Source: Lepidodermella squamata (lineage: Eukaryota > Animalia > Gastrotricha). Taken from it: a stretch of DNA of 64,000 bases. Both the position numbers and the translations under genes were made by a program. Location of the stretch: NCBI GenBank assembly GCA_047495785.1, contig JBLDXI010000003.1, forward strand, positions 3,534,001 to 3,598,000, given 5' to 3'. Below, piece after piece: positions 1 through 64,000 of this stretch (its first letter is position 1; the number at the start of each line of letters is the position of its first letter). The notes under the pieces were generated by a model. It had not been told where the DNA came from. It saw only the letters and a list, made by a program, of their open reading frames with translations, and searched no databases.

Positions 1-350
1 TTCAGGCCTATCATCGCAGTGCTAAATTGATTGCGAGATAACATATCGGCAACTGCCGAGTCTTCTTCGGCATTTCGAATTTTCGCCAACCCACCCTTGC
101 CGTTATTTTCACCCAACCGGCGTAGGAAATAACTCGTCGCGGTGTCGTAGGAATAAGATCGGACGAATGATGCTGTTTTGAAGTAGGTATTGCCGACCCT
201 AATCAGGTTAGGATCGCCTAGAACGGCCGGGTAAGGTTGGTAGCGAATCGACGCCCTTGGCTTAGCCGCTGTATTGAAAATTCGAAGAGGGGCTGGTTGG
301 ACATGGAAGATCAGTGAGTAAATAATTGAGGCCAATAAAGGTAATATCAT
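1..350 (-). CDS. Secreted C-type lectin-like protein, 5' part (runs off the left window edge)
   Basis: Manual translation from ATG 350: MILPLLASIIYSLIFHVQP (signal peptide) ...YFKTASFVRSYSYDTATSYFLRRLGENNGKGGLAKIRNAEEDSAVADMLSRNQFSTAMIGL, open to position 1. It matches the CTLD N-half pattern (A..xC...GG.LA.I.N.EE...WIGL). Not in the ORF track because there is no stop in the window. Confidence 0.65.
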   Translation of the reverse strand, partial: MILPLLASIIYSLIFHVQPAPLRIFNTAAKPRASIRYQPYPAVLGDPNLIRVGNTYFKTASFVRSYSYDTATSYFLRRLGENNGKGGLAKIRNAEEDSAVADMLSRNQFSTAMIGL

Positions 351-1698
351 TTAAAGATACTAAAAAAACTTTGAAAGAAATAAAATTAGGTATTAATTGC
401 TTAAACCGCAATAAAATTGGTATTTTTTCGTAATTTGATAAGACTCGTCATGCGAAGCGGTGTGTATTTACACCTGTCGCTTGACAACGTGTCGATCGAT
501 GTCGATTTTTGGCACTCTGCACGTAGCTATGGCCCATCACAGGTGAGCGTGTTAGTCGCCAGGTGACTACTATTAGTGCGTTGTTTATGAATGCGCCTAA
601 AAATTGATCTACAAGTTGTTCGATTCATCGCGCGTTCTTGTTGCCAATTTGTGCGGCCGCGTACATGATCGATCAGCGCAAAAATGTGTACAAACAACAA
701 AGCTTAAAGGTGGTCGGTGCTGCCAGTGCTGCTGGTACAACTCCCTTGTTGTCCCATTTCGGACAGTGATATACCAGCTGTGGTCCTCCTGTCGATAAAT
801 CGTCCGCCTTAAAAATCGGATATCGGGTCATTTTTACTCAGAATTGCGAAATGATTGATTGAAAGTGATAACTTGTGACGGTTGGTGTAACAAAGTCCAA
901 TGGCTTGAAAAATTACATTCTAGAAAACACTTTACACTAAATCGTGGAATGAGAATCCGCCAAGCAAATCCGATTTAAACACACTCATTCTCAATAATAG
1001 TTTGATGAATCATAAATCAGCGGATTGGTCAGAGGCTCGGCGATTTTTGAACTAAAAATTCCCGGTTAAGGTGGACAGCTCAAATGCGATGTCGATAATA
1101 AGAAGGCTGATAGTTATCGGCCAACTTAATTCCACGAAATTTTATCACTTAAAGAGTAGAAAGAAAATGGATCATAAAATCCGATATATAAACGGCGCTT
1201 TTTTGGAAACAAATTTAGCAATAACCGCGGCAATTTTTATGACAATCAGCGTTAAATAAAAAAATTCTGAATCCAAATAGCGCATTGATCGGGAAGAGGC
1301 TTCTCTTATATGTAGTACCCTTGAAATCTCAAATTGTTCGTGATTTTTTTCGGTGTTCGGAAACATGGTATTAAGGGTCGTTTAGTTTCCAATTTTTCTT
1401 TACTGTTTCATTGAATTTTATGGGGTTAACGAGTGCTATTGGTAAATACTCGCCTTATTATTTTATTTACGAAACGCCATTCACTGGCGAAAACAACACT
1501 ATCGGTTTTATGGATTCTCGTGTTCTAGAGAACGCGTGGTAGCTAGTCCCAGGTTTGGTCGCACGCCACTAAAAAGTGGTTTTATCATCAACAAATTGTT
1601 TGCATCAGGTGTTACAGCTGTAGGTTTTTCACTGTTGAGAAAAACCGCCATTTTTTTATGAAAATGGATAAGTAATACTTTTCGGATTTATTCGGAAA

Positions 1699-4032
1699 AT
1701 GCGTTTTTCTCGTGCGCTCTTAATTGCTGTATTCCTAATTAGCCATGGTATAGGAACTTGCCTAAATTCGAATTAATTTAATTTACTCTATAATTTCAGC
1801 TATGGCTGATGGTGGTGAAAACGGCGATGAACTATGCTACGACGAGACACAGGCTGATCCTCAGCAAAGCATCAACTCAATTCCAAGTTCCAATGATGAT
1901 GACTCAAGCTCTGAAATCTGCATCGATGAAAGCCAATCTGCCTCAGCCTCGGCCGAGTTCGATCATGCTGAGTACGAATCGATCGAAGCTTCGTCACGGC
2001 AACGACGGCCAGTCACCCTTTTAAAAAGCTCGTGGAAAATCAGCGAAGAAAGCGATGACAGCTCTTTAAATAGTGAACTGACCAGCAATGAGGAAGGTGC
2101 CGAAAATGATGCGGGATTCGATTCCAGCTTTGATGCTTCATCTCGAAGTTCCGGTGAGCAATCTGGGACAGGCAAACGCTCGTCATCGGGATCTGATTCA
2201 GCTTCGTTCAGTAGGTATTTTTTAAATATATTTTCGCTATGATTCTATTTCTTATTTTTAAGGTGGATTAAGGTCTGGTAATGGCAAGTGGAGCTATCAG
2301 AAAGCTGGCTACACTATAACGTCCTTTAGGAAAGCTTCATCGCCGCGTAGGTTGCCTGTTATATTATTTGGGGCAAATAATATTTATCTGCATTTTTTTA
2401 TTAGAAAATAGGAGAGACCCTGAGATATCGAATGGACGGCGCCAATCCGAAGCTTCTTCCAGCATCGCCAAACGCCACACTAAAGCCAGCGCGTCTAGCT
2501 CTGAATCTAGCGCCGACCTTCGGGGATCCCACAAGAAGACGGAAAATATGGCCCAGGAGGCCCACTCTGCCGACTACGCCTCCCGCGACTCGAAGCGCAA
2601 CAAGGCCCACCACCGCCGAGACCAATCCTATAGTGAGTCGAGGCGAGATGAATCTCATAGCAAGTTCGGCAAAGTCCCGAAGAGACCTCCTCATGCTACG
2701 AAATCACGAAAGAATTTATGGCCAGTGAAGCCCCGGAAAACCTCTAGTAAGATGGAATTCGGCAAAACTTCCTACTCGGCGTCCCACGGTTCTGGCGATA
2801 GTTCGATTTCCGGCTCTGAAAGGAAGGTGATTAATCACAAAGCCTCAAAGTCGGGTTCCAGATCAACCTTTACCCGTAAGTTTAATAACGATAATTCCCG
2901 CTAATTTCGAAAGTAATTTATCATTAAAGGCAGAGCGCCAGTAAAACCTGACACAATTCGCCGTCGGGAAAATTCAGTTGGTCCCGCAACACGGCCGGTG
3001 AGGTACGATAAGCGTGAAACTAACCGGAATATCGGGCGTCAACGTCGCAGGAACCTCGACGACGGCCAAGCTGAGAGCCGCCGCAAGGGCAGTGTCGCGA
3101 TCGATTACAAGAAGAAGAAGGCCATCCTCAATAGGCCGGGCTATCGAAAAGTAAGCTCAGAATCTGAAGGAAGTTCCGTTTCCTACTCGTCGGCGCAAAG
3201 GCAACGTAAATACGAGAAACGCGTCGCAGATCGTCCAGGATACCGAAATCACCATATCAAGGCTCCTGGGGCGAAAAAAGCCAGAAAGGTCAGCAAGTCG
3301 AGCCATGGATCTACTGCTAGCAAGTCCGAACCCGCCCAACGCGAAAAGGCCCCGAAAGCCCGACCTGTCGACTACTCCTCCCGTCCCCGCGTCTACAGCA
3401 AGAAGTCTGCCTCCGACTACAACAAGTCCTCGTTCGAGCCCGCTCGCCCACGAAAATCGGTAGTAATTGTGAAATACCGAACTATCAATGGAAAGCCGTC
3501 CGAATCCGACTCTGAGTCCGCCCAGAAGGCCGTGAAGCCAATCAACTGGAGAAAAGCCGAAGACTCGGACAAGAGCTACTCGAAAATCACCCGTCCTTCC
3601 TCGCGAGGCCGCAGCATGAAAGCTATCAATTCTGAAAGCGGCATTTCATCGGAATCCAGATCGGCGTCAATCGTTCAAGATCGGTTGAAGCGAGATGAGA
3701 AGCCTCATCGGCGCTATCCAGGTTCAAAGACAGCGGGCAAGGCTTCCCGTTTCCAACCGGCGAAAAGAGGTCGAGTAGTTGAAAGTCAGCCTACATCTCG
3801 CAGCGAAGAATCTGCCAGCTTTAATTCGGAGGGCGAGAGCAGCGAATCAGGAGATGTAGGGAGATTGAATCACAGGAAGGAAAACAAGGCCGGGATGAAG
3901 AAAAAACACGGCCACTGCGATTTGAGCAAGGAGGCAAAGCCTGGTCACAACTACGGTTTCTACGCTGGATATGATCATTCGGGGTATTTTGGTCGCGAAA
4001 ACTTCAACCCGTTTGCTGATTATAAACATTGA
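1699..4032 (+). CDS. Secreted Ser/Arg/Lys-rich low-complexity protein with acidic N-terminal block (basic-protein family member 1), 5 exons
   Basis: Exons 1699-1747, 1800-2210, 2263-2346, 2405-2875, 2930-4032 join in frame through GT-AG introns of 52-58 nt. Signal peptide MRFSRALLIAVFLISHAMA. D/E/S-rich N-terminus, R/K/S-rich remainder, Tyr-rich tail. Contains AHSADYASRDSKRNKAH, shared with the genes at 18431-19786 and 39328-40529. Confidence 0.8.
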
Positions 4033-4633
4033 AACCTGACAATGACTTCATAGATAATAGTATAGAATAGAATTCAAGAGTGATTGATATTTTTTCGTGT
4101 TCTCAAAGGGAGAGCTTCGTTTATTCGTAGTTTGTTTTGCCGTAATTTATTCCTGCCATTGAATGCCGAGTAAAAATTAAAATAAAATTACCGCAACGGC
4201 TATTAAATGTTGACGATTTTGTCTGAGAAGGATGCAAAAGTTTCCGCGATATTCATATAGTCTAGAAGATCAGCTTTCCAGCGGTACCAACATAAGTGCT
4301 TCAAAATATATCAAATTAAATTAGTAGGAAACGTCATTTTGGGAACCTCTTTCAGCCAACCCAAATTCCGAGAGTTAGGTATGAAGTTTTTACCCCAATC
4401 CAATAGAGCCTAGGACAGTGTGCGGGTAAACAAAATGACTTGTTGCTGGCTTAGAATTCGATAAAGGTGAGCTTAAGGTTTAGGTTACGTACCGTAAATT
4501 GGGGCAAAATGGCCGCGGGAAAAAAATTACCCCCTGATTTTTTCGCATTTTTACACGTTTCAGAGGGTCCTGATTCCGATTTTATAGGAAGCTCATTTTG
4601 CCCCAGGTTTGGGGCAAATTGGACAGGTGTTTT

Positions 4634-5135
4634 GGGGCTAATTGGCCACCCTTATCCTTATAATGGGTTTTTAATATTTAGTGATTGTGAGGGTTGAATG
4701 GTCGAGTGGTTGTGATGCGTCCATCAGAACTTGAGTGATCTGATGAGCGACGGTTCGAATCCTCATAAAGTGGCATTTTTTTGCTCCGCATTTAATTTTT
4801 TTAATTTTTTTGTTTTAACTGTCCATTTTAATAATTTTTAATTAGTTTCTCCGTTTTTTCTGAGAGTTTTATTGCTGAGCAACTTTTAAACGTCTCCCGA
4901 ACAAAAAAACTGTCTGGCATACGTGGTGTTAGTGGAATAATTAAAATCGAAAATTAACAACAAAATTAAAAAAATTAAATGCGGAGCAAAAAATGCCACT
5001 ATATGAGGATTCGAACCGTCGCTCATCAGATCACTCAAGTTCTGATGGACGCATCACAACCACTCGACCATTCAACCCTCACAACCACTAAATATTAAAA
5101 GCCCATTATAAGGATAAGGGTGGCCAATTAGCCCC
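4634..5135. repeat. Long near-perfect inverted repeat (~180-bp arms, ~140-bp spacer); each arm carries a tRNA-derived (SINE-head-like) Pol III A/B box
   Basis: Arm 4634-4814 is the reverse complement of 4956-5135 with only a few mismatches. A box TGGTCGAGTGG 4699-4709, B box GGTTCGAATCC 4752-4762, T7 run 4776-4782; mirrored boxes at 5060-5070 and 5007-5017. Confidence 0.85.
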
Positions 5136-5548
5136 CATCATTGAGTTTTCCATGGGGTAATTTGGCCACAATCACCTAGCCATACCTGTGCATCGCCTGG
5201 GGTCGCGGTTTTTTTTGCTGTCATCTTCGACGAAAATGGCCGAAGGAAAAAAATTCATCTGAACATCAAACCTCGTGATTGGCTCCAGGTAATTCAATTT
5301 AGAGGGGTCATTTTTACCTCCCTAAACTCACCTCTGTGCAACAACATGCTGTGACCTCATTTCGGGACATACCTGGCTGAAAATTTGCAGGCTTGTAGGA
5401 GGCTTGTTGATAATTGTCCCCGTAAATTTTTATAAAGTTTTACCTTGTAGTTTTTGAGCTATCGATAAAATGGTGAAAACCTCAATTTTTGGCCAATTAG
5501 CCCCAAAAGTTCATTTTGCCCCAAATGACGGTATCTAAATTATTAGCG

Positions 5549-7676
5549 GAAATTAAGGAATTCTTCCCGGTGTTGAGGGCAGAACCGAGAATTCTGCCCG
5601 CTGAAAATGCCCGAGGGCGTAGCGGAGCGCAGCGAAGCGAAGCCCGAGGGTATTTTCAAGGGCTGAATTCGAGGTTTTGCCCGAGACACAAGGGAAGAGT
5701 TCCTGTTCCTTCCCAGTTGGTTATTTTCGTTAATCCGACACTCGGACGAGTGAAAATGGGGAATGGTGTATAGTGCGTATGAAAGATGACCGTTGTTAAT
5801 AACGAAAATAAGAAATCCAGCTTAAAATTTGTAGCAAATTTTTTTTTTGAATTTTTTTGTTCGTTGTTCATTTCCTTGTTTTATTATCAATTGAATATTG
5901 CGAATTTCCGTCGAATTTTCAATGGAGATCACTTTTGATATTGGCGACCTGGGCCTCGGTGCTCTCGCTGACGGCTCCGTGGAAGTGAAACAGCGCGAAG
6001 AATCCGATCCAATTCGACTTCTCGAACGAGAACTTGATGCTGATATCGAAGAAGAAGAATCCGATGAAGAGGGTGATACGTCGGAGTTCATTCAAGAAGT
6101 CGAAAATTTCGTGGCTGGTTTTGAAGCAAACGGCACAGCTCAGAAAACCAAGCAGCACTGGAGCCGATTTGTCGCATTTGTCGAGCAGCGATTCCACATT
6201 TCGGAGCAACTATTAGTTGAACTTACGGTCAAGGATATGGATCTCTATGTCGCTCTTTTTCTCAAGCAGTTGACGAAGACTGATGGTAGCGCGATGGAGC
6301 CGACAACGATTCGAGGCATTTATTCCTCCATCATTCGCCATCTCCGCGATGTGACGAAGAACGAAATCAACTTCACCATGGCGAGAGTCGATTTCTTCTA
6401 TAGCATGAAAATGCTGAAATCCAAGTTTGTCGAATCTAAGCGTGCTGGAAAGGGAAATAAAGCCCGAGCATCTGAATGCCTAGAACGAGAAGATATTGAT
6501 AAAATGCGTGAGGCGAAAACGCTGACTGATGACACGCCAATCGGTTTGATCACGATGCTGTGGCTGGTTTTCACCGTGTATTTCGGTCTTCGTGGCCGTG
6601 ATGAACATCTACAAATGAAGTAGGTTGTTGGATTGCCATTGAAAAATTGTTAAATTGGCCGTTTTCAGGTTTGGTGATGTCCAGCTAAAAACCGAATCTG
6701 GAGGTCGCAGGTATCTCGAATTCAACGAGCGACAGACTAAAACCAGGAATGGCGAATCAACCCACTCAAAACTGGCACCACGAGCATACGAGAACGGTGG
6801 CTTTTTCTGCCCGGTTCGATTGTTCCTTATTTTTTGTGCAAAACGACCGGGAAAGTTTTCGCGCCCGAGTGACCCAATGTATGTTGGTTGCCTGACCCGA
6901 TTTCGACCCGACGGCCTCTTCTACAAATGCCAAAATTTGGGCAAGAACCCCCTTGGATCGCTCCTCAAGGACGCCGCTGTCGGTGCTGGTATTACCAAAC
7001 GAATCACGAACCACCCGGCTCGAAAGTTTCTCGTCTCAACCCTCTCTGAACTCGGTGTCGATTCTCGAAAGATCATCCAGATTACTGGTCATGCATCGGT
7101 CGATTCTCTGAACAGTTACCACAAACTCAACACCTCTGAACGACGAAGTATCAGCGACAAACTGGCTGTCGGTTTCGGTGATGGACAATCAGCTGCAGTT
7201 TCGGGTGTGTCTGCACAAGAGATCAAGCCAACCGAAGGATTGGTGGTGGCCGAGTCGCATTTCTCGCAAACGCTGCTGCTTCGAAACGTCGAAAATGACC
7301 CGCGCGATGAGCCACCCGTAAAGCAAGCTAAACCCATGCCGATCTTCAATTTCTCGAATTGCTCCGTCGTTATTAACAATTAATCCGGCCCAAACACTTG
7401 TTTTAAAGTTTAAACATTCTAATAAAGGTTATTCACTTGTTCACTCGTTTGGTCAGAGTCTGAAGGTTGTAGTAAAGGGACTGGGAACGGAAATTGAAGT
7501 TGTGCAACATTATTTCAGGTGAGAGGTTTTCCCGAATTTTTGAGAGCATCAATTGATTTTCGAAAATAAAAAATCCACCCTAATCGTTTGAGCGGGCAGA
7601 AACAGCGGGCAGAAACATCGGGCAGAATCACTTTTTCCGTCTAGGCAAAAAATAACCAACTGGGCAGGAAGAAATT
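5549..7676 (+). mobile_element. Crypton-type tyrosine-recombinase DNA transposon, apparently full length
   Basis: Encodes the YR below. Bounded by a 6-bp direct repeat GAAATT (5549-5554, 7671-7676). Subterminal inverted motifs CCCAGTTGGTTATTTT (5712-5727) / AAAATAACCAACTGGG (7649-7664), and TTCTGCCCGCT (5592-5602) vs repeated (A)GCGGGCAGAA (7590-7628). GC-rich GCCCGAGGG..GCGAAGCCCGAGGG tract at the left end. Confidence 0.7.
5922..7383 (+). CDS. Crypton tyrosine recombinase (DUF3504-type YR related to ZMYM/KCTD1 C-terminal domain), 2 exons
   Basis: Exons 5922-6619 and 6669-7383 (49-nt intron GTAGGT..TTTCAG) join in frame. Catalytic signature intact: FGLRGRDEH (R), ERQTKTRNG (K), TNHPARK (HxxR), ITGHAS (H), LNSYHK (Y); also CPVRLF and LGKNPLG typical of DUF3504. 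Confidence 0.85.
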
Positions 7677-8018
7677 GGGATAGAGTTTTTCAAAAATGCA
7701 TAAATTCATAAAACTGTGCAGAGATATATTAAAAAATTGATAACCCCGGTTTCAAATTAACCTATATTTTCGACAATATTCATAAAAATCAAGGGGGAAT
7801 GAAAAATGGAGATGCCATCAGGAAGCGGCACCCCAAAATATGCGCTAAATATTTCACATTTTTATGATTATTTTGTATCATTTGGACCCCAAAAACGATG
7901 GTTTTGTCCGTAAAAACGGAATTTACTGTATACGTGTATGTTGACAGATCGCGAGACATTAGTTATAATCAATTTATTAATCACTTATAACGAATAACTG
8001 ATGTTCTCTGGGGTTCTT

Positions 8019-9193
8019 TTACCACCTAGCCGATGCCAAGAGGAGCAAGTAACCGTGAAGACAGGCGAACGCAACAGCAACTAGAGTAGCTACAAATGCA
8101 TCACAAGCCCTTATGGCGCTAAGAATAGAATTCATCCGTCGATTCGACCGCTTCCTTTCAACGGCATTAGCGTAACAACAAGCAATCAATTGGTAGACGG
8201 TGCAACTCGAGCAAATCCAAGCCGATGAAGAGAGGAGATCGTTCAACAAAAAATGCTGCGAAGTTCTCGCAACATTGCCGACAGCCGCTGATTGCGCTAC
8301 GCCCATTGCTAGAAGAACTGCCATGGAAAAAGCCGGCCTGTCTGGCATGTGAGCCGGCATGGAAAATGACGCGATTTCAACCAGCATCAAAATCGCATTT
8401 GGGACTACAAAATTCGACGTGTAATACGCCGGGTTCCTCCTGGCTGAAATCACGAAGAAAGCAGTGCTGGTATTGGACCCTCTGTAGGACATACTCGATA
8501 GGGTCGAGCCATGGCCGACATACTGCCAGCGATCTGAGGCCAGGCCGTTCCACAGGAAAACCGGGTCTTTGAACTTGACCATAGCCAGGCCTCGATTCAT
8601 CGAAAATGTGAACATGCAAGTTTGCTCGTCGAACGGGAATTTGGCTAGATCGAGTTCGCAGGATGCTGTCCAAATGCCGTCTTTAATCCAGTAGAAATCG
8701 ATAGTTCGATTAGGGGATGACGATGACTTTGACATAACTGCGATCAAATCGTCCCCGAATTCGTTGTTGAACTGCATGTAGGCGTTGCCGTGGGAGCTTC
8801 CGACAAATCGATACGCCGGGGTCCAAACTTCCTGGGCTGAGGCGACGTACAACTGCTCGGGTGGTCGCTTCGTTAGCAGATCTATTGAATCAGCCGGGCA
8901 AGTATTGACTGTCCAGGAAAGCAGAAGTGACCCAGTTAGGGTTACGACCTCCTGTACAGTGTCTATATCATCGAGCTTCTCGATTCCGAAAGCTGGTCTG
9001 ATGTTGAAGACTTCACCACGCGGGGTTAAGGGAGCTGCTCGAGTCGGTAGAAAACTCGAGCATTCCAGCATCAATTGTTTTGCTGTTATATTTGCCATTG
9101 GTAGATCACCAGTGACGGCGAAGATGTCTTTCAACAACATTTGGTATGTTGAGTTCTGACTGCGAGCGACCAATTCTAAAACAGTTGATTCAT
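8019..9193 (-). CDS. Cys-loop (pentameric) ligand-gated ion channel module, single intronless exon
   Basis: Cys-loop CELDLAKFPFDEQTC, VWTP motif, ARRNPAYY pre-M1, four hydrophobic helices (M2 DRPAFSMAVLLAMGV), short M3-M4 loop. No signal peptide of its own. Confidence 0.9.
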
Positions 9194-12100
9194 CTGTATT
9201 GGAAATGGATCAATATTCATGGTATGAATCATAATCGGGCGATAATGATTGAACCTAAGCTTCCATGAAGGGATGGCCTGGTTTCCTCAGTCGATGCCTC
9301 TGTTGCAGTAGCTTCATTTATCTAATAGGAACAATTACTTATTCGCTTAATGGGAATTTTGAAGATTTGAACATACCGTAGTGCGATAACTCGATGGTGA
9401 GCCAGATGGCGTCTGGAGGAGGAAAAGCTCAATCTTCGACCCGATAGTTAAAAAAATAGAAACTTACTGAGATCTTAGATGCGGCGAACATAGTTGATGA
9501 ACTCTTCGCAGTTGTTGATACTGCCAATATCGGCCCCAAAGTTGTGGATGGCAAATTTGACGTAGAAGTCGCAATCTGCAAGTCCCACTATTTCAACTTG
9601 GGAATGAGAAGGGAAGTTATCTTACGGTCGTTGGAGATGAGTTGCCTAAAATTGTCTGCGATGAAGTCTGAGTGGGAAAAACTCATGCTAATCAGTGCAA
9701 TAAGTAAGTAATAGAACTCTAACCGAGACCGATGTTGGCGGAGAGGTGGAAGTAGAAGAACTTCCCGTAGTTTTTGATGTCGACTCCAAAGTTGTCGATG
9801 GCAAAAAATATACAGTAGAAATCGCAAGCTACAAGTCCCACTTAAGCAATTTTCAAGTGAGGGAGAAAGTTATCTTACGGTCGCTGGAGACGTGTTGCCT
9901 AAAATTGTCTGCGATCCAGTCTGAGTGGGAAAAAGTCATGCTAATCAGTGCAATAAGTAATGGAACTCCAACCGAAACCGATGTTGTCGGAAATGTGGTT
10001 TTACTAGCAGTTGTTGTTGATGCCGACCCGACACTTGTGGATGGCAAACTTGAAGTAGAAATCGCAAGCTGTATGTCGCAGTTTAGCAATTTGGAAGAGA
10101 GGAAGGAAGATAACTTACAGTCGCTGGGGATGTGTTGCCTAAAGTCGTCTGCGATAAAGTCGAAGTAGAATATGTCAGAATGGGCAAATCAAATTCTTAC
10201 TGAGGTCGATGTAGTCGGAGAGGTAGTTTTACTTGCAGTAGAACTTCCCGAAGTTGTTGATGTCGATTCCAAGGTAGTGGGATTTGGCGTAGATGAAGTT
10301 GGGACCTACAACCCCCCTCGATTACCAAATTTTAAATTAAGATTTGCCTCTTCAAACTCACGATTGTTGAAGACGTGGGAGCCATGGTTGGGGCTACCGT
10401 CGTTGAAGTTGTCTGATATAAGGTCTTGTAAAGGGGTATTAATTTTGTTCGAAAATCAAACCGAAGTAGAAGTTGTCGTGCTGCTGGTTGAGGTTGTCAA
10501 AGCTGGGCATGACCATGTGTTAATGGAATGCACATCGACCCAGACCGCAGTCCTTTCCGAAGTGTAGTCACTCTGGCTCATAACCCCCATGTAGACCTGA
10601 GACCCGTTCATCGCTTGCTGCAGAGATTCAGTCAGATTGGCGTTACTCATCGCCACTGAGCAGTAGCCCTTCGCATTGCAAACCGTGATTGATAGCGAGT
10701 TGGTTTGAAATCTGATCTGCCACGTCACCTTGCCCCATAGGTAAGCGTCGAGATAGGATGCACTGATAGGCGATGAGCAGGCATCAGGGTAGCCAGAGTT
10801 GCATCCCGCCCAGAATTTTGTCGCACTCGGTGTTTTAATGTTCTTGAACGCCACGCCATCGTGCCCTGCGGGTCTCATTGAGATTAAAAATCCTGAAAAT
10901 CCGATTAATAAATGTCATGTATATCACGTTTGGCTGGAAGCTTATAAACCTGTGAAATTGGTATCCCATACGCCATAGTATTCGCCCCAATTGAACCCAT
11001 GATAGCCGGAAGCTGGTCGAATTATCGAGCTGTTGGTCGCGAAAGCGATTGTGTAGCCTCGTGGCCAATCATTTATTCCCAAAGGTGTCTCATCCCGACC
11101 CATTTCTATCGTCGCTTCGACGTAGAAATCGTTCAAATTGAATGCCTATGCAAGGAATCATGAGTAAATAAATGCTCTTTGATAAATTCAAGTAGGGCGT
11201 GCAATTTTTCACCGAAAAAAACTCAATAAAATTCATTTAAATGTATTTAACAAAAATTTCTGTGCGTGGTTTTAGAGACTTCATCTTTTAATTTTTTTAT
11301 TTAAATTTTCAAATTTTAATAAATTTTAATTTTCAAATTTTTAATTTTCAAATTTTTAATTTTCAAATTTTTAATTTTCAAATTTTTTATTTTCAAATTT
11401 TTAATTTTCAAATTTTTAATTTTCAAATTTTTAATTTTCAAATTTATTTAATTTGTCAAGCATTTAAGTACACTTTTATTTGGCAAAAATTACCGATCTC
11501 GACCAGAGTGCCCCACGCTCGTAAATCACTTCCCCTTGAAGCCTGAGAGCGCCGTTGGGTTTTACCGAACTTGTCATATTAGCGGATGGGTAGTGATACC
11601 AATTAGCCGAGCTATTCGCTGAGCTATTCGACAAGACAAATTTCGATACAACAGTGCCACCGTCACAAAGTAAGGCGGTTGGGGAAACCTGGAATGAAGA
11701 AATTCAAAATTCAAAATTTCAAAAAATTAAAATTATTACCTGAGTTGGCGCGATAGCTTGCGAACCACAAGCCCAAACATCAACCCTAGCAACATCAGCA
11801 TATGCCGTAGCTGATCCTGTATTACGAGCCGTGATCCCCAGAGACATTTTGGCGGCATAAAAAGCATCGAGTAGAGTCTGATTGAATACCGCGTTCGAGA
11901 AAATTCGAGTGCAATTCGTTGATGAGTTGAACCGGCAAACATCTACTGTTAGGTTGTACTTCTCCATCCGAATCTTCCAAGTCGATTTCAGCTTCAAATA
12001 CGTGTTGGTGAATGCTGTAGTGATAGGTATACACCAATCAGCCAAGCCAGGACAGCTTGCGTTCAATTTTGAGACATTCGGCTCAAGAGTTATCAGATTC

Positions 12101-12706
12101 GTCTTCGTAAAGGTAGGTCCAACATAAATTGAAAAGCCTTCAGAAACATTATTTTTAATACAATTTATTCAACAGTTTTACCAAGATGATCGGCTTTGCT
12201 TATGCCATTTTCTATGAGGGTTGTGTTGTCCGTTGCCTTTAGAAATCCAACCTTGTACCTGGCGATTGAAACTTGATTCGACACCGCAAAAAATAACTCA
12301 GGGAAAGTGCTGTAGTTTCCCGTGGATAGCGTTACTTCGATGTAAAAATCTGATAGCGAAAACGGCTAGATAAATTAATATTTTTAATGTTTCCTATATA
12401 GATTTTATGTAAATCTCACATTTTTTGCCCACATTGAACCTTGGGATTGGAGCTTCTCAGAGATGAGTCGAACTGAGCCGCTATTCCTCGTCGTGTTTGT
12501 GTAATTCTCGCCTGGGTATATCTCCCAGTTGGCCATGTCAGCGACAGACTGGTAGGAATATGATGACTGGAATATGGCATTAGAGCAATTCAGGACCTGG
12601 CCATCAGTCACTCCTATAACTTGTTGAGTATGAGGGAGATTTAAAGATTTACGTATAGGATCTTACCAATGATCAGCATCAGAGTTATCAACTTGTTCGA
12701 GTTCAT
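8019..12706 (-). CDS. Predicted fusion receptor: signal peptide - 2x L-type (legume/ConA-like) lectin-like domains - Ser/Thr mucin stalk - Cys-loop ligand-gated ion channel (~1158 aa, 18 exons)
   Basis: Exons (minus): 12706-12667, 12619-12420, 12365-12182, 12137-11740, 11688-11494, 11145-10950, 10892-10462, 10412-10362, 10305-10201, 10148-10119, 10068-9973, 9908-9879, 9828-9724, 9655-9626, 9575-9468, 9412-9377, 9321-9255, 9193-8019. Total 3477 nt, all GT-AG, all in frame. Signal MNSNKLITLMLIIVIGVTDG. Lectin-like motifs VRLISEKLQSQGSMWAKNPFSLSDFYIEVT and LRLQGEVIYERGALWSRSAFNLNDFYVEAT. Confidence 0.62.
9377..10412 (-). repeat. Tandemly duplicated exon-intron units (96-108-nt exon + 30-36-nt micro-exon) encoding the Ser/Thr stalk
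   Basis: Roughly 250-bp unit repeated 3-4 times, including intron sequence (ATGCTAATCAGTGCAATAAGTAA near 9685 and 9938). All these exons are phase 0/0. Confidence 0.8.
11311..11450. repeat. AT-rich 15-bp tandem repeat (AATTTTCAAATTTTT, ~8-9 copies) inside an intron
   Basis: Directly visible; explains why this intron (347 nt) is longer than the others in the gene. Confidence 0.9.
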
Positions 12707-13484
12707 GATCCAACGATTTGAAGAATTATATTGCCTGAAAATTCCGTGCGATTTATTGGAATGGAACGCTGTGCACCTGGTATGCACCCTTTTAACGCTT
12801 GTTTTTGCTGCGGCGACGCCTCCTTTTGCGTGGTTCCACTTTATTCAACTACGCAGTTCAACGCAGCGACTAGGCACCCAAACTACCTTATTATTATCGA
12901 GCCTCGGAGAAAAAATCATTACCTCAGGCGTTTTTCGAACTCCTTTGTGAACTCGTTTTTAAAATGTGGTTAAAGTGGCTATTTATTCATTTATTTATTC
13001 AAAAGTGATTTGATCCAAAGTTGAGAGCACGACGGAAAAACAATTTCAAGTAGCAGAAAATGCAATACCTTTCAGTCCGTTTCGCTTTTAAATATTCTGA
13101 AATTATAGCCCAGCTTGAGTGGTTTTGCAATTCAAACACTCTGTTTGAGTTTGGATCACTTGGTCGCGAACTTTGTTAGTTGGCGAACATTCGTACGTTG
13201 GATTCTATGCTCTACAAGGCAATCTGCACATCAATGCTTCATCGATTAAAATCGGCTCTTCGCTCGAGATACGCCGCATTATTCTTGACAAATCTGAAAC
13301 AGTTTCTGAAAAATGATGAAAATTGCCGAACCTCTGCTTGAAAGTTTGAAATTGAAAAATGACGCATTCGGAGCTTGAAATGGCTGGCTCCAATATTGTT
13401 AAATTAGTGTTCAAAATTGCCCGCTCCCTAACCTAATAAAAGGTCCTGAGTAGAAAAGTAAAAATAGGCGATTTTTTGGGGTCT

Positions 13485-13779
13485 TACTTTCAGCGGAACC
13501 AAATTTTCCTGTTGGCGGAACAAAATTTTGGAATTTTTAATGGGCCTAAAGCCACTTTTCGAGGCTTTCAAGCTTGTCATGATTTATCAGCATCATTTGA
13601 AATAAATCATCATTAAATTCAGCGTAAAATTCTGTAAAAGACCGATTCTTCACTATGGAATTCATGCACTGCCTCATTTTCGTAGAAATATTCAAAAAGC
13701 GACCTTTGCTTACCTAAAATTGCTTACCAAAATTACGATTTGGTTCCGCTACAGTCAAATTTGGTTCCACTAAATGGTA
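13485..13779. mobile_element. MITE-like element (~295 bp, TA ends, ~40-bp imperfect TIRs)
   Basis: TACTTTCAGCGGAACCAAATTTTCCTGTTGGCGGAACAAAAT at the left vs reverse complement of the right end TACCATTTAGTGGAACCAAATTTGACTGTAGCGGAACCAAAT. Confidence 0.65.
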
Positions 13780-14440
13780 TTCTGTTTTTTTGGACTACAA
13801 ATAACGAGGTAATTTTTAATTTAGGTTCCTCTGAAATAATAAGAGAATAGAGATTGTTGGGGAAAAAAACCGAATTTTAGATATTTCGTGGATACGTCTT
13901 TTGATCTATTCTTGTTTCGGATCTATCCACTAATAAAAGTCGTCTGATTGAGAGATTTTATCTATTTATTAATTTAGAAGCCATTCATCCATTATAGTTA
14001 TGTTGGAAGGCTCGGCTGAAAAAAGGCAATTGGCTATATAGTTTGATCAAACTGTATAAATATTTTTTCCAAACCCAACATACAAAATAATTCAGCTTCC
14101 GAAAAACAAAATGCTAAATACCTAAAAAGACAATTATTTTATGTGATCTGCGTGTTCCGGTTTCCGGTTACAAGTTGGCCTTAATCTATACATTTTCAGG
14201 CGATAATTGTTCCGCGTCGCTATGAACGCGTGCTCCGGCGGCGCTCTCATTCATCGTGAGCGTAGAGCAAAGTTGCTACAACACGCGCGGCAAAACGAGG
14301 CCGAGCGCGCGCTGATCGAACGAAGACTGCTGATGTAACACCCGAAAGCTAGGTCAAACCATAAAAAAAACCTGTAGAGGCATTCGGAAATATTACCATT
14401 TTAATCATTTTAATATTTTTTTTTCAAATCTGAATTTAAC

Positions 14441-15661
14441 ATGCGACTTATTCTTGTAGTAGCGGTTTTAGCCCTGTTTTGCGTCGGTAATAACAATAAC
14501 CAGCATTTTTAACAAATTTTATACTTATTTTCATGAATAATAGCTTTAATTTCTGCCGATGCCTCACCCACAGTGAATAATAATGCTGCCGAAGCTACGC
14601 CAGCAGTGAATAACAATGCCGCTGAAGCGCCCGCTGGTTTAGCCGACAATCGCGGTTTGAACGGCGCCAACTTCGCCGGCAAACGGAACCGACGATGCCG
14701 TCCTAAATTCCACCGGAACAGTCGCAGCTACGTCAGTGCCTCTAAGAAATCAGCCTCAGCGGGTAAAAGGTTCGGACGCCGCCACGGTCAACGTCGCGGT
14801 GGAAATTACGCCGCTGCCTCGGTGAACAAGCGATCTGCTTCCGCCTCGGCTGGCAATGGCCGCCGTGGCGGTCGCTTCATCGGACGCAAGGGTCGTCGCA
14901 GTGGCAACTTCGCCTCGGTTTCTGTTAGCAAGCGATCTGCCTCAGCTGCTGCCGGCAACTTCCGTGGCCGTCGCGGCAACTTTGGTCGCCGTCATGGTGG
15001 TCGTCGCAGCGGCAACTTCGCCTCGGCTTCGGTTAATAAGCACTCCGCCTCCGCCTCAGCTGGCAGCAACAAGGGCATCAATAAGTTCGGCCGAGGCTCA
15101 TTATCCGGCCGTCGCCACGCTGGTCGTCGCCGTGGAGGAAGCTTCGCCTCTGCCTCGGTCAACAAGCGCTCTGCCTCGGCTGCTGCCGGCAACTTCCGCG
15201 GCCGCCGTGGTCGTGGCAACTTCTCCGGCCGTCGTCACGGTGGTCGTCGTGGTGGCAGCTTCGCCTCAGCCTCTGTCAGCAAGCGCTCCGCCTCGGCTGC
15301 CGCTGGCAAGTTTCGCGGTCATCGTGGTCGCATCTACGACCAAAAGGGTCGTCGCAGCGGCAACTTCGCCTCGGCTTCGGTTAGCAAGCGCTCGGCTTCA
15401 GCTGCTGCCGGTAACTTCCGCGGCAATTATGGTCGCCGTCGTGGCCACTCCGGCTCGGCTGGCTCCTACGGCAGGCGCGGCTATGGGCGAGGGTACGGCC
15501 GTCGTCGTGGCGCCTCGGCTTCAGTCAGCAAATACTCGGCTTCTGCTAATGCTGGAAGCTACAACCGTGGTGGCTACAGGGGACCTGGGCGCCGTAGCCG
15601 CTCTTTTTCCGGCCACGATTCTCGCGGCTATCGCGGTGGTTCTTATGACCCATATTACTAA
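14441..15661 (+). CDS. Secreted Arg/Gly/Ala/Ser block-repeat protein A (FASASVxKRSASAAAG + GR-rich spacers)
   Basis: Exons 14441-14486 and 14544-15661 (phase-1 intron). Signal MRLILVVAVLALFCVALISA. About 8 repeats of the ASASV(N/S)K(R/H/Y)SASA block. Ends GGSYDPYY. AATAAA near 15695. Confidence 0.85.
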
Positions 15662-15844
15662 ATAATTCCGCAGCCAATGAAAGACATCAAGTGAAATAAA
15701 TTATTTATTTAGTAAATTAATTTGAAACTTTTGGACACCTTCGAAATAAATCCGCAGAACAAGGAAAAACGTTTCGCTTGTGTTACCTTTGTTTTGCTTA
15801 ATTATCTGCGATTTTTCGGGAGAAAATAAAAGCTGAGCTATAAT

Positions 15845-18037
15845 TTATTTTTTATTTTTGCCATCTCCAAAGAATACAAAAATCAGAATTGGCATGAAGT
15901 AAAGAAAAATTATCACATTGACTTGAACTGCTGAAGATGCCGTAAATTTTTTAATCTCGCAATATTCCCCACTGAACCCTTCATTACAATGGCAAATATC
16001 AGCAGAAAAATACTTTGTCCCATTCGAATCGCAAGATCGTTCAAAAACTGGCTGGGTCAACTGGTCATCGCCTTTATAACAATAACCACCCCGCCTACAG
16101 ACGCAATGAAAATATTCGAAATCGGCCGATGATAACCGGCCACTGAACAGCAGGAAACACGGCATGTTATCATTTGGGTCTAAATATTCGAAATTAATGG
16201 TCCAATTTCGCCGATATGACCTCATTTCTTGGTCTACAATAAGCGCAGCTCGTCGATAATCAGCCATAGTCCCATTTTCGAAGAAAATCTCCAAATGGTT
16301 TATCGGACTTGATGAAGCTGTTAGGCATACCAAGGTTGAGTTGAAGGAATTCATCGGAAAAGGCCAGAAAATCGAGTTCTCCTGAGTTGTCCCTCTCAAC
16401 CCGTACCTACCATGGTTGCTGATTGCAATGAAAAGTCCCCCAGATTTAACGGATAAAATTGTTCGATCAGCGTAATTTCCGTTTCTTTTCAACAAAAACA
16501 CAAAAGTCCAATCGAATTTGTTGGAAATTGCCAATTCTCGCTGCGATTTTTCGAAATTTTTCTGGAAATAAACGATTTTTCCAGATCCAGGGCCAAAATA
16601 TGCCTGATTGAGGTCGCATTCACCAAAGGTTCGGCAAACACATCTAGCCAGTTCCATTTCTTTTTCGGTTAAAACAACCTGATACAGTGAAAAACATACA
16701 ACAGCGCCGTCTATCAAATTATCGGGAAAACCGAAAGAAATCCCACTTGGATTCTGGTAAAAGTACAATCCGTCCAATTTTTCAGAATTAACGACATGGC
16801 CAGTTTCGTTATAGATTCGAATAAACGGCCATTTGTAGGAAAAAGCGACAAAATGCCAAATAGGTTCATGAAAAGTTTCAGTAAAATTTAGCAGAGCTAT
16901 CGAAATATTTGTCGATTTTTTCTCTAGCAGTATCGAATTTCGGGTGAAAAATATTTCAAGACCCAGAGTTTCATTTCCAATGTCGACAATCCGCAGCTTT
17001 TGGACGATGGGCTGGTGGCGATAGACGTAGAAAAAAATTGTGAAGTCATCCTGTGGTAATTTGATTTCGCTATTATTCGCGATAATTGGCGGTGTTTTTT
17101 CGAAATCTCCAAATTTTGCGAACAAGCCGTAGCCAGCAGACCGAAACGGGCCTTTTGACTGTGTTATCAATCGTCTGGCTGTGATATTCGTGCTGGCTAG
17201 ACCTTTAAATTTCTCCATCGAACCCGAGGTGGCATAATCCCATTCTGCGAGTGGCCAAAATCCGACGAGTTTGGATGCTTGAGGGCCTTTGAAATTTGAT
17301 TGATCGCAAGGATGGCAGTAGCAGGAGAGACGAGACATTCCGAGACCGGTGAAAATTCCATTCATCACCACCAAACAACTGATATCATTTTCTATATTGT
17401 TGATCACATAATTGTGGAAAATGTTACTGAATCTTATAGGGCAAATACCTTGTGAAATATTTCTGACTTGGAGTAGGTGAATGTCATTGTTGGTAACGAC
17501 TTCAGCGGTGGAAACTCTGAAATTTTAGCCATTTTTTAACTAGGCATTTTGCCTTATTTTTTTATATTACCTTTTGGGGGTTGAAATTGTTTTCAAATAG
17601 CTTCCAGAGGCTGAATAATAATGTGTTAGCCCACGATTCGTATCCAAAACCATGATTCGAAATACAGTCCTTTCCAACGGCCATAAATCTTCGTCGCTAC
17701 AGCAATAAATTTCGTAGTATCGAGTCGAATTTATTACGAGACGAGCTAACATCGCATCGCCACGGTTTTCGAATCGTGTGATTGATAGAGCTATTGTAAA
17801 ATCGCTGAGATTCGGTGGTATGGCGTAAGATATCAAGGGAACTGGTTGATTTTGATAATAATTTGGGACATCATCAACGCTTGTCAATCCCTTCATGCTG
17901 TATTTTGCGATCGTATCAGAGACCGGCGACCAAATTCCAAACACATGAGTAGAATTGGGTAGGTCTGAGATCTGAACACCAGTTGCAAGATGGAACAAAT
18001 GGGAAGCCAATGTGATTATACTCGCTAGGATTTTCAT
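15845..18037 (-). CDS. Membrane/GPI-anchored protein with 3 LamG/pentraxin-like domains + EGF
   Basis: Exons ~18037-17571, 17516-17450, ~17393-15845 in frame. Signal MKILASIITLASHLFHLATG. Repeats with LVGFWPL..FTIFFY..WHFVAFSY..CFSLYQVVLT..CVCR; EGF CHCNEGFSGEYCE; hydrophobic C-terminal tail. Confidence 0.75.
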
Positions 18038-18430
18038 TCGGCTCTAGGAATGACCAGAGACAGAGAGAATGGCTATATTTTAGAATTAATAAATAATTAA
18101 GGTGGGCATTTTATTTCGATGTTTCCAAAAAATTTAAGAATTTTGCGGATTTTTACCGTTACCTCTTTTTTGGAATAATTCCACAAATTATTAGCCGGCA
18201 CCTTCTTAAATCTTCGAAATCACAATTTAACCGAAATTTTTTATAGTTTGACTGACGAATATTAGGTGGCAAAAAAGACAACGAGGAGCCGAATGATAAA
18301 CTGAACAGTTTTATTTCACACTGAATCCCAAAAACATAACCGGAAGTATCATTGCTCATAGCATGGCAAAATAAATTTTATTTTGTTAATTTTTTGATCT
18401 CGAGACAATAGGTTGACCTAGTCCTGAGGC

Positions 18431-19786
18431 TTAGTAGGTGTAGGTGCTATCTTCGTGAGCAGCTTCCTTACCATAGCCGTGTTTGTTGCCACCCTTCTTT
18501 TCGGTCTTCTTGCCGCCCTTCTTGCCATGGTAGCCGTTGCTGCTGGCGCTCTTCTTTCCGTAGCCGTAGGAGCCCGAGGACTTCTTGCCCTTCTTGCCGC
18601 CCTTCTTCGCAGCCTTCTTGCCATGGTAGCCGCTGTCCTTCTTGGCGCTGGCGCTCTTCTTTCCGTAGCTGTGCGAGACTGAGGACTTCTTGGCCTTCTT
18701 GGCAGCCTTCTTCGGGGCCTTCTTGGGGGCCTTCTTGGGGGCGCTAGCGCTCTTCTCCTGGTAGCTGGCAGAGACACCTGCATGGAAGTCGTGGGTGGCA
18801 CGTTCAGCCGAGGCATTGGCGCGCTTCTTGGACTTCTTAGCCGAGGCCTTGCGAGTGTGGGCAGAGTCGGAGACGGAGGTCTTCTTGCTGGCGGCCTTGT
18901 AGTCGCGAGCCTTATGAGCCTTACGGGTGGCGGAGGCCGAGGCGTGGCGTTGATGGGCCTTGTTGCGCTTCGCCTTCTTCGAGGCAGCGGCGGCCGAGGC
19001 CTTCGAGTCGCGGGAAGCGTAGGCAGCAGAGTGGGCCTTGCGGGACTTCTTGCCGTGGGCCTTCTTGGCGGTCTTTTTGCGGGTAGCAGTGGTAGCGGCA
19101 CCATCAGAGTCGGCCTTGGCGAACTCTTGCGAGCCGGACTCGAAGCTGAACTTGTTGACCTTGTTGTGGCCCTTGTCGGTGAAGGTCTTCTTCTTGAACT
19201 CGATCACCTCGCCGGCCTTGTCGCGGGCCTGGTCCTTCTGGAAAGCAGCCTTGCGCTTGTGGTCGGCGCGGCCGTGCTTCTTGTTGCGCTTGTGCTTCTG
19301 GGCAGCGGCGGCGGCGCCAGAGTCGGCGTAGGCGTTGTCGTGCTTGGCGAAGGCAGCCGAGTCGCTCTTGCGGACAACACGGCCGTGGCGCTTGCTGGCG
19401 GCCTTGGACTTCTTGCGGTCGTAGGCGGAGTCGCGCTTGCCAGCCGAGGCGTAGCTGGCCGAGGCACGTTCGCGGCTGGCCGATCGGGTCTTGATCAGCT
19501 TGCGCTTGTCGCTGGTCTTCTTGTTGTGCGAAGCATCGGCCGAGGCGTAGTCGACGGCAGCGTCTTCCTGTTCAGCAGAGGCGGACTTGCGGTCGTAGGT
19601 GTCGCGTTGGTCGACCGAGGCGGAGAAGGAGGCCTTCTTGCTGCCACCCTTCTTGGCGCCTTTGCCTTTACCACCGGCAGAGACTGAATAAATGGCGAAA
19701 AATTAAATAAATAATTGAAGATGGGATTGTAGATTACCGGTAGCGGCAAGCAGGATAATCACAGCGAGAGCGAGGTAGACACGCAT
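18431..19786 (-). CDS. Secreted Lys/Ala/Ser/His-rich basic protein C (~433 aa)
   Basis: Exons 19786-19738 and 19683-18431 (phase-1 intron). Signal MRVYLALAVIILLAATVSA. Strong AAG/GCC codon bias. Ends EDSTYTY. Paralog of 39328-40529. Confidence 0.85.
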
Positions 19787-19984
19787 ATTTTATAATTACT
19801 GATTCTAATTTGAAAAAAGGAAATTAGATCACAACTGTGACATTATTAGACTTTAATCATCTCACGGGGCATGCTCAAGCAAAAAAATGATATCTGTGCA
19901 ATATTGCAACAGTTTCTAAAAAGCCCTTTTCTTATACGAAAATAAAGTGGATTCGCGGCGAAAACGTTATTGAGTATCTTTCGC

Positions 19985-21198
19985 TTATTCCAAGCCGAAT
20001 TTCAAGAGAGGGCGGTTGTTGTTGCCAGCCTCGGCGGAGGCCGAATTCTTGTTGACCGAAGCCTCGGCGAATTCGCCACCGCGGCGACCACCATGGCGAC
20101 GACCGAAGAACTTGCCATGATGACCACGGCGACCGCGCTTGCCATTGGAGCCAGCCGAGGCGGAGGCAGAGTTCTTGTTAACCGAAGCCGAGGCGAAATT
20201 GCCACGACGACCCTTGTGGCCGAAGAAGCGGCCACCACGGCGGCCATTGCCGGCTGAAGCAGAGGCAGATCGCTTGTTATCTGAGGCAGAGGCGAAGTTA
20301 CCGCGACGACCACGTCCGAAGTGACCGCGACGGCCACGGAAGTTTCCGGCAGAAGCAGAAGCAGAGCGCTTGTTAACCGAAGCAGAGGCGAAGTTGCCGC
20401 CGCGACGACCACCATGACGGCGTCCGAAGTGGCCACGACGGCCGCGGAAGTGGCCAGCGGCAGCCGAAGCAGAGCGCTTGTTGACCGAGGCTGAGGCGAA
20501 GCTTCCACGACGACCACCGTGACGACGACCGAAGAACTTGCCATGATGACCACGGTGTCCACGGAAGTTGCCGGCGGCAGCCGAGGCGGAGCGCTTGTTG
20601 ACCGAGGCAGAGGCGAAGTTTCCTCCACGGCGGCGACCATGACCAAAGTAGCGACCAGCGTGATGGCGACGGCCGAAGCCCTTGTGGCCCCTGCGACCCT
20701 TGTTGGAGCCAGCCGAGGCGGAGGCGGAGTTCTTGTTGACAGAAGCCGAGGCGAAGTTGCCACCACGACGACCCTTGTGACCGAAGAAGCGACCACCACG
20801 ACGGCCATTGCCAGCCGAGGCAGAGGCGGAGTTCTTGTTAACTGAGGCAGAAGCGAAGTTGCCGCGACGGCGACGACCGAAGAATCCGCGCTTGCCGTTG
20901 GAGCCAGCCGAGGCGGAGGCGGAGTTCTTGTTGACTGAGGCAGAGGCGTGGTTTCCAGCACGGCGGCGGCCGTGGAAGCCAAAACCGCGACCGTGCTTGC
21001 CAGAGTACAGATTGCCGTGGTGAGCCTTGTCGACACCAGCCGAAGCGGAGGCGCTCTTCTTGTTCACAGAGGCGGACGCATCATTGGCGGAAACGGCAAC
21101 TTTAGGCAACGAAAATCAATATTGAAACCAGTCATAACAACATGTCGCTTACCGATGCAGAACAGGGCGACAGCAACTGCGACGAGTGTCAAACGCAT
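19985..21198 (-). CDS. Secreted Arg/Gly/Ala/Ser block-repeat protein B (paralog of 14441-15661)
   Basis: Signal exon MRLTLVAVAVALFCI (21198-21153), phase-1 intron, then VAVSA-NDASASVNKK...; about 11 NFASASVNK(R/N)SASA(S/A)AG blocks separated by G/R/H/F spacers. Confidence 0.85.
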
Positions 21199-21667
21199 CT
21201 TAAATTCGGAATAAAATATGATGATAAAAAGGCGAAGCTAGCTGGAATGATATTTTCCCGATTTCGAAATCGCCTTTTAAAGGCTGGTTCGACCGGTTTT
21301 CACCTGCCTGTTGCGTAGCAGAGCCATCGGTCGCGTGTTCAACCTAACTATCCGCCACCATGTGCAACAATATCGCGAGCGAAAATTTGATTTGTTTTTC
21401 AAAAATTCGCTCGTTCACGCGTTCACGCTGTTGTTTTGTTGTTATTGCTTCATTTTTTGTCCGCCTTTTATTCGCCACGCTCGCCGAACCACAAAAACTC
21501 ATTTACGAAGACAGATTATTTTAAAATTTATAATACTTAATTTTCAACCTCAAAAACCAGATTAGAATGTCCGCCTATTATTTATATATTATCATCACCC
21601 TGGCAGATTCAGTTAAAAAATTTTCGATAAAAAACACGTGAACAAAAGTTTATTTACGACGATTGCA

Positions 21668-23755
21668 TCACGCGGCAATTATCAATGATAAATAGTAGAA
21701 AGCAGCAAAATGTACTGAAATCAGCAGCTTTAGGTTGGCAACAATGAAACCAGCTGCATTTAGAGGATCCGCATCAATGCAAAGGCCCTTAGTTTCGCAA
21801 ACGCACCGCATGTGGGCGAAATCAGCCGGCGCCAACACAGCCGAGTACAACACAAAGCAGCCCAACTCATTGGTAGAACCCGATTGGAAATCACCGAATC
21901 CAACTTGCCAATCTTGATTAGTTTTCTCAAACGCCCCATCGCCAAGGCCACGCAAATCTACCGAATCAAGCTTGGTCCCATTTTCGTTGAAAGATTCCAG
22001 TTTCATCGACGAGGCTGATAAGGTTAGACCGACAAAATTGATGCCATTGACCATTTTTGAGGACAAAGTCATTGCTTCGGATGAGTCGTAAGTTACAGTC
22101 AAATTCCTGTCATAACCGATTTGCCATGGTCCAAGCTTCAATATTTCAAAAGAACCTGCCGTAGCCCTTCGCCAATACATTACAACACTCCATTCCTGAG
22201 ACAGTTTCTCATAGGAATTTTCGGGAAATTCTCGAATTGCTTCGAATGATTTCGTGGAATTTTTGGACATTGTTGAAATAATATCGACTAACGCATCTGG
22301 CGCAGGTCCAATGTAAGGCTTGTTTGTCGGGCATTGGCCATAATTTCGGCACACACATCGAGACATTGCGATTTGTTCACCATCCAATGCTGTATTGTAT
22401 ACCGACAGACAAGTTACAGCCCCGTCGTAGCTTGGATCCGGGAACCCAATTGAAAGGTCAAGATTGCTATAGCCCAAATTGATCTCGAAAAATCGACTCG
22501 TATCACCAACCCCGGTTTCGTCGTAGACAGTGATAAAACCGTTTTTATAGGTGAAGGCTACAAAAATCCAAGGAGCGTTATTTTCTCCAAAAATCCAACG
22601 CCGCGTTTTTCGATCAAACTTATCCCAAATATACTGAAGTCCATCTTTCGTAGCATTAGGCCAGAAGTCTATCAAGTCGATTTCATCCTCGCTGATTTTG
22701 CTTATCAGGCCGAGGTACTCCTCCGACATGATCAACGTGAAACCGAATTGACCTCCGATATCAAGAATTGTCTGAGGGGTTGAAAAATCCCTAGATCCAC
22801 AGTATAGGTAGAATGTGATCGTAAAATCGGGATTCATCGCGAAATCTTCATTAGTAATCAACGGATAGTCATCGCCGGGGCTGTCAAATTTCGCGAATAA
22901 TTGCATGCCAGCTGATTTGAATGGACCTTTAGTCGATGTAATCAATCGGCGGGTTGAAACTTCGCGCATTCCTTTCCCAGTCACGTAATCGTGGGTCCAT
23001 GACTGCAAGTCGTCCAGCTCGACCAATGGCCAATATCCGATCAGTAGATTCGACATGGATAGCGAATTGATTGATTTTTCATTTTCATCGCAAGCTCGAC
23101 CAATACGGCATGTGCAGGGTATTTGCGAGATGGAAGACCCACTTAGTACACCATCGGTCAAGGTTAGGCAAGTCATGGCATCTCCTTATAGGAAAATTGA
23201 TTTTAAGAATTACAGCAATTCCTAATAATAGGACTTACCTTGGTTCATTCCACCGAACTTGAAGCCAGTTATAGGTAAAGTCTTGCAACTTTGGTCTACG
23301 AAAGAATCGCCATTTAAGCTTCCAATAAAAGATCCGGACGATGAGAAGACATTCCATAAGTTCTTTCCAGCGTCAAGAACTAAAGCTCGGAAAATCCACT
23401 GATCAGAAGGCCACATTTTCTTATCATTTTTGCAGTAGTTAATGGTAGAGACTGTTTTAGTATCACTGAAGAATTCAGCCACAGTGCCCGAACTGCCGGA
23501 TGACTTTCTTATGAAGAATGCCATAGAAAAAGTTGACAACGTGGCTTCGTTATTAATTTTGTACTCAGCCAACGAGTTCAAAAAATTATGAGGATTTTCA
23601 CCGATTCCAATCGCACTTCTCGGGTAACTGTCACGATCGCCCATAATAATTTCGATGCTTTTGGCCAGTGAAAGACCTGTCAGTCCGAATGTGAACTCGG
23701 GTCGCATAAGTTTCGTGAAGTTGAGGTGCCAAAGTCCAAGTACATTCTTCGGCTT
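21668..23755 (-). CDS. LamG/pentraxin-like repeat protein with GPI-type tail (paralog of 15845-18037); 5' end unresolved
   Basis: Exons ~23755-23239 and ~23185-21668. Same three-domain layout (RRLITSTKGPFKSAG vs RRLITQSKGPFRSAG). Tail NAAGFIVANLKLLISVHFAAFYYLSLIIAA. No intact signal exon found upstream of acceptor 23756. Confidence 0.65.
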
Positions 23756-24000
23756 CTGAAATGCAAAAAATTAATTTTTCGAAATTTATTGAATTTTTAC
23801 AAATTACCGCAACATAATTTTAGGAATTATTGAAAATTAATAGGTGCAATTTTCGATTAATTTAATTTTAAAATAGGTAATGAAATTTAAATTTAAATTA
23901 ATCAAATTAAATTAAAAAATAAATCAAGGTTAAATATTAGCCTAAGATTTGGAGCTTTCAACTTTTAATCCGATGTGATAGATTCTCTAACGAAGTTTTC

Positions 24001-27000
24001 TTAGCCCTTGCGAACTCCAAAATTCACGAATACCGCGTCCAAACTCAAAAGTAAAGGTAAATTTAAAAGTGAATTCGAACTTACATCACAGTTTTGCCCG
24101 GCCCAGCCTGGATTGCAGAGACATCGATAGTTATCTGGACCATTCGATTCGCACAAGCCCATGTTGCAAGGACTGTATCTCTCGCAGTCATACAACTCTA
24201 CAACGGAACAAATCCTACCAGAGTAAGACGGCTTACAAACACATCGACCACCTTCAATGTAAGCAGTATTTCCAGCGATACACGAGGGTATAACTGGCGC
24301 ATCGATATCCGGGCAATAACCCATGTTTTTGCAAACGCATTGAAGTCGGCTGATCTCGTCAGGGGACAACGCCACGCCATAGATCATCAAACAGCTCATG
24401 GCGTAATTGACTGGCAGCTGAATATGGCTTAGTTTCCAGACTCCCTTTTCAGACGTGGAGTTCGATTCCTGAGCTACTTTCTTTTCCTCCAATACGGAGC
24501 CGAATTCCGAAATGAGTTTCAACACGGTCGTTTCATTACCCATCTCTAAAGTTAGAGAAACGAAATTCCAGTCATTAGATCCCAAATAATTCGTTTCCAA
24601 ATAGATTGGTTGGTTTGATTGGTTTGACTGCTGGGTTGTTTGAAAGGTTATGTAGTGATCAAAAATATCCACATTGACTTGCATAGCAAGGCTGGAAATC
24701 GAAAATAAGTTCACATTGCGTAGCAATGTAGCTGGATGACTCGATCGATATATGTAGAAAGCGATGGTCATGTTCATTAATACTGGCAGGGGGTCTTCGG
24801 TGAAGTGGTCCGCGATGTGATCTTCGAAGCGTTTTTGATAATAGACAAAGGTTCCATTGTTGAAAGGGCCAGTCATGAATTTCACATCGTGAAGTTTGGA
24901 TCTTGCTTTCTTCTGAAATGTCTTGTAACTTTGGATTACATTACTTTCGCCGGGTGTGTCCAGTGGGAAGTAAGCCATCATGTCAAGCATTCGAGGAGCT
25001 ACAACAGGTCGTATCGGTCTGTATTGTTGGCAAATTTGCTGCTTGGCACATGTCCAGTCGCCGTCGGTCAAGCGGCATTCGCAAGTCGAACCGCTGGCAC
25101 ATTCCAACCGAACTGGTTCTATCGCCTTCTCTAAATCATCGGCTTTCGGGCAATCGCCTCTGTTCTTGCAAATGCAATGGAATAGACCGATTTGGTTGGG
25201 CGTCAAGGCAGCTTGGTAAATCAGAAGACAGCTCATAGCACTGGACGGCAGCAGCTGTATTGGGTCTAATGTCCAATTTGTTCCTGAAGCGAGTGGAAAA
25301 GCCAACACTTTGAAATCTTTTGCAGCAATCACGGAACCCAATTCGGAAATCAATTTCATGGAAATCGATTTGTCAATCGAGACAGATACAGCAAAAAAGT
25401 TCCACTGACATTCAATCATTTCGCGCTGAGATTCTACAACCAAGCTCGAAGAAGATCCGTTTGAATACCTCATCATGACGTTCGCGATTAGTCTGTTCGC
25501 CCGAGATTCGACCAGAATTCGGAAAGCCGGACCTCGAAAGCTCAATATCGTGTGTTTCCACGGTTCTCTACTCGAACAGTTTCGATACAAATAGAAAGAA
25601 ATCGTCGTATTGATTATAGGTGGCAGGAATCCGTCATCGAAGTATTCAGGCAAGTGTTGGGACGATATCCGTTGTTTATAGACTAATCTTTCAGATCCAA
25701 ATGCGTCAAAGTGATTCTCCAAGTTGAGTTCACCAGATCCAACTTTTCGGATAAGAGAACCAGGCCCTTCAACCGCATTAACCTCGTCCAACGTCTCAAG
25801 CGGTAGATACGCTATCAATTCGGAAACCCCAGGTCCTGAGAATAGGCGCGTGAGTTTCTTCCTCTTACACATTCGATCAACCTGCTTTGCGCAAATTCTT
25901 CCCGTGAACCCTGGCCAGCATTCGCAGTCGGACGACTTCAGAACATTCTCGCGAGGGCATGCCAGCGGAATTGTCTTTATACTTGTTGCCCCTGTCTCTG
26001 CTGCTTCGGGGCAGTTCCCGCCGGCTTTGCAAACGCAATGCAGCTGAGCAATCTGCATTTGAGTCAGCGGAGCCTTGAAAAGCATGAGGCAACTCAGCGC
26101 ATCGCCGAGTGGAAGGCTGATAGGACTTAACTTCCAAGTTCCCGATTGCAAATATTGGGGCTGCCAATCTAAATAAGCATAATTAATCATCCATCCTCTT
26201 TCCGATACGAGTGTCATATATGTTGAGTCATGTGTGATTGCGATGAACTTCCAATCGCCATCTTCCATCTCGCCTGGATAATACAGCGTCTGGCTCGATT
26301 TTTCACCGGCAAACTTGGCCAGAAGCTTATTCCCTATTACTTCAACAGTGATTGAATAGGCTGGTCCTTTGAATTCTAACAGGGTCCTCTGGTATTTGAT
26401 ATCGATCGAAGAACAGTTCCGATAATAGTAAAACACGATTGTCAAGCCCGTGAGCGAGGTGATAACTCCGTCGGAAATATGCTCAGGGATAGAGTCTTGA
26501 ATGGTGTTTTGCCGGAAAACAAGCGACTGAACATCGACGAACGCGCCAGCCATCTTCACAAGATTCACTCCAGCAGATCCCTTCGCGCTAGTCAACATCT
26601 GATCTCCCGAGATCACATTCAATCGTCCAGGAGCGTCGAGTGGGAAATAACCGATCAAATCATCAGATTTTGGGCTGAAAAAAGGCCGGCTCAATCGTCG
26701 CCGTTTACACTCAACCGATGAGGATCTAGCACAAATCCTGCCGTAGTAGCCAGCTTTGCATATACATTGCTTTGCGAGTGAAGTTTCAGTATTGCTTTGA
26801 TCGCAACTTAATGGGATTGAGTCTTGAGGAGTGGGCGTAGCTAGAGGACAATCACCGCGGTTCTTACAGACGCAATGTAACGTACCAATCTCTTCGGGGG
26901 TCAAAGCATCGGGGAAAACGATCAGGCAACTTAAGGAATCGTCTTTCGGGAGTTTGATTGGTCTCATTATCCATTCACCTTGTGTCGGTCGCCAGTCAGT

Positions 27001-30000
27001 TTTAAGCGCAAATTCCTTGCTAGCAATGATGTCCCCTGCTTCAGAGAAAATACGCAGGGTGATTAAGTCGGCAATGGAAACTGATGCAGCAATAAAATTC
27101 CAGTCGCCATCAATAACATCGAACTGAGACTTGACATCAAAGCTTTGTTTCTCGGACAGGGCAGCAATCAATCGCAGTTTGGTTCCAACGGTTTTAAAAA
27201 CAACATCAAAGCCTGGCAAATCGAACCTAAGAATTTCCCGTTCGAAGAGGACATCGGAATTAGTACATGAACTGAAGTAGTAGAACGATATTGTTATCGC
27301 CTTTGACGGCATGCTACTAGTCGAAATGTGCTCTGGAAGCGAGGTCGTAAGACTTGTCTGAGAAAAAACTTCGATGATGGAGCCAAAAGGTCCTGTGGTA
27401 GATGTTGTCTGCACGAGCTGAGAGCCGGATCGCTTCACAAAAGTCCGCACGCCCCTAACGCCGTTTTCAATCTCTTTCGAGTCCAATGGCAAGAATGCCA
27501 TCAAGCTATCGACGCGGGGGCCGAAATAATGCCAATTCAATGATCGAAATTCGCATGTTTTAAGCGGCGATTTGGAACAGATTCTACCGCTGTAGCCACC
27601 CTTACACTCGCATCCTGAATCTGATGACTTTGCCGTGCCGACCTCGTTGCATTTAGCAGGGGACTTGGCTTCATCGCTAGTTCCGGGGCAGTTTCCTTTA
27701 GTTTTACAAACGCAATGAAGCTTCCCGACCTGGTCTTTGGATAAAACCGAGCTGAACAGCGATAAGCAACTCAAAGCATCGCCAATTGGAAGCTGGATTG
27801 GCTTGAGTCTCCAATCGGCCCAAAGCTCAGAGGAAGGCCCGTGCAGCGAGTCGAAAGCCTGGCTAGCCAAAGTATCGCCTCTTTCCGACAGAATGTTGAG
27901 ATACACTTTGCTCGAGGAATGTGAAACAGAAGCTGCAGCAAAATTCCAGTCATCGTTAACAAGCTCAGATGAAGAGTCAACGTAGTAGTTCACTTCCTCA
28001 GTGGTAACACTCAGCCGAATTTTGTTTCCTGCTACGGCGATCTTAACATCGTAGGCTGGCCCTTTCATTTGGAGGATGTCACGATAAAATACAGTTTCAT
28101 TCGGACGACAGACGTGGTAGAGGTAGAATGAAACCGTCAAGTCCATTAGCGCAGGTAAAATCCCCTCGGTTATGTGCTCAGGAATGATCTCCGCCTCGTT
28201 GCTTTGGAGGAAAACTTCAGTTTCCTCGTTGAAAGGTCCAAGCATAGTTCGGAACCTCGGAACGTCAACTTCGGAACTCATTTGCAGGGTCGGAGTTCCT
28301 CTGATAACGTTCCAAGGCTCCTGCGAGTCTAGCTGAAGATGAGCCAGCATAATTGCAACTTGAACGCCGTAGAAGGGTCGATTGAACGTTCGCCTTTCGC
28401 ATTTTGTTGCCACAGATTTCGAGCACGTTCTGCCCTCGTATCCTGGCTTACAAATGCATACCCCTTCAGAGTAGCTCTGGGTGTTTTCGGCCAAGCATTC
28501 CAACGGAATCGTCACGTCTTCTTCACTGTCAGGGCAAAAGCCCTTATTTTTGCAGACGCAATGAAGCCGGGCGATTTGTGCAGGGGTCAAAGCGGTTAGA
28601 AAAATCATCATGCAACTCAAACCATCATCAACGGCCAGCTGAATGGGTCGCAGAGTCCATTTATTGGTCGCGTCGATTGCATCAGTGTTTTTAACCTCGA
28701 CTGCTCCGTAGCGCTCGCCGGTTTCTGAAACCATAGTAATCTCAACTTTTTGCGTCACAGTTACAGTTACTGCGAAGAAGTTCCAGTCGCCATCGACAAG
28801 TTTGCTTGGCGATTTTACGAAGTAGGATTCTGACTGATATTTGACCTTAAAATTTGCCTTGAAGACATTTCTCTCCAACGTCACCCGGAAACGGAAGAAC
28901 GGTGCTTCTATTTCCATAAGTTCTCGTTCAATTGTGACCTCCTCAGATGTGCAATTTCGAAACAAATAAAACGCCACAGTCAAATTGGCGATATCTGGTA
29001 AACGGCCTTCCTGGTCAAATTGACCAACAGTGCCACCCTGCTTTTGCAGGTAAACCAGATTGTTCGTGCCGAATGGGTCGACCTTGGTTGTGAGCTTGTC
29101 CAGCGTAACATGAGCTGTTTGCAGGGTCCCGCCGCTAAGGATAATATTTCCAACGCCATTTGTGTCAAAAGGAATGTAGGCGATCAGACTTTCAAACTCT
29201 GGCGCATAACTCTCTCTAACGCAGATCCGCCGTCTGCACTCGATATCTAGTTTTTTCGCACAATTCCTGCCGGCAAATGGATACAAGCATTTACACCCTG
29301 TGGGTGTAGCTCTCCCGCCGTTGAAGCATTGCACAGCGATTTCCTTTAGATCACCATTTAACGGATCTGCTGCTGGGCATATTCCATTCTTTTGGCAAAC
29401 ACAGTGCAAGGTTGCTATTTCTGCTGCTGAAAGCGCTGCTTCGTATATCAGAAGGCAGCCTAACGCATCTCCAACAGGTAAGCGAATCGGTCTAAGAGTC
29501 CAATCCGATAACTGATGGTTCGGAATGTCCAAATCAAAATCCACTGTGCCGGAAATTTTGCCAATTTCTGAAACCAACTGCATTGTTGCTTTTCTGTCCA
29601 AAATGCTCACCGTTGCAGCGACAAAATTCCAGTGACCTTCTGCAAGTCTATCACTCGATTTCGCCTCGTGAGTGCCGCCATTTTTCACATCAACAAAGAA
29701 TTTTATCGCGTCTGGTGTTTTCACAAGACGAAATGTCACAAAATCCCCTTCGAATCGAATTACTTCTTGCCAAGCCAGTTCTCTTGCTCCGCATTCGCGA
29801 TACCAATAAAATGCGACTGTGAAGTTGATCAGGTTCGGCAGTTTTTCGTTAGTCGTGTAGGCCGGAAAAGAGTCACTGCGTTGTCGTTGAAGATAAACGT
29901 AAGAGGGTTGTTCGAATGGGCCATTCATACGCGTGATCGTTGAGCCTTGTTGGCTCTTCAAAACAGGTGATCCTTTCACGACGTTGGTTTCCTCTTCAGA

Positions 30001-31640
30001 GTCCAGTGGGAAGAAAGCAAGTAAACGTTCAGCGTGTTTACTGTAAAATCCTCTCGGCACAGACTTTTTACCCAGGGTTTTGCAGGCAAAGCGCATTGAG
30101 GCTATTTCTTGCTTTGTCAGCGTAGCCGAGTAGAATGTCAGACATGTCATCGTAACATGGTTCGGGCTCATCAATTGTAATTTGTAGCGCGGAATTTCGA
30201 GGTAATTAAATCCGGCGACCACGACATAGTATAATTCCCTGTCGAACTCCCAATACAATCCGAGCCCAGTTTCAGCTTCGTGCGTCACTGCAATGAATAT
30301 CCATGACGAATATCTATTGGCCATCATGTAACACTTTCTAAAGTAAAGATAACACACTTGGACTTTTGGGCCTTCAAACTGCAGCTCTAGCGGACCCCAT
30401 TTGAAGAAGCGGAGCAGCTCAAATGTCGCACTTGTTCTGTGTACAAACATCGTGATGGTGAAGTCATGCTTTTCAGGCAATTCAAATTCTTGAGTAGTCG
30501 CTAGGAAATCGCTTTGTAATCTGGTGTCGGATGAGCCACCTGCGAAGCACAAATCGGATCTGCTGAACGGGCCACTGGTGCTTGGCCTGTAACAGACTGC
30601 CATTAACTTAGTTAGCAGCACACCGCGACTCCATTCGTAAAGAGACGGCAATAAGTTGTCTTCTTCCTCGACGACGAGTGGCCAAAAGCCAAGGAGAACC
30701 GGCATTCGCGGCACCATTCGAGACTTGAATTGATCAAAGTCCTTGCACTCGACTTTATCGCGGCATAGGCAAGGAATTTTGGCAATTTCGTGAGGTTCAA
30801 CAATACCGTCGAATACGCCGATGCAAGCTATTTTCTCGTCTACACATCAAAACAAATGGCTACGGATCTGAAATGGCGCATAAAGGCAACTTACAAGGAT
30901 GCAGGTTACCAAAATATATGTGGTCGATACCTGAATCTCGCCTGGGCCTGAAATTACAAGAAGGATAAGCCCCTTAGGTAAGTGGTAGCTAACAAGCGCC
31001 ACTTGGTACCCATATTGGTATGGACTTCAAATGATAAATTATAACTTGGCAGAGGTATTGTGAAAAATGCATTTAAGTGTGTAAACCGTGTAACCTACTC
31101 GTCGTTTCTAAACTGCTTACTGTAGACCAAACCGGAGGCAGTGAAACTGGTAGCCGTTTCTCCCCGCTTACTGTAGACGCGGTCAGCAAAAAACATCCAT
31201 TTATCCAAATCGGGCGCATCCTTATTGTAGAAGTATCTGGCTTTTCCATTGCCTTGTCCCAGTTCAATCGATTGTCCTGGGTAAGGGTTGTACAGTATGC
31301 CATAAATTCTATTCGATCCATCTTCGTTAAAGTGGGTTCCTTGTTCCGTAGAGTTGCGGTAGAGGAAGTACGTTACAGTAACGAACTTTTTCGTACTGTA
31401 AAAGATTATTTTAGCGAGGCCATCGTAAGTGCGGTTCTTCCATATCATTTCGAAGCTTCCGAGACCAAATGGCCCAGGATTATCGCTCAGATGATAATTG
31501 TTAAAGACCTTCGCTTTAATACTGGAAGGGTAAGGCTTCAGTGGTTCCAACCCGTATTCTCTATTCAAAGGCCACATAGCAATAAGGTTAAGCTCGGCTA
31601 CGACGCCGCTTGCCAGCACAAGGAATGTTAAAATTATCAT
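24001..31640 (-). CDS. Giant secreted/surface protein with ~9 LamG/pentraxin-like domains interleaved with EGF-like modules (>2,400 aa)
   Basis: Signal MIILTFLVLASGVVA (ATG 31640). Exons ~31640-31099, 30947-30895, 30839-24001 join in frame. A ~280-aa unit (IAYFPLD..GPF..TxAFYxYR..WNFxAxSV..PIxLP.GDALSCLxIY..ALT..QIAxLHCVCKxxGxCP + CxCxxGYxGRxC) is repeated 7 times after two divergent N-terminal domains; terminal EGF pair. Confidence 0.85.
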
Positions 31641-32512
31641 TGAGCTCAAACTTCGCTTCTTTTTATTGATTATTTTTGAAATTTCTAGAAATTTAAGATG
31701 GATCTTTTAAATTCGACGAAAAGAAATGCTTCCTGTGCCTTCGAATTAATATTTCATAAAATCGGCCAGCTTCTTTTTCAGCGCTCGAGTATCGAAAGGT
31801 TATCATGACAGCTCTCTTATTTGGCAAAACCTGAGTTCTTTGGATCTAATTAATAATGGGAAATAAATAATAGCAACCTGAAAATCTCAGAGTGGGTGTA
31901 CGATTTCCGATGCCGCTTCAGAAAATTTCGGATTTTTTCCTCTTTACTTGATTTTTTGAGAAGGCTCACAAGTATGAGTATCCATTACCTATTGCCTATT
32001 GCTTATATATAATTGAACATCAGTCATTATTTTTATAAACTTCATCAATTGTTATTGTCTCAAAATTCGATTTTGTTCCAGTTTTTATCATGGCATCAAG
32101 TTCAAAATCGCGACCTGAACCTTAAAATCATATTTAATGCAGATTCCAGCTATTAATGCAGAGAGGCACATTAGTTTCAAATCAATGTTCGAATCAATAA
32201 TATATTTTCCCGATATCGGAATCAAGATTAACCGGGAATGAGTGGGTCCGAAATGGCATTTTTGTTCCTTATATTCAATATGTCTCACATTCGTTTTAAA
32301 GATGATCGTCAAAACTACCAGGTAACAACAATGTTGTGTTTAGCCTTTCTAGTTGAGCGTGAAAAATTTGATTTCACACCAAATTAGTTGCGTCCAAATT
32401 TCAGCAAAACTCGTTCTCACTGGCGATCCCTTTTTTATTATTCACAATTTTGCAAGATGAATTCAAAGCGCCGATGGTAACAATCATCGATAGGGACGAA
32501 GGACGTCAAAGG

Positions 32513-35500
32513 TCAACTAAAAACCTTATCAGCTAGAGCCAAGTAAATATCCGCCAGGTTGGCATCTTTCAACGCAGATGCCAAAAAAGCCGTCGCCTTC
32601 CGCTCGATCAACAACCACTCGTCCCTTTCAGCTGCAAAATTTCGATGCATCGCTGCAACAGCTGTAGCCGTAGCAACGACCCTATCACTGCCATTCGCCG
32701 GTAATTTCAGGCCAGCAATTACTTCATCGAAAGCCGCGCGGAGTTGATCGACATGTTTGACCTTTGATTCGGCCGGCAAGTTCAGGGCTTTAATGAAATC
32801 GTCATTCAACTCCCACGAGCCGTCTAATTTCTGCAGCAAAACCAGGTCCATTACCGAGACTGATTTTTCACCGGATTTCGCGGCATTATCAAACCCGTCC
32901 GCGACAGCAACATAGGACGAGTGACTTCGAGAGGGAGCCTGAACTTTTAATTTTTACGATTTTCCAAAGTCAGGGTTGAAATTTACCTGCCACGCGGATT
33001 GACCAAAGGCTGATTGACCGAAACCTCCCATCATCATCTGAATGGCAAAGCAGGGTTGATCAGTAAAATAAATAAACTTCAGTAAAATACCGGTGCGTTG
33101 GCGCTGGGTAAATGCAATCCGTGCGTTCTGTATTTGGAGTTTGACTTGGTAAAAAAAAATGTTTTTAATGAAATTCTAAAAATTCCTATCTCCACTTACC
33201 CCGTCAGATTTGAGCCCAATGCGATGGCCGATATTTTTTCGTGAATACGGTCTATGCTGTGCAAAGACCTTCTCAATGTTTCCATAATTCGAAGGTCGCT
33301 CGATGCTAATGAACCTCGGCTTTGAGATCGCCGAATCGTTAGCAACAATCGCGTCCTTGTCAACGGCCACGAACGCGGTGAAGTCACATAGAACACCAGT
33401 CGCAATCGAAATGGCGATCGCCTCAGACTTTAGATCAGCTGAACCTTTAGTGTTGTATTCGTCCTGAAGTTCTTGCAAAACTCGTTTCGCAGAGAGTCGA
33501 TGCAAAGGCATGACATCATCAAAATCTTGAAATTTTACAAAATTCCTTAAAAAAAAATTGGAAACAAATTAAAAAATACCTGAGAAGATTTTTGCAGGAA
33601 TATTCTGCTCAAGACGAACGTCCAAATCAATACCGCCAAGTTTGGCAGTTAATTTCGCAAATAGAATAGCTTCTTTGCCCGAAAATCGTTCAATTATTCC
33701 AAATTGAGACACGGAACCTCCTAATATTTATTCGATAAAAAATTATAAATTATTCAAAATTATTAAACTAAATTAATCTAATTAATTAAATTCAAATAAT
33801 ATTTAAAACATTCTCATTTATTTATTTTATAAAAATAAAAAAGAAATGTGCTTACCAGCAAAAACAGTCGTTGTAGCCAGGTTTTTCGGAACAACCGATT
33901 TTAATTCACCGCCCGATTTGACTTGCCAATCGAATTTGACATTCTCAGCCGACGGATCTGTCGTAGCTTTCAGCAGGCTGACGACTTTAGCTTGGAGTCG
34001 ATCATTCGCGCTCTTCACGAACTCGGCTAAACCATTCGAAACTCGTGCGACGCCGTTGACAAGTGCTGTACTAGCCCCTTCGCCGATCCCAACGGAGAAA
34101 ACTCGGTTACGGGCCGCGTTTTTCTCAACTAGGGCTATCACTTCATCAGTATTCGAAACCTCGCCGTCAGTTAATAGGACGATGAATCGCTTCGATCCAG
34201 CCACATCGTCACGAATCGGCTGAGAATAGATGTATTTCAAAGGTTCCAGAACTTCAGTACCGCCAAGATCGGCTGAAATTTGGCGGGAATGGGCGATTGC
34301 CCTGGTAATAGCTGAATCATCATATTCGAGCGACCTAAAAACCCGAAAATGTAGGAATAAAATTAATTGAAAGAATTCTACCCGTTATCGAATAGCCTTT
34401 CGAATCTTGAACCGAATCCGATGATGTTGAACTTGCAACCAAGCGGCAGGCTTTTGACAAGAAGCGCCAGGGCCGATTTTGCACTCTCCATTTTATCGCC
34501 CCACATCGACCCAGATCGATCGATAACCAGCCAATATTCATCGATTGATCGTTTCGCCGATGATTCATCATGTTGCCTATCAGGTTCGAACCAAGCTGCA
34601 GCTACGTCGTAATTCAACCAGGATTTGTCGGAACCTTGTTCAGCTTTTCGACCAGGTTCGAGATAGATTATTGGCCTGTCTTTCATTGAAGATTGATCTG
34701 GCGTGATCAGCAGTTGGAAATCGTGGTCTTGGACGAAATCGCCGTCGAGTTGAACCTCGGCTGATAGTTTACCGTCGCCATAGGTTACTTTGATTGTATC
34801 ATTCGCATTTCCAGCCTTGATGTCCGTAATTTTTCGAAGTCTATCAATCTCGATTTTCGCATCAAATTTCATCTTGTATTTAACATCCGAAACTGCTACG
34901 AATTTGACGTCGTCTAGGAACTTGGATTTCAGCACCTCGGAATCGTTGATTTGATGGTAAGGTATGTAGCGAGGGTTCAAGACCACAGGTAGAGTGAAGG
35001 ATAGCACGCCGTCGTCCAGAATTCGATCGATAGGCTGCACGTAGCCGATTCGAATCGTTGCGAGTCCGTTAGCTGGCAAGTTGCCAACTTTCAGCCGATA
35101 AATATCAGCTGAGCCCGTTTCGCTTTCAAGCAGAACAGCTTTTTGACCGGACTTTATTGCCTCCCTGGGCAAAATTGGAAAAATTCAGAATAAAAAATTA
35201 AAAAAATCACAAATTATTTAAATTTTAATTTAAATTTAAATTTGGGAAAATTTCGGAAAAATTCGGAAAAATTCAGAAAATGGTTGAGGTTATTAAAATT
35301 ACTCGTATTTCTTAGCTGCTTCTGTTTTTTCATTAATTTCAGAAGTTAATTTTCGGCCATCGATCTCGGCATCCAGCTTGAAAACAGCAGCCGATTCCGA
35401 GATTGGAAAAACGAACTCGCATTCGATGCTTTCGTTGAGTTTGTTCGAATATTGCAACTCGGCTGTCACGCCAACTGTCCATCCTCGAACATCGGCGTGA

Positions 35501-35679
35501 ACTGAAACTTGCGTGAGTGGTATCGATTGTTCGATTCTATCGATCGGCCGTATATCGGGTGGAAAAATTGGCCATAATCCGCAGCCGATAGGATGCAGCA
35601 CCAACTTGCCTTCACTTTCTTTGGCAAATGTGAACGAGGCTAATACGAAGAAAATTATTCTCCACGCGTTTGTTTTCAT
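32513..35679 (-). CDS. VWA5A-like VIT-VWA protein with signal peptide (paralog 1), multi-exon
   Basis: MKTNAWRIIFFVLASFTFA. VIT domain (IECEFVFPISESAAVFKLDAEIDGR, VGNLPANG..IRIGY). VWA with MIDAS DRSGSM..GGTEV..LTDGEV. VWA5A/PARP4-type C-terminus (LHRLSAKRVL; LVLLQKLDGSWEL..EWLLIERKA). Confidence 0.85.
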
Positions 35680-36052
35680 TTTGGGAGAAAAAAATTAGAA
35701 ATGAGATGATAACGAAAATCAAAGCTGAATCGTGACGGAAAAACAAGTCCGAATTTGTTTAACATGGTGCATGTAATATTGTAATATTGAAAATAAAATA
35801 TGGCGTAAATTTTGCAATCTGTGAACTGTTTTTACCGATTGGACCTCAAAGGCAGTGGAAAACCGAAAATAATAGAATGAGATAGCACTGCGGAGAGGAT
35901 TATAATTAACCTGCTTTGTGCGTGAAATGTGGGGGAAATTAGCGATTCCAACTTGGCAGTTGCTCTAATTAGGGGTTTCCAGCTTTCGTGATATATGGGT
36001 CAATCTTGGCCCGTGGCTTTGGACTGTAAAAAGGCTCTGAAAATATCTATAT

Positions 36053-37382
36053 GGGTGATTCCACCGTTACGGACAGAGGTTTCGTGTCAGTTTGAAATTT
36101 TCGAAATAATTTCTTGTTAAAACTGTAAGCATTCATCACTTGGATTTTTTACCAAGCTTTACCAATGACTTCCTGGTCATTTAAAAAAAACGTTTGTACC
36201 AGTTTGATCATTTTTAATTGGACAGTGACCTAATATATGAGCCCGTTACGGACAGAGGTGCTTTGTACACCGAAAACGTACCCCTTTTTTGAGAAAGAAT
36301 CTGTAATCAAATTGTTGTGGGATTCAGCATTATTTCATTCCAAAGCATTGTTAATATGATCAAAAAGAAAAAACACGAGTTATTTTGTACTCGACAAACA
36401 TGGTTATGGCTATAGCTGAGTTGAAGTCCGTTACGGACAGAGATTGCCATTTCGTTACGGACAGAGGTATTTGACAGTGTCAAATTCGTCTATAAAAAAA
36501 GTTCTGATCATTATTCTGATTGAAGATTCCGAATCTACGGGTCTGATTACCCTAGGTATGATCAATAAACGTTATCGCGGGGTCATTGGGAACTCAGGGG
36601 TGAGGTGCTAACACACCTACCCAAAAACAGGTGTTTTGCACCCAATTGCAAGGGAAACAGCCAAGAATCAACATGTAAATTAATTTTTTTTATAATACCG
36701 TTAAATAATCCAGCAAAACTCATTGGTTATCAATTACGTTAACTAAATCGACCAAGGCGAGTTCAATTCTTCAATCAGATTTTTATTATCTGTCACCGCC
36801 TTCAACCCATCCCATTTTTATAAATTTGTCTTTTTTTCGTAAAAGGCGCGATTCTCTGTCCGTAACGGGTGGGTGGGACTCTAACTACGTGGGCTGGTGA
36901 AGCTCAAGAGGTCTCATTTGAAGCGTCTAAGCGGCTAGGAATAAGGAAAATTCACTATTCACCATTTAGCGCAGTTGTCTTGTCAAAAAAATTGAAAATG
37001 TGAGAAAACGTTACAGACAGAGATATTTTGACAGGTTGGTCAAATATTACGCAACGAACAATTTTAAAAAGCATGACACCGGATGTCACATTGATTTTTG
37101 AAGCCTTGTGCCCCATGTTAGTCAAAAAACAACTCGCCGGTTAGGGCAGTATGTATGTATTTCAACTAAACCGCTCTGAAAAATGTTTAAAATAGCATTG
37201 ATTTTTGATAAAAATATTGGGTTACGCAATCGTGTCAAAATGTCAAAAAATTGTCCAGAATTCCATAGAAAATCACGAAATCACACAGCCTGGGTCAAGA
37301 GCTATCTGACGATATGCAATACATGGTCTGAATGTGAAATTTATAAATCGATGAAAAGTGATGTTTTCTCGTGGAATCACCC
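36053..37382. mobile_element. Non-autonomous DNA transposon (1.33 kb) with GGGTGATTCCAC TIRs and ATAT target duplication
   Basis: GGGTGATTCCAC 36053-36064 / GTGGAATCACCC 37371-37382, flanked by ATAT on both sides. Internal CGTTACGGACAGAG motif at ~36066, 36244, 36429, 36453, 37009 (1 mismatch) and inverted at ~36854. No transposase ORF. Confidence 0.8.
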
Positions 37383-37784
37383 ATATTGCACCACTAAAAT
37401 TGAAATTCCACCTCTGAATTTAGCGATCTCTCGACATATCAACTTCACTGATTTGTAACATCGATAATTGGAATCGATATTCGATCTGCAGGATGAACCG
37501 CCTTGAAAACGCTGGATTCTATTCAATTTTGACACGGGAATAGGTGCTGATGGTGACAAAAATTCCCCAACAAGGTATTCTTGACCGATGATAGCAATCC
37601 TCTTTCCTTGTTATTATAGCGGAATGTTTGAAGTCTGAGCAAATTCTACACCAACATGACGATTTTATTAAATAACTGTGAAGAAACAGAAATGAAAATA
37701 AGACCAATAATATATCTAAAAGAGGCAGTTTTCACGTGGTCTAATAGCGATCTAAAGGAGTGGAAGAACAGCTAGGTCTGAGAT

Positions 37785-38490
37785 TTATTCGCTTGCTTCA
37801 TGCTTCTTTTTGGCGCTTCGTTGCTTCTTCTTTTTCTTCCCGTCCTGGTTCGACGAAGCCCGCTTGTCCCTTTTACCCGACTTCTTCGATTTCGGGCTCT
37901 TTTTCTCCTTCTTCTTCTTCTTGTCGGCCTTCTTTTCAGATGACGGATGCTTCTTAGTTCGCAACCGTTTACGAGTAACCGTCACCTCCGAATAGGACTT
38001 ATCATCTTTCATCGCCTCGGAAAAGCCAGACACCTCAACTTCAGCTCGTTCGTAGGCTTTAACTCGCTTGTTCTTCCTGCCCTTGCCGTCTTCCTTCTTC
38101 TTGCCAATCGAGTTATCTTCCCATTCGTATTCGAAATTCAACTCCTCGCTGTAGGACTGCTTCTCGGCATACCCGCCGGCACGGTGGCGTTTCGTAGACT
38201 TTTTCCGATTTTTATCACCCGCTTCTGGTTTGTGTTGCTTTCGAAGCGTCTTCTCAATCGCTTTGTTACTCTTTTTTGTCGCGTCGAACAACGAGCCAAG
38301 ATCGAAAAAGTCACCGCCTTCGGATTTTTTCGGCGACAAATTCGAACCGTCAGAATCTGAATCGAATCCGAATGAATATACCTCGGCTGGAAAAATGGAA
38401 AAAAAATTAATTAAATTTCAGGAATTATACAAACAATGCAATACCCAGCAAAAATGCGGCAATCACCGCTAAAACCGAAATCGCCCTCAT
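37785..38490 (-). CDS. Secreted Lys-rich basic protein F (~215 aa)
   Basis: Exons 38490-38445 and 38386-37785 (phase-1 intron). Signal MRAISVLAVIAAFLLAEVYS. Acidic FGFDSDSDG start, then K/S/E-rich body. Confidence 0.75.
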
Positions 38491-39327
38491 TTCAACCAAA
38501 ATTGAACACCTGAATAAAATTCCTAGTAGTAAAACAATTAAAATGTTTTTTACGATTCGATGATGAATGGGGTGAACCGGTCGCGTGCCAGCTTTTTCGC
38601 ACGTGCTAAGTTCGAATTATGAATCAATGAAAGATAACAGCCTTATTTTCCTGGAACTGGACACTAATCTGTGTCTATTTTCCCCAAATATTCCATATTT
38701 GCCGCGGCATCAAATACGATTCATCCTTAGAATTAATTAATTTTTTATGGGAAATATTCTTGGTTGTAATTTCTGAGATTTGTATCATTTATAGAGTCAA
38801 ATGACAGTGAAGTTTGCGGCCTTTGAAACCGTGTGAAATTTGATGGAGTAGTCGATTGCAATCAGTTAGCTTTCGAACTTCGAAATGCTTGCGCCGATAA
38901 TGAAACTCCTTGGCTGATAACTTCGAAAAATTGGAAGGATATATCCATCATCTCAGAACTAATTGGAATACCAAGCGCGCTTAACTCATTAATTTGCGGC
39001 AGCGAAAACAAGAATTATCAGAATTTCTGCGTCTGACGGTTAGCAATGTCAAGCTTGCATGCCCTATTCCGCGACCTTTTATTCCCAAAACAGCATTTCG
39101 ATAGCTCAACTTTTCTCTCTTTCTCTCCTATTATTTTTGGACTAATAAACGGAATGTCTCTCTCCTACTAGGTGACAAAAAAGACAAGGATTAAATCAAT
39201 AGGTATATTTATTGCACCAAATCTCAAAAACATAACAAGCATCACGGCATGGTTCAACAATACCAAATACATATCACTGCATCAGTTTGTCGAGCTCTCG
39301 AGCCCAAATGATGACAGAATTTCAAGC

Positions 39328-40529
39328 TTAGTGGTTGTAGCCACCTTTCTTACCACCCTTCTTTTCGGCCTTCTTTTCGGTCTTCTTGCCGGTCTTCTTG
39401 GCAGCCTTCTCGCCCTTCTTTGGGCTGGCGTTCTTTTCTTGGTAGCTGCCAGAAGCCGAAGCCCTGAAGTTGTGGGTGGCGCGTTCAGCAGAGGCATTAG
39501 CGCGTTTTCGGCCGTGCTTGGCCGAGGCCTTACGGGTGTGGGCAGAGTCAGAGACGGCGGTCTTCTTGTTGCCGGCCTTGTACTTGCGAGCGTTGCGCGA
39601 GTCCCGGGCGGCGGAGGCCGAGGCTCGGCGTTTGTGGGCCTTGTTGCGATTCGCCTTCTTCGAGGCAGCGGCAGCCGAGGCAACAGACTCGCGAGTAGCG
39701 TAGTCAGCAGAGTGGGCCTTGCGGTTCTTCTTGCCCTTGGACTTCTTGGCGGTCTTCTTGCGGCTGGTAGTAGCGGCATCTCCGAAATCGAAATCGAAAG
39801 CAAAGTCATCGAAAGCAGCTCCTTCACTCGCCTTGTTGACCTTGTTGTGGCCCTTGTCGGTGAAGGTCTTCTTCTTGAACTCGATCACTTCGCCGGCCTT
39901 GTCGCGGGCCTGGTCCTTGGCGAGCGCAGCCTTGCGCTTGTGGTCGGCGCGGCCATGCTTCTTGTTGCGCTTGTGCTTCTCGGCAGCGGCAGCAGCGCCA
40001 GAGTCGGCGTAGGCGTTGTCGTGCTTCGCGGAGGCAGCGGAGTCGCTTTCACGGCGTTTGCGGCCGTGGCGCTTGCTGCCGGCCTTGGACTTCTTGCGGT
40101 CGTAGGCAGAGTCGCGCTTGCCAGCCGAGGCGTAGGTGGCCGAGGCGCGTTCGCGGCTGGCCGATCGGGTCTTGATCAGCTTGCGCTTGTCGCTGGTCTT
40201 CTTGTTGTGGGAAGCATCAGCCGAGGCGTAGTGGGCGGCGGCGGAATCTTGTTCAGCAGAGGCGGATTTGCGGTCGTAGGTGTCGCGGTGGGCGACCGAG
40301 GCGGCGAAAAAGGCCTTGCGACCGCCTTTCTTGTTGCCACCCTTCTTCACACCCTTGTCGTAGCCACCCTCATGACCACCTTTTTTCACGCCTTTGCCTT
40401 TATTACCGTAATCACCGCCAGCCGAGACTAAAATACAGATGACTTGGATACAAAAATTGAAAAATTCATGAAACTTATACCAGCAGCTGCGAAGATAACA
40501 ATAACGGCCAAAGCAAGGTAGATTCGCAT
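39328..40529 (-). CDS. Secreted Lys/Ala/Ser/Arg-rich basic protein D (paralog of 18431-19786)
   Basis: Exons 40529-40481 and 40427-39328. Signal MRIYLALAVIVIFAAAVSA. Core nearly identical to protein C (KKTSDKRKLIKTRSASRERASA...KAGEVIEFKKKTFTDKGHNKVNK). Ends GGYNH. Confidence 0.85.
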
Positions 40530-40694
40530 GGTTCTTAAAATCAGTAACAAACTATATAAAAAAAGAGCGAAATCAGCTGTGAACACAGGTATGAGCCTTT
40601 ATTGATGAAATAGTTGTAATTGAAAAATGAAATTAATGGATATATTTTGACGCTTGGTGGGCCGTTTAAATAAGCAGCGCTTAATGGCTGGCCG

Positions 40695-40707
40695 ACGTGT
40701 TGCGCAA
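40695..40707 (-). promoter_or_regulatory. Candidate bZIP-type promoter element TTGCGCAACACGT upstream of gene D
   Basis: About 23 nt upstream of a TATTTAAA TATA-like box. A near-identical 13-mer sits in the equivalent position of gene E. Confidence 0.45.
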
Positions 40708-41582
40708 CCATGTCGGTGTCGAACGAACAAATGCATATTTTCCGATACTCTGCGGACGCGTGCGAGCTCCGCTGTCCGCGGAAAATATTTTCATCAGTAC
40801 GGGAGAGGCCGCTTTTTTCAAAATAGATTCATTGATTAAAAAAGTTGAACAATCATGTTCAAATCAACCATCAACGTGTTAATCACTCGAGCTCGAGAAA
40901 AAAAAAAAATATCATTTCATTTTTCGGTATATGGCTTCGCTCGCTGCGTCAGGGAAATTTTCGGGCAGTAACTACATAAGCAACCTTGGCTTCAACGAAG
41001 CTATTAATATCGGTATTAAAGGTCCAGTTTTCACATTTCAGCAGTCATTTCTGGATTTTTGTAGCAAATGATACCTAAGAAATTGTTTCCGCAGTTGATC
41101 GCGATCATCGCTTGCCGTTTTTCCTTAACAACGATTCAAGGACCCAGCATCCAGGAAAAATAATAATAAAATAAACATTCATTATTTAATATCATCTGCC
41201 CATTTCTTATCCTTTCTGCAATCGATAATGAATAAGCAATCATGAATCATGAAAAATCGGTTGTCGTCGGCTCTGGCGGTGCCTTGAATACGAAAAAATT
41301 CAGCAAGACGAGTATTTTATTAGAAAAATTATTCCCTCGGTTCGGCTTGAGGTGCATCTTCAGAGACAGTTTGATGACAAAAATTATATGATTCCTGAGG
41401 AAAATTCGGCTAAGCAGGATATTTTAATTTAAATTGGAATAATTTAATTAGACGATGTCCCAAATAAAAGTCCCTCAATTTTGTTCTGCTTTTTGTTACC
41501 TTTTCATCAAGACCATCAACACTATCAATGGTGCCGTAAAATTGTATCTATGAAATAAATAGATACACCTTCGTTAGATGGC

Positions 41583-41826
41583 CCGAACGAATATTCATAC
41601 ATTATTTCTCGGGTATTTCTGCAGTTAATTTGAAATTAATTTGAAAATCTCAGAACATGTTCGGTAAAAACCCTAAAAATGACCTGAACTTTGGCCTCGG
41701 AAGCCTCGGACATTTTTAGATATTTCTGTCTATTTCTTAGGGGTTACTGACATTTTTCAGGGATTTTTTTGGGATTTCAAATTAATGGCAGAAATACCCG
41801 GGTAATGATGTATAAATTTTTGTTCG
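41583..41826. mobile_element. Degenerate MITE/hairpin element
   Basis: ATACATTATTTCTCGGGTATTTCTGCAGTTAATTTGAAAT (41597-41636) pairs with ATTTCAAATTAATGGCAGAAATACCCGGGTAATGATGTAT (41774-41813). Confidence 0.6.
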
Positions 41827-42292
41827 CGGATGTTTTAGCAGAAATTTATTTAGAAAATTACACCGCAAGTAAGATTTCACCGCAGTAACCGTAGGATTTA
41901 TTATTAGAAAAAATTCCGATTTGAAATTGCAAAGCTTAAATTAGTAGATTGTTGATTCTGCTTTCTTCAATTTTCAGGCGGCGTAATTCGATTTAATTGT
42001 GTCCGAAATTAGATCAAAAAATATTCAAATGATGAAAACTCAAAATGTTTGTGGAAATTAAGATGTATCGATCCAAATATAGACAATTTCATGTCTAATA
42101 TGAATAATAGTATGGTCAAGCACAAACAAACAAGCTCGTGCTATTAATAATCTAGCACGTTCCGCCTTTTGGAATTCGACCTTGAATAATGAATAAATGC
42201 CACGTGATATTGAAAATTTTAGGAGACACGCGACCCGTTCCGCACCGACGCCCGAGTAGCGCCTTAGCGCGCCCGGCTACGCAAAACCACAG

Positions 42293-42305
42293 TTGCGTAA
42301 CACGT
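42293..42305 (+). promoter_or_regulatory. Candidate bZIP-type promoter element TTGCGTAACACGT upstream of gene E
   Basis: About 17 nt upstream of a TTTAAAA TATA-like box (42322). 12/13 identical to the element upstream of gene D. Confidence 0.45.
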
Positions 42306-42474
42306 TCAGCCACACGCGCCCTTTAAAACAAGTCGAACCCCGTCTCACGGTTCATTGACGAGAATTCAATCATTCACTTTCATTACAAGCATTTCAGCTT
42401 TGAAATTGAGGTGTTTTAAAAGAAATTTTTAATTTATTTTTCAATTTTCGTCCTAGATTTTTTTTATACTCAAA

Positions 42475-44392
42475 ATGAGGATCGCCCTCACTATCGCCGT
42501 AGCGGCATTTTCTTTAGGTAATTTCTGAACAATTATTGACCTGTTTTAAACGAATTATTTTTTCAGTCGCCGTTTACGCCAATGGAGCTGAAAAGCAAGA
42601 CGCGATTAACGCGAAGGCCATCACCAACCTCGCCAATCTGCCTGGTGCTTCCGGGGCGGCTGCTGCTGCTTCTGGCAAGGATGGATTGAGCCAATTCACG
42701 AGCGGAGGCGGCGCTGCCGGCGCTGCTATCACTGGCGGTACTGGATCGCTGACGGATTTGGGCAAGAACCAGGCGAACACGCAGGCGGCTGGTGGAATCA
42801 GCCAGAACAACCAGTTTACGGCCGGCCTCAGCCAGTTCGGCAGTCCTGACGCCGCCAAGGAAGGTATCACCAGCAAGATTGTACCCGCCAGTGCCAAGAA
42901 GCCGGCTGATAGCGAACCGGAGAGCAAGAGCGAGGAGTCAGCCGCCAGTGAAAAGTCCGAGGCGAGCGAGAAGTCGTCGGCAAGTGAGAAGTCGTCGCCT
43001 GAATCAGCGCCGCAACCCAAGAAGAAGACCGCTGCGGTGCGCAAACCCGAGCCGAGGAAACCTGCGCCGAAGGATACCGAAGAAGAAAGCGAATCGCCGT
43101 CGTCCGAAGAAGAGAAGCCGCGTGCGGCGAAGAAGGAGGTCAGGAAGCAGCGCAAACCCAAGCAAGTCAAGCCAGCTAGGAAGGCGAAGAAGGAAACTTC
43201 GGAAGATAACGACTGGAAGCAGTTCTTGAACAGCGGCGACAGCGATTTCGATATCAAGAAATACAAGGCGGGTAAGAAGGCCCAACGCGCGAAGAAGGTT
43301 GAGAGCAAGTCCAAGTCCAAGTCGTCCAAGTCCAAGTCGGAGAGCAAGTCGTCGCCTGAATCAGCCTCGAAATCGTCGCCAGAGGAGCCCAAGCGCAAGC
43401 CCAAGGCCAAGGGCAAGGTGATCCGCCTCAAGTCAGCCGGTCCCAAGGTGCAATCAGTCTCCTACAGCGCCAAGAGCAAGGAGTCGGCGAAGATCAAGGA
43501 GAACAAGAAGAAGTTCGCTGCTAAGAAGGTTTCCATTTCTGAGAAGACCCGCCACAGCAAGAGCAGCTCCGAGCACACCAAGGCGGATGCGAAGAAGAAG
43601 TCTGCCAAGGAGAAGCTCGACATCGCCGTCAGCGCCACTGTTGAAGACAAGAAGTCGAAGAAGGACGCGAAGAAGTCGTGGAAGAAGAAGGCGAGCAGCC
43701 AGCGCAAGAAGTACGCCAAGCACTCGCGATCTGACAAAGCGTCCGCCGAAGCCAAGTCCAAGAGCGAAAAGGCCAGGATCCGCGCCCGTGGCAAGTTCAA
43801 CAAGCACGGCAAGAACAACCAGGAGAATGAGCTTGACGCTGGCACTGAAAACACGCGCAATACTGACAACATCCAGTTCTCCCGCAACACCGACAAGGGC
43901 CAGGACAAGACGTGGACCAAGAGCAAGGGCAAGACCAACAACGAGTTCGGCGAAGGTGCTGCCCTGAGCGGTTCGATCGAGGCGAAGGCGTCGAAGAAGA
44001 GCGCCAAGGCGAGCAAGAAGAGCAAGAGCAAGGGCACCAAGGCGCGCAAGTCGGCTGCCTCGGAGAAGGCCAGCTACTCGTCTGGCCAGCACGACAAGAA
44101 GCGGAAGCAGAAGGCCCGCCTCAGCGCTGACGTCAAGTACAGCAAGGGCAAGAAGTACGCCAGTGCCGACTACAAGAACAAGAAGAAGGCGAGCGAGAGC
44201 GCCTCGACCAAGAAGTCGAAGAAGGCCAGCAAGGCCAAGATCTCGGCCAAGTCCAAGTCCGTCTCGATCGAGTCGAAATCTGAAGTTTCGTACAGCAAGA
44301 GCGAGTCGCCGGCGCCCAAGCAGATCAAGAAGAAGGGCAAGGGCAAGGGCAAGAAAGGCAAAGGCAAGAAGGGCAAGAAGGTCTACAACTAG
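42475..44392 (+). CDS. Secreted Lys/Ser/Ala/Glu-rich basic protein E (~622 aa) with Gly/Ala N-terminal block
   Basis: Exons 42475-42517 and 42567-44392 (phase-1 intron), probable 5' UTR intron 42411-42456. Signal MRIALTIAVAAFSLVAVYA. GASGAAAAASG block, SxE-rich block, poly-K/S body, ends KKGKKVYN. Confidence 0.85.
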
Positions 44393-45300
44393 TCACTTCA
44401 AGCGCTACAACACAAAATGAACAGCTATAATCTATTCCCAGTGATCATTCGAAATTTTCGCTTCTATTCATGTGCGTCTCTTATTTTACATTGGCGCTGA
44501 GTTTATGAGCGATCATTTATTCTCTGCTTTATTATATCGATAACGAAATAAAAATGAACAATTTCTGCATCATCGTTGTTTTTATTATTTGCTATGAGTC
44601 GCTGTAACGCAATTAGTTAGCTGTAATCAACCAAGTTCGGAATATATTTTACAAATTCTTTTTCGACAGAAATCTCTCGGGTAAAATTCATTTTTTAATC
44701 CATTAGGCATACCGTAACGATGGGTAACTTTAGGCAAAACCCTAACCAGTAATAAAATTCTGGCCCAATAATGCATGTTGTATTTGATCTACCTACATTT
44801 CGGTGGTCGTTAATTTTCGATCTTTGAGATTTTGGGCTTGAATATTTATTTTCGGCCGCTGAGGGGAAAAAACTTAATTTATTGGTCAATTTAATTAAAT
44901 TTAATTAAAATAGAAACCCAAAAAGTTTGAATTTTAATTAGAATCAATTGTCGGTGCTTTTAATTTCGTAAAATTCTGGCAATATTCTCGCAAAAAACCG
45001 AATTCTTAGATCATACCGAAAATTCATCACCACCGAAAATTATTAGATATAGAGAAGATCATTCCCGTTATTTTTAATTAAAAAGATTTTTGACAATTCG
45101 AAAAGACTGGGCTTTTATTGGACTTCATAGCGGGTGTCTAAATTACCTTGAAAATCTTAAAAGGCTTTTTATCTGCGAAGCCTAGGGTGTCCAAGGTTAC
45201 CCTGTTTCAATTACGAGATGTTACGGTATTCCTCGGTATTCACTAGAATGATCATCATGAATGATAGTAGGATAACGTAAAAAAAGTTAATTTGTTTTCA

Positions 45301-45773
45301 CTAAAACGCTGATGTGTAGGCTGGTCGGCCAGCAGCGCCCGGTCCTGCTTCGGTCGGCTGACGCTGGCGGACACTGTCTGCTCCGACCCCATTACTAGTA
45401 TCAGTGCCATTAACATTGTTATTGATAGTTTCGAAGCCGCTTTGACGAGGCCACCACAAACCCGGGTTATTGCTACGATTCCGCCTGTCCCAAAATATCA
45501 GCACAACAATTCCGGCGGCGCACAAAATCCAAATTATCACAATGACCGGCACTACAATGTCCCAACGGAATGGCTCTGGCGTATTTATCTGAACAATTTA
45601 AACATTATTTTCCCGATTAAAAGTTTAATCTTCACCTCTTCACTGTTAATTCCTGACGTGGTATTTTTCGCCTGGGTTGTTGTTGTTAAATTTTTGACGA
45701 CACTGAGCCAAGTTCGCGTTACATAACTCGAAAAATTGCCAACCACTGCCGTTGTCACATTTTCGCTGCTCAT
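45301..45773 (-). CDS. Small single-pass membrane protein (N-glycosylated Thr-rich ectodomain, no signal peptide)
   Basis: MSSENVTTAVVGNFSS...NSEE, intron ~45635-45589, then INTPEPFRWDIVVPVIVIIWILCAAGIVVLIFWDRRNR...; several NxT/S sites, one TM helix followed by basic residues. Confidence 0.6.
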
Positions 45774-45993
45774 CTCTCGCCGAAAAAAATATAAGCTTCA
45801 AGCCTCGAAGAAAACTATTGCATTGCGTTAGGAATAAGATAGCAAACGGTAAGACGCTTTTGGTTCAATCGATTCGCGAAATCGATTCCGAACAATGCTT
45901 CTTATAAATTATTACCGATGATGCGAAACATTTTTTTATTTCTGCGATGATGATGAAACACAACAAAAATGGCGTGGGAGAAAGATTAGTCAG

Positions 45994-48867
45994 TTATAAC
46001 AGGTGAAATTCAGCAGCGGCATCGTCGATCAGCAAATCGATGATTGCATCATTGGCCAGGAATTTACGCGCCTTTTTCTCAATCACGTGCCACTCTTCTT
46101 CCTGCGGCTCGTATCTGTGATGCAAAATCGATAGGGCGATTGTTGTAGCCACAAAGTGATCGTCCACCGGTTGCCACATGAGCCGTTTTTGCGCTAATTT
46201 TTCGAATCGACTTCGGATATCCGCCACATCCGAAGCAGGTTTTGTCGAGATATTTTTGAAAATTTCAAAAAAGGCGTCGTTCAAATTCCAGGAGCCATCG
46301 AAATTTTGCAGGGTGACCAGATCGACAAAGTCTGACTTTGAAAGTGTCTCGTTGTTCCCCTCGGCCTTTGAAATGAATTTAAGGGAGATTATTTTGAATT
46401 TTGAATAATTGAAATTGAAATTGAAATTTTAAATTGAAATTTCAAAATTTCAAAATTCAAATTCAATTTCATATTTTCAATAAATACTTACCACAGAGAA
46501 TCCTCTAGCAATCTACGCAGAAATATTTTTCAGGAAAATTATTAATTATTAATTAATTTTACCGGAACTGGCTTTGCAACAGAAATTGGGACGCTATTCT
46601 CGGCTGAATGGATGATCGATCTAGCTGCTTCCTCTTCCGTTGCAATGAAGGCTGTTAGCTTGCAAAGTACACCGGTACTTATTGATAAAGTGATAATTTG
46701 TTGCCGCAATTTCGGAGTTGGTTTCACCTCGTAAACCTCAATCGCCTCGTCCAACGCTCGTTTCGCCGCTAATCGATGTAGAGGCATCGCATCATCCCGA
46801 GCTAAATTTAATTTTTTCAATTTATTAAATAAATTTTAAGGAGTAATTTTACGTGAATAAACATTGGCCGGAATCTTGAAGGACAGCTTCGACTCCGAGA
46901 CTTCATCGCCAATTATGGCGGAAAAATTGGCGTAAAAATCCAGAGCCTTGCCCTTTTCCCGCTCAAGCAAAGCATATTGAGATACAGATCCACCTTAAAA
47001 AAAATTAAATAAAATTTTAAAATATTTTGCAATTTTTTTGTTTTTTACCGGCGAACACGGGTGTTCCAAGAAGCTTTTTCGGTATCAAACCTCGATCCGG
47101 CAATTTTCCACCCGAATTCACGCTCCATTTATAATCGACGTTATACGCCGTTGGGTGAAGGGTTACAGTCAACAATTCGATTATTTTCGGCCTAATTCGA
47201 TCGTTCGACCCGCGGATGAACACCGCCAATCCATTCGAAGCGCGAGCTACGCCATTTATCAACGCCGAACTAGCGCCATCGCCCAACCCGATCGCGAAAA
47301 CCTGAGTCCGAACCGCCTTAGTTTTGACTAGATTGATCACGTGATCCGTATTATCGACCTCGCCGTCCGTCAGTAAGAAAATGAGACGACGGGCCCCGGT
47401 TTCAGGCCGCATATCCTGGCTGAATATGTGGTTGAATGCCTTCAAAATTTCTTTCCCATCCAAGTCAGCCTTCATCCCCATCGCCCAGGTAACAGCTAGG
47501 GAAATTGTCTCTTGGTCGTAAGATTGGGCGCTGAATAATTGAAAAATTTGATTTTCCGCATGAATTATTCGAATTTCTTACCTCCCCGGGAAAAGTTCCA
47601 TTAAATCGGTCCCGAATCCAATAATATTGAACATTGAACCGAATGGCAAGCTTTTGATTAGGAGAATCAGTGATGCCCTAGCGTGGGAAATCTTATCACC
47701 CGCCATCGAAGCCGATCTATCAACCACAATCCAGTATTCATCAATTGAATTTCCGACAACTTTTGACCCAGAAAGTGGCTCAAACCAGGCAGCAGCTATG
47801 TCGAAGTTCAGCCAAGACCTGGGCGGGATGGGCGCCCGGGCTGGTTCGACGTAAATCATCGGCCGATTGCGAAACCCCGGCAAAGGTTCAATGAGAAGTT
47901 GGAAATCGTGGTCCTGAGCGAACTGGACCATAGTCACGTGGGCCGAGGTTCGATTGTTATCGTACATGACCCTGATCGCGTCCCGTCTATGACGCGGCTT
48001 GATATCAGCGATCTGTCGCATTGAACCTAGCGTGATATCAGCTTCGAAGTTCCATTTGTATTGAAGTTCCGAGGCGGAGATGAAGCCCATGAAATTCGGC
48101 TTTGCAGTTGATACGACCAGTTTTCTATCGTTAGGCCGTTGCGGGATGTAGCGAGGGTTCAGGACGACAGGTAGAGTCAAGGCCAAGATTCCGTCGTCCA
48201 AGATTCGATCGATAGGCTGGACATAACCGATTCTGATGGTGACTGTTTCTCGACTTGGCAAATTGCCAAGCTTCAACCGATAAATGTCTTGCGAGCTTCG
48301 TTCGCTTTCCATTAAAACAGCTTTTCGACCCGCATCAGCCGCTTTGCTGGGAAAATTCAGAGAAAAAGAAATTTTACAAAAATTTCACTCAATTAAAACT
48401 TAATATATGAATTCTTAATTAAATTTTAGATTTAAAATATAAAATTTGAAATTTTTGAAATTTATTAATTTAAAATTATTTAAAACTTTAAAAAATTTCA
48501 GAATATTTTACTTGAATTCTTGTTCACTTGTGGCACGGTCTTTAATTCCAGCAACCAATCGACGCCCGGCTACGTCAGCCTCTAGTTTATAAACCGCTGC
48601 GTTATCGTCGATAGGGAAGATGAACTCGCATTCGACCGCTGCTGGGGCTAGATTCGTGTACTCGAGATCGGCCGTGACTGCGACAGTCCAGCCTCGAACT
48701 TTGGCTTGGATATCAATCGAAGCAGCTGGCAATGGCTGGTAGTTGGTTTCGGGTGGTTGCCAATAAATGGCGCCGACGTAGGATGGCTGGTAAGGGCCAT
48801 AGCCTTGTCCTAGTGAGATCGACGGGAAAATCACAACAAAAAACGCGAGAGATGCCCACTCGAACAT
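45994..48867 (-). CDS. VWA5A-like VIT-VWA protein with signal peptide (paralog 2), multi-exon
   Basis: MFEWASLAFFVVIFPSISLG. VIT (VECEFIFPIDDNAAVYKLEA), VWA (DRSASM, LTDGEV), C-terminus LVTLQNFDGSWNL..EWHVIEKKA. Intron positions mirror paralog 1. Confidence 0.82.
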
Positions 48868-50099
48868 GATTTTAATCGAAAATTTTTAATCAGCATACAC
48901 CAAAACGAGTAATTTCAAGTAATGTTGAACATTTTTGCAGCTGTCAAATGATGAAAATATGATACGTAACTTAAGTGTCTCAGCTTGGAAATGCCACCTG
49001 TTCCCAACATTTTAGGCTGTAATGAACTTGGTAATGAACCTATGCAAAAGCTGGGTCACAAGTCCCATTTAGCGAAATGAAAAGAAAATATCTGAAATTG
49101 TTGATGCTCTAGACAAAGATGGGGAGAGAGCTGACGAATTGACAAGCCATTTTTGATCAAAAACGTTCAAATTTATGAGGTGAATATGGCGGGAGACCCC
49201 CAACCAGTACGATTCCCTTTACTCAGCTTTAACTCATTCTGGTAAGCTGGTAAAACGAAAAATTGTTGATCGATTTTGCACAGCTATTACCCTAACCCCA
49301 ACCCCAACGCTAAAATCACCGAATGTTAGCCTGTCCACGATAACCATCGAGATTTTACGGATAAAATTGGCGAAGGTCTGATAAAAGCTACAGTTAGATC
49401 CATCATCTGGTGCTAAGCAACGTCACGACCAATGGGCTTTAAATCTCATCTTAAAAGGCTTAAAAAGACAGCAGTTTTCTATAGCATCAGTTCAAGAACA
49501 GGCCTCGTCGTTCAGACCAGCATTCTCGGACTGTTGGGACTTCTAGGACAGCGCAACGTGGTGATGGATACTATGATGGATGTGCGGAATAAATTCAGCT
49601 AATTCACCTAAAAGGGCCGACACTCCTGAATACGGCAGTCAGGAAGCAGTTCGACATCAAGTTGCGTCTTAATAGCAATGGTAAAATGGTTGTCCCCGAC
49701 CAACCAATTGAAGGGTTAAAAGTGACATGGGCCAAGGAAGCAAGCCGAAGCAATAAAACACTAATCAGCGACTAGTTAGACGGCAGCTACGAAAAAGAGA
49801 CTGCATAACAATGGTATGCCTGACGACCTCTTTGGGATAACGCCAGATGCCGCTGATTTTCAGCCTGTGTGTTTGTTTGGCGGAAATTAGTTAACTATCA
49901 TCAACCCGTCCCAAGTCCCTTTCAAGTGGCAAATTAAGCAATTTACGACGAGACGGTAATTTTTCAGAGCCAGTCCCTAACGCGAGCCTACGTGATACTA
50001 TATAAACGGCAGCGAAATGCCAGTTGAATCGACTCATTCGAGTATTTCAATTCATTAACAAGCTTTTACTGCTAATTCATCTTCACTATATTCATCGAA

Positions 50100-50990
50100 A
50101 TGGCTACTCAAACTCAACAAGAAGTTTGCGCCTTGCTGCAATCGAACGCCTTACTGTCGATCATTTCGAACGCGGCTCTGCTCGGCTCGATGGCGAATCT
50201 ATCGCTCGAGCAAGACCAATTCGAAGAGCCTAAACACCAGGTGAGCTCGCGAAATATTTTCATTTTATTCGATTTTATTAACGATTTAATTTCTATTCCC
50301 CAGACTCTTCTACCGTGCTCGCCCGAGAAAAGCCTAGTCGCCATCAAGCCGCAAGTTCTAGCCAACCTGCTCGATGGCAAGTACGCCGGCTGTGTCGACA
50401 CGTTCGAAATCGCCGACTGCCGCTACCCGTTCGAGTACGACGGCGGGCACATTCGCGGTGCTGTCAACACGCCGCTGTTGTCCCAGGTCGAAACCGTGTT
50501 CCCGATCACCGGCGAGCCTGGCCACAACCAACGCCGCGTTATCATCTTCCACTGCGAGTTCAGCAGCCAGCGCGGCCCGGCGATGCTGCGCCGGTTTCGA
50601 AAGGCCGACCGCGATCGCAACAAGGCCAACTACCCGAGGCTGGACTACCCTGAGGTGTACCTGCTCGAGGGTGGCTACAAAGCGTTCATCGAGTACTGCG
50701 AGGCTAACGGCCGTTTCGACCTGCTGTCGACTCCCGCCCAGCCGACGATCGAATCGCGCCGTAGCTATTACGTAACCATGCGTGACGCTGCGTTTCACGC
50801 TCAAGAACGCAACTGGCGCCGAGCTGTCGATAATGACCGAGCTTCGTCCTCGTCGTCGTCTTCGTCGAGCTGCGTCGATGCGACGCCGCCGAGCAAGCGC
50901 AACGCCTCGACTACCGGCAAACTCGGCCTTCGCAGCCGCCTCGGCATGGTTTTGCCTAAACGTCGCCTCGATCTTGAGATTGAGGCGTAA
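50100..50990 (+). CDS. cdc25: Cdc25 (string/twine-type) dual-specificity phosphatase, compact form
   Basis: IADCRYPFEYDGGHIRGAVN, catalytic HCEFSSQRGP, DRDRN..YPRLDYPEVYLLEGGYKAF. Probable 63-nt intron 50241-50303 (GTGAGC..CCCCAG). TATATAAA at ~49999. Confidence 0.93.
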   Translation: MATQTQQEVCALLQSNALLSIISNAALLGSMANLSLEQDQFEEPKHQVSSRNIFILFDFINDLISIPQTLLPCSPEKSLVAIKPQVLANLLDGKYAGCVDTFEIADCRYPFEYDGGHIRGAVNTPLLSQVETVFPITGEPGHNQRRVIIFHCEFSSQRGPAMLRRFRKADRDRNKANYPRLDYPEVYLLEGGYKAFIEYCEANGRFDLLSTPAQPTIESRRSYYVTMRDAAFHAQERNWRRAVDNDRASSSSSSSSSCVDATPPSKRNASTTGKLGLRSRLGMVLPKRRLDLEIEA

Positions 50991-52026
50991 TTAACCTTTT
51001 ATGTAAAGTTCATCGCTAATATATGATCATTCTGATTAGTGTTTTTTTACTTGTTGTGTTTGATTAATTTCAAAGTTTATTTCAAAGAAATAAAAGTTAA
51101 TTTCAGTTTAAAACTACTGGTGCCTTTTAACATCCTGTTTGATTATTAAATTGCTACGAAAATATTAATTTTTTCATTAATTCATGCGCCAAAAAAGCAT
51201 ACGAAATTTTCAGCCGGATTACAAGCAGAAAATAAAATAAATTCTCTGCGCTGAAAGTGAATATTGTCGATAGAATTAATTTCACAATTACAAAAATTCG
51301 AAGACATTTTAGTCCAAACAGCGAGTAAAATATACCGAAAATTACCGAACCAGTTACCATGGGAGGTTTTCCGGTTTCCTCCGGAAATTTTTGAATTTCC
51401 TAGGTAGAATCGTCGATAATGGATAGAAGATTCTCCCCGTATATTTTCTTGAAAAAAATTAGCTGATTTTCCAACAAAAGAATTCAGAAAAAAGTTGCTA
51501 AATATTAATGGGACACGCTGTATTACTCGTGTTTATCACGATGAGCGGCAAGTTTGCGAATAATATTTCGGCATACAGAACCAATATCGATTTTAAGTAT
51601 CGATTTTACAAATCAGTGATTTCTCCGATATCAGCAGTCTTAGAAGACTAAGTTAAAAATGTGTCTACCCAGCTAATGCGTTGGTTAAAATAAAAAAATC
51701 CCATGGCCTTGGGGTATATCGGCATCGATTAGGAAATGAAAAGGACGAGGTCTCATAAAATCGGCAAAATATTGGGCGTGGAAACTAAGATTTTGTGCTG
51801 GAACTTCAATTTTAGCGGTGAAAATATTTACTCGCTGTATTTAACGAAAATTAGTCCCAGATAACAAACGATGAGATTCCGGATTTTTATGATTTTTCCT
51901 TAATTTTATTCATAATTTTAAAGAGATCAATCAAAATATGTTATTTGAGCCCTGATTTTCGAATCAAATCTTCGGGAAATTAACTCGAACTCGCTGACGA
52001 TTCACTTTGGTTTTTTTATTGCGAAA

Positions 52027-53013
52027 TTAATTTTTTGTTCCAAAGCAATCGGAAAATATCCACATTATTTGCGGATCTCGATGTAGGATAACCATAACCA
52101 TAACTGCGACAGAAAATAGCAACGTCAAAAATTCTGTCAGCATACTACACAAAGCAACGCCAGCATTAATCAGGGTCCGATCAGCCTGCGGAGGTTTCAG
52201 CACAAAAATTTGCAGAACAACAAGAATCGCTAAAAATCCACCTGTTAACGAGCTGACAATCCGAAATAACAGGCTATGCTCGTCATTTCTATCCAACGCA
52301 AAAAATGACCAAACAATATTTGAGACAATAATTTCTAACATTGCGAAAAATGATGTGAAATAATGAATGTATTTACTAATCCGCCGGCTAATACACGTCC
52401 GACAGCCGAAAATGATGAGCTTCGACTCGACGCTGATCATTTCGAAGTGAATTTCCTGGACGATTTTGAACGACCCGTAAGCTTGTTCCTCCCTTCGACT
52501 CGTCATTAATCCTTGACTTTTCGTCGCGTTGCCATGCGACGGAAAAATGCCGGCGATAACAAACATTGAAACGCCGGCGATATCTAGGGCGAACCAAAGG
52601 GTTTGCAGGGTGTTTGAACCTGTTCGATAACTAGCCTCCCAGGATAGCATCCAATCTAGGCCTGCTGTTAGTAGAATGCCGGTGACGAGTAGCATTTTGT
52701 ATTGGTTCGTCGTAGTATCTGAGCAGTGTTGGCTTATTGTGTCACTTCGCCATTTTATCAACCCGCCTTCGTTGACTAGATCGGTGAAGATATCGCTTAG
52801 GTAGAGGCCCATTAGAATGACCATCGCCAGGACGATTAGGATGAATGGGATGGTTCTCGAGGCTGTTGGATCGCAGGATTTAATGTCAGGGTAAGATATG
52901 AAGCTCCTAGCCATGATGCTATCGCTGATAAATTTGGCATTTGTCGGTCGCAAAATTTCACCGAATACTACAAATGAGGCTACAGAATTCTTAAAAAACA
53001 AGTTATCCTGCAT
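52027..53013 (-). CDS. Intronless multi-pass (~6 TM) membrane protein, possibly Frag1/DRAM/Sfk1-like
   Basis: Six hydrophobic segments; spacing of TISQH after TM1, AGIFPS after TM3 and IHYFTSFF before TM4 resembles the DRAM/TMEM150 layout. The start may be the Met at ~52914. Confidence 0.5.
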   Translation of the reverse strand: MQDNLFFKNSVASFVVFGEILRPTNAKFISDSIMARSFISYPDIKSCDPTASRTIPFILIVLAMVILMGLYLSDIFTDLVNEGGLIKWRSDTISQHCSDTTTNQYKMLLVTGILLTAGLDWMLSWEASYRTGSNTLQTLWFALDIAGVSMFVIAGIFPSHGNATKSQGLMTSRREEQAYGSFKIVQEIHFEMISVESKLIIFGCRTCISRRISKYIHYFTSFFAMLEIIVSNIVWSFFALDRNDEHSLLFRIVSSLTGGFLAILVVLQIFVLKPPQADRTLINAGVALCSMLTEFLTLLFSVAVMVMVILHRDPQIMWIFSDCFGTKN

Positions 53014-53559
53014 GGTTAGTTCAAACTATAGTGGATGTAATGCGGAGATGATAGACCGGACTTACGATGAATGTTTTTCATTGATTATCGTTTTAAAAGG
53101 GACCTATGTCAATAGTCTTATTTAAATAGGAAAATTGCGTGAGCTGGCGAGAAATGCTCCCTTTGCATGAATACAAATGATTCTCTGTATTAAATAAATA
53201 TTCGAAAAAAATAATTTGAAAGCGGGAAGAATTGAAGCGATTCGATTTAAATTTATGGCGGGATTAAATGGCGGGATATCGATGGAATCCAAGCTTCGGA
53301 GCATGTTTTACTTGGCGGAAAGTAGCAGGTCGAATTTTTGTTCTTTTATGGTTTGAATAACGCTTCAAATGGTGAGCACTACGATTACTTTTCAAAATTT
53401 CCTGAGCAATGTAAAACAATGAAATCGGGAAAAATAATTTCTTGATTCAAAATAAATATGATAACAGACAAGCATGAAAAATGTTGGTGCTTGGAGCGAA
53501 CTTGGACGATTTTCTCCTGATTTTCTGTAATTTTATTGATTTTTCAGCTTGGTTTTGTA

Positions 53560-54338
53560 CATAGATAAATAAAAAAGAGAGATCTGACACGCTAGTACAT
53601 TTATGTGTGCCGAAATGATTCATCAAGAGTTTTTACTTCTTGGTCGCGTGACCTGAAAATCACTTGTCAACATCACTATAAAAAACACGGCATAAATTAC
53701 GCAAGTGACAAGTGATTTCGGGTGGCTACTTCACCTCAATTTATCTCAAAACACATCCCCTTCGATTTTCTCGAAAAAAATAGGGCATGTAGATCTCAAC
53801 TTCAACTCAACGCTTGTCAAACCGGAATTTCCGGGCAGGGAATGGTTGTTGGTAGAAAAATTCTGAAAAAGCATGTTTCCGCGCAGTGATTATTGTTGCT
53901 TTTTCGAGTATTTTGCAAAAATTCGCCCGATGAATCACGAAGTCATCTGCAATAATATGATTCATAGAACGAAAAAAACTAGCAAGCAGCCCCGCGCCAT
54001 TAAATTGATCGCTAAAATTCGGAAGATTTGAAAATTTCCAGAAAATCAACGCGAAGCCGGCCGGAAATTCGGATTAGGTCCCTACATAGCCCAAGATTGA
54101 GGCTGATTGGCAACAAAAATTCAAGTATAAATCGAAGATGGGGTCTTTTGAGATAAATTGAGGTGAAGTAGCCACCCGGAATCACTTGTCAGTTGCGTTG
54201 ATTTGGCCGTACTTCTTATAGAGTTCTTGACAAGTGAAAAACTGGTCACGCGACCCAGAAAGCAAAAAATCGTGATGAATCATTTCGGCACACATAAATG
54301 TACTAGCGTGTCAGATCTCTCTTATTTATTTATCTATG
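53560..54338. mobile_element. Foldback/MITE with ~205-bp imperfect TIRs, CATAGA...TCTATG termini
   Basis: 53560-53768 is the reverse complement of 54129-54338 (e.g. GAGAGATCTGACACGCTAGTACATTTATGTGTGCCGAAATGATTCATCA). No clear TSD. Confidence 0.8.
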
Positions 54339-54402
54339 AATATCAACCAGTCAATTCATTACATACATTGAATAATATATTAAATAAGCAACAAGTATCA
54401 AA

Positions 54403-55898
54403 ATGGCCGAGGCTTCCAATGGGCTCAAGTCGATAGACCACCGGCAAGCGTTTGTACAGCACATGGAATCGATGTTCACTCGAAGCATCGACTGTGACGT
54501 GGCCTTTGCTGTCCAGGGCCAAGTCATTCAGGCCCATCGTTGGATCCTGGCTAGCCAGTCGCCTGTTTTCAAGCAGATGCTGATGAACGAACATTTCCGC
54601 GAGGCACGATCGACGATCGATAAGCCAATCGACTTGCCTGGCAAGACAGCCCCAGCTTTTAAAGCTTTCGTTTATTATTTGTACACTGGTTGTATTTCAT
54701 TTGACAAACTGTCGCCGGCAGAAAGCGTCGAAATTCTCAAAATTGCGCATGAATATCAAGTGGACGCTTTGTTCGGCGAGTTGAAGCAAGTTTTCGAGGT
54801 AAAAAATATTTTTCACAGAGCCGTCTTTCACAGAATAACCGATTGACTTTCTAGGCTAATGTGAACATGGAATTATTCTACGATTCGTTGTTAGCGGCGC
54901 TGTTTTTGGACGATGCTGAAATTCTGGAATCATGTGCCTACTTCGCGTGCTTAAATTCTGAAGAAATTCTGAAAGACCCCAACTTCAAAAGACTATCAGA
55001 ACATGCTCTGATTTATCTTTTCGATCTGGACGACCTCTTCGTGCTTGAACTGGAAGTTCTGATGGCGCTGAAATCTTGGCATGAAGCCAATCCTAAGGTC
55101 AATCTGTCGAAAATCCTGGATAAAGTTCGGCTTGAGTACGTCGTCATGCCGCCGCCTGGTAGAATTTCTTTCGCCGAAATGGGAGCTTTGTGCAAAATGC
55201 TTGGCGAAAGTGGAATCGATTTCAACGCTTTAGGTAAGGCGCCTGACGACAACAGCGGCAGAAAACCTCGCAACATAGGCTTGGCTGAAACCAATATGGC
55301 AACAGTTGAGAACGGAGCAACGGTTATTGGCGATGGCTTCAGAAACCCAGAAAGAATGATAATTTGCGGAGATGGTTGCACCATGTTGAGGCCGAATGGA
55401 TCTATCATTGTTCAGTTGGCTGAACCTTGTGCTGTTGACTCGATGCGATTTCATATACTTCGCTATGAAACTCGACGAGGAATATTCGGTGAAATCAACT
55501 CACTTCTCCAATGCGACAGCGAAATTTATTACATGATTGAAACTTCCATAAATGGCTCAGTCTGGGCTCAATTGGGTTACAGCCAAGCAACGCAGAGCGG
55601 ACGGCAGTTGATTGTTTTCAAACCTCAAAAGTTGAAATTTGGTAAATTTCCCACTTCCATGTGCAAATTTCCTTTAATTTTGCTTTCTCTCACACTAGTG
55701 AAAATTACAATTTGCCATGAAGTAAGCGGTATTAAGATGCCGCTTTGCCTCTCCGACTTCGAGTGTCCAGCGTCTATGAACAACAAGCAGCTGTTCGAAC
55801 AATCTATCCAAAAGTATCCTAACTCTGCTTTTCGACTCGAGGAAGATCAACCCAATGGAAAAGTCGAAATCCTTCTCTCTGAGAGGAGACATTCGTGA
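54403..55898 (+). CDS. BTB-BACK-discoidin(F5/8C)-like protein, BTBD9-like paralog 1
   Basis: BTB (CDVAFAVQGQVIQAHRWILASQSPVFKQML..YLYTG), BACK (F.RLSE.AL..ELEVLMALKSW..DKVRL), C-terminal NMATVENGATVI..IIVQLAEP.AVDSMRF..Y.IETS. Introns ~54799-54854 and ~55642-55698. Confidence 0.85.
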
Positions 55899-56658
55899 TC
55901 CGTTTAATGCTGACTAACCAACACAATCCTAATATTTTGCTCAAGCAACAAAAATAACTAGTCCTTTGCTTTCATGAGTTTCATAATTCATGATATTGTC
56001 TTTTAATAAAAAATGTATTAAGAAATGAAAGAAATTATGGTTGGCACTGCCAATGTGGCTGCATTAGGGAACAAAGGACGTTCATTCTGTGAGCCTTTGT
56101 CGACCGCATCCAGTATTCCAACAAGTAGTCAGTCGATGCAACGAACTGAACCCCAGGAACTAAACGAAAGCGGATTGTCCAAATTAAACCACCGTTACGG
56201 TACTTGCGACTAAAAACCACTTGGCTGGGTTTTATTCGACTAATTTCAACTAATTTCTCCCTCGTAATTTACGAACATGCGTCAGATGTAAGTAAAAACA
56301 GCAATTAACATGATGATAAAGGTTTATTAGCTTGGAACTTTCATACGCGATCTGATTGATCCATATCGTTAGCGTCGTTGGATTTAGGCTTGTTTACATC
56401 CCTTTCAATGTCACGGGTGATAAGTAAAAGCGAATTTTTTAAGAGCTTGTTTATATGAGTAATTTTACCGCCAACACTCCAGTTCAAGCTAAATTTTACT
56501 AACAACAAAAAGCGTCGTGGCCATGCTAGTTTACGAACACCTTTACCAACTTTGTATGAGAAAAAAATTGTTCTGCCAGTTGGTTTGACTTTTGAAGTTA
56601 GTGTCTAACGTTTTTGAACAAACCTCAGGTAGATAAAAAAAAACAGTGTTTGATATCT

Positions 56659-58179
56659 ATGGCCACGCCACCTTGGGAATTTAAATCAAGTAGGTTCAAT
56701 GACCCGCCAACGCGAAAAATCGAAGTAAACGACGGTTCGGGTAAAATCACGTCGATAGACCACCGCAAAGCGTTTGTACAGCACATGGAATCAATGCTGG
56801 CTAAAAGCATCGATTGCGACGTGGCCTTTGCTGTCGAGGGCCAAGTCATTCAGGCCCATCGTTTGATCCTGGCTACCCAGTCGCCTGTTTTCAAGCAGAT
56901 GTTGATGCACGACCATTTTCGCGAGGCACGATCGACGATAGATAAGCCAATCGAATTACCTGGCAAAACAGCCTCAGCATTCAAATTATTTCTCCACTTT
57001 TTCTACACTGGTTGTATTCCTTTTGACAAACTGTCGCCCTCGGATAGCGTTGAAATTCTCAAAATAGCTCATGAATATCAAATGGACGATTTATTCGGCC
57101 ATTTAAAGCTAGCTGTCCAAGTAAATAAAGTGATTAATTTTGTTTCATGCTAATTTTGATTGAATTTCAAGGCCAGTTTGAACATGGAAATATTTTTCGA
57201 CTTGTTTTTGGCTGCGCTGCTTCTGGACGATGCTGAAATTTTAAAGTCTTGCTCGATGTTCGCCTGTCTCAATTCTACAACAATTTTGAAAGACGCCAAA
57301 TTCAAAAACTTGAGTGAACAAGCGGTTGGTTACCTTTTCGATCTGGAACATCTCGGCGTGTCGGAACTTGAAGTTCTGATGGCGCTGAAAGCTTGGCATG
57401 AAGCCAATCCAAAGGGGAATCTATCAAAACTAATCGAAAAAGTTCGGCTGGAGCATGTAGCTATGCCGCCTGGTGGAATTTCTTTTGTCGAAATGGGAGC
57501 GTTGTTCAAATTTCTTGAAGACTTGGGAATCGATTTCAGCTCGTTAGGTGAGGCGCCGAGCGACAGCGAAGGCAGGCAACCTCGCAGCACAATCTTGGCT
57601 AAAATGTGGCTAAAAACCAATATGGCAACTGCTGAACACGGGGCAACTATTCTGAGCTCTTACTGCTACGACGAAAGTGTGGTTTGCCAGCATAATGGTA
57701 TTAATCACAAGAATTGCCGAAACACGGCTGGCTCTACAATAACTGTTGAGTTAGCTGAACCTTTCGCCGTCGACTCAATGCGATTCAGCATATCGAGCTG
57801 CGGCGTTGATTACTCGATCAAAACTTCAGTGGATGAAAAAGTTTGGACACCTTTAGGCCTATGCCGACAAGCGGGCAGGGGACGTCAGTTGATCTTTTCA
57901 AACCTCGCTGTTTGAAATTTGGTAAATTCCCAACTGTTAATTGCAAATTTGTCTTCTAAGTTTGATTTCTTAGTCAAAATTGTATTTTCCTACGAAATGA
58001 TTAATCGGAAGCCTCTGAAAATCGCTGATTTTGAGTGTCCAGCAGCGATGAAAAACAAGAAGCTGTTCGAAAAATCTATCCGAAAGTTTCCTGACACTGC
58101 TTTTCGACTCGAGGAAGATGAGTCCGATGGAGAAGTGACTCGTCTTCTTCTCCCCGCCGAGAAATCCAAAGCCCGTTGA
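56659..58179 (+). pseudogene. BTBD9-like paralog 2 with apparent 1-nt frameshift near 57895
   Basis: Same exon structure as paralog 1. TTG ATC TTT TCA AAC CTC is one base short of TTG ATT GTT TTC AAA CCT, giving a TGA just before the conserved donor at 57922. It could be a homopolymer sequencing error. Confidence 0.6.
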
Positions 58180-59467
58180 TATAACGCAGATTCGGCGTTA
58201 ACAATTGAAAATTGAATTGAATTTAAGGAGATTGCATGGAAATGTAGTTGAAATCAAGTAGAGCATGTTCTAGAATCATGCCGAACTCACCTGCGTACCT
58301 ATTATCTATTACTTATGCTGCTTAAATTCGTTTGGTTCGTTTTGTTTTGCAAATTTGCCAAATCTTTATTTAATCATAATTTAATTTGTCTTCCACTTAT
58401 TAGATGTATGATGAACTGTCTTTCAACTTTCAACCAGTTGTTATTATTATAAATTACCTAGGAATGATTTCGCTATACTACTTCATACAATGACCACCAA
58501 TTTATTATGATAATAAAACTACCTACTCGCTGTTTTTTTTTTAAATTTCAGGTAATAATTTGTTTAAATTCCGAAAAGTTGGAAAACAGTTTGAAACTTG
58601 CAGCAATATCATGAATCACCATGTTTGTTTACCAACACCTTTGCTAGCTGATGATCATTTTTGTTTAATCGCATATACTCCTGAAGAAAGCGGCAGGAAG
58701 CTGGCGATGCATGGCAATAAAACTTCGCCGGCAACGCATTTAACAACTTTATGACGCGGTGTAAGACAAAAAATGCTTTGATTTTTGTTTTCCTTCAACT
58801 ACCTGTTCTGTCTGGCGGTAAGTTAATGCAGTTCTTCAACTTGGTTACGGGCGGAAAAATTTATCGCCGGACTTGAAATCCGAAAATATCGTTAGCGTCG
58901 TTGAAGAATTCAGACATTGGCTTTTTAGATAAAAAATTCTGGAATAGAGAGTTTAAGAACTTGAACATTGAACAAGACCATAGAGCTAGGGTAAAGCGCC
59001 CCAAATCTGCAAAAAACTCCAGGCTTTTGAAGTGAACTTTATCGAAGGCTGAAGCTTGCGGGATGTCATTCTTTAGCCAATACGGTGTCTTAATCCTCGA
59101 GCTGCATGACTCCAAGTTGGCAAGTCCAAGTTGACAACAGGAAATTTTGGAAAAGCTCACCATTTTCCATCAATTCAAAAACTGCGTCAGAGTTTTCTTT
59201 GCAAATTTGGGGCACTTTACTCTAGTTTTGAGAGTTCGGAATTGAAAAGTCACTTGATTTGTTTACTTTCCTGCAAGTGAACGCTGATTCACACCAACAT
59301 CTGGCGCCCATGGCAGGACAGGGGCAGGACCTTGATGACCAAGCCAAATGCGACCAACGGCATCACGTGCCCTCATTCTTCAGCAGGAAGTGAAGCTGCT
59401 TGAAATTATCCCTGTTTTCTCCAGTTTGAATCACAAATAAAATTTGAACAAAACTGATAACATTTCA

Positions 59468-61322
59468 ATGGCGAGTGCAGTCAAAGCTTTGGGCGCGATA
59501 AATCACCGGCAAGCTTTTGCGCAGCACATGGAATCAATGTTCACTAAAAGCATCGACTGTGACGTGGCTTTTGCTGTTCAGGGGGAAGTCATAAAGGCCC
59601 ATCGTTTGATCCTAGCGAGCCAATCGCCTGTTTTCCAACTGATGCTGACGAATGAAAATTTCTGCGAAGCACGATCGACGATCAACAGTCCCATCAACTT
59701 ACCTGGGAAGACAGCCCCAGCTTTTAAAGCCTTCCTCTATTATTTTTACACTGGATTTGTTTCCTTCGACAAGCTGTCACCGGCGGAAAGCGTTGAAATT
59801 CTCAAAATAGCCCACGAATATCAAATGGACGCTTTGATCGCCGAGTTGATTCAAGTTTTTTCGGTATGAATCCCATTCCAACTTTGGAAAATGATTTCCT
59901 CAATTTTTTCAGACTAATGTTTGCCCAGAATTAATTTACGACCTGTTGTTGGCAGCACTGTTTTTAGGCGAGGATACACTTCTGAAGGCTTGCACAACCG
60001 TTGCCTGTAAAAACGCTGCAATAATCTTCAAAGACCGCAACTTCAAAAGATTGTCTGAGCAAGCGCTTATCTACCTTTTCGATTTGGACGAACTCGGCGT
60101 GTCGGAACTGGAAGTTTTGATGGCATTGAAATCTTGGCACGAAGCCAATCCTAAGGTCAATGTGTCAAAAATCATCGAAAAGGTTCGCTTGGAATTTGTC
60201 GTTGTTCCACCTAATGGCATTTCCTTCGCCGAAATGGGCGCCCTGTACAAAATGCTCGGCGACTATGGAATTGATTTCAGCACGTTAGGAAAGGCATCGA
60301 GCCATGACGCCAGTGGCAGGAAACCTCGAAGCCTTGTATTAGCCAAAAGCAACGTGGCAACTGTGGAAAAGGGAGCAACAGTTATCAGCAATGATTTCCG
60401 AAACGCTATTTCAATACTGTGGAGATATAATCCGGCAGATGCTAGCAATCACATGCGCTATATGTTAAATAATCACGCTCCACCTGTTAGCTACCTGATC
60501 AAATCGAACGGGTCGATTACTGTTCAACTAGCCGAGCCCTACGCTGTCGATTCGCTGCGATTCAAACTTGGCTTAGGCTCGTATTGCGAGGCTGATTTCA
60601 TGATTGAAACTTCTCTTGATGGTAAAGTCTGGACAAGGATGGGCTACAGTCGGCCAACGCAACAACGCGGACGACAGCTGGTCGTTTTCAAACCTCGCAG
60701 CGTAAAATTTGGTAAAATAATCGTCGATTATTCGTCGATTTTAGCTTCATCCTATTTGTTGATCGACTCTGATGCCCCACGACTCTAGGATTTTCCCTTT
60801 TTTTGCTACCGGGTACCATTATAGCAAGCTAAACGAATTTTAAATGCCTGCTAAGCTAAACCTTATACCTGCAAAATCACTGATTTGCGAAATCGATAAA
60901 ATTGGAATCAAAATTGGCGTTTTGTAGGCTGATGTATTGGTCGTAAACTGATCATTCATAGCCCAAATTTACCCTTAATTATAGAAAAATCTGATCAATT
61001 CAGAGAGGACATGCAATTCCAATATGTTGAGGCTGGAGCCTCAAATTTAGAGATGAAACCCTTAGTCTAGGCTATCTACTGGGCGCACCCATTTCATTTG
61101 GACTTATTTTCTGTTTCATATCTCGCAGTCAGAATCGCGTTTTTCTTCGACGTGACTCAGGGTGACCTGTGGCTTTCCGAATTTGAATGTCCAGCGGCGA
61201 TCCGAGACAAGCAGCTGGTCGAAAACTGTCTAAGAATGGCTCCTGACGCTGCCTTCAGACTCGAAGAAGATCACGCTGATAAAATGTTCGAGAGACTTCT
61301 CCTTGGCAGAATCGGTCTTTGA
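59468..61322 (+). CDS. BTBD9-like paralog 3
   Basis: ATG 59468 (MASAVKALGAINHRQAF). Introns ~59864-59912 and ~60712-61128. Last exon VRIAFFFDV..FECPAA. Confidence 0.82.
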
Positions 61323-62133
61323 TGTAAAATCAAAAAATTAGAAACATAATCGTTGTTAAACTTTGGTCTCACTCAATACAAAATAAAATTGATAAAAATG
61401 AATTTTCGAAATTCAAATTTTATTTACTCTTGAGATGTTAGGCATTAGTCGCGGAGGTAGGGTACCTAGTGTCTAATGTGTCATAATTTTGCAAGAGACC
61501 GGAAATTTTTCTAACTGTCATAATGGGGTCTAGAATGATTTTTTGGCTTGCCGTAATAAGAGTAGGTAAATCAAGGTCGGCATTCGATTATCGGGGTCAA
61601 GAGGCCGGAAATCAAGTTAAAAAAATGCCAAATTATGATATTTTCCGAATTCAGCCTAGTTTTTGTGACTCATTGGTGTTTATTTAGCGACGGTAACCGG
61701 GGAGAGGTACAATTTTGACAAGTACAAGATCGACAAGTTTTATTCTCCTAATGGCCTACCTGCGGTTGACTTCCTCAAATTCTGAAAAAATATCTAAATA
61801 ATCCCTTGGCTCCTATAGAATAAGGGTATGGATTTTGTTTCCCGAACTCGATTCCATTATTGGCTGCTGATTTTTGAAATCGAACCCTCGAAAAACCTAA
61901 CATCACCTATCTGGATCTCTTCACCTGGGCGGTTTTAGATTGAACGCATTTACGAAAAGAAATCCAGAAGCCTTACTAGTTGTTACTTCAAGACAAGCCT
62001 ATCAAAAGACCAGACCAAATGTGACCAGAATCGCGTGCCCCAAATGAATTTCTCAGAAATTGGTAGTGCTTGCAATTATTCCTACTATTTTCTCCGTTTC
62101 GAAACAAAAAATACAACTGATAACATCACTTCA

Positions 62134-63688
62134 ATGGCGAAATCAGTAAAAGTATTGAGTTAAATAAATCACCGGCATGCGTTCGCTACCCACATGGAAT
62201 CGATGTTAACTCGAAGCATCAACTGTGACGTGGCTTTTGCTGTCCAGGGCCAAGTCATTCAGGCCCATCGTTTGATCCTGGCTAGTCAATCGCCTGTATT
62301 CCAGCTGATGTTGATGAATGAAAATTTCTGCGAAGCACGATCGACGATCAACAATCCCATCAACTTACCTGGCAAGACAGCTCCAGCTTTTAAAGCCTTC
62401 CTGTACTATTTTTACACTGGATGTGTTTCCTTCGACAATCTGTCACCAGCAGAGAGCGTTGAAATTCTAAAGATAGCCCACGAATATCAAATGGACGCTT
62501 TGGTAGCCGAGTTGATTGACGCTTTCTCGGTTTGAATCCCATTCCAACTTTAGAAGGAAATGTTTTCGCATTTTTTTTTAGGAAAATGTGTGCCGTGAAT
62601 TGTTTTACGACCTTTTATTGGCAGCATTGTTCTTGGGCGAGGCTAAACTTCTGAAGGCATGCACAGCCGTTGCTTGTACGAACGCTTCGAAAATCCTGAA
62701 AGACCGCAACTTCAAACGATTATCTGAACAAGCCCTAATCTATCTATTCGATTTGGATGACCTTGGGGTGTCGGAACTGGAAGTTTTGATGGCAGTGAAA
62801 TATTGGCACGAAGCCAATCCTAAGGTCAATCTGTCGAAAATCATAGAAAAGGTTCGGCTGGAATTCGTCGTTATTCCTCCTAATGGAATTTCTTTCGCCG
62901 AAATGGGCGCCCTATACAAAATGCTCGGCGACTATGGAATTGATTTCAGCACGTTGGGAAAGGCACCGAGTCAAGCCAATGGCAGGAAACCTCGAACCCT
63001 AGCATTAGCCAAAAGCAATATGGCAACTGTGGAAAAAGGCGCAACCGTTATCAGCAATGATTTCCAAGACGCTATTTCTATACTGTTGAAACCAAACCCG
63101 GCTGATGCAAGTAATTATCCCCGGCACTATCTGTATGATTACGCTCCACCGGTTAGTTGGATGATCAAATCGAACGGGTCGATTACTGTTCAACTAGCTG
63201 AACCTTACGCTGTCGATTCGCTGCGATTCACACTTATTGGCAACGATGGGTTTGGCGAACCTGAATATAAGATTGAAACTTCGCTTGATGGTAAAGTATG
63301 GATGAGAATGGGTTACAGCCTGCCAACGCAACGAAGCGGACGTCAGCTGGTCGTTTTCAAACCTCGAAATGTCAAGTTAGGTAAATGTCAAATTAGCCTC
63401 AAATTTAGAGCTGGAACCCTAAATCTAGGGTTCTACCAGCCTCACCCATTTTATTTGGATCATTGCCTAACATTTTTCGTATTATATCACACAGTCAGAA
63501 TCGCGATTTTCTTCGACGTGAATCATGGTAACGTATGGCTATCCGAATTTGAATGTCCAGCGGCGATCCGAAACAAGCAGCTGGTCGAAAACTGTCTAAG
63601 AATGGCTCCTGACGCTGCATTCCGGCTCGAAGAAGATGATGCTAATAAAGCATTCGAAAGACTTCTCCCTGATAGATCCAGTCATTAA
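62134..63688 (+). pseudogene. BTBD9-like paralog 4 with premature TAA at codon 10 (or N-truncated from ATG 62194)
   Basis: ATG GCG AAA TCA GTA AAA GTA TTG AGT TAA ATA AAT CAC CGG: TAA at 62161-62163 where paralog 3 has GCG. The rest is intact with introns ~62530-62581 and ~63381-63494. Confidence 0.65.
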
Positions 63689-64000
63689 TGGTTCAAAAAA
63701 AGAGATGTTTAAAACTACTAACCTTATTCAAACTTGGTGTTATTCAGTGAATAAAATTGATAAGACTGAATTTTCGAAAATTTTATTTTATTGAAAGACA
63801 CGATTTTTGCAAGAGTGGCGCCTTTTTTGGGACTCGAGTCGCTGATACCTTTTAGAAAATCAAGTGGGCTATCAGTTTTGTCGACTCGTTTTAAAAAGTT
63901 TTCCATTTCCCAGGGTACAGTGTGATTCAGAAAGGGCGCCCGAGCGCATCATAAACAGGCACGTGTTTGACACGGCCGTAGAAAAAATTGGATCGGATTC

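What the first reader, a model, noticed from the sequence alone, without database searches (positions are those of the whole stretch)
1699..44392. Cluster of six secreted, polycationic, low-complexity proteins: candidate undescribed glue/fibre/casing biomaterial system
Seen: six genes (1699+, 14441+, 19786-, 21198-, 38490-, 40529-, 42475+ are seven loci when both paralog pairs are counted). Each has a short MR-starting signal-peptide exon closed by a phase-1 intron and a mature chain dominated by K/R/S/A/G/H with almost no Cys. Several share motifs across subfamilies (AHSA(D/A)YA(S/T)R(D/E)S..RNKAH in genes 1, C and D; ASAS strands throughout), and several have strong GC3/AAG codon bias typical of high expression. 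They are interleaved with LamG-EGF and secreted VWA genes. Established: cationic low-complexity proteins together with VWA/EGF/lectin proteins form invertebrate adhesives and cements (flatworm Lys/Arg-rich adhesive cohesion proteins, sabellariid tube cement). Inference: a gland-specific secretory programme for an extracellular material; these repeats match no family I recognise.
Basis: partly seen in the sequence, partly recalled or inferred. Interest (0 to 1): 0.88.

Follow-up and report, generated by a model that had tools for sequence, protein, structure and literature searches.

The report
Co-regulated secreted polycationic orphan proteins
Seven neighbouring genes of a tiny freshwater animal (probably the gastrotrich Lepidodermella squamata) encode secreted, strongly positive, repeat-like proteins with no known relatives; six share one control motif, and they most likely build a body or egg covering whose make-up is undescribed, although the tissue is not shown.

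Summary
The seven genes are real, in five sequence types (g1; g2/g4; g3/g6; g5; g7). Each has a signal-peptide exon closed by a 49-58-nt phase-1 intron. RNA contigs lie on g2, g3 and g4 exons, skip the predicted g4 intron, and miss the LamG gene between them. No relatives were found in any database. The motif CACGCGWYC lies 97-248 nt upstream of six genes (9 copies in the window, 1.3 expected). The seventh, g3, starts 43 nt behind g4's apparent poly(A) site and may be an operon partner. One of five AlphaFold models folds the g4 repeats into a curli-like two-sheet beta-solenoid (Z 17.5), a known AlphaFold2 bias. Five proteins end in tyrosine. Best reading: subunits of a bulk hardened covering (cuticle or egg shell); glue is the main rival. 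This scan already noted the same kind of genes and a shared motif in at least five nearby windows.

The parts
1699..4032 (+). g1: 705-aa secreted polyampholyte (acidic Ser/Glu N-terminus, basic remainder); model exons 1699-1747, 1800-2210, 2263-2346, 2405-2875, 2930-4032
   Evidence: internal introns are the best of several open models, not RNA-checked
2558..2620 (+). patch of g1 homologous to g3/g6 (AHSADYA...RNKAH), GC3 0.88 against 0.52 for the whole gene; probably captured from a g3-type gene
14441..15661 (+). g2: 387 aa, exons 14441-14486 and 14544-15661; seven 18-residue Ser/Ala modules (14801-15556) with Gly/Arg spacers
   Evidence: RNA contigs on its 3' end
18431..19786 (-). g3: 433 aa Lys/Ala/Ser-rich, exons 19786-19738 and 19683-18431; member of a multicopy family
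19799..19857 (-). g4-g3 junction: ATTAAA 19857-19852, RNA contig end 19829, T-rich tract, candidate acceptor AGs at 19805 and 19799; g3 ATG 43 nt after the contig end
   Evidence: (table 8, record 29); operon reading is inference
19985..21198 (-). g4: 386 aa, exons 21198-21153 and 21099-19985; ten 18-residue modules (21088-20024) with Gly/Arg/His/Phe spacers
   Evidence: intron skip 21099-21153 seen in run X1
37785..38490 (-). g5: 215 aa, Lys-rich C-terminal half, exons 38490-38445 and 38386-37785; no relative in the window
   Evidence: expression untested
39328..40529 (-). g6: 382 aa, paralogue of g3 (78%), exons 40529-40481 and 40427-39328
   Evidence: expression of this copy untested
42475..44392 (+). 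g7: 622 aa, Gly/Ala N-terminus, Ser/Glu/Lys middle, Lys/Ser/Ala C-terminus; exons 42475-42517 and 42567-44392
   Evidence: expression untested
1530..1538 (-). CACGCGWYC motif upstream of g1
14224..14232 (-). CACGCGWYC motif upstream of g2 (a second CACGCG at 14282)
21329..21424 (.). two CACGCGWYC motifs upstream of g4 (21329-21337, 21416-21424); C/EBP-like site near 21310
38579..38587 (-). CACGCGWYC motif upstream of g5, overlapping an ACCGGT
40699..40762 (.). C/EBP-like palindrome (from 40699) and CACGCGWYC motif (40754-40762) upstream of g6
42227..42318 (.). CACGCGWYC motif (42227-42235), two C/EBP-like sites (42276, 42292) and a second CACGCG (42313) upstream of g7

Best explanation
The seven genes are one segment of a large lineage-specific battery of structural subunits that one secretory cell type exports in bulk to build a hardened extracellular covering: the scaled cuticle or the egg shell of a gastrotrich. 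Shown: gene structures, splicing of g4, RNA contigs on g2/g3/g4, purifying selection, shared upstream motif, many related copies in the genome. Inferred: a shared factor binding CACGCGWYC switches them on together. In g2/g4 each 18-residue module folds as strand-arc-strand with Ala/Val inside and Ser outside; modules stack into a curli-like beta-solenoid fibre bearing Gly/Arg/aromatic loops. The Lys-rich g3/g6, g5, g7 and g1 act as extended matrix. The positive charge condenses with a polyanion (sulphated glycan or phosphorylated Ser-rich chains such as the S-x-E-rich parts of g1 and g7). C-terminal tyrosines are oxidatively cross-linked.
For: Signal exons in 7 of 7; g4 intron skipped in RNA. 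6,938 contigs of run X1 lie on about 2.7 kb of exon and none on the adjacent LamG gene; in DNA run X8 summed depth is about 4,000-5,500 on g3 against 85-150 on single-copy flanks, with up to 25 contigs sharing one alternative base (not a true copy number). Motif in 6 of 7 promoters across five sequence types; 0 of 300 and 0 of 100 shuffles reach it. dN/dS 0.43 for the g3/g6 core and about 0.14 among modules; 21 of 28 listed variants synonymous. Module positions 4, 6, 8, 13, 15, 17 are Ala/Val in 101 of 102 cases; charged or bulky changes fall at positions 1-3, 5, 11 and 16. Best g4 model: ten stacked strand pairs, pTM 0.60; top match curli CsgA, Z 17.5, rmsd 7.3, 231 aligned, next 12.8. Tyr within the last four residues of 5 of 7 proteins, P about 1e-4, post hoc. 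Many small clustered paralogues are the pattern of cuticle and chorion gene batteries (own knowledge); flatworm glue proteins are 3,700-14,800 aa (PMC6410801, PMC9229212).
Against: No tissue, proteomic or functional data. Only 1 of 5 models is a solenoid (mean pLDDT 58.7; others 30-43), from a 2-sequence alignment, and AlphaFold2 over-predicts solenoids for repeats (PMC11795689). Foldseek found nothing. The g3 model is unreliable (pTM 0.20). Tyr content is only 0.5-4%. No polyanion partner or oxidase was identified. Grainyhead-like sites are only marginally enriched (P about 0.03). Contigs cannot rank expression. The species is inferred from circumstantial evidence.
Confidence: 0.5

Rival explanations
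1. They are cohesive components of the duo-gland glue or trail mucus, working like flatworm ap3: a polycation that holds the footprint together and is released by a polyanion.
For: Gastrotrichs are recovered as sister to flatworms and have adhesive tubes (PMC4563153). Tmed-ap3 is a secreted G/R/K/H/S low-complexity protein (PMC9229212). Barnacle cement proteins alternate Ser/Ala/Gly blocks with basic blocks (PMC5099703), as g2/g4 do.
Against: Length 215-705 aa against 3,700; G+R+K+H+S 49-61% against 88%. No vWD-C8-TIL partner in the window. Chaetonotids have only two adhesive tubes, a small outlet for tens of heavily transcribed genes. An unchecked scan note reports a giant polycationic protein elsewhere, a better ap3 candidate.
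Confidence: 0.22
2. They are secreted host-defence polycations, or precursors cut at dibasic sites into membrane-active peptides.
For: High positive charge; Arg/Gly/Phe/His spacers of 13-30 residues; 28-45 dibasic pairs per protein; multicopy and fast-changing.
Against: Basic pairs are everywhere and do not delimit repeated cassettes. The conserved part is the Ser/Ala module, not the cationic spacer. Selection is purifying rather than diversifying. No antimicrobial family hit.
Confidence: 0.1
3. They are granule-packing, storage or stress-protective proteins of oocytes, resting eggs or the X-organ; they condense polyanions in granules or protect the embryo and form no solid material.
For: Disordered, hydrophilic, very abundant. 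The g3 model is long Ala/Lys helices as in LEA-like proteins. An insect antifreeze solenoid appears among fold matches at Z 8.4.
Against: No LEA or other Pfam hit. The modules lack Thr ladders. Z 8.4 is near background. Terminal tyrosines are left unexplained.
Confidence: 0.1
4. They are nuclear protamine- or H1-like proteins and the signal exons are mis-modelled.
For: Lys/Arg/Ala/Ser composition.
Against: Seven concordant signal exons. g2, g3, g4, g6 and g7 have no Met after the first one. The g4 intron is skipped in RNA. Signal exons are under purifying selection (dN/dS 0.11 and 0.24, few codons).
Confidence: 0.02

Closest known systems
Flatworm adhesive cohesion proteins Mlig-ap1 (KR regions) and ap3 (GRK/GRKHS)
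   Same: Signal peptide, Cys-free polycationic low-complexity chain; probable sister phylum.
   Different: Ten times shorter, Ala-rich, multicopy; no vWD/C-type lectin/EGF core or partner; no sequence hit (the length-limited searches could not have seen proteins of that size).
[quoted passage not shown]
   Same: Small, basic, secreted; small-residue blocks alternate with Lys/Arg blocks; nanofibre-forming.
   Different: No sequence similarity found; g2/g4 use an exact 18-residue module; little Thr.
Bacterial curli subunit CsgA
   Same: Predicted two-sheet beta-solenoid of strand-arc-strand repeats; first strand reads N-x-A-x-A-x-V like N-x-hydrophobic-x-hydrophobic-x-Q.
   Different: No Gln ladder, no XGXX arc, 13-30-residue cationic loops, 4% identity, no curlin Pfam hit; convergence at most.
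Caddisfly H-fibroin
   Same: Alternating-serine blocks separated by Gly-rich spacers (PMC13267644 abstract); freshwater.
   Different: No (SX)nE ending (S-x-E count 0 in g2, 1 in g4); about 36 kDa, not giant.
Trematode vitelline (egg-shell) proteins; insect chorion and cuticle gene clusters
   Same: Small, Cys-free, secreted, Lys/His/Gly with Tyr available for tanning; clustered genes with a signal-peptide intron and shared promoter boxes (the insect part is from own knowledge).
   Different: Tyr 0.5-4% against 12-15% (PMC11727788); no egg-shell or chitin-binding domain hit.

Membership tests
Flatworm ap1/ap3 adhesive proteins | Signal peptide plus Lys/Arg-rich low-complexity chain | tested here: met
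Flatworm ap1/ap3 adhesive proteins | Giant size (3,700-5,400 aa) and about 88% G/R/K/H/S (ap3) | tested here: not met
   215-705 aa, 49-61% (PMC9229212, PMC6410801)
Flatworm ap1/ap3 adhesive proteins | C-type lectin-vWD-C8-TIL-EGF core in the protein or in a co-expressed partner | tested here: not met
   none in the seven; neighbours are VIT-VWA and LamG-EGF without the motif; rest of genome not searchable
Flatworm ap1/ap3 adhesive proteins | Expression in adhesive gland cells, loss of adhesion on knock-down | not testable with these tools
   needs in situ hybridisation and RNAi
Curli CsgA/CsgB | Curlin repeat with Asn and Gln ladders and XGXX arcs; Pfam curlin hit | tested here: not met
   no Gln in the modules, no Pfam hit at E up to 1; definition in PMC10192328
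Curli CsgA/CsgB | Two-sheet beta-solenoid of stacked beta-arches | tested here: inconclusive
   1 of 5 models, Z 17.5 to 8c50_A; AlphaFold2 bias (PMC11795689)
Curli CsgA/CsgB | Forms cross-beta amyloid fibres | not testable with these tools
   needs recombinant protein
Barnacle GSrCP cement proteins | Alternating small-residue and basic blocks | tested here: met
   g2/g4 modules and spacers (PMC5099703)
Barnacle GSrCP cement proteins | Sequence homology to the cp19k/cp43k domains | tested here: inconclusive
   no hit for g3, g3/g6 or g7; g4 was searched only in Pfam, the Atlas and metagenomes; low-complexity filters may hide weak matches
Caddisfly H-fibroin | (SX)nE blocks in a giant chain | tested here: not met
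   S-x-E count 0 and 1; 386-387 aa
Trematode vitelline proteins | 12-15% Tyr and egg-shell synthesis domain | tested here: not met
   PMC11727788
Sabellariid tube cement (Pc proteins) | Tyr/DOPA-rich polycations paired with a poly-phosphoserine polyanion (own knowledge) | tested here: inconclusive
   Tyr low; no pure polyanion gene in the window; modifications not testable
Protamine/H1-like nuclear proteins | No signal peptide; winged-helix domain in H1 types | tested here: not met

The most novel reading that the evidence does not exclude
Gastrotrichs build their chitin-free covering from an independently evolved, curli-like functional amyloid: secreted Ser/Ala beta-solenoid subunits with polycationic loops, set in a matrix of Lys-rich chains and locked through terminal tyrosines, all made from a battery of dozens of genes under one promoter motif and partly arranged in trans-spliced operons.
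Probability: 0.2. Interest if true: 0.85.

Novelty: new variant of a known kind. Interest (0 to 1): 0.58.

Why it matters
I found no molecular description of gastrotrich cuticle, egg shell or glue in the papers searched (open-access library only). These genes give named, abundant, co-regulated candidates, so the question becomes testable by in situ hybridisation and proteomics. The upstream motif offers a way to list the whole battery in the genome. If the g2/g4 module really stacks as a beta-solenoid, it is a short, soluble-looking, convergent counterpart of bacterial curli in an animal and a simple template for underwater materials. Cationic low-complexity secretions as such are well known, which limits the surprise.

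Tried and rejected
Homology searches, all blank: Pfam at E up to 1 on all exons; ESM Atlas features for g3 and g4; word-index protein search for g3 and for the g7 core (sees only 0.55-1.75 times the query length); HMMER over 1.84 billion representatives with the g3/g6 profile; metagenome contigs for g3/g6 and g4. As the operators required, searches were run exon by exon by reference; the joined spliced models were used only inside scripts for composition and pairwise comparison, and the joined database search was left out. Cdc25 did not name the organism (best hits about 50%). A single superfamily for all seven was rejected. A motif I saw by eye between g3/g6 and g7 (KHG...I[EQ]F...TDKG.[ND]K) was not significant (family-wise P about 0.09-0.11). 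A resemblance of g3 to insect DUF4779 hairpin proteins, recalled from memory, found no Pfam support. Grainyhead and E-box sites were marginal. The g3 fold was not searched because the model is unreliable. The shared phase-1 intron was not taken as evidence of common ancestry, since it is common in signal peptides (own knowledge). One paper look-up failed on a too-short term.
Full report
Gene structures. Each ATG opens MR plus a hydrophobic stretch, cut after 43-49 nt by a GT-AG intron of 49-58 nt in phase 1 that joins to a long open frame. The products are g1 705 aa (five exons in the best model), g2 387, g3 433, g4 386, g5 215, g6 382 and g7 622 aa. g2, g3, g4, g6 and g7 have no second Met, so their long exons cannot be translated without the signal exon. 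Mature chains have pI 10-12 and 0-3 Cys. g1 is the outlier, with an acidic first 100 residues and weak codon bias.

Relationships. With locally shuffled controls only g2/g4 (z 28) and g3/g6 (z 44, 78% identity) are whole-length paralogues. g1 carries a patch of about 60 nt that is 85-93% identical to g3 and g6 in DNA and has their high GC3, so it was probably captured from a g3-type gene. Other links among g1, g3/g6 and g7 are weak; g5 stands alone. The set is united by design and regulation more than by ancestry.

Expression and copy number. Four runs were laid on 15450-21400. X1 and X9 behave as RNA: their contigs lie on the end of g2, on g3 and on g4, and on none of the bins over the LamG-EGF gene between them. 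X1 skips 21100-21152 exactly, the predicted g4 intron. Pieces with 0-1 differences in the 3' ends of g3 and g4 show these copies are transcribed. X8 is DNA, covers the flanks at about 85-150, and rises to about 4,000-5,500 on g3 and 1,000-2,100 on g4, with many distinct variant contigs. The tool warns that this is no copy number, but it shows many related copies elsewhere. X2, from another organism label, holds a g3 relative (38 differences in 457 nt). Selection is purifying: dN/dS 0.43 for the g3/g6 core, about 0.14 among modules (pairs not independent), and 21 of 28 listed variants synonymous.

Organism. Cdc25 at 50100 has no hit above about 50% over its domain, so the proteome is not in the database. 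Scan notes suggested Lepidodermella squamata. I checked this only indirectly. The published assembly is 122 Mb in 157 contigs, 43% GC, 83x, from 2024, annotated with an older public transcriptome (PMC11660948). The window has 43.7% GC, the scan index lists 1,993 windows on 147 pieces, and the same label covers a 2024 DNA run and a 2014 RNA-like run. The different label of X1 is unexplained.

Co-regulation. A scan note mentioned shared promoter boxes in nearby clusters, so I tested it here. CACGCG was the top 6-mer in an unbiased count. It lies within 300 nt upstream of six of seven genes, against 3% of other non-coding windows; none of 300 shuffles reached this. The longer form CACGCGWYC occurs nine times in the window (1.3 expected): seven copies upstream of g1, g2, g4 (two), g5, g6 and g7, and two in the arms of one inverted-repeat element. 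It spans five sequence types, so it is not a by-product of duplication. A C/EBP-like site occurs at g4, g6 and g7. The binding factors are unknown. The LamG-EGF, VIT-VWA and BTB genes have no copy upstream.

The exception, g3. g4 and g3 are in tandem. An X9 contig runs through the g4 3' UTR to 19829, 22 nt past an ATTAAA, and then has 22 unaligned letters (not displayed; a poly(A) tail would fit). The g3 ATG is 43 nt further on, behind a T-rich tract and AGs 24 and 30 nt after that end. Unchecked scan notes report spliced-leader operons in this genome with a 28-nt spacing. g3 may therefore be transcribed from g4's promoter, which would account for all seven genes. The alternative, a compact promoter inside g4's 3' UTR, is open, and g6 keeps a similar upstream block without an upstream gene. 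I put the operon reading at about even odds.

Neighbours. The LamG-EGF genes have GC3 0.41-0.49, prefer AAA and end in hydrophobic anchor-like tails. The VWA genes are VIT+VWA_3 proteins; at least one starts with a signal-like N-terminus. Flatworm glue uses vWD-C8-TIL with C-type lectin and EGF (PMC6410801).

Structure. g2 and g4 hold 17 copies of an 18-residue module, consensus G-N-F-A-S-A-S-V-N-K-[RN]-S-A-S-A-[SA]-A-G, between spacers of 13-30 residues that are about 60% Gly+Arg. Alternate positions are Ala/Val in 101 of 102 cases. The best AlphaFold2 model of g4 stacks ten strand pairs with disordered loops (pTM 0.60, strands near pLDDT 75; the other four models are poor). Its best structural match is curli CsgA of Pontibacter (Z 17.5, rmsd 7.3, 231 aligned; next 12.8). 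Foldseek found nothing significant; one bacterial Atlas model gave TM 0.62. The module lacks the Gln ladder and XGXX arcs that define curlin (PMC10192328), so it is not a curlin. AlphaFold2 is known to fold repeats into unrealistic solenoids (PMC11795689). Here the implied core is small and uncharged, which is the plausible case, but it remains a prediction. The g3 model is uninformative. Five of seven proteins have Tyr in the last four residues (P about 1e-4, noticed post hoc), a possible cross-link site.

Relatives. None were found, within the limits of length windows and composition filters.

Verdict. The most likely role is structural subunits of a bulk covering, cuticle or egg shell (0.5), ahead of glue or mucus (0.22), defence (0.1) and storage or protection (0.1). 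It works like known block-copolymer secretions (barnacle cement, caddisfly silk, flatworm ap3) but passes no membership test. The scan has noted similar clusters from about 390 kb before to 20 kb after this window; those notes are unchecked and are not counted as support.

Noticed in passing
window 5898-7383 +: Two-exon tyrosine-recombinase gene (DUF3504 plus phage-integrase hits), Crypton-like transposon.
   Followed up: partly
window 4634-5135 and 53560-54338: Two long inverted-repeat elements (148-nt arms at 98%; nested arms at 81-93%), MITE-like. The second carries CACGCGACC in both arms, just upstream of a BTB gene.
   Followed up: partly
window 8019-13100 -: Multi-exon gene ending in a Cys-loop ligand-binding domain, preceded by a 253-nt Thr/Ser-rich tandem repeat (9534-10161).
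   Followed up: no
window 32500-35679 - and 45960-48867 -: Two VIT+VWA_3 genes (VWA5A type) with hydrophobic, signal-like N-termini; VWA5A-type proteins are usually described as intracellular (own knowledge).
   Followed up: partly
window 24001-30717 -: Single 2,238-codon exon of repeated LamG-like plus EGF units with a hydrophobic tail; shorter relatives at 15845-18040 and 21668-23790.
   Followed up: partly
window 17222-17845: DNA run X8 shows two versions about 8% apart in the LamG gene: high heterozygosity or a second copy.
   Followed up: no
window 18622-20546: DNA contigs of X8 join g4-like to g3-like sequence with other spacing (joints 19786-20151, 18622-20240), hinting at further g4-g3 tandems or chimeric genes elsewhere.
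   Followed up: no
window 54403-63688 +: Tandem cluster of four BTB-BACK genes.
   Followed up: no
window 50100-50990 +: Short Cdc25-like phosphatase gene, GC3 0.76, only about 50% identical to its best hits.
   Followed up: partly
window 36000-37030: Non-coding stretch with several dispersed copies of a 12-14-nt motif containing CGTTACGGACAGAG; probably a transposon remnant.
   Followed up: no
window 40530-40620 and 19787-19860: g6 keeps an upstream block (AATAAA, CACAG, T-tract, AG) like the g4-g3 junction although no gene lies upstream of it.
   Followed up: partly
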